Shown here: one piece after another, positions 1 through 27,961 of the stretch
Layout: each line of letters begins with the position of its first letter
Position numbering within the stretch: position 1 is the first letter of the stretch
Assembly (NCBI GenBank): GCA_036563745.1
Contig: DATCLV010000514.1
Location: forward strand, 1-27,961
Origin: Acidimicrobiales bacterium
GTDB lineage: Bacteria > Actinomycetota > Acidimicrobiia > Acidimicrobiales > VFJN01
Direction: 5' to 3'
DNA: 27,961 bases
The notes under the pieces: model-generated
Databases searched by the model: none
What the model was told of the DNA's origin: nothing
The model's input: only the letters and a program-made list of their open reading frames with translations
Translations under genes and position numbers: made by a program

Positions 1-1107
1 ATGCCCAGCTCGCTGGCGCTCATCAACTCGGTCCACCACGGCGAGGCCCGCGCCCGGGCCATGGGCTGGTGGTCGATGGTGGCCGCCGGCGCCCCCGTGG
101 CCGGGCTGACCGTCGGCGCCCCCGTGATCGACGCCGTGGGCTGGCCGTCGCTGTTCCTCATGCAGGCGGCGCTCATGGTCGTGCCGGTGACCGCGTCGTG
201 GTGGGTGCTGCGGGAGACGCCGCGGCGCGAGGCGGGCTTCGACGCCGCCGGCGCCGCCCTCCTCGCCGTCGGGCTGGGGCCGCTGTTGCTGACGATCGAC
301 CAGGTGCGCGACTGGGGCGTCGTGGCCGCGCCGACCGTGGCGTGCCTCGCGGTGTCGGCGGTCGGGCTCGCGGCCTTCGCCAAGGTCGAGCGCCGGGCCG
401 CCCAGCCGCTCGTGCCGCCCGACTTCTTCCGCTCCCCCGGCACCCGGGCGTCGCTGGCCGGCTCGTTCCTGACCGGCGCCTCCTACATGGGCGCGTTCTT
501 CCTGGCGAGCCTGCTGCTGGTCCAGCAGTTCGACTACTCGCTCACCGGTGCGGTGCCGATCCTCAGCATCCGGCCGCTGCTGTTCGCCGCCACCTCCCCG
601 CTCGGCGGGTGGGCCACCGGCCGGTTCGGGAGCCGGGTGGCGGCGCTGGGCGGGTGCGTGGCGCTGGCGGGCGGGCTCGTCGGGCTGGCGCTCGGGTCGG
701 GGCTGTCGTCGCTGCTGGTGGTGGTCGTGGCCGGGTTCCTGCTGCAGGGCATCGGTTACGGGCTGCTGCGGCCCGCGATCTCGACGGCGCTGGCCGACGC
801 GGTCGACGACGGCGACCTCGGCATGGCGGGCGCGGCCGAGCGGCTGGCCGGGCAGCTCGGGGTCACGTTCGGGATCACGGTGATGGCGAGCGTCTACGCC
901 GGGGACGTCGATCGGTTCGCGGCGGCGTTCGCCGTGGGCGCGGTGCTCGCCGTCGTGGCCGCGGTGGTGGCGCTGGGGCTGCGCCGGCCGCCGGTGCGCA
1001 CCGGCGATGCGGCCGGCGCCGACGCCGCCCGGGACGTGCCGACGCCCGACGTCGCCGCCAGCGCCGGCGCTCCCCGCGCCCGGGCCGGAAACGCCCGGAT
1101 TTGTTGA
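1..1107 (+). CDS. MFS transporter (DHA2/EmrB-QacA-like), probably 5'-truncated by the window edge
   Basis: Many hydrophobic helices; starts in the middle of the N-terminal MFS bundle (SLALINSVHHGEARARAMGWWSMV, GLTVGAPVIDAVGWPSLF); typical C-terminal half (P.LVPPDFFR, GIGYGL, MAGAAERLAGQLG). TGA at 1105-1107. Confidence 0.88.
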   Translation: MPSSLALINSVHHGEARARAMGWWSMVAAGAPVAGLTVGAPVIDAVGWPSLFLMQAALMVVPVTASWWVLRETPRREAGFDAAGAALLAVGLGPLLLTIDQVRDWGVVAAPTVACLAVSAVGLAAFAKVERRAAQPLVPPDFFRSPGTRASLAGSFLTGASYMGAFFLASLLLVQQFDYSLTGAVPILSIRPLLFAATSPLGGWATGRFGSRVAALGGCVALAGGLVGLALGSGLSSLLVVVVAGFLLQGIGYGLLRPAISTALADAVDDGDLGMAGAAERLAGQLGVTFGITVMASVYAGDVDRFAAAFAVGAVLAVVAAVVALGLRRPPVRTGDAAGADAARDVPTPDVAASAGAPRARAGNARIC

Positions 1108-1133
1108 CGTTTTTGACCGAACCCCCGTAGCTT
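1104..1133 (+). promoter_or_regulatory. Candidate housekeeping sigma70-type promoter for the cutinase-like gene
   Basis: TTGACG (1104-1109), 18 nt, TAGCTT (1128-1133) in an AT-rich island; purine-rich RBS-like GGGGGA just before ATG 1170. Confidence 0.55.
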
Positions 1134-1169
1134 ATTGACCCTTCAGGGGGACAGATCAGGGGGATCGCC

Positions 1170-2012
1170 ATGCGCACGCTCGTCCGGAGGGGCCTCCGGC
1201 CCCTGCTGGTGCTCACGCTCGCCGTGGGGCTGCTCGGCGGCTGCTGGCCGTCGGTCGGCACCAACTTCGCCGACCCGGGGCCCTACGGCACCGCGATCAT
1301 CAGCGACGCCGACCACACGTTCTTCTACCCGACCCCGCTCCGCGACGACGGCACCGGCATCAAGCACCCCGTGATCGTGTGGGGCAACGGCACGTTCCTC
1401 ACGCCGATGAACTACGAGGGCCTGCTCCGGCACTTCGCCTCGCACGGGTTCATCGTCGCCGCCGCCAACACCACCAACGCCGGCTCGGGCAACGAGATGA
1501 TCGCCGGGCTCGACAAGCTGGCGGGCTACGACGCCACCCCGGGCCACGTGTTCCACGACAAGGTCGACCTGACGATGGTCGCCACCATGGGCCACTCCCA
1601 GGGCGGCCTCGGCGCCACCAACGCCGCCCGCGACCCGCGGGTCCGCACGGTCGTCGCCATCCAGGGCGCCGGCGGCGACCTCAGCTCGTACGACGGCAGC
1701 GTGCTGTTCCTGTCCGGCTCGGCCGACACGATCGTCCCGTCGGGCGCGATCCAGAGCCTCTACGAGCAGGTCGCCGGCCGCATCCCCGCCGCCTACGGCG
1801 ACCTGGCCGGCGCCGACCACTTCCAGCCGATCGGCAACGGCAACGCCTACCGCGGCCACCTCACCGCCTGGGTGCGCTGGCAGCTGATGCACGACCGGAT
1901 CGCCGGCAACCAGTTCGTGGGCGAGTGCGCCTACTGCGACAACCCGCTCTGGACCACCTACCTCACCAACCCGCAGCTGCGGGCGATGGCTCCCGGCACG
2001 CCGGGGAGCTGA
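1170..2012 (+). CDS. Secreted/lipoprotein alpha/beta hydrolase, Pseudomonas mendocina cutinase/lipase-like
   Basis: Signal peptide with LGGC lipobox-like motif (Cys25); WGNGT oxyanion motif; GHSQGG nucleophile (Ser143); SADT (Asp186); ADHF (His217); C-terminal CAYC. Confidence 0.85.
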   Translation: MRTLVRRGLRPLLVLTLAVGLLGGCWPSVGTNFADPGPYGTAIISDADHTFFYPTPLRDDGTGIKHPVIVWGNGTFLTPMNYEGLLRHFASHGFIVAAANTTNAGSGNEMIAGLDKLAGYDATPGHVFHDKVDLTMVATMGHSQGGLGATNAARDPRVRTVVAIQGAGGDLSSYDGSVLFLSGSADTIVPSGAIQSLYEQVAGRIPAAYGDLAGADHFQPIGNGNAYRGHLTAWVRWQLMHDRIAGNQFVGECAYCDNPLWTTYLTNPQLRAMAPGTPGS

Positions 2013-2156
2013 CCACCGACCGCGGCCGCCAGACCCGGATCCGGCCCGGTCTCCGGGCGTTCCCGCCCGGTTTCCGGGCCTTTCCGGACCCGCCGTGACC
2101 ACCGTGCGCCCCGGCGCCGCGTTCAGCGGCCCGGGCGTGCGGGTAGGCCATCGACC

Positions 2157-3761
2157 ATGCCGTCGCTGTGGACCGAGGAGGGGGACGCCGCAGCTGCGTT
2201 CCCGGCGCTGGACCGGGAGCGATCGGCGGACGTGGTCGTGGTGGGCGCCGGCATCGCCGGCCTCCTCATCGCCCGCCGCCTCACCGACGACGGGGCCGAG
2301 GTCATCGTGCTCGAGCGCGACCGCGTCGCGGGCGGCGTCACCGGCCACACCACCGCCAAGGTGACCGCCCTCCACGGGGCGCTCTACCAGCGGCTGCGGT
2401 CCGGCAAGGGCGCCGACGCGGCCGCCGCCTACGCCGACGCCCAGCAGCGGGGCGTCGAGCGCATCGCCGACCTGGTGGCCGAGCTCGGCATCGCCTGCGA
2501 CCTCACCCGGGCCCCGGCGTGGACCTACGCCACCACCCCCGACGGCCGCGCCGAGGTCGAGGCCGAGGTCGCCGCGGCCCAGGCGGCGGGGCTCCCCGCC
2601 CGGTTCGCCGACCCCGACGAGCTCCCGTTCGCCACGACCGGCGGGGTCGAGCTCCCGGACCAGGCGCACCTTCAGCCGGTGGCGTTCTGCCACGGCCTGG
2701 CCGCCTCCCTGCCCGACGTGTACGAGCGGACCGCGGTGACCGGCATCGAGACCGAGCCCGGCGGCGTCGAGGTCCGGACCACCACCGGGCACCGGGTGGG
2801 CGCCAACCACGTGGTGATCGCCACCCACGCACCGATCGCCGATCCGGGCTTCCTCAGCAACCGGATGCGGCCCAGCCGGTCGTACGCCGTCGCCCTCGAC
2901 CTCGGCGACAGCCCGGTGCCGCAGGGCATGTACCTGCGGGTCGAGTCGCCCACCCACTCGCTGCGACCCGCCCGGCGCGACGGGCGCCCGGTGCTGGTGG
3001 CCGGCGGCTACGGCCACGGGGTGGGCGACGCCGACACCGCCGAGCACGCCGCCCGCCTGGAGGCGTGGGCCCGCCACGCGTTCCCGGGCGCCGACGTGAC
3101 CGACCGCTGGTCGGCGCACGACCAGATGTCCAGCGACGGCGTGCCGTTCGTGGGGCGGCTGGCGCCGGGCGAGTCGCGCCGGTGGGTGGCGACCGGGTTC
3201 GGCAAGTGGGGCTTCACCAACGCGGCGGTGGCGGCCGAGCTGATCGCCGACGGCATCGCCGGGCGCCACCCGCAGCAGCCGCTGGCGTCGCTGCTCGACG
3301 CGAGCCGCGTGCGGGGCAGCCTCAGCCGCTCGCTGCTGCGCGGCGCGGCCCGGGCGGCCCGGCACTTCGTCGGCGACCGGGTGAGCGCCCGGCGGGCGGG
3401 CCGGCGCCTGGGCCGCGAGCCCGTGCCCCAGCTCGTCGACGGCACGGCGGAGCCGGCCGCCGGGGGCGCCGGGGGCGCCGACGCCACGGGCGCCCGGACC
3501 GGCGCCGCGGCGCTGGCCGAGCACCTGGCGCCCGGCGAGGGCGTGGTCGTCCACGTCGAGGGCACGGCGACCGCGGTGTGCCGCGCCGACGACGGCGCCG
3601 TGCACCGGGTGAGCGCCCGCTGCACGCACCAGGGCTGCCTGGTGGCGTTCAACACCGCCGACACGACGTGGGACTGCCCGTGCCACGGGTCGCGGTTCGC
3701 CGCCGACGGTGCCGTCCTCCAGGGCCCGGCCACCGCGCCGCTCGCGCCGATCGAGCCCTGA
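2157..3761 (+). CDS. FAD-dependent oxidoreductase with C-terminal Rieske [2Fe-2S] domain (YhfW/PuuB-like)
   Basis: VVVVGAGIAG dinucleotide fold, GGVTGHTTAKVT, ATGFGKWGFTN; Rieske ligands CTHQGC and CPCHGS. Confidence 0.9.
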   Translation: MPSLWTEEGDAAAAFPALDRERSADVVVVGAGIAGLLIARRLTDDGAEVIVLERDRVAGGVTGHTTAKVTALHGALYQRLRSGKGADAAAAYADAQQRGVERIADLVAELGIACDLTRAPAWTYATTPDGRAEVEAEVAAAQAAGLPARFADPDELPFATTGGVELPDQAHLQPVAFCHGLAASLPDVYERTAVTGIETEPGGVEVRTTTGHRVGANHVVIATHAPIADPGFLSNRMRPSRSYAVALDLGDSPVPQGMYLRVESPTHSLRPARRDGRPVLVAGGYGHGVGDADTAEHAARLEAWARHAFPGADVTDRWSAHDQMSSDGVPFVGRLAPGESRRWVATGFGKWGFTNAAVAAELIADGIAGRHPQQPLASLLDASRVRGSLSRSLLRGAARAARHFVGDRVSARRAGRRLGREPVPQLVDGTAEPAAGGAGGADATGARTGAAALAEHLAPGEGVVVHVEGTATAVCRADDGAVHRVSARCTHQGCLVAFNTADTTWDCPCHGSRFAADGAVLQGPATAPLAPIEP

Positions 3762-3796
3762 ACCCGGCCTGCCCCGTCGAACCTGCCCCCGAACCG

Positions 3797-3844
3797 AACC
3801 TGCCTCCGGAACGGGGTCCAGGGACCCCGTTCCGGAGGCAGGTT
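3797..3844. repeat. Perfect 23-bp inverted repeat between convergent genes (REP-like element / bidirectional terminator)
   Basis: AACCTGCCTCCGGAACGGGGTCC (3797-3819), AG, GGACCCCGTTCCGGAGGCAGGTT (3822-3844). Confidence 0.85.
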
Positions 3845-3855
3845 GCAGAAGGTGG

Positions 3856-4986
3856 CTAGGCGGCGGGGGCCGGGACGAGCTCCCGGAGGGCCGGGACGAC
3901 CTCGGTGGCGTACAGCCGGATCGACTCGGCGTTGGCCGCGTCGGGCACGCCCGGATAGGTGAGCCGGCTGGCCAGGTGGCCGGCGGCCTCGGGCGGCAGG
4001 GCCCCGAGCACCTCGACGAACGGGGCGAGCTTGGCCACCACCTCCTCGGGGGTGCCGATGACGAGGGCGTGGCCGAGCTTCTCGTCGTCGTGGGCGATCG
4101 CCCGCCCCGGGTCGGCCGCCTCCCACTCGTCGCCCGGCCGCCAGGCCCGCACGCCCGAGCCGCCGGCCCCGGTCTCGTCGGCCTTCCAGGTCCGGGACTG
4201 CCCCTGGAGCTGGCGGAGCCCGGGCGCCACGATCTCGGCGGCGTCGCGGGCGGCCACGAACGTGAGGGTCGACTGGGCGACGGCGAAGTCGCGGCGGCCG
4301 GTCTCCTCCCGGATCCAGTCGATCCGGCGCTGCAGGCCGCCGGCGCCCATCTGCGGGGCGATGTAGCCGTCGGCGTGGCGCCCGGCCCGGCGCACGGCCG
4401 GCTCGACGAACCCCCCGACCCACACGGGCGGCCCGCCGTCCTGGAACGGGAGCGGGCTGGTGGGGACGACCTCGTCGGGGTCGAGGACCCCGACGCCCGA
4501 CAGCTGCCCGGTGGCCTGCTGGCGGAGGACCCGGATGCACTCGAGCAGCCGGGGGACCCGGTGGCGGCGGCGCAGGCCGAGGCCCTCGAACTCGACGTCG
4601 CGGTAGCCGGTGCCGAGGCCGAGGATGAGCCGCCCGCCGCTGAGCTGGTCGACGACGGCGGCCTCCTCGGCGAAGCGGACGGGGTCCCACATGGAGGCGA
4701 GGAGGATGTCGGTGCCGACCGTGACGCGCTCGGTCCGCTCGGCGATGGCGGCGAGCGCGACGAGCGGGGCCGGCAGGTAGCCGTCGGCGCTGAAGTGGTG
4801 CTCGCAGGTCCACACGGCGTCGAGTCCGTGCTCCTCGGCCAGCACGGCGTGCTCGACGACGTCGCGCAGCGCCCGGTGGTAGCCGGCGGGGCTGGTGTCG
4901 GCGGCGTGGGCCGACAGGCCGCTGAGCCCGAACGTCAGCCCGGGTTGCACCGCGCCGCGGTGCGGGGTCGGGGTCGGGTTGGCCAC
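3856..4986 (-). CDS. Luciferase-like (LLM class) flavin-dependent oxidoreductase
   Basis: WTCEHHFSADGYLPAP, AIAERTERVTVGT, DQLSGGRLILGLGTGYRDVEF. Start reassigned to GTG 4986 (RBS GGGGAG) instead of 5097. Confidence 0.9.
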   Translation of the reverse strand: MANPTPTPHRGAVQPGLTFGLSGLSAHAADTSPAGYHRALRDVVEHAVLAEEHGLDAVWTCEHHFSADGYLPAPLVALAAIAERTERVTVGTDILLASMWDPVRFAEEAAVVDQLSGGRLILGLGTGYRDVEFEGLGLRRRHRVPRLLECIRVLRQQATGQLSGVGVLDPDEVVPTSPLPFQDGGPPVWVGGFVEPAVRRAGRHADGYIAPQMGAGGLQRRIDWIREETGRRDFAVAQSTLTFVAARDAAEIVAPGLRQLQGQSRTWKADETGAGGSGVRAWRPGDEWEAADPGRAIAHDDEKLGHALVIGTPEEVVAKLAPFVEVLGALPPEAAGHLASRLTYPGVPDAANAESIRLYATEVVPALRELVPAPAA

Positions 4987-5019
4987 GGCTTGCTCCCCCT
5001 GGGTCCTCGATGACGCATC

Positions 5020-5037
5020 CCAAGCAAATGCTAGGTT
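5020..5037. promoter_or_regulatory. Shared operator site A (divergent LLM / SnoaL promoter)
   Basis: CCAAGC-AAAT-GCTAGG-TT; overlaps TANNNT -10 candidates on both strands (TAGCAT minus 5033-5028; TAGGTT plus 5032-5037). Confidence 0.7.
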
Positions 5038-5111
5038 GGGACGAAGGGCACGGTACGACCGCCCGGCGGGGCCGTCAACCGGTCCCGCCCGCCGCACCCG
5101 GGAGGAACTCG

Positions 5112-5579
5112 ATGTCCCGACTCGACGACGTCCACGCCATCGAGCAGCTCCTCTACCGCTACGCGGTGGCGATCGACACCCGTGACCTGGCCGCGCTCGA
5201 CGCCGTCTTCACCCCCGACGCCTGGCTCGACATGAGCGTGGCGGGCACGCTGACCCCGGCCGAGTACCGGGCCAAGGCCGCGACGGTGCTGGCCGACCTC
5301 GACGCCACCCACCACCTGCTGGCCAGCCCGCTCGTCGAGGTGGCCGACGACGGCACGACCGCCACCGCCCACTGCTACTACCAGGCCCAGCACGTCCGGA
5401 ACGACTGCCCCGGCGGGCCGCTGCTGCTGATCGGCGGGTGGATCGACGACGAGCTGGTGCGCACCCCGGAGGGCTGGCGGATCACCCGGCGCCGCGGGCG
5501 GGCCGTGTGGTTCGACGGCAACCCGGCGGTGCTGGGGCTCGACGTCCGGGTGCCGGGCGGCCGCCGGCCCGTCGACTGA
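5112..5579 (+). CDS. SnoaL-like / NTF2-family protein
   Basis: AIEQLLYRYAVAIDTRDL..L..VFTPDA, THHLLASPLVEV..D.ATAHCY.QAQH, YxD-like WIDDELVRTPEGWRI; RBS GGAGGA at 5101-5106. Confidence 0.88.
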   Translation: MSRLDDVHAIEQLLYRYAVAIDTRDLAALDAVFTPDAWLDMSVAGTLTPAEYRAKAATVLADLDATHHLLASPLVEVADDGTTATAHCYYQAQHVRNDCPGGPLLLIGGWIDDELVRTPEGWRITRRRGRAVWFDGNPAVLGLDVRVPGGRRPVD

Positions 5580-5676
5580 CCGACGTCGCCCCACGCCGAC
5601 CGACCACGACCGAGAGCGACCACCGCGACGACGACCGGCCGCGGCAGGGTTGACGCCGACCCCGCCGCACGGCCAG

Positions 5677-5697
5677 TTGATCAAATGCTTGGTTGGG
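5677..5697. promoter_or_regulatory. Shared operator site B (amidohydrolase promoter)
   Basis: ATCAAATGCTTGGT (5680-5693); CAAATGCTTGGTTGGG (5682-5697) is 15/16 identical to site A (5025-5040); TTGACG -35 candidate at 5650-5655. Confidence 0.65.
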
Positions 5698-5774
5698 CGT
5701 ACCGTGGCACCGAGCGACGACGAGGCCCGGCCGGCGCACGGCCGCGGCCGGCGAGGCACAGGGGAAGAGTCCTG

Positions 5775-7052
5775 ATGAGCATGACCAGCGAGCGGCCGCG
5801 CCACGAGCTGCTGCCGGAGCCGGAGCCCGAGACCATCCGCTACCCGGTCATCTCCGTCGACGACCACGCCGTCGAACCACCCGACCTGTTCACCTCCCGG
5901 CTGCCCGCCCGCCTCCGGGACGCGGCGCCCCGCGTCGTCGAGGACGAGCGCGGCGACCAGCACTGGCAGATCGGCGACGAGCGCATCCGCATCGGCATCC
6001 AGGGCATGTCCGCCGTGGGCCTGCCGCCCGACAAGCGCACCTACGACGCCATCCGCTACGACGAGATGTGGCCCGGCGCCGTGTCCATCGACGCCCGCGT
6101 GCGCGACATGGACCTCTGTGGCGTCGCCGCCGCCGTGAACTTCCCGTCGACGATCTTCGGCTTCTCGGGGCGGCGGCTGGCCGACATCCCGGACCGCGAG
6201 GTGGGCCTGGCCTGCTTCGAGGCCTACAACGACTGGACCAACGACTACGCCGACGAGCACCCCGGCCGGTTCGTCAAGCAGGGCATCGCCTGGCTGCACG
6301 ACGTCGACGTCGCCGCCGAGCAGGTGCGCCGCAACGCCGAGCGGGGCTTCACCGCCCTGTCGTGGACCGAGAACCCCGAGCGCCTCGGCCTCCCCTCCCT
6401 GTACTCGGGCTACTGGGAGCCGCTGTTCACCGCCTGCGAGGAGACCGGCACCGTGCTCGACCTCCACGTCGGCTCCGGCGCCCTCACGATGGTGCCGTCC
6501 TCCCAGACGCCGGCCCCCGCCCACTCGGTGATGTTCCCGGCCAACGGGATGATGACCGCCGTCGACTGGATCTTCGCCGGCATCCCGTCCCGGCACCCCG
6601 ACCTGAAGATCGTGTTCTCGGAGGCGGGCATCGGCTGGGCCCCGATGGTGCTGGAGCGCATGGAGCGCCAGGAGGCCCGCGGCCGCCTCAACCCGGACGG
6701 CTGGCCGGCGCCCGAGGAGGGCAACATGTTCACCCGGCCGTTCGAGCCGCTGCCCGAGCCGATGGCCGACGCGTTCCGCCGCAACTACTACTTCGCCACG
6801 CTCGGCGAGCCGCTGCTGCTGCGCCTCCGGGACGCCATCGGCATCGACCACATCATGATGGAGTGCGACTACCCGCACACCGACGCCCTCTTCCCGTACG
6901 TGCAGGACACCGTGGTCAACAGCACCGACGGCTGCACCGAGGAGGAGATCCACCGCCTGGCGTGGGCCAACGCCTCCCGGCTCTACCGGCACCCGCTGCC
7001 CGACCTGCCCGGGTTCCCGGCGGTGCCGGAGCACCTGAAGCCGGCGCTCTGA
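5775..7052 (+). CDS. Amidohydrolase_2 family metal-dependent protein
   Basis: ISVDDHAVEPPDLF, RVRDMDLCGV, AYNDW, LDLHVGSG, FSEAGIGW, MECDYPHTD. Start moved to ATG 5775 (or 5781). Confidence 0.88.
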   Translation: MSMTSERPRHELLPEPEPETIRYPVISVDDHAVEPPDLFTSRLPARLRDAAPRVVEDERGDQHWQIGDERIRIGIQGMSAVGLPPDKRTYDAIRYDEMWPGAVSIDARVRDMDLCGVAAAVNFPSTIFGFSGRRLADIPDREVGLACFEAYNDWTNDYADEHPGRFVKQGIAWLHDVDVAAEQVRRNAERGFTALSWTENPERLGLPSLYSGYWEPLFTACEETGTVLDLHVGSGALTMVPSSQTPAPAHSVMFPANGMMTAVDWIFAGIPSRHPDLKIVFSEAGIGWAPMVLERMERQEARGRLNPDGWPAPEEGNMFTRPFEPLPEPMADAFRRNYYFATLGEPLLLRLRDAIGIDHIMMECDYPHTDALFPYVQDTVVNSTDGCTEEEIHRLAWANASRLYRHPLPDLPGFPAVPEHLKPAL

Positions 7053-7121
7053 CCCCGGCGACCGGTCGAGGCCGCGGCGCCGATCGGGCGGCTCGTCACC
7101 CGGACCCGGCAGCGCCGCCGA

Positions 7122-8045
7122 TCAGGCCGGCGCGTGGCGGCGGAACGCCTCGACCAGCGCGCCGCACGCCGCGGCCGGGTCGTCGGCGGCGCCGGGCGCC
7201 AGCCGCAGGTCGACGCGGACGTCGGTCACCCCCGCCGCCACCAGGCGGGGCACCGACGCCATGCTCCCGTCGAGGTCGGGGCGCCCCCCGCCGTCGCGGG
7301 CCACCTCGACCGGCGCCCGCACCTGCAGCGCACCCGGGTCCCGGCCGGCGCCCTCCAGCGCCCGGCGCAGCCGGTCGACCCCGGCCCGGATCTCGTCGAG
7401 CGACGCGCCCATGATCGGGATCCAGCCGTCGCCCAGGCGGGCGATCCGGTCGACGTTGCGCCGGTGCAGCACGCCCGAGAACAGCACCGGCAACCGCGCC
7501 TGGACCGGCTGCGGGGCGCAGAACGTGTCGTCGAAGCGCACGGCGGCCGACGAGAACGACGCCGGCAGGTCCTCCCACAGCGCCCGGCACGCGGCGACCA
7601 CGTCGGTCAGCAGCTCGCCCCGGCGGTCGAAGTCGAGCCCGACCGCGTCGAACTCCTCCCGCTGCCACCCCACCCCGACGCCGAGGTCGAGGCGACCGCC
7701 GGTGAGCTGGTCGACGGTGGCCGCGGTCTTGGCCAGCAGGGCCGCCGGCCGCAGCGGGGCCACCAGGATCCCGGTCGCCAGCCGCAGCCGCTCGGTCACC
7801 GCACCCACCGCCGCCAGGACGGTCAGCGGCTCCAGCCACGGCGCCTCGGGCGGGTAGGGGAACGGGCCCCAGGCGTACTCGTGGGTGTTGCGGCCCATCA
7901 CCACGTGGTCGACCACCACGACGCGGTCGACGCCGGCGGCCTCGGCGGCGCGGGCGAGGTCGAGCAGTTGGCGCCAGCCGGCCTCGGGCCGGGGACCGAA
8001 GTTGGGGAGGCCGACGGTGAGCGTCGGGGTCACGGTCACGGTCAC
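7122..8045 (-). CDS. LLM class oxidoreductase (Rv2161c / TIGR03619-like subfamily)
   Basis: VDHVVMG, EPLTVLAAVGAVTERLRLATGILVAPLRPAALLAKTAATVDQLTGGRLDLGVGVGWQREEF, DGWIP. GTG 8045 overlaps the upstream TGA (GTGA). Confidence 0.9.
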   Translation of the reverse strand: MTVTVTPTLTVGLPNFGPRPEAGWRQLLDLARAAEAAGVDRVVVVDHVVMGRNTHEYAWGPFPYPPEAPWLEPLTVLAAVGAVTERLRLATGILVAPLRPAALLAKTAATVDQLTGGRLDLGVGVGWQREEFDAVGLDFDRRGELLTDVVAACRALWEDLPASFSSAAVRFDDTFCAPQPVQARLPVLFSGVLHRRNVDRIARLGDGWIPIMGASLDEIRAGVDRLRRALEGAGRDPGALQVRAPVEVARDGGGRPDLDGSMASVPRLVAAGVTDVRVDLRLAPGAADDPAAACGALVEAFRRHAPA

Positions 8046-8545
8046 GTCGCGCCCGGCGTCGGGAAGCCGTCGACGGTGTCGTGCCGGGTCCACTGGCGGC
8101 GGACCTCGCGCCGGGCGAACCGCCACCGCCCGGTCGCGTCCCGGGCGTAGCGGTCGAGGTAGCGGATGCCCATGACGTGGTCGTCGTAGCGGCCGTCGCC
8201 GGTGGGGGTGAGGTGGTGGCCGACGCAGGCGGCCTCGCCGGTCGCCGTGTCGGCCGCGGTGTCGGCACCCCCGCCGTCGCCCGGCGTGTCGTCGAGCCGG
8301 CACACGTGGTTGCCCACCAGGTGGAACGTGAGGACGTAGCGGCGCCGGAGGATCGTGATCACCCGGGCGATCTCGTCGACGCCCCGGTGGTCGCCCTCGG
8401 GTGGCCCGTCGCCGGCGTGGGTGGTGAGCCGGGCGTCCGGCAGCCACAGGCTGCGGAACGCGGCCTCGTCCCGGCGGTCGACCGCCGAGGCGTACACGTC
8501 GACCAGCTCGCGCAGCGCCAGACGGTCCTCGATCGGCAGGGTCAC
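8042..8545 (-). CDS. SnoaL-like / NTF2-family protein
   Basis: EDRLALRELVDVYASAVDRRD..AF..LW.PDA, TFHLVGNH, GIRYLDRY.R...GRWRF. GTG 8545 overlaps the upstream TGA. Confidence 0.88.
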   Translation of the reverse strand: MTLPIEDRLALRELVDVYASAVDRRDEAAFRSLWLPDARLTTHAGDGPPEGDHRGVDEIARVITILRRRYVLTFHLVGNHVCRLDDTPGDGGGADTAADTATGEAACVGHHLTPTGDGRYDDHVMGIRYLDRYARDATGRWRFARREVRRQWTRHDTVDGFPTPGAT

Positions 8546-9057
8546 GTCACCGGCACGATCCGGCCGTAGCCGCCCCGGTGGAACACCAGCGGCGAGCGCG
8601 TCGCGCCGGGCAGCTCGAGGTCGAGCACGCGGCCGAGCACCAGCCAGTGGTCGCCGGTGGGGACCACCTGGTCGATCCGGCAGTCGATCCACGCCACCGC
8701 GTCGTCGAGCCGGGGCGCGCCGGTCAGCCCCGGGCGCCAGCCGCAGGACCCGAAGCGGTCGACGCCCTTGGTGGCGAACAGGCGGCACAGGTCCTCCTGG
8801 TGGTCGCCGACCACGTTGGCGCAGAACGCGCCGGCGGCCTCGATGCCCGGCCACGTCGACGACCGGTGGTCGACGAAGAAGCCGACCAGCGGCGGGTCGA
8901 GCGACACCGACGTGAACGACCCGACCGCCAGGCCCACGGGGCCCGGGTCGCCGGGGGCGGTCACGATCGCGACGCCGGTCGGGTGGTGGCCCAGCACCTC
9001 GCGCATGCGGAGGGGGTCGATCACGGGGTCGTCCGGAGGCACGGTCGTCATCGTCAC
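8542..9057 (-). CDS. Flavin reductase family protein (HpaC/HsaB-like)
   Basis: REVLGHHPTGVAIVT, GLAVGSFTSVSLDPPLV, SSTWP, GDHWLVLGRV, PLVFHRGGY. Confidence 0.92.
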   Translation of the reverse strand: MTMTTVPPDDPVIDPLRMREVLGHHPTGVAIVTAPGDPGPVGLAVGSFTSVSLDPPLVGFFVDHRSSTWPGIEAAGAFCANVVGDHQEDLCRLFATKGVDRFGSCGWRPGLTGAPRLDDAVAWIDCRIDQVVPTGDHWLVLGRVLDLELPGATRSPLVFHRGGYGRIVPVT

Positions 9058-11480
9058 AGACCCAGCGGGACCTCGCCGATCACCTGCTCCTCCCGGAGCC
9101 TGGCCAACGCCTCGGCGTCGAGGCCCAGCTCCCCCAGCACCTCGTCGTTGTGCTGGCCGAGCAGCGGGGCGGGCCGGGTGTGCCAGGGCTCGTCACCCCG
9201 GCTGCGCAGGCGGAACGGCAGCGACGGGTAGCGCTTGGGACCCACCACCGGGTGGTCGACCTCCTCGAAGAAGCCGCGGCCGGTGAGCTCGGGTCGCCGG
9301 TCGGCCAGGTGGGCGGGGACCACGGGCTCGGCCGGCACGCCGGCGTCGCGCAGCGCGGCCAGGGCGGCGTCGGCATCGCGGCCGGCGCACCAGGCGGCGA
9401 GCGCCGCGTCGATCCGGTCGGCGGCGGCCCGGCGCCCGGCGGCCGTGGCCAGCTCGGGGTCGTCGAGCCAGGCGTCCTGCCCGACCGCCTTTGCCAGCGC
9501 CGCCCACTCGTCGTCGGTGCGGACGGCAACGGCGATCCAGTCGTCGGCGCCGTCGGGGCCGCAGCGGTAGGCGCCCTGGGGTGCGGCGTGGGGGCCACGG
9601 TTGCCGTCCCGCCCGAGCGACCGGCCGTAGGCGCTGTGCTCGATGGTCTGCTCGGCGGTCACGTTGAGCACCACGTCGATCATCGGTACCTCGATGAGCT
9701 GGCCCTCCCCGGTCCGGCGCCGCTGCTCCAGCGCGGCGAGGGCGGCGACCATGGCGTGGATGCCGGCGAGCGGGTCGCAGACCGGGCCGGGGTTCATGGG
9801 CGGGTCGCCCTCGGGGCCGGTGGTCCAGCACATGCCGCCGGCCTGCGACACGGTCTGGGCGAAGCCGGGCCGGTCGCGCCACGGGCCGTCGAGCCCGAAG
9901 GCGGGCATGCGCACGAGCACGATCCCGGGGTTCACGGCCCGCATCCGCTCGTAGGTGAGCCCGAAGTTGTCGAGCACCCGGGGCGTGTAGTTCTCGACGA
10001 CGAGGTCGGCGGTGGCGAGGAGCTGCTCGAACACCTCCCGACCCCTGGGCGACGACAGGTTGAGCGTGACCTCCCGCTTGCCCAGGTTGGGGGCCACGAA
10101 CACCGGCGCCGTCTCGTACCACTGCGGCTCGGTGCGGGGGACCCGGGTGTTGTAGCGCTGGGGGTCGGGCCGCTGGATCGACTCGATGCGGACGACGTCG
10201 GCGCCCAGGGCGGCCAGCAGCTGCGTGGCGATCGGGCCGGCCCAGAAGGTGGTGAGGTCGAGCACCCGGAGCCCGGCGAGCGGCCGGGGGTTGGGGCGGG
10301 GACCGCCGTCGACGGGTGCGGCGCCGTCGGTCGCCGTTCGGGGCGCCCAGTCGACCCGCCCGTCGTGGGCGCCGACCGCGGGCGGCTCCCCCACCTCGGG
10401 GCGCCGCGACCCGGCCATGCGGAACGGCGACGCCGGCTGCACGAACCCGCCGGCGGGATTGGTGGTGAACGAGCCCCGCTCGACGAGGTGGTCGAAGTGC
10501 GGCATGGTCTCGCCCCGGCCGATCAGCGCCGCCGGCACCCGGAACAGGGCCGCCAGCTCGGTGATCTCCTCGGCGGTGCGGGCCCGGGTCCACTCCCGGA
10601 TCACCGGCAGCAGCTCGTCCTTGCGGGCCATGCGGCCCGGCATGGTGAGCAGCTCCTCGTCCTCGCCGAGGTCGGGGCGCTCGATCATCGTGAGGAAGTC
10701 GAGCCACTGCTGGCCGGTGACCACGAAGAACCCGACGTAGCCGTCGGCGCAGGGCTCGACGCCGGGGATGCTGAGCCAGCGGACGGTCTCGGCGTTCTGG
10801 TGCGGGAAGCTGGCGGTGACCGTCGGGTAGTTGACCAGGCACAGCGCCTGGGCCTCGAGCACCGACACGTCGACGGCGTCGCCGCCCCCGCCCAGGCGGG
10901 CGGCGAGGGCGCCGGCGGCGCCGAACATGGCGGCGACGTACTCGCCCACGCGACCGCCGCCCTCGTTGACGTAGACGGGCGACCCGTCCTGGGCGCCGCG
11001 GGCCGACAGCGATCCCGACAGCGCCTGCAGGAGGAAGTCGCCCGGGTCCTCCCCGGCACGGGGGTTGCCGGCGCCGAAGGGGTCGATCGTGACCGCCACC
11101 GCCGTGGGGTTCAGCGCCCGGACCCGCTCGGGGTCGACGCCGAGGACGATGTCGGCCCCGGCGATGAGGGCGTCGAGGTCGTCGCCCCGGTCGCCACCGT
11201 CGCCGCCGGGGCCGCCGGGGCCGCCGTCGCCGTTCCCGCCAGGGCCACCGCCCGCCGTGACCGACCGCTGGCCGGCCCGCAGGAAGCGGAAGAAGGCGCC
11301 GTCCGGGTGGCCGTCGGCGCCGGTCGAGCCCGTGGTCGACCAGCGCCGCAGCGGGGCACCGCCCGGCGGTTCGGCCACCACCACGTCGGCCCCGAGGTCG
11401 GTGAGCAGCTTGGCGCAGTACGCGCCGGCCACCCCGGTCGTGGCGTCGAGGACCCGCACCCCGTCCAGCGCTGTCGTCAC
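9054..11480 (-). CDS. Class III CoA transferase, tandem CaiB/BaiF domains
   Basis: Two repeats: LDGVRVLD...YCAKLLTDLGADVV and LAGLRVLDLT.FWAGP.ATQLLAALGADVVRIES; NLGKR, ENYTP, RPGF. Start GTG 11480 with RBS GGGGAGG. Confidence 0.92.
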   Translation of the reverse strand: MTTALDGVRVLDATTGVAGAYCAKLLTDLGADVVVAEPPGGAPLRRWSTTGSTGADGHPDGAFFRFLRAGQRSVTAGGGPGGNGDGGPGGPGGDGGDRGDDLDALIAGADIVLGVDPERVRALNPTAVAVTIDPFGAGNPRAGEDPGDFLLQALSGSLSARGAQDGSPVYVNEGGGRVGEYVAAMFGAAGALAARLGGGGDAVDVSVLEAQALCLVNYPTVTASFPHQNAETVRWLSIPGVEPCADGYVGFFVVTGQQWLDFLTMIERPDLGEDEELLTMPGRMARKDELLPVIREWTRARTAEEITELAALFRVPAALIGRGETMPHFDHLVERGSFTTNPAGGFVQPASPFRMAGSRRPEVGEPPAVGAHDGRVDWAPRTATDGAAPVDGGPRPNPRPLAGLRVLDLTTFWAGPIATQLLAALGADVVRIESIQRPDPQRYNTRVPRTEPQWYETAPVFVAPNLGKREVTLNLSSPRGREVFEQLLATADLVVENYTPRVLDNFGLTYERMRAVNPGIVLVRMPAFGLDGPWRDRPGFAQTVSQAGGMCWTTGPEGDPPMNPGPVCDPLAGIHAMVAALAALEQRRRTGEGQLIEVPMIDVVLNVTAEQTIEHSAYGRSLGRDGNRGPHAAPQGAYRCGPDGADDWIAVAVRTDDEWAALAKAVGQDAWLDDPELATAAGRRAAADRIDAALAAWCAGRDADAALAALRDAGVPAEPVVPAHLADRRPELTGRGFFEEVDHPVVGPKRYPSLPFRLRSRGDEPWHTRPAPLLGQHNDEVLGELGLDAEALARLREEQVIGEVPLGL

Positions 11481-11527
11481 GTCGCCTCCCCCTTCCACCG
11501 GGCTCCCGTGGAGCACTTTTCCTACCG

Positions 11528-11554
11528 GCCGAGCGCTTGCTTGGTAACGTTACC
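11528..11554. promoter_or_regulatory. Shared operator site C plus palindrome GGTAACGTTACC (divergent CoA transferase / SBP promoter)
   Basis: CCGAGC-GCTT-GCTTGG (11529-11544) abutting a 12-bp perfect palindrome (11543-11554) that carries TAACGT on each strand. Confidence 0.7.
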
Positions 11555-11606
11555 CCGTCGATTCCCTGTGCCGCCACGTGTCGGGCGGCCGACCCCAGGA
11601 GGCACC

Positions 11607-12833
11607 ATGCGAGCTCGACGCCCTCTCGCCCTCACCGCGACGGCGCTGCTGCTGCTCGCCGCCGCGGCGTGTGGCGACGACGACGACCCGGCCGAGGAGG
11701 CGGGCGGTTCCACCGGCGCCGACGGCGAGCTGCAACTCGACGATCCCCTCAAGATCGCCTTCCTCTGGGAGGTCAGCGGCGAGAGCGCCAACGCCGTCGA
11801 CTTCTACCAGAACAGCGCCATGCTGGCGGTGGAGGCGATCAACGAGGCCGGCGGCGTCGGCGGGCACCCGATCGAGACCGTCCGCATCTCCGCCCCGCCC
11901 CTCGACCTCCAGAAGTCGCAGGCCGCCTACCTCGAAGCCCTCGACGAGGACCCCGACGTGATCGTCGGCTTCCCGTCCTCCGGCCAGGTCGAGGCCGCGC
12001 AGACCAACATCGAGCGCGGCGGCGTGCCGTTCCTGTCGGTCGCCTCGCAGAACCTCAAGTACGGCGAGGACGGCATCAGCGAGTACATGTGGGCGCTGCT
12101 GCCGTCGGTCGACTCCATCGTCGGCACCACCGTCGAGTACATGGTCGAGGAGGCCGGCCACACCGAGATCGGGCTCATGGCCACCACCGAGACGTTCGGC
12201 ACCGCCGCCACCGAGGCCGCCAAGGCCGCCCTGGAGGAGAAGGGCATCGAGCTCGCCGCCGAGCGCCGCTACGAGCCCGACGCGACCGACCTCACCGAGG
12301 CCGTGCTCGCCATGCGCGACGTCGAGGCCGTCATGGACTGGGGCTTCCCGAACCCGATGGCGGTCCAGCTCAAGCAGTTCCAGCAGAACGGCATCGACAT
12401 CCCGACCTACATGCACAGCGCCGCGCAGGTCATCGTCGAGAACGAGCTGGCCACCGGCGACGCCATCGCCCAGCTCCACGCCGCGGTCCCCTGCAACCCG
12501 ACCGGCACCGACCGGCCGTCGCTGCAGGCGTTCACCGAGCAGTACCAGGAGGAGCACGGCGTGTCGCCGTCCAGCTCCGGGACCGCCGCCCACGACGCCA
12601 TCTACATCATCAAGGCGGCCGTCGAGGAGGCCGGGACCACCGACCCCGAGGCCCTCAACGAGGCGCTGGGGTCGATCAGCGTCGAGGACGACGACCTCAT
12701 CTGCAACTCCGAGTACCACGCCGACGGGGCCCACTACCTGGCCCACGAGGTGGCGGTGATCAAGTTCGCGGCCGACGGCTCGTCGACCACGGAGAAGACC
12801 TACACGGTCCCCGACGTCGACGCCGCCGGCTGA
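11607..12833 (+). CDS. ABC transporter substrate-binding lipoprotein (LivJ / Peripla_BP_6 type)
   Basis: Signal peptide ending LAAAAC; AMLAVEAINEAGGVGGHPIE; FG.AA..AA..ALEEKGIEL.AE..Y; AHDAIYIIKAAVEEAGTTD; RBS AGGAGG. It is the real gene at the end of the 9150-12833 track ORF. Confidence 0.9.
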   Translation: MRARRPLALTATALLLLAAAACGDDDDPAEEAGGSTGADGELQLDDPLKIAFLWEVSGESANAVDFYQNSAMLAVEAINEAGGVGGHPIETVRISAPPLDLQKSQAAYLEALDEDPDVIVGFPSSGQVEAAQTNIERGGVPFLSVASQNLKYGEDGISEYMWALLPSVDSIVGTTVEYMVEEAGHTEIGLMATTETFGTAATEAAKAALEEKGIELAAERRYEPDATDLTEAVLAMRDVEAVMDWGFPNPMAVQLKQFQQNGIDIPTYMHSAAQVIVENELATGDAIAQLHAAVPCNPTGTDRPSLQAFTEQYQEEHGVSPSSSGTAAHDAIYIIKAAVEEAGTTDPEALNEALGSISVEDDDLICNSEYHADGAHYLAHEVAVIKFAADGSSTTEKTYTVPDVDAAG

Positions 12834-12841
12834 CCCGGCTC

Positions 12842-12906
12842 CCCCGTTCCAAATTGCGTTCGAGAAGCCGCATATGTCGGCCCGATCAACGCAATTTGGG
12901 ACGGGG
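12842..12906. repeat. 19-bp inverted repeat with 27-nt spacer between convergent genes (REP/MITE-like, possible terminator)
   Basis: CCCCGTTCCAAATTGCGTT (12842-12860) and AACGCAATTTGGGACGGGG (12888-12906), 1 mismatch; AT-richer than the background. Confidence 0.8.
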
Positions 12907-12944
12907 TCGCGTGGGCGGCGGCGTCGCCGGCTCCACCACCACAC

Positions 12945-13700
12945 TCACTGCATGGTGATGCCGCCGCTCACGCTCAACGTCTGGCCGGTGACGTAGCCGG
13001 CCCGGCCGCTGCACAGGAACGCCACCGTGGCGGCCACGTCCTCGGGCCGACCCAGGCGCCGCAACGGGATCGACCGCACCAGCGCCTCGACCAGCTGCGG
13101 CTTCTCCGCCTGCACCGCCCGCGTCATCGGCGTGTCGGTGGGGCCGGGGCACACCACGTTGCTGGTCACCTCCGCCCGGGCCACCTCCCGGGCCAGCGAC
13201 CGGGCGAAGCCGAACAGCCCGGCCTTGCACGCCGTGTAGACGGCCTCGCCCCCGGCGCCGGCCCGGGCGCCGTCGGACGCCACGAACACCACCCGCCCCC
13301 AGCGCCGCTCCACCATGCCGCCCACCAGCGCCTGGGTCAGCAGCATCGGGGCCTTGAGGTTGACCTGCCACTGGCGGTCCCAGGTGGCCGGGTCGCTGTC
13401 GGCGAACCGCTCGACCTGCGTGATGCCGGCGTTGTTCACCAGCACGTCGACCGGGCCGTGGTCCCGGGTGACGGCGGCGGCGAAGGCGGCGATCGAGGCG
13501 TCGTCGGCCAGGTCGACCTCGGCCGCGACCCCGGCGCCGCCCGGCAGCCCGGCGGCGACCCGCTCGGCGCCGGCGGCGTCGACGTCGGCGACCACCACGC
13601 GGGCGCCGAGGGCCGCCAGGTCGGTGGCGATGGCCGAGCCGATCGCCCCGGCGGCGCCGGTCACCACGGCCACCCGGCCGGTCAGGGAGAGTCCGTCCAT
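12945..13700 (-). CDS. SDR oxidoreductase, 2-hydroxycyclohexanecarboxyl-CoA dehydrogenase (BadH)-like
   Basis: TGAAGAIG, NNAG, ASDGARAG, YTACK, CPGPTDT, GQTLSVSGG (the SDxAR / GPTDT / SVSGG combination is typical of BadH-like SDRs). Confidence 0.85.
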   Translation of the reverse strand: MDGLSLTGRVAVVTGAAGAIGSAIATDLAALGARVVVADVDAAGAERVAAGLPGGAGVAAEVDLADDASIAAFAAAVTRDHGPVDVLVNNAGITQVERFADSDPATWDRQWQVNLKAPMLLTQALVGGMVERRWGRVVFVASDGARAGAGGEAVYTACKAGLFGFARSLAREVARAEVTSNVVCPGPTDTPMTRAVQAEKPQLVEALVRSIPLRRLGRPEDVAATVAFLCSGRAGYVTGQTLSVSGGITMQ

Positions 13701-13761
13701 CCGTGTGCTCCTCGGGTCGTCGTTCGGAGGTCGAGCGGTCGGGGTTCCGGGGCCCGGCGGT

Positions 13762-14853
13762 TCAGGCGACCGCGGCCGCGCCGTCGCCGGCGACCACGTA
13801 GCGCTCGGCCATCACCCGATGGCCGGCGGCGTTCGGGTGCAGGCCGTCGGGCAGCAGACCGGCGTCGGCCGGGCCCAGGAGGTCGAGCCCGTCGACGTAG
13901 GCGAGGTGGGCGTCGCCGAGCGAGCGCCGCACGTCGACCACCTGCCGCAGCGCGCCGCGCATGGCGGCCAGCGACAGGTCGCCCTCCACCTCCCGCCGCC
14001 ACGTCGGGGTCACCAGCACCGACCGGGCCGTCGCCTCCCGCTCGGGGCTCACCACCGGCGACAGCACCGTGACCGGCACGGTCGGGTGGCCGTCACGGAC
14101 CGACGCCACGAACCCGTGGACCGCCGGGCCGAACGTGCGCTCCCGCAGCGTGGCGAAGTTGTGGACGTTGATGCCCAGCTCGAGGGTCACGTGGTCGGCG
14201 TCCAGCCCCGCGATCGCCCGGGCGACCAGCGGGTCGAGGTGGCACTGGCCGGTGTAGCCCAGGTTCACCAGGTGCCAGCCCCGGCGGCGGGCCACCAGCG
14301 CCGGCCACGTGCGGGTGGGGCGGAGGCCCGAGCCCTGGGTGATGCTGCTGCCGTAGACGACCCAGCGGGGCCGCCGGTCGGGCGGCGGGGGCTCGTCGTG
14401 GGCGACCGCGTCGACCGCCACCGCCCGCACCCGGACCGCCGGCGCCGGCGGCAGCCACAGCTCCAGGTCGTGCGGGCCGGGCGGGAGGTCGTCGAAGCAC
14501 ACCTCGTGACGGCCGGGCCCGTGGCCGGCCAGCCGGGTGACGACGAGGTCGCCGTCGACCACCAGGTCGAGGTGGACGGGCAGCCGGTAGCCCTCGTGGC
14601 CGGGCAGCTCCCGGGCCTCCAGGGCGACCGCCACCGACCGGGTGTCGCTGCGCCACCGCAGCCGGACGCCCGACGGGCAGCGGGCCGCGGCCACCAGCGC
14701 CGGGTGGTGGAGCGGCCGGTCGGCGGCGGGGAGCCGCCACGGCTGGACGCCCTCGCCGGTCGCCTCGACCGCCAGGGCGCCGTCCCACCGCACGACGGCG
14801 TCACCCGAGTCGGCGGCGTCACCCGGGCCGCTCGTCAGGTCCAGCTCACGCAT
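13762..14853 (-). CDS. SGNH/GDSL hydrolase with N-terminal beta-sandwich (SsfX3-like)
   Basis: YGSSITQG (block I), NLGYTG (II), ELGIN (III), DGLHP (V); N-terminal SGVRLRWRSD. Confidence 0.85.
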   Translation of the reverse strand: MRELDLTSGPGDAADSGDAVVRWDGALAVEATGEGVQPWRLPAADRPLHHPALVAAARCPSGVRLRWRSDTRSVAVALEARELPGHEGYRLPVHLDLVVDGDLVVTRLAGHGPGRHEVCFDDLPPGPHDLELWLPPAPAVRVRAVAVDAVAHDEPPPPDRRPRWVVYGSSITQGSGLRPTRTWPALVARRRGWHLVNLGYTGQCHLDPLVARAIAGLDADHVTLELGINVHNFATLRERTFGPAVHGFVASVRDGHPTVPVTVLSPVVSPEREATARSVLVTPTWRREVEGDLSLAAMRGALRQVVDVRRSLGDAHLAYVDGLDLLGPADAGLLPDGLHPNAAGHRVMAERYVVAGDGAAAVA

Positions 14854-15280
14854 CGGTCCCGGGGCGGGGACGGAAGCTGGGGATCGTGCCCCAGCCCGGT
14901 CGCTCGGTGAAGGTCACCTCGACGGGGAGCCCGATGCGCACGTCGTCCGGGGCGATGTCGACCAGGTCGGCGAACACCCGGAGGCCGGCCTGCTCCTCCA
15001 GGTCGACCCAGCCCACGGCGTAGGGCACCTCGCCGTCGAAGCCGAGGACGAACGGGCGGTGGACGACGGTGAACGTCGCCACCTCGCCCCGACCAGACAC
15101 CGGCTCGAACGCCAGCTCGGTGCTCCCGCACGACGGGCAGCGCACGTCGGGGAAGTGCACCCAGCGGCGGCAGCCGGCGCACCGCTGGATCTCCAGCCGT
15201 CCCTGCCGTGCCGCCTCCCAGTAGGGCGCGGCCAGGTCGCTCGGCGTGGGGACGGGCTTGGCGGGGGTCGTGTCGCTCAC
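14846..15280 (-). CDS. DUF35-type Zn-ribbon/OB-fold protein
   Basis: PYWEAARQGRLEIQRCAGC...HFP..RCPSC, SGRGEV.TFTVVHR, PYAVGWVDLEEQ, GLPVEVTF. GTG 15280 overlaps the thiolase TGA; absent as a separate ORF in the track. Confidence 0.92.
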   Translation of the reverse strand: MSDTTPAKPVPTPSDLAAPYWEAARQGRLEIQRCAGCRRWVHFPDVRCPSCGSTELAFEPVSGRGEVATFTVVHRPFVLGFDGEVPYAVGWVDLEEQAGLRVFADLVDIAPDDVRIGLPVEVTFTERPGWGTIPSFRPRPGTDA

Positions 15281-16491
15281 CGGGCCACCCCCTCGGCGCC
15301 GCCGACGCCGCCGACGCCGCCTGCGCCGCCGGTGTCGCCGGTGTCGCGGGTGAGGATCGCCGCGGTGCCGAAGCTGCCGCCGAAGCCGGTGCACAGGGCC
15401 ACCTCGGCGTCGGGCACCTGCCGGTCGCCGGCCTCGTGGCGGAGCTGGACGACCGCCTCGGCCACGTTGTTGAGCCCGTGCACGTACCCCTCCGACAGCA
15501 GACCGCCGTTCGTGTTGGTCGGCAGGGCCCCGTCGAGCCGCAGGCCGCCGGCGCGCACGAACGCCCCGGCCTCGCCCGGCGGGCAGAACCCGAGGTCCTC
15601 CAGCTGGGCGAGCACCACCCACGTGTAGGCGTCGTAGAGCAGGGCGACGTCGACGTCGGCGGGCGTGAGGCCCGAGGTGCGCCACAGCTCGTCGGCGAGG
15701 TAGCGGGTGAAGACGCCGTCGATGTCCTCGGCCCGGTCGAGCGCCGAGCAGCCGGGGCCGCCGCCCCGCACGACCGAGCGGATCGCCACCGGGGGGTGGG
15801 GCAGGTCGCGGGCCCGGTCGATGCTCGTCACCACGAGGGCGCAGCCGCCGTCGGTCTCCTGGCAGCAGTCGAACCGGCGCAGCGGCGTGGCCACGAACGG
15901 GCTGGCGTGGTGGTCGTCGACGGTGAGCGGCGTGCGCATGAGCGCCCGGGGGTTGCGCACGGCGTGGGCCCGCAGCTCGACGGCGACGGCGGCGAGGTCG
16001 TCGTCGGTCTGCCCGGTGGCGTGCAGGTAGCGCTGGGCGGCGAGGGCGTAGAGCTGCACCGGCCCGGCCAGGCCGTACTGGCCGTAGAAGTGGGCGTCCT
16101 CGGCGTGGCCCACGGCGGTCTGGCCCATGCGCTTGCCGCTGCGGCCGTTGAGCGCCCGGTAGATCACGACGACGTCGGCGAGCCCGGCGTCGACGATCAT
16201 CGCCGCGTCGCCCAGGATCGACGCCGTCTGGGTGCCGCCGCCGAAGAGGTCCTGGTGCCAGCGGAGCCGGGTCAGGCCGAGGGACCGTGCGAGGCCGAGG
16301 ACCGGGATCGAGTCGTTCATGGCGTAGCTGAGCAGGCCGTCGACGTCGTGGACGGCGAGGCCGGCGTCGTCGAGGGCGTCGAGGACGCACGCCGTGGCCA
16401 GGTCGCCCACCGTCACGCCGGAGGCGCGGGAGAACGGCGTCCAACCGACGCCGACGATTGCCGCCCGCCCGGCGAAGGGTTGCAGGGCCAT
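15277..16491 (-). CDS. Thiolase-fold, SCP-x/Ltp2-like lipid-transfer protein (probable aldolase)
   Basis: AAIVGVGWTPFSR, GGGTQTAS (no catalytic Cys), RRFDCCQETDGG.ALVVTS, LLYDAY, LPTNTNGGLLSEGYVHG. Confidence 0.88.
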   Translation of the reverse strand: MALQPFAGRAAIVGVGWTPFSRASGVTVGDLATACVLDALDDAGLAVHDVDGLLSYAMNDSIPVLGLARSLGLTRLRWHQDLFGGGTQTASILGDAAMIVDAGLADVVVIYRALNGRSGKRMGQTAVGHAEDAHFYGQYGLAGPVQLYALAAQRYLHATGQTDDDLAAVAVELRAHAVRNPRALMRTPLTVDDHHASPFVATPLRRFDCCQETDGGCALVVTSIDRARDLPHPPVAIRSVVRGGGPGCSALDRAEDIDGVFTRYLADELWRTSGLTPADVDVALLYDAYTWVVLAQLEDLGFCPPGEAGAFVRAGGLRLDGALPTNTNGGLLSEGYVHGLNNVAEAVVQLRHEAGDRQVPDAEVALCTGFGGSFGTAAILTRDTGDTGGAGGVGGVGGAEGVAR

Positions 16492-16528
16492 GCGGCCAGA
16501 CTAGCCAACCGAGCGCTAGCTTGGTCCA
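16492..16528. promoter_or_regulatory. Compact divergent leaderless promoter pair with shared operator site D
   Basis: Minus TAGTCT (16503-16498) 6 nt before ATG 16491; plus TAGCTT (16517-16522) 6 nt before GTG 16529; CCGAGC-GCTA-GCTTGG at 16509-16524. Confidence 0.7.
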
Positions 16529-17368
16529 GTGGGTCGGATCGTGGTGACCGGGGCGTCGGGACGGCTGGGGCGGGCGGTGGCCGAACGGCTGCTCGACGCC
16601 GGGGAGGCCCCGATCCTCGTGACCCGCCGACCCGCCGCCCTCGCCGACCTGGCCGCCCGGGGCGCGGCGGTGCGGCCCGGCGACTTCGACGACCCGGCCG
16701 GCCTCGCCCGGGCCTTCGCCGGCGGCGAGCGGCTGCTGCTGATCAGCACCGACGCCCTCGACCGCCGGGTCGCCCAGCACCGGGCCGCGATCGACGCCGC
16801 CGTCGCCGCCGGGGTCCGGCACCTCGTGTACACGTCGCTGTCGGACCCCGTGCCCGGCCACCCGGTCGCCGAGGTCACCGACGCCCACCGGCACACCGAG
16901 GCGGCGCTGCGGGCCCTCGGCCCGGCGATCCGGTGGACGATCCTGCGCAACGCCACCTACGCCGACGCCCTCGTCCCGCTCTGGCGCCGGGCCTCCGCCG
17001 AGGGCCGGCTGGTCACCAACCTCGGCCACGGCACGACCGCCTGGGTGGCCCGCGCCGACTGCGCCGCCGTCGCCGCCGCCGTGCTGACCACCGACGGCCA
17101 CGACCACACCGTGCACGACATCACCGGTCCCGAGCGCCTGGGGGCCGAGGACCTCGCCCGGCTCCTCGGCGTCCCGGTCGTCCCCGTGACCGACGAGGAG
17201 ATGACCGCCCACCTCGTCGCGCAGGGCCTCGCCCCCGCCCGCGCCGAGCTCGTCGCCACCTGGCACCGCGCCATCCGCGAGGGCCACTTCGCCCCCTGCA
17301 CCACCACCGTCGAGGACCTCACCGGCCACCCCGCCACCACGGTCGCCGCCCTCCTCGCCGACGCCTGA
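16529..17368 (+). CDS. NmrA-like NAD(P)-binding protein (YtfG/QOR2-type atypical SDR)
   Basis: IVVTGASGRLG, RPGDFDDPAGL..AF.G.ERLLLIST, RVAQHRAAIDAA..AGVRHLVYTS, WTILRN, VARADCA. Confidence 0.88.
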   Translation: MGRIVVTGASGRLGRAVAERLLDAGEAPILVTRRPAALADLAARGAAVRPGDFDDPAGLARAFAGGERLLLISTDALDRRVAQHRAAIDAAVAAGVRHLVYTSLSDPVPGHPVAEVTDAHRHTEAALRALGPAIRWTILRNATYADALVPLWRRASAEGRLVTNLGHGTTAWVARADCAAVAAAVLTTDGHDHTVHDITGPERLGAEDLARLLGVPVVPVTDEEMTAHLVAQGLAPARAELVATWHRAIREGHFAPCTTTVEDLTGHPATTVAALLADA

Positions 17369-17440
17369 ACACCGACGGCCCATCGCGAGAGGTGCCCACT
17401 CGACCTGGGGCCGATCGGCGGGTGGTTACGCTCCGGGCGC

Positions 17441-17656
17441 ATGGACCTCATCGAGCACGCGACGACCGAGAAGCTGACCCGGGAGGCGGCGGCCGAGCGG
17501 CTGCGGGCGCTGGCCGACCAGCTGTCCCGGCACAACGAGGTCGCCTTCACCCGCGACGGCCTGCAGTACCGGGTGGACGTCCCCAAGGAGGTCGAGCTCA
17601 CCATCGAGGTCGAGACCGGCGAGGAGTCGGAGATCGAGGTCGAGATCAAGTGGTGA
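17441..17656 (+). CDS. Amphi-Trp domain protein
   Basis: 71 aa; TREAAAERLRALADQL, VDVPKEVELTIEVE, ends EIEVEIKW (terminal Trp). Confidence 0.85.
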   Translation: MDLIEHATTEKLTREAAAERLRALADQLSRHNEVAFTRDGLQYRVDVPKEVELTIEVETGEESEIEVEIKW

Positions 17657-17657
17657 C

Positions 17658-17687
17658 GTCCCGGCCGTGACGCGGCACGGCCGGGAC
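17658..17687. terminator. GC-rich hairpin between convergent amphi-Trp and PepSY genes
   Basis: GTCCCGGCCGTG-ACGCGG-CACGGCCGGGAC, perfect 12-bp stem starting 2 nt after the TGA. Confidence 0.7.
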
Positions 17688-17736
17688 ACCCGGAGGCGTC
17701 CCGGCCGGTAGCCGCGGCGGTGCGGGGATCAGGCGG

Positions 17737-18141
17737 TCAGTCGTCGTCCCAGTCGTCGTCATCGCGGTCGTCGACGTCGTCCCAGTCGTCGTCGTTCGGG
17801 CCGTCGTCGTCGGGGCCGTCGTTGTGGCTCGACACCACGGCGAACGACTCGTCGAGGTGGACGTCGACCTCCGAGCCGTCGTCGAGGGTGACCTCGACCT
17901 CGTAGCCCGGCCGGCCGTCGTCCTCGGCCTCGGCCTCGGTCACCCGGCCGCCGCCGGCCTCCTCGATGGCGGCGGCGCTGGCCTTCTCCAGCGTCTCGCC
18001 CTCGAGCTCGATCTCGACGTCGCGGCCGTTGGCCCCGTTGCCGTTGCCGTCGTCGCTCTGGGCGGCGGCCACGCCGGCGCCTGCGGCGACGAGCGCCAGC
18101 GCTGCGGCGCCTCCGGCGATCCAGCGGGTCCTGCGGTTCAT
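17737..18141 (-). CDS. Secreted PepSY-domain protein with Asp-rich tail
   Basis: Signal peptide MNRRTRWIAGGAAALALVAAGAGVAAA; KASAAAIEEAGGGRVTEAE...GYEVEVTLDDGSEVDVHLDESF; start ATG 18141 with RBS GGAGGAA. Confidence 0.85.
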   Translation of the reverse strand: MNRRTRWIAGGAAALALVAAGAGVAAAQSDDGNGNGANGRDVEIELEGETLEKASAAAIEEAGGGRVTEAEAEDDGRPGYEVEVTLDDGSEVDVHLDESFAVVSSHNDGPDDDGPNDDDWDDVDDRDDDDWDDD

Positions 18142-18215
18142 CTGTTCCTCCTGGGGGATCTCGGGGGGAGCTGTCGTGCCCTCCCTGGGCACGCTCCCAC
18201 CGTCGCACCACGGCC

Positions 18216-18255
18216 CTGACACGACCCTGAAGGCGCTGACAGGACGCTGAAGGCC
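18216..18255. promoter_or_regulatory. Tandem OmpR-type direct-repeat binding sites upstream of the PepSY gene
   Basis: Two 20-bp units (17/20 identical): CTGACA-CGACC-CTGAAG and CTGACA-GGACG-CTGAAG; half-sites 11 bp apart. Confidence 0.7.
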
Positions 18256-18286
18256 CTGGTCAGGCGCAGGCGTCAGGTGGCGGCCG

Positions 18287-19720
18287 TCAGGCGTCGGAGC
18301 GGGCGGGCAGCCGGACCGTGAACCGGGCCCCGCCCAGGTCGGCCTCGCCGACCGTCACCGTGCCGCCGTGGGCGGTCACCAGCTCCCGGACGATCGCCAG
18401 GCCGAGGCCGCTGCCGCCACCGTCGCGGGCGCGGGCGTCGTCGAGCCGGACGAACCGCTCGAACACCCGCTCCCGCTCGCCGGCCGGGATGCCGGGACCG
18501 TCGTCGTCGACGGTGAGCACCACCTCGTCGCCGTCCTCGGCGAGCCCGAGCGCCACCCGCCCGGTGGCGTGCCGGGCGGCGTTGTCGACCAGGTTGCGGA
18601 CGACCCGCGCCAGGGCGTCGGGGTCGCACTCGACCGGGCCGGCCGACACGCCGGACGCGTCGACCCCCAGCGACGTGGTGGTGCGCAGGCGGCGGGCCTC
18701 CCCGAGCACGAGGTCGTCGAGGTCGACCGGGCGGCGCCGCAACCCGAGGGCGTGCTCGTCGGCCCGGACCAGCACCAGCTGGTCGTCGACCAGGCGCTGG
18801 AGGCGCAGCGCCTCGTCGAGCACCGTGCCGGCCAGGGCGTCGGTGGTGGTGCGGTCGGGGAACCGCTGCGCCACCTCGGCGTGCTGGCGGATCGACGCCA
18901 CCGGCGAGCGCAGCTCGTGGGCGGCGTCGGCGACGAACCGGCGCTGGCGGGCCTGCGCCGACGCCAGCCGGTCGAGCATCCGGTTCATGGTGGCCGCGAG
19001 GCGGGCGACCTCGTCGGTGCCCTCCGGGGCGGGCACACGGCGGTCGAGGTCGGAGGCCGACACGGCCTCGGCGGTGGCCCGGATCTCCTCGACGGGCCGG
19101 AGCGCCCGGCCCACCACCCGCCAGGTGGTGACCGCCACCACCAGCAGCAGCACGGGGAGACCGAGCGCCAGGAGCCGGGCGACGGTGGCGACCGGCTCGT
19201 CGACCTCCTCCAGGGTCGACGCCACCACGACCGTGCGGGGGCCCTCGGGGGTGTCGGCCGCGGCGGCCACGGCGAGGAACGACTCGTCCTCGTCGGGCAG
19301 CTCGACGGTCGCCGTCCCGCCAGGCTCCAGGCCGGGGGCGAGCACGACCTCCGGCCGGGGCGCGTCGGGCTCGTCGCCGTCGTCGCCGTCGTCGTCCTCG
19401 TCGTCCTCGTCGGCGTCGCCCTCGACCAGACCACGGCTCGACGCGACGACCCGCCCGTCGGCGTCGACGACCTGGGCCACGTTGTCGTCGTCGGTGCTGG
19501 CGAGGATCCCGGGCGAGCCGCCGGCCGCCAGCACCTCGGCGGCCGCCTCGGCATCCCGGCGGGTCGCCTGCTCGACCCCGTCGAGAAGCGAGATGCGCAG
19601 GGCGACGACCAGCCCCACGCCGCCGACGACCAGCGCCGCCGCCACCACGGCCACCGCGAGCCCGGTGGTCCGGGCCCTCACCGAGCCCGGTAGCACCCGG
19701 CGCCAGGCCCGCTCAGCCAC
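18287..19720 (-). CDS. Sensor histidine kinase (HAMP-HisKA-HATPase)
   Basis: Two TM helices, HAMP (ALRPVEEI...DEVARLAATMNRML), H-box FVADAAHELRSP, N-box NLVDNAARH, DDDGPGI, GGSGLGLAIV. GTG 19720 overlaps the regulator stop. Confidence 0.93.
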   Translation of the reverse strand: MAERAWRRVLPGSVRARTTGLAVAVVAAALVVGGVGLVVALRISLLDGVEQATRRDAEAAAEVLAAGGSPGILASTDDDNVAQVVDADGRVVASSRGLVEGDADEDDEDDDGDDGDEPDAPRPEVVLAPGLEPGGTATVELPDEDESFLAVAAAADTPEGPRTVVVASTLEEVDEPVATVARLLALGLPVLLLVVAVTTWRVVGRALRPVEEIRATAEAVSASDLDRRVPAPEGTDEVARLAATMNRMLDRLASAQARQRRFVADAAHELRSPVASIRQHAEVAQRFPDRTTTDALAGTVLDEALRLQRLVDDQLVLVRADEHALGLRRRPVDLDDLVLGEARRLRTTTSLGVDASGVSAGPVECDPDALARVVRNLVDNAARHATGRVALGLAEDGDEVVLTVDDDGPGIPAGERERVFERFVRLDDARARDGGGSGLGLAIVRELVTAHGGTVTVGEADLGGARFTVRLPARSDA

Positions 19721-20390
19721 CGTCGTCGGCCAGCCGGTAGCCCGAGCCCCGCGCCGTCTGGATCGAGCTCCGGCCGTAGGGGCGGTCGATCTTGTTGCGC
19801 AGCCGCCGGACGTACACCTCGACGATGTTCGGGTCACCCTCGAACTCGTCGTCCCACACGTGGTCGATCACCTCGCGCTTCGACACGACCTGCCCCTGCC
19901 GTCGCACCAGGTACTCGAGGACGGCCAGCTCGCGGGCGGTCAGCTCGATCTCGTCGTCGCCCCGCCACACCCGGCGGGCGGCGATGTCGACCCGGAGGTC
20001 GCCGGCCACCAGCGCCGCCGGCCGCCGCTGGGGCTCCCGGCGCAGCAGGGCGTGCAGGTGGGCGACCAGCACGTGGTGGGAGAACGGCTTCGTGAGGAAG
20101 TCGTCGGCGCCGCCGTCGAGGGCCTCGACCTCGTCCCACTCGCCGTCCTTGGCGGTGAGGATGAGGATCGGCGTCCAGATGCCCTCGTCGCGCAGGGTGG
20201 AGCACACCTTGAAGCCGCTCATGCCGGGGAGCATGAGGTCGAGGACGATCACGTCGTAGGTGACCTCGCGGGCGCGCCACAGCCCGTCGACCCCGGTGGC
20301 GGCGACGTCGACGGCGAAGCCCTCGGCCTCCAGGCCGAGCCGGATGCCCTCGGCCAGGGCCTCCTCGTCCTCGACGACCAGCACGCGCAC
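19713..20390 (-). CDS. OmpR/PhoB-family response regulator
   Basis: VLVVEDE, VLDLMLPG, PILILTA, GADDFLTKPF, LTARELAVLEYL, NIVEVYVRRLRNKID, IQTARGSGY; likely leaderless (TACCGT 7 nt before GTG 20390). Confidence 0.94.
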   Translation of the reverse strand: MRVLVVEDEEALAEGIRLGLEAEGFAVDVAATGVDGLWRAREVTYDVIVLDLMLPGMSGFKVCSTLRDEGIWTPILILTAKDGEWDEVEALDGGADDFLTKPFSHHVLVAHLHALLRREPQRRPAALVAGDLRVDIAARRVWRGDDEIELTARELAVLEYLVRRQGQVVSKREVIDHVWDDEFEGDPNIVEVYVRRLRNKIDRPYGRSSIQTARGSGYRLADDGG

Positions 20391-20434
20391 GGGGTGAACG
20401 GTACGCCGCACCCGGTCGTTTGGGCGGGAGGCGG

Positions 20435-20451
20435 TTTCAGCGTCGTGTCAG
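20435..20451 (-). promoter_or_regulatory. Direct-repeat site upstream of the response regulator (autoregulation candidate)
   Basis: Minus strand CTGACA-CGACG-CTGAAA, 15/17 identical to the first PepSY-promoter site; overlaps the hrpA stop codon. Confidence 0.65.
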
Positions 20452-23400
20452 CCGAGCGCGGCGATGGCGGTGGAGAGGCGGCGGGGGCTCACCGGCGTGG
20501 GCGTGCCGAGCTTCTGGGCGAACAGGCTCACCCGCAGCTCCTCCAGCAGCCAGCGGGCCTCCACCACGTCGTCGTCCGCCCGGCGGGCCGGGGGCAGCGC
20601 CTCGACGGCCTCGGCGTAGGCGTCCTCCAGCGACCGGACCGTGGCCATCAGCTCCCGGTCGCGGTCCGGCCGGTCGCGCAGCTTCCCGAGGCGCAGGCGG
20701 ATCGCCTCCAGGTAGCGGGCCAGGTCGGGGAGCCGGGCCAGGCCGGTCGCCGCCACGAACCCCGGGTAGACCAGGTCGCCCAGCTGCGACCGCATGTCGG
20801 CGTACGCCTCGGCCAACGCCGGCGGCGCCGACGCCAACCGCTGCTCCAGCGTCGCCGCCGCGGCCACGATCGCCGCCGCCTGCCCGGCCGCCGCCACCGC
20901 CAGCGGGGCCAGCCGCTCCCGGGCCGCCCGGCGCAGCCGCTCGAAGCCCTCGTCGTCCCAGGCCGGCCCGCCCCGGGCGGCGAGCAGCCGGTCGGCCGCC
21001 GCGGTCACGCAGTCGTCGGCCAGCGCCTCCTGCACGTCCCGCCGCACCTGCCCCGGGAACAGGGCGCGCACCCCGTCCTTCGGCGGCAGGTTCGTGGGCG
21101 CCTGCAGGCGGCGGACCACCTGCTGGCGGGCCTTCGGGGCAGCCAGGAGCAGCAGCCGCCGGGTGCCCGCCCACATCCACCGCGCCTGGGTGGCCGGCGT
21201 CGTGGCGATGCGGACCGCCACGGTCGCGCCCTCGTCGACCAGCGCCGGGTAGGCGACCACCTCGACGCCGCCGGCGTCGGCGGTGACCGTCCGGGGCAGC
21301 CCGCCCGCCGGCCACTCGGTGAGGCCCGAGCGCTCCAGGTGCCGGGGCGCCACGGCGGCGACGGCCCGGCGGGCCCGGTCGGCCAGCGCCGCCGCCAGGG
21401 CGTCGAGGTCGCGGCCCGCCCCCACCACCCGGCCCTCGGCGTCCTCCACCTGGAACCGCATCCGCAGGTGCCGGGGCAGCTTGCCGAACGCGGCGTCCAG
21501 GTCGGCCGGCGCCACCCGCACGCCCGCCAGCGACGACAGGCGGCGGGCCAGCACCTCCGCCAGCGGCCCGTCGGCGGGCCCGATGCCGTCGAGCGCCTCC
21601 CGGGCCTTCTCGTGGGCGGGCGACAGCTCCCGCCGCACCGCCTTCGGCAGGCCCCGGATCAGCGCCGTGACCAGCTCCAGCCGGTGCCCGGGCACGTGCC
21701 AGTCGACGCCCGCCGAGGTCAGCCGGGGCAGCAGCACCAGCGGCACGTGCACGGTGACGCCGTCGTCGTCGGCGCCGGGCTCGAACACGTAGGACAGGTC
21801 GAGCACCAGGTCGTCGCCGGCGGACGAGGGCAGGGTCCAGGTGAGCGGGAACCCGCCGGTGTCGACGTCGTCGGCGTCGACGCCGAGCACGTCCTCCAGC
21901 GTGAACGTGAGCCGGTCCCGCTCGGCACGGGTGGCGCGACGCCACCACCGGTCGAACGCCCGGGTGGAGGCGACGTCGTCGGGCAGCCGCTCGGCGTAGA
22001 GCGCCGCCAGCCGCTCCTCGCTCACGACGAGGTCGGCGCGCCGGGTGCGGGCCTCCAACCCGCGGGCCTTGTCGAGCACCTGCCGGTTGGCCTCGGGGAA
22101 CGGGTAGCGGCCGTCGTCGTCCCAGTCCCCCTCGACGAGGGCGTGCTCGACGAACAGGTCGCGGGCGAGGTCGGGGTCGAGGCGCTCGACGGCGATCGAC
22201 CGGCGGGGCACGATCGGCAGGCCGTACAGCGTGACCTGCTCGTCGACCACGGCCTGGCCGCGGCGCCGGCTCCAGGTCGGCTCGCCGTAGGAGCGCTTGA
22301 CCAGGTGCTCGGCCAGCGGCTCGATCCACGACGGGTCGATGCGGGCGACCGTCCGGGCCCACAGGCGCCCGGTCTCGACCAGCTCGCCCGCCATCAGCCA
22401 CGCCGGCGACGACTTCGCCAGCGCCGAGCGCGACGCCACCTGGAACCGGGCCTGGCGGGCGCCCCGGTAGTCGCCCTTGACCCGGTCGTACATGCCGACG
22501 TGCGACAGCAGCCCGGCCAGCAGCGCCCGGTGGATGGCGTCGGGCGGCGCCGGGGTGGCGCCGTCGTTGCGGGGCAGCCGCAGGTCGCGGGCCACCTCCC
22601 GGAGCTGGCGGACGAGGTCCTGCCACTCGCGCACCCGCACGTAGTTGAGGTACTCGGCCCGGCACATCCGCCGGAACCCGTTGCCGGTCCGGGCCCGCTG
22701 CTCGGTGGTGAGGTGCTCCCACAGGCGCAGGTAGGCCAGGAAGTCGGAGCCCGGCACCCGGAACCGGGCGTGGAGCTGGTCGGCCTTCTGCTCCTCGTCG
22801 GTGGGGCGCTCCCGGGGGTCGAGGATCGACAGCCCCGCCACGATCACGATGACCTCCCGCAGGCAGCCGTTCTCGGCGGCGGCCAGCAGCATCCGCCCGA
22901 ACCGGGGGTCGACGGGGAGGCGGGCCATGCGGCGGCCGTCGCGGGTGAGGGTCAGCCGGTCCTGGTCGGGGACGAGCGCCCGCAGCTCGACCAGCAGCGC
23001 CACCGCGTCGCGCACCGCCCGGCGGTCGGGCGGGTCGATGAACGGGAACGACTCGACGTCGCCCAGCCCCAGCTCGGCCATCTGCAGGATGACCGACGCC
23101 AGGTTCGTGCGCAGGATCTCGGGCTCGGTGAACTCGGGCCGGGACTCGAAGTCCTCCTCGCTGTAGAGGCGGATCGCGATGCCCGGCGCCACGCGGCCGC
23201 AGCGGCCGGACCGCTGGTTGGCCGACGCCTGGCTCACCGGCTCGATCGGCAGGCGCTGCAGCTTGGTGCGCCGGTTGTAGCGGGAGATGCGGGCCGTGCC
23301 GGTGTCGACGACGTAGCGGACGCCGGGCACGGTGATCGACGTCTCGGCCACGTTGGTGGCCAGCACGATGCGCCGGCCCTTGTGCGGCTTGAACGCCCGC

Positions 23401-24194
23401 TGCTGCTCGGCCGCCGACAGCCGGGCGTAGAGCGGGAGGATCTCGGTGTTCGGCCGGTCGTCCTCGGCCAGGGCGCGGGCGGTGTCGTGGATCTCCCGCT
23501 GCCCGCTGAGGAACACGAGGATGTCGCCGGGGCCCTCCCGGGACAGCTCGTCGACCGCGGCCCGGATGGCGTCGACCTGGTCGCCCGACTCCGGTTCCCG
23601 GTAGCGGATCTCCACCGGGTAGGTCCGCCCCGACACCTCCACCACGGGGGCACCGAAGTGGCGGGCGAACCGGTCGGTGTCGATGGTGGCCGAGGTGACG
23701 ATCACCTTCAGGTCCGGCCGGCGGGGCAGCAGGTCGGTGAGGTAGCCGAGGAGGAAGTCGATGTTGAGGCTCCGCTCGTGGGCCTCGTCGACGATGATCG
23801 TGTCGTAGCGGCGCAGGTCGGGGTCGCTGCGCAGCTCGGCGAGCAGCACCCCGTCGGTCATGAGCTTGACCATCGTGCCGTCGCTCACCTGGTCGGTGAA
23901 CCGGACCTTGTAGCCGACGACGTCGCCCAGCTCGGTGTCGAGCTCCTCGGCGATCCGGGCCGCGACCGTCCGCGCCGCGAGCCGGCGCGGCTGGGTGTGG
24001 CCGATCATCCCCTCCCGGCCCCGGCCGAGCTCCAGGCAGAGCTTGGGGAGCTGCGTGCTCTTGCCCGACCCGGTCTCGCCGGCCACCACGACCACCTGGT
24101 GGTCGCGGATCGCGGCGAGCACGGTCTCCCGCTGTGCCGTGATCGGCAGGGCCTCGGGGTAGGTCAGCCGGAGACGGCGATCGTTCCCGGGCAC
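20448..24194 (-). CDS. hrpA: ATP-dependent RNA helicase HrpA
   Basis: GETGSGKSTQLPK, HTQPRRLAAR, DEAHERSLNIDFLLG, SAT, ATNVAETS.TVPG, SQASANQRSGRCGR, HA2, DUF1605/OB and DUF3418 C-terminus (RWLLEELRVSLFAQ.LGT..PVS). Likely leaderless (TAGCTT 24206-24201, 6 nt before GTG). Confidence 0.97.
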   Translation of the reverse strand: MPGNDRRLRLTYPEALPITAQRETVLAAIRDHQVVVVAGETGSGKSTQLPKLCLELGRGREGMIGHTQPRRLAARTVAARIAEELDTELGDVVGYKVRFTDQVSDGTMVKLMTDGVLLAELRSDPDLRRYDTIIVDEAHERSLNIDFLLGYLTDLLPRRPDLKVIVTSATIDTDRFARHFGAPVVEVSGRTYPVEIRYREPESGDQVDAIRAAVDELSREGPGDILVFLSGQREIHDTARALAEDDRPNTEILPLYARLSAAEQQRAFKPHKGRRIVLATNVAETSITVPGVRYVVDTGTARISRYNRRTKLQRLPIEPVSQASANQRSGRCGRVAPGIAIRLYSEEDFESRPEFTEPEILRTNLASVILQMAELGLGDVESFPFIDPPDRRAVRDAVALLVELRALVPDQDRLTLTRDGRRMARLPVDPRFGRMLLAAAENGCLREVIVIVAGLSILDPRERPTDEEQKADQLHARFRVPGSDFLAYLRLWEHLTTEQRARTGNGFRRMCRAEYLNYVRVREWQDLVRQLREVARDLRLPRNDGATPAPPDAIHRALLAGLLSHVGMYDRVKGDYRGARQARFQVASRSALAKSSPAWLMAGELVETGRLWARTVARIDPSWIEPLAEHLVKRSYGEPTWSRRRGQAVVDEQVTLYGLPIVPRRSIAVERLDPDLARDLFVEHALVEGDWDDDGRYPFPEANRQVLDKARGLEARTRRADLVVSEERLAALYAERLPDDVASTRAFDRWWRRATRAERDRLTFTLEDVLGVDADDVDTGGFPLTWTLPSSAGDDLVLDLSYVFEPGADDDGVTVHVPLVLLPRLTSAGVDWHVPGHRLELVTALIRGLPKAVRRELSPAHEKAREALDGIGPADGPLAEVLARRLSSLAGVRVAPADLDAAFGKLPRHLRMRFQVEDAEGRVVGAGRDLDALAAALADRARRAVAAVAPRHLERSGLTEWPAGGLPRTVTADAGGVEVVAYPALVDEGATVAVRIATTPATQARWMWAGTRRLLLLAAPKARQQVVRRLQAPTNLPPKDGVRALFPGQVRRDVQEALADDCVTAAADRLLAARGGPAWDDEGFERLRRAARERLAPLAVAAAGQAAAIVAAAATLEQRLASAPPALAEAYADMRSQLGDLVYPGFVAATGLARLPDLARYLEAIRLRLGKLRDRPDRDRELMATVRSLEDAYAEAVEALPPARRADDDVVEARWLLEELRVSLFAQKLGTPTPVSPRRLSTAIAALG

Positions 24195-24320
24195 CTCGCC
24201 AAGCTACCGGTCGCCTGTGGGGGCCCGAAGCGGTTTCCGGCGCTCCGGCGGGGCCGCTCGGCGGCGGCGCCGCGGCCCGTGCCGCCGGGCGCCGGGCCGG
24301 GCCGTCGGGCCGTCGGGCGC

Positions 24321-25412
24321 CTACCGCGGGACGAACACCCCGTGCAGCGGCGGCGGGTCGCCCGACGCGCCGGCCATCGTCAGCAGCAGGTCGCCGACGT
24401 CCGCGAACCCGGCCGTGCGCCGCGGGATGCGGGCGGCGGGGAACGTGCCCGTGACCAGCAGGTCCAGCGCCCGCTCGTGGGCGGCGGTGCTGACCCCGCT
24501 GGCGCCCTGCAGGCGCAGGCCCCGGTTGACGATCAGGTCGGGGGCGAAGGTGAGGGTCACCTCGCCGCCCCGGACGCCGGCGACGACCACCCGCCCGCCC
24601 TTGCCGGCGAGCGCGACGGCCTGGGCGAACGCGGTGGGCGCCTTGGCGGTCACGTCGACGACCACGTCGGCCAGGCCGCCGGTGGCGTCCTGCAGGGCGG
24701 CGACCGGGTCGTCGCGGGCCACGTCGACGGCGAGGTCGGCACCCAGCTCCCGGGCCAGCTCCAGCCGGGGCAGGTCGTGGGGGCCGACGCCGGTCACCAT
24801 GACGAACCCCGCCCCCGCCGCCTTGGCGGCCGCCACCGCGGCGATGCCCCGGATGCCGGGGCCGAGGACGGCCACCACGTCGCCGGGGCCGGTGCCGGGG
24901 ATCTCCACGCCCCAGCACACGCCGGCGCCCAGCGGGTTGAACAGGGCGGCGTCGACCGGGTCGAGGTCGGGCGGCAGCTTGTGCACCACCGACCGGGGGC
25001 CCAGGTAGTGGTGGGTGGCGTAGCCGCCCCACAGGCCCGGGGCCCGGTCGACGGGCGTGAGGCCGTAGGGCAGGCCGTCGTAGTCGGCGCAGGCGGCCAG
25101 CTCGCCCCGGCGGCACGGCTCGCACTCGCGGCACGCCGGCCGGGGCGCGACGGTCACCCGGTCACCGGCGGCGACGCCCCACCGGGCGGCGGCCACGGGC
25201 CCGATGGCCTCGATGACGCCGACGGTCTCGTGGCCGGGCACGAACCCGGGCGGCCAGGGCAGGTCGCCGGTGTAGAGCTCGTGGTCGGTGCCGCACAGGC
25301 CGCAGGCCTCGACCCGGAGGACGGCGTCGTCCTCCCCCACCGCGGGGAGGGGCAGCTCCCGAGCGACGAGCCGCCGCGGCGCCTCCAGCACGAGGGCGGT
25401 GGCGGCGCTCAT
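24321..25412 (-). CDS. Zn-binding medium-chain dehydrogenase/reductase
   Basis: VEACGLCGTDH, PGHE, structural Zn CRECEPC..G...C, GPGIRG; ATG 25412 overlaps the upstream TGA (ATGA). Confidence 0.92.
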   Translation of the reverse strand: MSAATALVLEAPRRLVARELPLPAVGEDDAVLRVEACGLCGTDHELYTGDLPWPPGFVPGHETVGVIEAIGPVAAARWGVAAGDRVTVAPRPACRECEPCRRGELAACADYDGLPYGLTPVDRAPGLWGGYATHHYLGPRSVVHKLPPDLDPVDAALFNPLGAGVCWGVEIPGTGPGDVVAVLGPGIRGIAAVAAAKAAGAGFVMVTGVGPHDLPRLELARELGADLAVDVARDDPVAALQDATGGLADVVVDVTAKAPTAFAQAVALAGKGGRVVVAGVRGGEVTLTFAPDLIVNRGLRLQGASGVSTAAHERALDLLVTGTFPAARIPRRTAGFADVGDLLLTMAGASGDPPPLHGVFVPR

Positions 25413-26290
25413 CGCCGGTGCTCCAGCGCCAGGCCGGGCGTGGGCCAGGTGCAGGCGACGACCCGGCCGGTCTCCGACAGGGTCAGGTAGGCGGTGGTGC
25501 GGTCGGGCCCGCCGAAGCAGAGGTTGGTGACCATGGGGTCGAACAGGTCGTCGGGCAGCGTGTGCTGGGTGACCGTGCCCCCGTCGGCGCTGAACTGCGT
25601 GACCACGCCGGAGATCAGCGTGCCGACGCAGACGCTGCCGTCGGCGGCCACGGCCAGCGAGTCGAACATCTGGACGCCGGGGACGCTGCCCACCAGCGAG
25701 TCGGGGTCGTGGTTGCGGTCGTGGACGAGCTCGCCGGGGCCCACGATCTCCCGCCCGTAGAGCCGGCCGGACAGGGTCTCGGCCCAGTAGAGCGTGCGGC
25801 CGTCGGGCGAGAGGCCGATGCCGTTGGGGGCGTCGACCTTGTCGATCACTCGCACGATCCCGCTGCCGTCGGCCCGGGCGTGGAACAGCCCGCCGTAGAG
25901 GCGGGCGTCGGCGAGGAACTTGCCGGTGTCGGTGAACCAGAAGCCGCCGTCGCCGTCGAAGACGAGGTCGTTGGGTCCGGCGAGCCGTCGCCCGTCGCAC
26001 GCCTCGTAGAGCACCTCGACCTTGCCGGTGTCGAGGTCGACCCGCTCGACGCGCCCGCCCCGGTACTCGGCTTCGGCGCCGCCGTTGTTGCAGACGTAGA
26101 GGGCGCCGTCGGGGCCGATGGCCATGCCGTTGGGCCCGCCGCCGGGCTCGGCGACCACCTCGGGGCGCCCCGTCCCGTCGGGCGGGATCCGGGTGACGAC
26201 GCCCCGGCGGATCTCGGCGACGAGGAGGCTGCCGTCGTCCAGCGCCACCGGCCCCTCGGGGAAGACCAGCCCCTCCGCCACGACCCGCAC
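25409..26290 (-). CDS. SMP-30/gluconolactonase/LRE family protein
   Basis: FPEGP, PNGMA, PNDLVFD..GG.WFTD, PNGIGLSPDG, TNLCFGG. GTG 26290 is preferred over ATG 26320 because the extra 10 codons consist of operator site E; the start is uncertain. Confidence 0.9.
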   Translation of the reverse strand: MRVVAEGLVFPEGPVALDDGSLLVAEIRRGVVTRIPPDGTGRPEVVAEPGGGPNGMAIGPDGALYVCNNGGAEAEYRGGRVERVDLDTGKVEVLYEACDGRRLAGPNDLVFDGDGGFWFTDTGKFLADARLYGGLFHARADGSGIVRVIDKVDAPNGIGLSPDGRTLYWAETLSGRLYGREIVGPGELVHDRNHDPDSLVGSVPGVQMFDSLAVAADGSVCVGTLISGVVTQFSADGGTVTQHTLPDDLFDPMVTNLCFGGPDRTTAYLTLSETGRVVACTWPTPGLALEHRR

Positions 26291-26293
26291 GTC

Positions 26294-26316
26294 AACAAGC
26301 GGTCGCTTGCTTGGTT
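26294..26316. promoter_or_regulatory. Shared operator site E (lactonase-MDR promoter)
   Basis: Plus AACAAGC-GGTC-GCTTGCTTGGTT; minus AACCAAGCAAGCGACCGCTTGTT. Confidence 0.65.
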
Positions 26317-26445
26317 CCATGGACCACTTCTACACCAGGCCGGCACCCCCGTGCAGGGGGGCCCACGGGGGTGCCGGCGGGTGGAGGTGCAGCGGCAGGG
26401 CGGACCCGGGCGGCGGCCGGGGCCGGGCGGGCCGACCCGGCCCCG

Positions 26446-26880
26446 TCAGTGGGCGTGCTCGTGGTGGTGGCGGACCATCACCAGGTACATGAGCGGGAAC
26501 ATCGCCACGTGCTCGATCACCATCAGGGCGCCGCCGTCGAGCACCCCGGCCCCGACGAGCGGCAGCAGCGCCACCGGCGTGACGAGCATGGCGCCGGCCA
26601 TCTCCAGGGTCCCGGCCCAGGCATGGCCCCGGAACCGCATCCAGACGACCATGCCGAGCGCCATGTCGACGGCCATCTTCAACGCGGCGACCGCGGGCGA
26701 CAGCTCGACGTCGAGCCCGAGGACCGCCACCGCCCCGACCCAGAGCCCGCCGAACACGCCCATGCCCACGAACATCGCCACGACCATCTCCAGGTAGTGG
26801 CGGGCGAGCCCCCGCGACCACCACACGGTGCCGTGCCCCGGCTCGACACCCGTCGTCCTCTGCAGCTCTGCGACCGTCAT
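26446..26880 (-). CDS. Small Met/His-rich four-helix membrane protein of unknown function
   Basis: 144 aa, four hydrophobic segments, 14 Met, 9 His, C-terminal HHHEHAH; RBS GGGAGGGGA. Confidence 0.8.
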   Translation of the reverse strand: MTVAELQRTTGVEPGHGTVWWSRGLARHYLEMVVAMFVGMGVFGGLWVGAVAVLGLDVELSPAVAALKMAVDMALGMVVWMRFRGHAWAGTLEMAGAMLVTPVALLPLVGAGVLDGGALMVIEHVAMFPLMYLVMVRHHHEHAH

Positions 26881-26904
26881 CCCGATCCCCTCCCTCGCCT
26901 TTAA

Positions 26905-26959
26905 GTCGAACAGTGTTGTTCAGGTTTTCCGCACGATAACCTGAACACACCTGTTCGAC
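26905..26959. promoter_or_regulatory. Paired TetR-type operators in the divergent promoter
   Basis: 22-bp inverted repeat (19/22) with an 11-nt spacer; each arm contains GAACA-N4-TGTTC (26908-26921, 26943-26956). Confidence 0.8.
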
Positions 26960-26987
26960 AACCCTGATCGACTGGGGGATCCCCCTG

Positions 26988-27551
26988 ATGCGAGCCGACG
27001 CCCTCCGCAACATCGACGCGATCCTCGAGGCGGGCCACCGCTGCCTGGCCGCCGATCCCGACGCCTCGGTGGGCGACATCGCCAAGGCGGCCGGCGTCGG
27101 CCGGGTCACGCTCTACGGGCACTTCGCCAACCGGGCCGAGCTCGTCGAGGCCGTCGTCCAGCGGGCGCTGGCGCGCTTCGACGCCGCGCTGGCGTCGGTC
27201 GACTTCGGCGGCGACCCGCGTCAGGCGCTGGTGCGGCTGGTGGAGGCGAGCTGGCGACCCACGGCCGAGTCGGCGAACCTCCTGGTCGCCGCCGAACGGG
27301 CGCTCCCGCCGGAGAAGCTGCTGGCCACCCACGAGGGGCCGGCCAAGCGGGTGGTCGAGCTGCTGGAGCGCGGCCGCGAGGCGGGCGCGTTCCGCACCGA
27401 CCTGCCCACGTCGTGGCTGGTCGCGATGTTCCACGCCACCGTGCACGCCGCGGCCAACGAGCTGGCCGCCGGCAACCTCGACCCCGACGCCGCGGCGCCC
27501 ACCATCGCCACGACCCTCCTCGCCGCCTTCACCCCACCCACCCCGACCTAG
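26988..27551 (+). CDS. TetR/AcrR family transcriptional regulator
   Basis: RADALRN..AILEA, SVGDIAKAAGVGRVTLYGHFANRAEL (HTH); GRxAGAFRTDL. Confidence 0.93.
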   Translation: MRADALRNIDAILEAGHRCLAADPDASVGDIAKAAGVGRVTLYGHFANRAELVEAVVQRALARFDAALASVDFGGDPRQALVRLVEASWRPTAESANLLVAAERALPPEKLLATHEGPAKRVVELLERGREAGAFRTDLPTSWLVAMFHATVHAAANELAAGNLDPDAAAPTIATTLLAAFTPPTPT

Positions 27552-27630
27552 CGGGGGAGCGGTCACCGACCGACGACGTCGACCCGTCCTCCGCCGGTGG
27601 GTCGGACAGCACGTTCCGGTTGGCGGGACC

Positions 27631-27683
27631 TTGACCCGGGGCGGGGGTGGGCTTAGCTTGCCATTGACCAAGCGATTGCTTGG
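27631..27683 (+). promoter_or_regulatory. Sigma70-type promoter plus shared operator site F (aldehyde dehydrogenase)
   Basis: TTGACC (27631-27636), 17 nt, TAGCTT (27654-27659), then a perfect CCAAGC-GATT-GCTTGG (27668-27683) at the predicted start region. Confidence 0.78.
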
Positions 27684-27713
27684 CAGACGGAGACGCCAGG
27701 GGGAGAAGGACGA

Positions 27714-27961
27714 GTGGGCGACGGCGAGACGGCGGTCGGGTTCTCGCAGGTGATCGGCGGCGTGGCCGGACCGGCGCAGGACGGGCGGGTCCTCGACAGC
27801 GTCGACCCGTCGACCGGCACCGTCTGGGCCACCATCCCCCGGGGCACCGCCGCCGACGTCGACGCCGCCGTCCGCGCCGCCCACGCCGCCCGGCGCGACT
27901 GGGCGCGGCTCGGCCCGGCCGGGCGGGCCCGGCGGCTCCGGCGCCTCGCCGAGCTGTTCGC
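27714..27961 (+). CDS. Aldehyde dehydrogenase, N-terminal fragment (runs off the window)
   Basis: Own translation from GTG 27714: MGDGETAVGFSQVIGG...VLDSVDPSTGTVWATIPRGTAADVDAAVRAAHAARRDWARLGPAGRARRLRRLAELF, a classic ALDH N-terminus; RBS GAAGGA. Not in the ORF track. Confidence 0.88.
   Translation, partial: MGDGETAVGFSQVIGGVAGPAQDGRVLDSVDPSTGTVWATIPRGTAADVDAAVRAAHAARRDWARLGPAGRARRLRRLAELF

What the first reader, a model, noticed from the sequence alone, without database searches (positions are those of the whole stretch)
3856..27961. Operator-linked genes add up to a plausible ring-opening pathway for an alicyclic, terpenoid or steroid-like substrate
Seen: the boxed units encode an uptake lipoprotein, MDR and SDR alcohol dehydrogenases, two luciferase-like enzymes plus a flavin reductase, an SMP-30 lactonase and an SGNH esterase, an ALDH, a class III CoA transferase, a BadH-like CoA-dehydrogenase, an Ltp2/DUF35 aldolase pair, two SnoaL proteins and an amidohydrolase. 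Established: luciferase-fold FMN enzymes include type II Baeyer-Villiger monooxygenases (diketocamphane monooxygenases); BadH acts in cyclohexanecarboxylate ring cleavage; Ltp2-DUF35 performs retro-aldol cleavage in steroid side chains. Inference: alcohol to ketone to lactone to hydroxy acid to diacid/CoA ester to retro-aldol or beta-oxidation. I do not recognise this gene combination as a described pathway. The substrate cannot be read from sequence, and the units may serve several substrates.
Basis: inference. Interest (0 to 1): 0.62.

Follow-up and report, generated by a model that had tools for sequence, protein, structure and literature searches.

The report
KstR2-switched breakdown genes for ring-bearing acids

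Summary

**The box is a KstR2 operator.** It is an 18-bp palindrome, ACCAAGC-N4-GCTTGGT. It nearly matches KstR2 sites proven by EMSA in M. tuberculosis and predicted in R. jostii. The MAG encodes two KstR2 homologues on other contigs. About 23 such operators lie on six contigs, all intergenic and 8-137 nt before start codons. The window is one part of a multi-locus regulon rich in paralogues.

**Three homologies fit an alicyclic, terpenoid or steroid-like CoA-ester substrate:**
- the KstR2 regulators;
- an Ltp2-type retro-aldolase with both catalytic tyrosines;
- the "amidohydrolase", which is a DitZ-like diiron diterpenoid hydroxylase with both ARO motifs.

**The linear Baeyer-Villiger route is weakened:**
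- LLM2 and three other regulon LLMs fall in curated F420 families, and the genome makes F420.
- No LLM resembles a diketocamphane monooxygenase.
- Gene order is not conserved in congeners.
- About 8 kb of the span is unrelated genes.
- The canonical echA20-ipdA genes carry a different operator.

Earlier notes of this scan describe expanded KstR2 regulons on other DNA.

Verdict: a new variant of a known kind, of moderate interest.

The parts
5019..5036 (.). KstR2-type operator 1 (CCCAAGCAAATGCTAGGT), between divergent LLM1 and SnoaL1
   Evidence: (PWM 29.7), 86: 32 nt from the LLM1 start and 75 nt from the SnoaL1 start
5676..5693 (.). KstR2-type operator 2 with a weaker left arm (GTTGATCAAATGCTTGGT), upstream of the DitZ-like gene
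   Evidence: (PWM 21.3)
11528..11545 (.). KstR2-type operator 3 (GCCGAGCGCTTGCTTGGT), between the divergent CoA-transferase operon and the binding-protein gene
   Evidence: (22.7); resembles the M. tuberculosis Rv3557c/58 site shown
16508..16525 (.). KstR2-type operator 4 (ACCGAGCGCTAGCTTGGT), between the divergent Ltp2 operon and the NmrA-like gene
   Evidence: (23.3)
26294..26311 (.). Weak KstR2-type operator 5 (AACAAGCGGTCGCTTGCT), 12 nt before the SMP-30 start taken at 26281
   Evidence: (PWM 16.9; the control maximum is 18.5, so this site alone is not significant)
27667..27684 (.). KstR2-type operator 6 (ACCAAGCGATTGCTTGGC), 29 nt before the ALDH start
   Evidence: 0 mismatches to the core; 30.6; 16 of 17 nt match the predicted R. 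jostii ro04652/53 KstR2 site
3856..4986 (-). LLM1, a luciferase-like oxidoreductase of 376 aa; cofactor class unassigned
   Evidence: Pfam PF00296, E 6e-53. No NCBIfam cut-off is reached. Nearest solved structures are FMN luciferase-type enzymes, at only E 1e-20.
5112..5579 (+). SnoaL_4 (NTF2-fold) protein 1
   Evidence: E 9.5e-32
5781..7052 (+). Amidohydrolase-related dinuclear oxygenase (ARO), DitZ-like putative diiron hydroxylase
   Evidence: PF04909. Best solved relative is 8UYR, Rhodococcus DitZ, E 1.2e-65 over residues 22-410; next is PtmU3, 5.9e-30. Both ARO motifs, D-x-H (VDDH) and D-x-P-H-x-D (DYPHTD), are present.
7122..8045 (-). LLM2, a member of the TIGR03619 (Rv2161c-type) F420-dependent LLM family, 307 aa
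   Evidence: NCBIfam 215.6 bits vs cut-off 166.9. Database homologues carry the same name, from Acidimicrobiales MAGs. The GTGA start/stop overlap with SnoaL2 was read from the sequence.
8042..8545 (-). SnoaL_4 protein 2, translationally coupled to LLM2; a recurrent partner of this LLM family
   Evidence: An LLM-SnoaL pair is seen in 12 of 31 metagenome loci.
8542..9042 (-). NAD(P)H:flavin reductase (PF01613), HsaB-like
   Evidence: NF045630, 161 bits, below the cut-off of 230
9054..11459 (-). Fused double class III CoA-transferase, first gene of the operon behind operator 3
   Evidence: Orthologues of 43-52% identity occur in relatives, without the same neighbours.
11607..12833 (+). Leu/Ile/Val-type substrate-binding lipoprotein (Peripla_BP_6) with signal peptide and lipobox Cys
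   Evidence: the permease genes are on contigs C374 and C399
12945..16491 (-). Operon Ltp2-like aldolase (15277-16491), DUF35 (14846-15280), SsfX3_N-SGNH esterase (13762-14853), SDR (12945-13700)
   Evidence: Ltp2 6OK1, E 2.9e-79; the LYD and GYVHG tyrosines are conserved and there is no nucleophilic Cys. The SDR scores 251 bits on BadH, below the cut-off of 431.
16544..17656 (+). NmrA-like NAD(P)-binding protein (16544-17368) and Amphi-Trp protein (17441-17656), the unit divergent from the Ltp2 operon that shares operator 4
24321..26281 (-). Operon SMP-30 beta-propeller lactonase (25409-26281), then MDR Zn-alcohol dehydrogenase (24321-25412), with a 4-nt overlap
   Evidence: (7RIS/8DJF, E 3.7e-70)
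27714..27959 (+). N-terminal 81 codons of an aldehyde dehydrogenase, cut by the contig end
   Evidence: PF00171, E 3.4e-12, profile positions 7-63
17737..24194 (-). Not part of the regulon: PepSY, histidine kinase, OmpR-type response regulator and HrpA helicase. None has an operator.
   Evidence: HrpA is 77% identical (aa) to that of the same-genus genome G002, which ties the contig to this lineage.
26446..27551 (.). Not part of the regulon: Met-rich membrane protein (-) and TetR (+), with their own GAAC-N6-GTTC double palindrome at about 26903-26958

Best explanation
**What the window is.** It carries six or seven transcription units of a large KstR2-type regulon in an uncultured high-GC actinobacterium, probably Acidimicrobiales.

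**Shown by sequence**
- Each unit is preceded by the palindrome ACCAAGC-N4-GCTTGGT, which is the KstR2 operator.
- Two KstR2 paralogues are encoded on other contigs. Both have the same DNA-recognition helix as M. tuberculosis KstR2.

**Inferred from family knowledge**
- The paralogues repress these promoters and release them on binding one or more acyl-CoA thioesters.

**Inferred function: catabolism of ring-bearing, isoprenoid-derived carboxylic acids (resin-acid, terpenoid or steroid-like) as CoA esters**
1. Uptake by a binding-protein ABC system.
2. CoA activation by the double class III CoA-transferase, and by FadD ligases encoded elsewhere in the regulon.
3. C-H hydroxylation by the DitZ-like diiron oxygenase.
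4. Alcohol/ketone and ene redox steps by SDR, MDR, NmrA-like and F420-type LLM enzymes. The LLMs have SnoaL partners of unknown role.
5. Removal of ring-attached side chains by the Ltp2-DUF35 retro-aldolase.
6. Hydrolysis of lactones or esters by the SMP-30 and SGNH enzymes.
7. Aldehyde oxidation by the ALDH.

The many paralogous modules on the five other contigs make several substrates or branches more likely than one linear route. A Baeyer-Villiger step remains possible, for LLM1 or for the LLM-lactonase pair on contig C374, but it is not shown.
For: **Operator identity**
- The window sites match KstR2 sites proven by EMSA in M. tuberculosis and the predicted R. jostii sites.
- 23 sites score PWM 20 or more, against 0 in the control. 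All are intergenic and 8-137 nt from a start codon.

**Regulators**
- C654:14489-15139 and C374:8276-8926 both hit KstR2 (4W97) at E 1.6e-43 and 6.6e-40.
- Both carry the recognition helix AGILSGSLYHHF, identical to that of M. tuberculosis KstR2.
- The nearest named homologues in the database are mycobacterial KstR2.

**Enzymes**
- Ltp2: 6OK1, E 2.9e-79, with both catalytic tyrosines kept.
- ARO: 8UYR DitZ, E 1.2e-65, with the D-x-H and D-x-P-H-x-D motifs. A second ARO lies next to a CoA-transferase on C299.
- Lactonase: 7RIS, E 3.7e-70.

**Regulon content on contigs C299, C374, C399, C503 and C654**
- FadD ligases, acyl-CoA dehydrogenases, ECH, MaoC and thiolases
- two more SCP-x/DUF35 pairs
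- six more LLMs and three more SnoaL proteins
- two more SMP-30 proteins
- binding proteins and permeases

**F420 capacity**
- CofD, CofE and an FbiC-like CofH all score above their cut-offs.
Against: - No substrate can be read from sequence, and no expression or binding data exist.
- The KstR2 effector here is unknown. The two paralogues are only 33% identical and 42-50% identical to mycobacterial KstR2.
- The canonical KstR2 targets echA20-ipdA are present in this genome but carry a different operator, TCTGAC-N5-GTCAGA. The steroid link may therefore be only ancestral.
- Neither the operator enrichment nor a close KstR2 was found in 40 relatives. Gene order is not conserved. Comparative support for the unit set is therefore lacking.
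- The MAG is 73% complete and fragmented.
- The PWM was built from the same sites it scores.
Confidence: 0.55

Rival explanations
1. One reading: the boxed units of this window together make one linear ring-opening pathway. An alcohol goes to a ketone. An FMN-dependent LLM, supplied by the flavin reductase, performs Baeyer-Villiger lactonisation. A lactonase or esterase gives a hydroxy acid. ALDH gives a diacid. CoA transfer and then retro-aldol cleavage or beta-oxidation follow.
For: - All the required enzyme classes are present.
- A flavin reductase lies in the same operon as LLM2.
- LLM1 is not assigned to an F420 family, and its nearest solved relatives are FMN monooxygenases.
- An LLM gene is translationally coupled to an SMP-30 lactonase and RibBA on C374.
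- The SMP-30 protein is a homologue of a proven lactonase.
Against: - LLM2, the LLM next to the reductase, scores above the cut-off of the F420 family TIGR03619. Three more regulon LLMs fall in F420 families, and the genome makes F420.
- No diketocamphane monooxygenase appears among the solved relatives of either LLM.
- The reductase and CoA-transferase never accompany LLM2 homologues in 31 metagenome loci.
- The units are not syntenic in congeners.
- The window is only about a quarter of the regulon.
- The regulon has a better oxygenase candidate, the DitZ-like ARO.
Confidence: 0.12
2. The units are accessory members of the ordinary steroid ring C/D (HIP) regulon. The substrate is a steroid, the effector is HIP-CoA, and the window genes handle side reactions of steroid fragments.
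For: - The operator and regulators are KstR2-type.
- The genome has IpdA (6CO6, E 5.5e-64) behind an ECH gene, and a KshA_C protein.
- Ltp2 is a steroid side-chain aldolase.
- A mycobacterial amidohydrolase gene with a putative KstR2 site is induced by phytosterol (PMC6593523).
Against: - echA20-ipdA in this genome has no KstR2 box. It carries the TCTGAC-N5-GTCAGA palindrome, whose 24 sites lie on 22 other contigs.
- IpdA and KshA_C occur in 21 of 24 family genomes. The KstR2 box enrichment and a close KstR2 do not. The two systems therefore look uncoupled.
- The nearest characterised relative of the oxygenase acts on a diterpenoid, not a steroid.
Confidence: 0.2
3. A generic fatty-acid or branched-chain lipid beta-oxidation regulon under a FadR-like TetR, with no ring chemistry involved.
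For: - The regulon holds many beta-oxidation-type genes: FadD, acyl-CoA dehydrogenases, ECH, MaoC, thiolase, and Leu/Ile/Val-type transport.
- The TetR_C_24 domain also occurs in FadR-type regulators. NCBIfam gives Bacillus FadR as a weak hit at 66 bits.
Against: - Both regulators hit KstR2 about 30 orders of magnitude better than FadR-type structures.
- Fatty-acid oxidation does not need Ltp2-type aldolases lacking the thiolase Cys, DitZ-like hydroxylases, lactonases or SnoaL proteins.
Confidence: 0.13

Closest known systems
KstR2 regulon of Mycobacterium tuberculosis, M. smegmatis and Rhodococcus jostii RHA1 (Kendall 2010, PMC3068626; Crowe 2017, PMC5380842)
   Same: - TetR repressor of the same family, with an identical recognition helix.
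- The same operator sequence, AnCAAGnnCTTGnT inside ACCAAGC-N4-GCTTGGT.
- Sites lie in short, often divergent intergenic regions 10-140 nt from start codons.
- The target genes act on CoA thioesters.
   Different: - About 23 operators on at least 97 kb, against 3 operators and 15 genes.
- Two diverged regulator paralogues.
- The targets are LLMs, SnoaL proteins, ARO hydroxylases, lactonases, class III CoA-transferases, Ltp2 aldolases and ABC uptake genes, in place of ipdABC, echA20, fadD3 and fadE30-33.
- The echA20-ipdA genes of this genome are under another operator.
- The effector is unknown.
DitZ, diiron diterpenoid (dehydroabietic acid) hydroxylase, and PtmU3, of the amidohydrolase-related dinuclear oxygenase (ARO) superfamily (PMC13154177; PDB 8UYR, 6OMP)
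   Same: - PF04909 fold.
- Full-length similarity (E 1.2e-65).
- N-terminal D-x-H and C-terminal D-x-P-H-x-D metal motifs.
- A non-aromatic residue at the gamma4 position, as in the diiron class.
   Different: - Roughly a third of residues are identical (judged from the bit score, not measured).
- The substrate is unknown.
- The other dit-cluster genes were not looked for; none appears in the window by Pfam.
- The electron donor is unidentified. A DAO-Rieske fusion lies 2 kb away but has no box.
Ltp2-ChsH2(DUF35) steroid side-chain retro-aldolase (PDB 6OK1, Thermomonospora curvata)
   Same: - Thiolase fold without the nucleophilic Cys.
- Both catalytic tyrosines kept.
- A DUF35 partner encoded next to it with a 4-nt overlap.
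   Different: - The DUF35 is a free-standing protein, not the C-terminus of a MaoC hydratase.
- There is no hydratase in the operon. MaoC genes lie elsewhere in the regulon.
- The operon also holds an SGNH esterase and an SDR.
Camphor pathway type II Baeyer-Villiger system: diketocamphane monooxygenases plus flavin reductase
   Same: - LLM-fold enzymes encoded with a flavin reductase.
- Lactone-hydrolysing enzymes and CoA activation are present.
   Different: - No specific similarity to diketocamphane monooxygenases was seen among solved relatives.
- The LLM next to the reductase belongs to a curated F420 family.
- No evidence of oxygenase activity.
Rhodopseudomonas palustris broad-specificity beta-propeller lactonase (PDB 7RIS; PMC9843451)
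   Same: Full-length homology of the SMP-30 protein (E 3.7e-70).
   Different: The genomic context differs: here the gene is coupled to an MDR alcohol dehydrogenase under a weak KstR2-type site. The substrate is unknown.
BadH, 2-hydroxycyclohexanecarboxyl-CoA dehydrogenase (TIGR03206)
   Same: It is the best-scoring NCBIfam model for the SDR at 12945-13700.
   Different: 251 bits against a cut-off of 431, and FabG-type models score nearly as well. It is not a member by the curated test.

Membership tests
KstR2 operator | 14-bp palindrome AnCAAGnnCTTGnT, or its extended form as in the sites proven by EMSA | tested here: met
   The window sites were compared with Table 3 of PMC3068626. Site 27667 matches the predicted R. 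jostii site at 16 of 17 nt, and 11528 resembles the Rv3557c/58 site.
KstR2 operator | Located in promoter regions close to start codons, more often than chance allows | tested here: met
   23 genome sites score PWM 20 or more, against 0 in the reversed control. All are intergenic and 8-137 nt from a start codon. Site 26294 alone is below the control maximum.
KstR2 operator | Bound by KstR2 protein and released by its CoA-thioester effector | not testable with these tools
   Needs EMSA or footprinting with the two paralogues.
KstR2 (TetR family, TetR_C_24) | Full-length sequence similarity to characterised KstR2, with a conserved DNA-recognition helix | tested here: met
   4W97 at E 1.6e-43 and 6.6e-40; the helix AGILSGSLYHHF is identical. 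These genes lie on contigs C654 and C374, not in the window.
KstR2 regulon (HIP catabolism) | Operator in front of echA20-ipdABC, fadD3, fadE30-33, ipdF and fadA6 | tested here: not met
   ECH-IpdA on C122 has no KstR2 box and carries TCTGACGGTCCGTCAGA instead. The boxed FadD proteins score below the FadD3 cut-off.
Ltp2-type aldolase | Thiolase fold lacking the Cys nucleophile, with the two catalytic Tyr residues (Tyr294 and Tyr344 of 6OK1) | tested here: met
   Alignment to 6OK1_A, (LYD and GYVHG conserved; GGGTQTAS at the Cys position).
Ltp2-type aldolase | DUF35 partner protein | tested here: met
   PF01796 and PF12172 protein at 14846-15280, overlapping the Ltp2 stop codon.
Amidohydrolase-related dinuclear oxygenases (ARO) | PF04909 fold with N-terminal D-x-H and C-terminal D-x-P-H-x-D/E, at least 200 residues before the latter | tested here: met
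   VDDH at residue 27 and DYPHTD at residue 363 of the 423-aa protein.
Amidohydrolase-related dinuclear oxygenases (ARO) | Oxygenase activity with a dinuclear metal cofactor | not testable with these tools
   Needs the purified enzyme.
Type II (LLM, FMN-dependent) Baeyer-Villiger monooxygenase | FMN-dependent LLM related to diketocamphane monooxygenases, served by a flavin reductase | tested here: inconclusive
   - A reductase is present.
- LLM2 is in F420 family TIGR03619, above the cut-off.
- LLM1 is unassigned.
- No diketocamphane enzyme appears among the solved relatives.
F420-dependent LLM oxidoreductases (TIGR03619) | Score above the curated cut-off, in a genome able to make F420 | tested here: met
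   - LLM2 scores 215.6 vs 166.9.
- CofD scores 322, CofE 254 and CofH 464 bits, all above their cut-offs.
- LLM1 does not meet the cut-off (126 bits).
BadH (TIGR03206) | Score above the equivalog cut-off of 431.2 bits | tested here: not met
   250.9 bits.

The most novel reading that the evidence does not exclude
An uncultured Acidimicrobiales-like actinobacterium has uncoupled the KstR2 switch from the classical steroid ring C/D genes, which sit under a different repressor site in the same genome. It has spread that switch, with two diverged KstR2 sensors, over about 23 promoters. Those promoters drive an undescribed oxidative pathway for polycyclic terpenoid or steroid acids, built from DitZ-like diiron hydroxylases, F420-type LLM-SnoaL pairs, Ltp2 retro-aldolases and lactonases.
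Probability: 0.3. Interest if true: 0.7.

Novelty: new variant of a known kind. Interest (0 to 1): 0.5.

Why it matters
**Breadth of KstR2 control.** The published KstR2 regulon has three operators and fifteen genes for the last two steroid rings. If my reading holds, KstR2-type repressors govern much broader and different gene sets in uncultured soil actinobacteria.

**Candidate enzymes.** The window offers concrete, cloneable candidates for poorly known steps in the turnover of resin acids, other terpenoid acids and steroid fragments:
- a DitZ-like diiron hydroxylase;
- a free-DUF35 Ltp2 aldolase;
- an LLM-SnoaL pair that recurs in metagenomes.

**Annotation.** The "amidohydrolase" here is probably an oxygenase. 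"Luciferase-like monooxygenase" next to a flavin reductase need not mean an oxygenase.

Tried and rejected
1. **Taxonomy by HrpA.** The class is inferred only from names on LLM2 homologues.
I could not inspect the neighbourhoods of the closest LLM2 homologues (81-83% identity).
3. **Synteny.** Around orthologues of the double CoA-transferase in six relatives, and for the whole span in three congeners, I found only paralogue-level neighbours.
4. **Two frame errors of mine.** LLM1 as 3856-4993 gave no PDB hit. The window end read as 27680-27961 gave no Pfam hit. Both were corrected.
5. **Whole-window repeat finder**: drowned in GC-rich codon periodicity. The boxes were found by reading the intergenic regions and AT-rich islands.
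6. **Solved-structure searches for LLM1 and LLM2** did not settle the cofactor.
7. **HsaA model NF045629** found only a truncated 92-bit match at a contig end. This is not decisive.
8. **Bin contamination.** I considered that the six box contigs might come from another organism. I rejected this for C846, because its HrpA is 77% identical (aa) to that of the same-genus G002. I did not test the other five contigs.
9. **The window TetR (26988-27551) as the box binder.** Rejected: it has its own GAAC-N6-GTTC palindromes and no KstR2-like hits.

Full report
**Source and gene map.** The window is the whole of contig C846, the longest contig of a fragmented MAG. The MAG has 882 contigs, 4.96 Mb, 74.6% GC, and is 73% complete. 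At 76% GC a raw ORF list is useless. I therefore called genes from third-position GC and checked them with Pfam and NCBIfam.

**Observation.**
- The ALDH is the 81-codon N-terminus at 27714-27959 (PF00171, E 3.4e-12).
- The "class III CoA transferase" is a fused double domain of 801 aa.
- The SDR's best model is BadH, but at 251 bits against a cut-off of 431.
- The span also holds about 8 kb of genes with no box and no link to catabolism: PepSY, a two-component pair, the 1248-aa HrpA helicase, a Met-rich membrane protein and a TetR with its own GAAC-N6-GTTC palindromes.

**The box.**
- Reading the intergenic regions and AT-rich islands shows an 18-bp palindrome, ACCAAGC-N4-GCTTGGT. It occurs at 5019, 5676, 11528, 16508, 26294 (weak) and 27667.
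- Genome-wide, the same motif clusters on five more contigs.
- A PWM scan gives 23 sites scoring 20 or more, against none in the reversed genome (control maximum 18.5). The matrix was built from these sites, so the scores are generous.
- The simple pattern count is independent of that: 24 in this genome against 10 for the backwards pattern, and no excess in any of 40 relatives.
- All sites are intergenic and 8-137 nt from a start codon.

**Identity of the box.**
- A TetR gene next to a box on contig C654 hits M. tuberculosis KstR2 (4W97) at E 1.6e-43. A second TetR on C374 hits it at 6.6e-40.
- The two are 33% identical to each other. Both share with M. tuberculosis KstR2 the identical recognition helix AGILSGSLYHHF.
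- Kendall et al. 2010 (PMC3068626) list the EMSA-proven M. tuberculosis sites TACCAAGCAAGTGCTTGCTTAGGT and TATCAACCAAGCGCTTGCTCGGCC, and the predicted R. jostii site ACCGAACCAAGCGATTGCTTGGTA. Window site 27667 (ACCAAGCGATTGCTTGGC) is the R. jostii site at 16 of 17 positions.

**Extent and content of the regulon.** On C299, C374, C399, C503 and C654 the boxed units encode:
- six more LLMs and three more SnoaL proteins;
- two more SMP-30 proteins;
- a second flavin reductase and a nitroreductase-family protein;
- a further class III CoA-transferase and a second ARO;
- two more SCP-x/DUF35 pairs, one with an HMG-CoA-synthase-like fusion;
- FadD ligases, acyl-CoA dehydrogenases, ECH, MaoC, thiolase and HMG-CoA-lyase-like enzymes;
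- a 2-oxoacid:ferredoxin oxidoreductase;
- four binding proteins, and ABC permeases.

The window is therefore roughly a quarter of a regulon rich in paralogues. That argues for several substrates or branches rather than one linear route.

**What the key enzymes are.**
- *Ltp2-like protein.* The thiolase-fold protein is closest to the steroid side-chain aldolase Ltp2 (6OK1, E 2.9e-79). It keeps both catalytic tyrosines and lacks the Cys nucleophile. A free DUF35 protein follows, with a 4-nt overlap.
- *The "amidohydrolase".* It is closest to Rhodococcus DitZ (8UYR, E 1.2e-65, full length) and then to PtmU3. Both are amidohydrolase-related dinuclear oxygenases. DitZ is a diiron hydroxylase of the diterpenoid dehydroabietic acid (PMC13154177). 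The two motifs that paper proposes as the ARO signature, D-x-H and D-x-P-H-x-D/E, are both present (VDDH, DYPHTD). They are also present in the C299 paralogue next to a CoA-transferase. This is the best oxygenase candidate in the window.
- *SMP-30 protein.* It is a full-length homologue of a proven broad-range lactonase (7RIS, E 3.7e-70).

**The LLMs.**
- LLM2, which sits in the operon with the flavin reductase, scores 215.6 bits on TIGR03619, an F420-dependent LLM family with a cut-off of 166.9. Its database homologues carry that name.
- Three more regulon LLMs pass the cut-offs of TIGR03621, TIGR03617 and TIGR03619.
- The genome has CofD, CofE and an FbiC-like CofH, all above their cut-offs.
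- LLM1 reaches no cut-off. Its nearest solved relatives are FMN luciferase-type monooxygenases, at only E 1e-20.
- No diketocamphane monooxygenase appears among the solved relatives of either LLM.
- In its favour, C374 has an operon of box, LLM, SMP-30 and RibBA.

**Co-conservation.**
- Orthologues of the double CoA-transferase in six relatives have no LLM2, SnoaL or reductase beside them.
- In three same-genus genomes, homologues of the window genes are scattered over different contigs. HrpA itself is 77% identical (aa), which ties C846 to this lineage.
- In 31 metagenome loci of 5 kb or more that carry LLM2 homologues, a SnoaL gene is adjacent in 12. The reductase and the CoA-transferase are never adjacent. 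One locus has a KstR2-like box 24 nt before the LLM.
- No relative has a KstR2 homologue above 36% identity. In the large protein collection the nearest are 60, 56 and 49% identical, followed by a cloud at 42-50% that includes named mycobacterial KstR2.

**Relation to steroid catabolism.**
- The genome does hold classical steroid genes. On C122 an ECH gene is coupled to IpdA (6CO6, E 5.5e-64). C276 holds a KshA_C protein.
- IpdA (70-89% identity) and KshA_C occur in 21 of 24 genomes of the family.
- The ECH-IpdA promoter has no KstR2 box. It carries TCTGACGGTCCGTCAGA.
- That palindrome, TCTGAC-N5-GTCAGA, has 24 sites in the genome against 0 in the control. They lie on 22 contigs, none of which is a KstR2-box contig.
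- Earlier notes of this scan describe the same second operator on steroid ring genes of uncultured Acidimicrobiia (e1-3243050, e1-1360251), and expanded KstR2 regulons in other soil actinomycetes (e1-5203970, e1-5203979, e1-4288603). Those notes are unchecked by me, apart from the C122 site.
- In this genome the KstR2 switch is therefore separate from the conserved ring C/D core.

**Model.**
- *Shown:* the shared operator, the regulator family, and the enzyme-family assignments above.
- *Inferred:* acids are taken up by the binding-protein ABC system and converted to CoA esters by the class III transferase or FadD ligases. One or more of these esters release the two KstR2 paralogues. The rings or side chains are hydroxylated by the AROs. 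They are then adjusted by SDR, MDR, NmrA-like and F420-LLM oxidoreductases. Side chains on ring carbons are removed by the Ltp2-DUF35 aldolase. Lactones, esters and aldehydes that arise are handled by the SMP-30, SGNH and ALDH enzymes.
- *Unknown:* the substrate (resin acid, other terpenoid acid or steroid fragment), and the role of the SnoaL partners.

**Caveats.**
- The evidence is sequence only, from an incomplete MAG.
- The tallies over 40 relatives include two unpublished genomes, G001 and G017. No conclusion rests on them alone.
- The class (Acidimicrobiales) rests only on names attached to homologues.

**Verdict.** This is a new variant of a known kind, a KstR2-type regulon with non-canonical content, and of moderate interest.

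Noticed in passing
G000 contig C122:6471-6487 and 23 other sites on 22 contigs (none in the window): A second operator family, TCTGAC-N5-GTCAGA, has 24 sites at one mismatch or fewer, against 0 in the reversed-genome control. One lies just before the ECH-IpdA (echA20-ipdA-like) operon. None is on a KstR2-box contig.
   Followed up: partly
L005 (C654):14489-15139 and L002 (C374):8276-8926: Two KstR2 paralogues are only 33% identical to each other but have an identical recognition helix. They may be two sensors reading one operator class.
   Followed up: partly
window 26903-26958, with 26446-26880 (-) and 26988-27551 (+): The window's own TetR and the divergent Met-rich membrane protein share a separate double palindrome (GAAC-N6-GTTC, twice, inside a larger inverted repeat). 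It is unrelated to the KstR2 box.
   Followed up: no
window 2157-3761 (+): An FAD-dependent oxidoreductase (DAO) fused to a Rieske [2Fe-2S] domain lies 2 kb from the DitZ-like ARO. AROs are often encoded near Rieske ferredoxins (PMC13154177), so it is a possible electron donor. It has no KstR2 box.
   Followed up: no
L005 (C654):10652-13218: An HMG-CoA-synthase-like protein fused to DUF35 is followed by an SCP-x thiolase and an acyl-CoA dehydrogenase, under a KstR2 box. It recalls the archaeal thiolase/HMG-CoA synthase/DUF35 complex.
   Followed up: no
L002 (C374):7111-8196, with boxes at 7011 and 7059: A 361-aa protein with no Pfam or NCBIfam match is preceded by two KstR2-type operators.
   Followed up: no
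L002 (C374):1821-5103: An operon of KstR2 box, LLM, SMP-30 lactonase and RibBA. This is the only LLM-lactonase coupling in the regulon, and it is linked to flavin precursor synthesis.
   Followed up: no
window 7122-8545, and loci L134, L159, L164, L182, L190, L194, L197, L198, L201, L202: A TIGR03619-type LLM paired with a SnoaL_4 protein recurs in 12 of 31 metagenome loci, usually among acyl-CoA genes. The pair has no described function.
   Followed up: partly
G000 contigs C299, C374, C399, C503, C654, C846: All KstR2-type operators lie on six contigs totalling 97 kb, several of them among the longest in the MAG. They may be pieces of one catabolic island. C503 ends with, and C299 begins with, parts of a binding-protein gene.
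   Followed up: no
window 3790-3842 and 12846-12905: Long, near-perfect GC-rich hairpins lie between convergent genes. They are likely bidirectional terminators that bound the LLM1 unit and the binding-protein unit.
   Followed up: no

Follow-up and report, generated by a model that had tools for sequence, protein, structure and literature searches.

Six KstR2-type boxes in an Acidimicrobiales locus as predicted operators of a dispersed catabolic regulon distinct from the canonical HIP operons

Six related pseudo-palindromes lie dispersed among catabolic genes in a 27,961-nucleotide stretch of DNA (the window) from an uncultured Acidimicrobiales bacterium, which raises the question of which regulator, if any, reads them. 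A preliminary description had placed them at promoters and had likened them to the operator of KstR2, with the repressor probably encoded elsewhere. Our analysis argues, at a probability of about 85%, that the six sites are operators of KstR2-family TetR repressors encoded outside the window, and that their regulon is distinct from the canonical HIP (steroid C/D-ring) operons. The assembly is metagenome-derived and fragmented (882 contigs, 73% complete, 2% contamination), so that the limits of operons, the size of the regulon and the attribution of contigs to one organism are approximate.

The boxes share a core, CCAAGC-N4-GCTTGG, within a 20-24 bp pseudo-palindrome of approximate form cAACCAAGCAAnnGCTTGGTTgg, and resemble the classical KstR2 14-mer AnCAAGnnCTTGnT. 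Their 14-mers, at 5023, 5680, 11528, 16508, 26294 and 27667, each occur once in the window, and all six are intergenic according to our codon-usage gene caller, which supplied the gene starts used here and agrees with the ENA gene calls on the same or orthologous contigs. Scores were obtained with an independent matrix built solely from published KstR2 operators and, for boxes 1, 2, 3 and 5, also with the genome's own matrix (second value). The boxes, listed without strand, are:

5020..5039: box 1, CCAAGCAAATGCTAGGTTGG, between divergent genes for a luciferase-like oxidoreductase (minus strand) and a SnoaL_4 protein (plus strand); 22.5 and 31.9 bits
5677..5696: box 2, TTGATCAAATGCTTGGTTGG, 78 bp upstream of an Amidohydro_2 gene; 18.5 and 18.8 bits, box 2 not being a seed of the second matrix
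11525..11546: box 3, core CCGAGCGCTTGCTTGG, between a CoA-transferase operon (minus strand) and a divergent solute-binding-protein gene (plus strand); 16.9 and 25.9 bits
16505..16526: box 4, core CCGAGCGCTAGCTTGG, filling most of a 37-bp divergent gap between an Ltp-thiolase operon (minus strand) and an NmrA-like gene (plus strand); 20.7 bits
26292..26316: box 5, ACAAGCGGTCGCTTGCTTGG, with a perfect CAAGC-GGTC-GCTTG, at the 5' end of an SMP-30 lactonase/Zn-ADH operon (minus strand); 14.9 and 16.8 bits, box 5 not being a seed of the second matrix
27664..27685: box 6, core CCAAGCGATTGCTTGG, 30 bp upstream of an aldehyde dehydrogenase gene (plus strand); 24.0 bits

The literature-only matrix recovered these six sites in the window (14.9-24.0 bits) and no seventh at ≥8 bits; the cutinase, FAD-Rieske, Amphi-Trp, PepSY/two-component, hrpA and TetR promoters carry no box at that threshold, just as the preliminary description had stated. 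The weakest of the six are boxes 2 and 5 (14.9-18.5 bits). Promoter-like hexamers overlap or flank the boxes, in keeping with the earlier impression that the sites cover promoter elements or start regions. Box 1 includes the -10-like hexamer TAGGTT, and box 3 overlaps a -10-like TAACGT. Box 2, which has a weak left half-site, begins at a -35-like TTGATC and ends 3 bp ahead of a -10-like TACCGT (17-bp spacing). The gap around box 4 has -10-like hexamers on both strands, which suggests leaderless divergent transcripts. Box 5 lies 4 bp upstream of the called start, or, with the ATG at 26320 as start, inside codons 2-9, and box 6 follows directly on the promoter-like pair TTGACC-N16-TAGCTT.

The strong evidence that these sites are more than chance matches is the longer motif rather than counts of the bare 14-mer. 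Matches to AnCAAGnnCTTGnT with ≤2 mismatches are not rare, at about 7.3 per 28 kb of coding DNA, and chance alone would place about 0.5 in the ~2 kb of the window that is intergenic; the earlier hand estimates of about 2 and 0.15, respectively, were thus some threefold too low, but the improbability that they were meant to convey stands, as six intergenic matches have a Poisson P of ~2e-5. Genome-wide, the core with ≤1 mismatch gave 17 noncoding and 4 coding matches, noncoding DNA being 10% of the genome. The literature-only matrix gave 27 noncoding matches against 1 coding at ≥14 bits, and 25 against 0 at ≥16 bits. Dinucleotide-preserving shuffles of all intergenic DNA yielded 0.75 matches at ≥14 bits, compared with the 27 observed, and 0.29 at ≥16 bits. 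With the genome-derived matrix, no match at ≥16 bits was obtained in about 1 Mb of distant homologous loci of other Actinomycetota. Altogether, 22 of 30 genomic sites lie within one mismatch of AnCAAGnnCTTGnT, and every one of the 30 lies ≤162 bp upstream (median 44) of at least one start codon.

These figures leave very little room for a dispersed repeat (REP/MITE-like), an alternative-sigma promoter element or an artefact of chance or of composition in AT-richer intergenic DNA, a reading that we regard as highly improbable. The motif is indeed A/T-richer than the 75% GC background and the bare 14-mer is common in the genome; however, the shuffled DNA shares this composition and falls far short of the observed count, and conservation ends at the edges of the ~23-bp box, outside which the information content drops to ~0.1-0.3 bits. 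The sites are moreover palindromic and found in either orientation, their distance to start codons varies (4-162 bp), and they match KstR2 operators that have been shifted experimentally.

As operators, the six boxes would control 16-17 genes in nine transcription units of the window, close to the roughly 15 first proposed. Their assignments rest on Pfam matches:

3856..4986, minus strand: luciferase-like (LLM) oxidoreductase, single gene (Bac_luciferase, 4.7e-53), box 1 33 bp upstream
5112..5579, plus strand: SnoaL_4 protein (5.3e-32), box 1 72 bp upstream
5775..7052, plus strand: Amidohydro_2 hydrolase, a decarboxylase or lactonase-type enzyme (1.3e-22), box 2 78 bp upstream
7122..11480, minus strand: four-gene operon from CoA-transferase to LLM oxidoreductase, box 3 44 bp upstream
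11607..12833, plus strand: Liv-type periplasmic solute-binding lipoprotein (Peripla_BP_6, 2.4e-45), box 3 62 bp upstream
12945..16491, minus strand: Ltp-type thiolase operon, box 4 13 bp upstream
16529..17368, plus strand: NmrA-like NAD(P)H-binding protein, box 4 ending 4 bp ahead of the start codon
24321..26290, minus strand: operon encoding a lactonase (SMP-30/gluconolactonase-like) and a Zn-dependent alcohol dehydrogenase, with box 5 at its 5' end
27714..27959, plus strand: aldehyde dehydrogenase (Aldedh), cut by the contig end, box 6 upstream

The CoA-transferase operon, for which the ENA gene calls are identical, encodes a fused double family-III CoA-transferase (808 aa), a flavin reductase, a SnoaL_4 protein and an F420-type LLM oxidoreductase that scores above the TIGR03619 cut-off. 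The thiolase operon consists of the Ltp-type thiolase, whose top NCBIfam match is 'lipid-transfer protein' (under its cut-off), a DUF35 protein (ChsH2-like OB fold), a GDSL/SsfX3-like esterase and, past a 61-bp gap, an SDR. The Amphi-Trp gene 72 bp downstream of the NmrA-like gene may be co-transcribed with it or separate. Synteny with contig L122 continues the aldehyde dehydrogenase operon with a cyclase, a 197-aa protein and an ADH, after which contig C503 has two further boxes and a solute-binding-protein gene.

Contig L122, whose HrpA is 84% identical, retains all four testable window boxes. Box positions are 95% identical there (86/91), compared with 78% (164/209) in the aligned intergenic flanks (Fisher P = 2e-4): 35 nt at box 3 are identical while the flanks diverge, boxes 4 and 5 match at 21/22 and 25/25 positions, and box 6 is kept along with its -35 and -10 hexamers. 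A same-genus genome (G002) has about nine boxes around its KstR2-like gene, and box and KstR2-like regulator are also found together in genome G019 and on a metagenome contig, L120, that is unrelated. In the DNA available around the genes of two close homologues of the C654 regulator described below (L119, L121), no convincing box was found.

To identify the repressor we looked beyond the window, where contigs C374 and C654 each encode a KstR2 homologue (E 1e-40 and 1e-43 to M. tuberculosis KstR2). Their best full-length PDB matches are KstR2 structures (4W97, 4W1U, 2IBD; E 9e-40 and 1.6e-43), and NCBI gives the name KstR2 to homologues at 42-48% identity. The stretch AGILSGSLYHHF of the DNA-binding domain, by its position probably the recognition helix, is identical in both regulators and in M. 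tuberculosis KstR2, which would account for the near-identical box. Among ten family members (A/S)GILSGSLYHHF is invariant, and DNA-binding domains are 55-66% identical whereas ligand domains are mostly 15-31%; likewise, the two paralogues share 58% in the DNA-binding domain, and their ligand domains are 23-31% identical to M. tuberculosis KstR2 and to one another. The C374 gene has a box 50 bp upstream, and the C654 gene lies inside a box-headed operon with another box after the gene. Since both lie behind a box, we predict that both are autoregulated. The window's own TetR gene (26988-27551) is LfrR-like, its best PDB match being LfrR and not KstR2. It was correctly set apart at the outset as having a different box: a 25-nt inverted repeat with 84% complementary arms (26905..26959, no strand) lies upstream of it and is likely its separate operator, outside the regulon.

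It is possible, though we rather doubt it, that a single paralogue, or a third KstR2-like protein, binds all boxes and that the other paralogue has a different operator. A third regulator could be missing from the assembly, which lacks 27% of the genome; the box spacers fall into groups (AAGC 13, AAAT 5, AATC 3, plus others) that could mean different binders, and 58% identity leaves the DNA-binding domains room to differ. Against this, AGILSGSLYHHF is identical in both paralogues and both regulator genes lie amid boxes.

In the model that we infer for binding, repression, the assignment of paralogues to boxes and the effector, one or two dimers of the C374 and C654 repressors would occupy the pseudo-palindrome, with the KstR2 14-mer inside. 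Lying over the -10, transcription start or start-codon region, they would block transcription, often both ways in a divergent gap. Repression would most likely be lifted by an acyl-CoA intermediate arising from the regulon's own CoA ligases or CoA-transferases. With ligand domains so diverged, a CoA thioester is a plausible effector, suggested by KstR2 homology and by the CoA-dependent enzymes of the regulon.

Genome-wide, about 30 boxes precede ~39 transcription units with ~73 genes. RNA sequencing runs containing this DNA were looked for, and none turned up. The encoded proteins include luciferase-like oxidoreductases (flavin/F420) accompanied by SnoaL proteins and flavin reductases, as well as lactonases, CoA-transferases, DUF35/thiolase pairs and ABC importers of the Liv type. 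Between them the genes cover uptake, CoA activation and beta-oxidation steps along with retro-aldol and thiolytic ones. This content fits a catabolic network for alicyclic or other branched or cyclic acids, not the canonical HIP operons.

An ordinary KstR2/HIP regulon, responding to HIP-CoA, in which the window genes are divergent functional equivalents of the canonical targets (ipdAB, ipdC, ipdF, echA20, fadA6, fadD3, fadE30-33), appears improbable. Box and DNA-binding stretch are those of M. tuberculosis KstR2, the regulon includes ACAD, ECH, thiolase and SDR genes, and the genome encodes a Rieske oxygenase of KshA_C type as well as a clear IpdB orthologue (E 1e-77 to 6CO6_B), so some steroid-type catabolism is present. 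However, Pfam and NCBIfam profiles place no orthologue of a canonical target among the window's 16-17 genes, as anticipated. The ech/ipdA/ipdB genes (contigs C122 and C539) lack a box: the 137-bp gap upstream of the ech/ipdA fragment peaks at 6.6 bits, and the ipdB contig has none. For the C374 ligase (2-1657) the top NCBIfam match is the FadD3 family, but under the curated cut-off (500 vs 657 bits), and the C654 ligases are FadD4-like. Ligand domains only ~31% identical to mycobacterial KstR2, and ~30 boxes compared with three in M. tuberculosis, M. smegmatis and RHA1, also favor the distinct regulon.

The closest known system is KstR2 itself (Rv3557c / MSMEG_6009 / ro04598) of Mycobacterium and Rhodococcus, together with its operator (Kendall et al. 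2010, PMC3068626; Crowe et al. 2017, PMC5380842). Apart from the homologies above, box 6 has the 16-mer CCAAGCGATTGCTTGG of the R. jostii RHA1 ro04652/53 operator core (PMC3068626), and both systems have boxes in short divergent promoter gaps, here 4-160 bp from start codons, and regulators that are, here by prediction, autoregulated. Unlike the mycolic-acid actinobacteria, in which three boxes serve ~15 genes (PMC3068626), the present host is an Acidimicrobiales bacterium with two paralogues and a different set of targets. Large predicted KstR2 regulons already have precedent outside Mycobacteriales: in Nocardioides simplex VKM Ac-2033D, a computational prediction places sites in 29 operons, the motif being 'very similar' to that of mycobacteria; the regulon is still centred on steroid clusters (A and C), and a third of the operons are phytosterol-responsive (PMC7807495, PMC7593942). 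In the regulon predicted here from sequence, by contrast, the core genes of steroid breakdown lie outside the targets, and there are two divergent paralogues.

Fad35R, DesT, Thermus and Bacillus FadR and PaaR are likewise TetR dimers on palindromes, freed by a CoA thioester of their own pathway, but match far more weakly (E 1e-7 to 1e-17, compared with 1e-40 for KstR2). Their operators differ from the KstR2-type box. The next-best PDB match after KstR2 is M. tuberculosis Mce3R (E ~1e-17), whose regulon includes an LLM monooxygenase, a flavin reductase and ribA1 and resembles a unit of contig C374 with LLM, SMP-30 and RibBA-like genes. Mce3R is a double-TetR protein, and its operator is non-palindromic and stated to differ from the KstR2 operator (PMC11667970), whereas the boxes described here are palindromic and of the KstR2 type.

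The six KstR2-type boxes of the window (boxes 1–6) lie among 26 genes, which were called with a home-made codon-usage log-odds caller trained on this genome; the calls agree with the ENA gene calls for the same contig and for an orthologous one. The window is the longest contig of a 4.96-Mb MAG with 882 contigs (GC 74.6%, completeness 73%, contamination 2%), and all regulon figures rest on this fragmented, incomplete assembly. For its HrpA helicase, the closest named relatives all come from MAGs labelled 'Acidimicrobiales bacterium' (62–73% identity). In a run search, this DNA was partly matched in plant, soil and sludge metagenomes, and no RNA runs containing it were found.

Gene order and boxes in the window, left to right (protein families from Pfam)
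Left end: MFS transporter, cutinase/PETase-like hydrolase and FAD-Rieske oxidoreductase
Next, minus strand: LLM
5020–5039: box 1
Next, plus strand: SnoaL_4
5677–5696: box 2
Next, plus strand: Amidohydro_2
Next, minus strand: LLM, SnoaL_4, flavin reductase and double family-III CoA-transferase
11525–11546: box 3
11607–12833, plus strand: solute-binding-protein gene (codon-usage caller)
Next, minus strand: SDR, GDSL esterase, DUF35 and Ltp-thiolase
16505–16526: box 4
Next, plus strand: NmrA-like
Between NmrA-like and Zn-ADH: Amphi-Trp, PepSY, histidine kinase, response regulator and HrpA
After HrpA, minus strand: Zn-ADH and SMP-30 lactonase
26292–26316: box 5
26446–26880: Met-rich membrane protein
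26988–27551: TetR
27664–27685: box 6
27714–27959: aldehyde dehydrogenase, at the right end

All six 14-mers quoted in the preliminary description are present at their positions, each exactly once, and the six sites share the core CCAAGC-N4-GCTTGG. At up to one mismatch, this core occurs 17 times in noncoding and four times in coding DNA genome-wide, with noncoding DNA making up only 10% of the genome. The noncoding copies define the longer consensus cAACCAAGCAAnnGCTTGGTTgg, at the edges of which conservation ends. Kendall et al. [quoted passage not shown] Scanning the genome with this literature matrix returned 27 noncoding sites against a single coding one scoring at least 14 bits; with a threshold of 16 bits the figures were 25 and none. 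Within the window it found exactly the six sites (14.9–24.0 bits) and nothing further at 8 bits or more. Shuffling all intergenic DNA 100 times with dinucleotides preserved gave, on average, 0.75 sites reaching 14 bits (never above 4) and 0.29 sites reaching 16 bits, and a matrix built from the sites of this MAG found no site of at least 16 bits in a negative control of ~1 Mb of high-GC actinobacterial loci.

At 12 bits or more, the literature matrix identifies 30 noncoding sites in the genome. The palindrome AnCAAGnnCTTGnT is matched with at most one mismatch by 22 of these and with one or two mismatches by the window sites, and it is extended as in the listed operators, which bears out the assignment to the KstR2 type. 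The 4-bp-shifted double reading noticed earlier recurs in the published operators, which also show CAAG-N2-CTTG inside CCAAGC-N4-GCTTGG. In addition, box 6 contains the 16-mer CCAAGCGATTGCTTGG, identical in the R. jostii ro04652/53 operator (PMC3068626). The chance estimates of the preliminary description were too low: for the 14-mer with up to two mismatches it gave 2 hits per 28 kb, where the coding rate is ~7.3, and 0.15 hits in the intergenic DNA of the window, where ~0.5 are expected. Since the bare 14-mer at this threshold is not enriched in noncoding DNA we dropped it as a criterion; the operator conclusion holds nonetheless because the longer motif supports it.

Each of the 30 sites has one or more start codons within 162 bp (median 44) on its 3' side, and divergent pairs are served by 13 of them. 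As with KstR2 operators, the sites are thus promoter-located, often divergent and near start codons, and autoregulation is indicated by the sites at both regulator genes. The proposed placement of boxes 1–6 at promoters or start regions agrees with the layouts found. Box 2 begins at a −35-like TTGATC and ends just 5' of a −10-like TACCGT, the spacing being 17 bp, while box 6 lies immediately 3' of TTGACC-N16-TAGCTT and boxes 1 and 3 have TANNNT hexamers inside. Box 4 occupies the 37-bp divergent gap 16492–16528, where −10-like hexamers lie on either strand ~7 nt from the respective start codon, pointing to a pair of divergent mRNAs that lack leaders and are both covered by the box. Finally, box 5 is immediately next to the 5' end of the lactonase gene or overlaps it. 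Collectively, the positions of the boxes relative to promoter elements fit a repressor.

The regulator had been expected to lie elsewhere in the genome, and two candidates were found there. The TetR protein of the window is LfrR-like and does not belong to the KstR2 family, and two KstR2-like paralogues are encoded on contigs C374 and C654 of the same MAG.

KstR2-like regulators of the MAG
C374:8276–8875: regulator 1, TetR_C_24, PDB best match KstR2
C654:14489–15139: regulator 2, TetR_C_24, PDB best match KstR2

Both proteins combine TetR_N with TetR_C_24 in ~200 aa, and their closest characterised relatives are KstR2 proteins. Their best PDB matches are 4W97 and 4W1U (KstR2) and 2IBD, which we take to be the R. 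jostii KstR2 homologue; these matches are full length, with E values of 9e-40 (C374) and 1.6e-43 (C654), and the next ones reach only 1e-17 to 1e-22. Homologues of the C654 protein in the databases (42–48% identity) carry the NCBI names KstR2 or 'cholesterol catabolism regulator', and no NCBIfam model for KstR2 was matched above its cut-off by either paralogue. PaaR-type CoA-sensing TetR proteins use an ACCGA-N4-TCGGT-like box adjoining paa genes; the consensus here is CCAAGC-N4-GCTTGG, and PaaR is absent among the strong PDB or NCBIfam matches of the two regulators.

We aligned ten family members: both paralogues, the homologue from the same-genus genome G002, three metagenomic relatives, one Acidimicrobiia protein and three Mycobacterium KstR2 proteins. 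The stretch (A/S)GILSGSLYHHF, which we assume from its position within the DNA-binding domain to be the recognition helix, is invariant in all ten. Because the two paralogues have this same conserved stretch, we infer that they read the same boxes; binding itself is predicted from sequence. The DNA-binding domains of the ten are 55–66% identical, and the ligand domains are 15–31% identical in most pairs; those of the two paralogues share 23% with each other and 31% with mycobacterial KstR2. At the positions of M. tuberculosis KstR2 Arg162 and Trp166, which presumably contact HIP-CoA, the C654 protein has Met/Leu and the C374 protein has Arg/Ala. A KstR2/PaaR orthologue with a box in its own promoter had been suggested as something to look for, and the regulator gene on C374 indeed has a box 50 bp 5' of it. 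The one on C654 is the last gene of a box-headed DUF35/Ltp/ACAD operon, and a further box lies 3' of its stop codon.

The 30 sites, found on C374, C399, C299, C654, C503, C126, the window and a few other contigs, head ~39 transcription units with ~73 genes. In the window the boxes are predicted to control 16–17 genes in nine units, in keeping with the first count of about 15. Several families recur in the regulon: luciferase-like oxidoreductases with SnoaL_4 partners and a flavin reductase or nitroreductase, at least one passing the F420-type TIGR03619 cut-off; SMP-30 lactonases and Amidohydro_2 enzymes; family-III CoA-transferases, AMP-ligases and ACADs; ECH, MaoC and an HMGL-like lyase; DUF35/Ltp-thiolase pairs; and Liv-type ABC importers and binding proteins.

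Selected box-headed units on other contigs
C374:1900–5103: LLM, SMP-30 and RibBA-like (DHBP synthase + GTP cyclohydrolase II) unit
C374:16601–19473: four-gene 2-oxoacid:ferredoxin oxidoreductase operon (POR gamma, ferredoxin-type delta, alpha, beta)
C411:438–3442: Pat-like protein acyltransferase of 950 aa, GNAT + NDP-forming acyl-CoA synthetase, box 129 bp upstream

The first of these units resembles the Rv1936–Rv1940 segment of the M. tuberculosis Mce3R regulon. By the own-genome matrix, the box 10 bp 5' of the 2-oxoacid:ferredoxin oxidoreductase operon is the joint-strongest (37 bits); the literature matrix gives it 24.2 bits. Such an operon is unexpected in an aerobic-looking catabolic regulon. 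The Pat-like target hints that the regulon is tied to protein acylation or acyl-CoA homeostasis. In C374:20887–21374, a weak box (13.9 bits, own-genome matrix) lies 30 bp 5' of a gene for a PaaX-like regulator, which is truncated at the end of the contig.

The canonical KstR2 targets are ipdAB, ipdC, ipdF, echA20, fadA6, fadD3 and fadE30–33. None of the genes under the window boxes is among them, as had been described: their families differ, and in this fragmented MAG the boxes were not found at HIP-catabolic genes. The genome does encode a KshA_C Rieske oxygenase and a canonical-looking ech/ipdA/ipdB/FabK-like/ACAD cluster, split over C122:6500–7830 and C539:1–3387, in which the FabK-like gene is possibly ipdC and the IpdB orthologue (C539) matches solved IpdAB beta subunits (6CO6_B) with an E value of 1e-77. 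The 137-bp gap 5' of ech/ipdA on C122 contains no KstR2-type box (top score 6.6 bits), none was found for the IpdB orthologue on C539, and no ligase reached the FadD3 cut-off. In Mycobacterium and Rhodococcus, the KstR2 targets are the HIP-catabolic genes (PMC5380842). Because the ech/ipdA gap lacks a box and no ligase attains the FadD3 cut-off, the box set described here is not that HIP regulon. The same 137-bp gap contains other AT-rich stretches, which might represent a different operator.

Conservation of the boxes upstream of orthologues, another proposed check, could be followed on L122, an ENA contig from a related organism that is only moderately diverged (HrpA 84% identical); its synteny with the window extends from the aldehyde dehydrogenase as far as the CoA-transferase. 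Boxes 3, 4, 5 and 6 are present at all four reachable positions. Between the two contigs 86 of 91 box positions are identical, compared to 164 of 209 in the rest of these intergenic regions where it could be aligned (Fisher P = 2e-4), and the promoter at box 6 has kept its −35 and −10 hexamers. Synteny with L122:1045–6631 indicates that beyond the right end of the window there follow a cyclase, a 197-aa protein and a Zn-ADH, then two tandem boxes ahead of a binding-protein gene, a stretch to which contig C503 of this MAG corresponds.

A search of 25 relatives detected KstR2 homologues only in G002 and in G019, a genome of the same order. G002 has ~nine boxes around its homologue, in a cluster whose genes are not orthologous to the clusters of this MAG, and G019 has one or two. 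Raw pattern counts in the 25 relatives are uninformative without gene context. An unrelated metagenome contig (63% GC) encodes a 49%-identical regulator and has three boxes, one of them 5' of the TetR gene, with Liv ABC, binding-protein, SDR, Amidohydro_2 and nitroreductase genes as neighbours. On L121, which like L119 encodes a close homologue of the C654 regulator, the DUF35/Ltp/ACAD/TetR/HMGL order is retained; within the available DNA of these two contigs there is no convincing box near the TetR gene. No box of at least 16 bits was found at 80 loci with distant homologues of the 808-aa CoA-transferase (Mycobacterium, Streptomyces, Acidimicrobiia and others), which make up the ~1-Mb negative control above, and box conservation is absent at 42–54% CoA-transferase identity. 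Window DNA has only scattered paralogous matches (65–75% identity) in three same-genus genomes, none with a box.

The best-supported reading is classical TetR repression, in which KstR2-family proteins would repress at promoter-overlapping operators and a pathway metabolite would relieve the repression. The effector of KstR2 is HIP-CoA (PMC5380842), and since nearly all enzymes of the regulon use or make CoA esters the effectors here are presumably also CoA thioesters; the diverged ligand domains argue that they differ from HIP-CoA and from each other. A broader and rather unlikely reading, to which we give roughly one chance in five, is an Acidimicrobiales KstR2 radiation, with paralogues that keep one DNA-reading head and operator but have different ligand domains, so that at least 39 units would integrate at least two acyl-CoA signals and control a Baeyer–Villiger/lactonase-type route. 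LLM oxygenases with SnoaL proteins and flavin reductases, SMP-30/Amidohydro_2 lactonases, family-III CoA-transferases and DUF35/Ltp lyases would form this route, acting on HIP-like bicyclic ketones, terpenoids or other alicyclic acids. If true, such a route would replace the hydrolytic ring opening by IpdAB/EchA20 with another kind of chemistry, one that Lee and Sih put forward 50 years ago (cited in PMC5380842).

KstR2 regulons of large predicted size have a precedent: in Nocardioides simplex, 29 operons have predicted sites, and phytosterol induces a third of these operons (PMC7807495). New here are the Acidimicrobiales lineage, two ligand-diverged paralogues that probably share one operator, the regulon size, targets rich in luciferase-like oxidoreductases, SnoaL proteins and lactonases, and ipd genes without a box. 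In mycobacteria, KstR2 is the switch for the last steps of steroid breakdown and its targets include virulence determinants. The DNA-reading head and operator are alike in the two systems, but the predicted network of these uncultured soil- or plant-associated Acidimicrobiales is ~ten-fold larger and different, and a KstR2 homologue or box should not always be annotated 'cholesterol catabolism'. The regulon map unites ~70 poorly annotated genes, many of them for luciferase-like oxidoreductases, SnoaL proteins and lactonases, as one physiological unit. It also offers a natural case of TetR repressors changing effector with the operator kept, and the two paralogues are candidate biosensors for acyl-CoA metabolites.

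A 25-nt inverted repeat (26905–26959; 84% complementary, 5-nt loop) sits 5' of the LfrR-like TetR gene, in the divergent gap shared with the Met-rich membrane protein gene, and is probably a separate operator of this TetR. A GC-rich hairpin (GGCCGGCACCCCCGTG...CACGGGGGTGCCGGC) at 26338–26378, between the membrane-protein gene and box 5, is likely a terminator separating two minus-strand units, and L122 has a hairpin at the same place.
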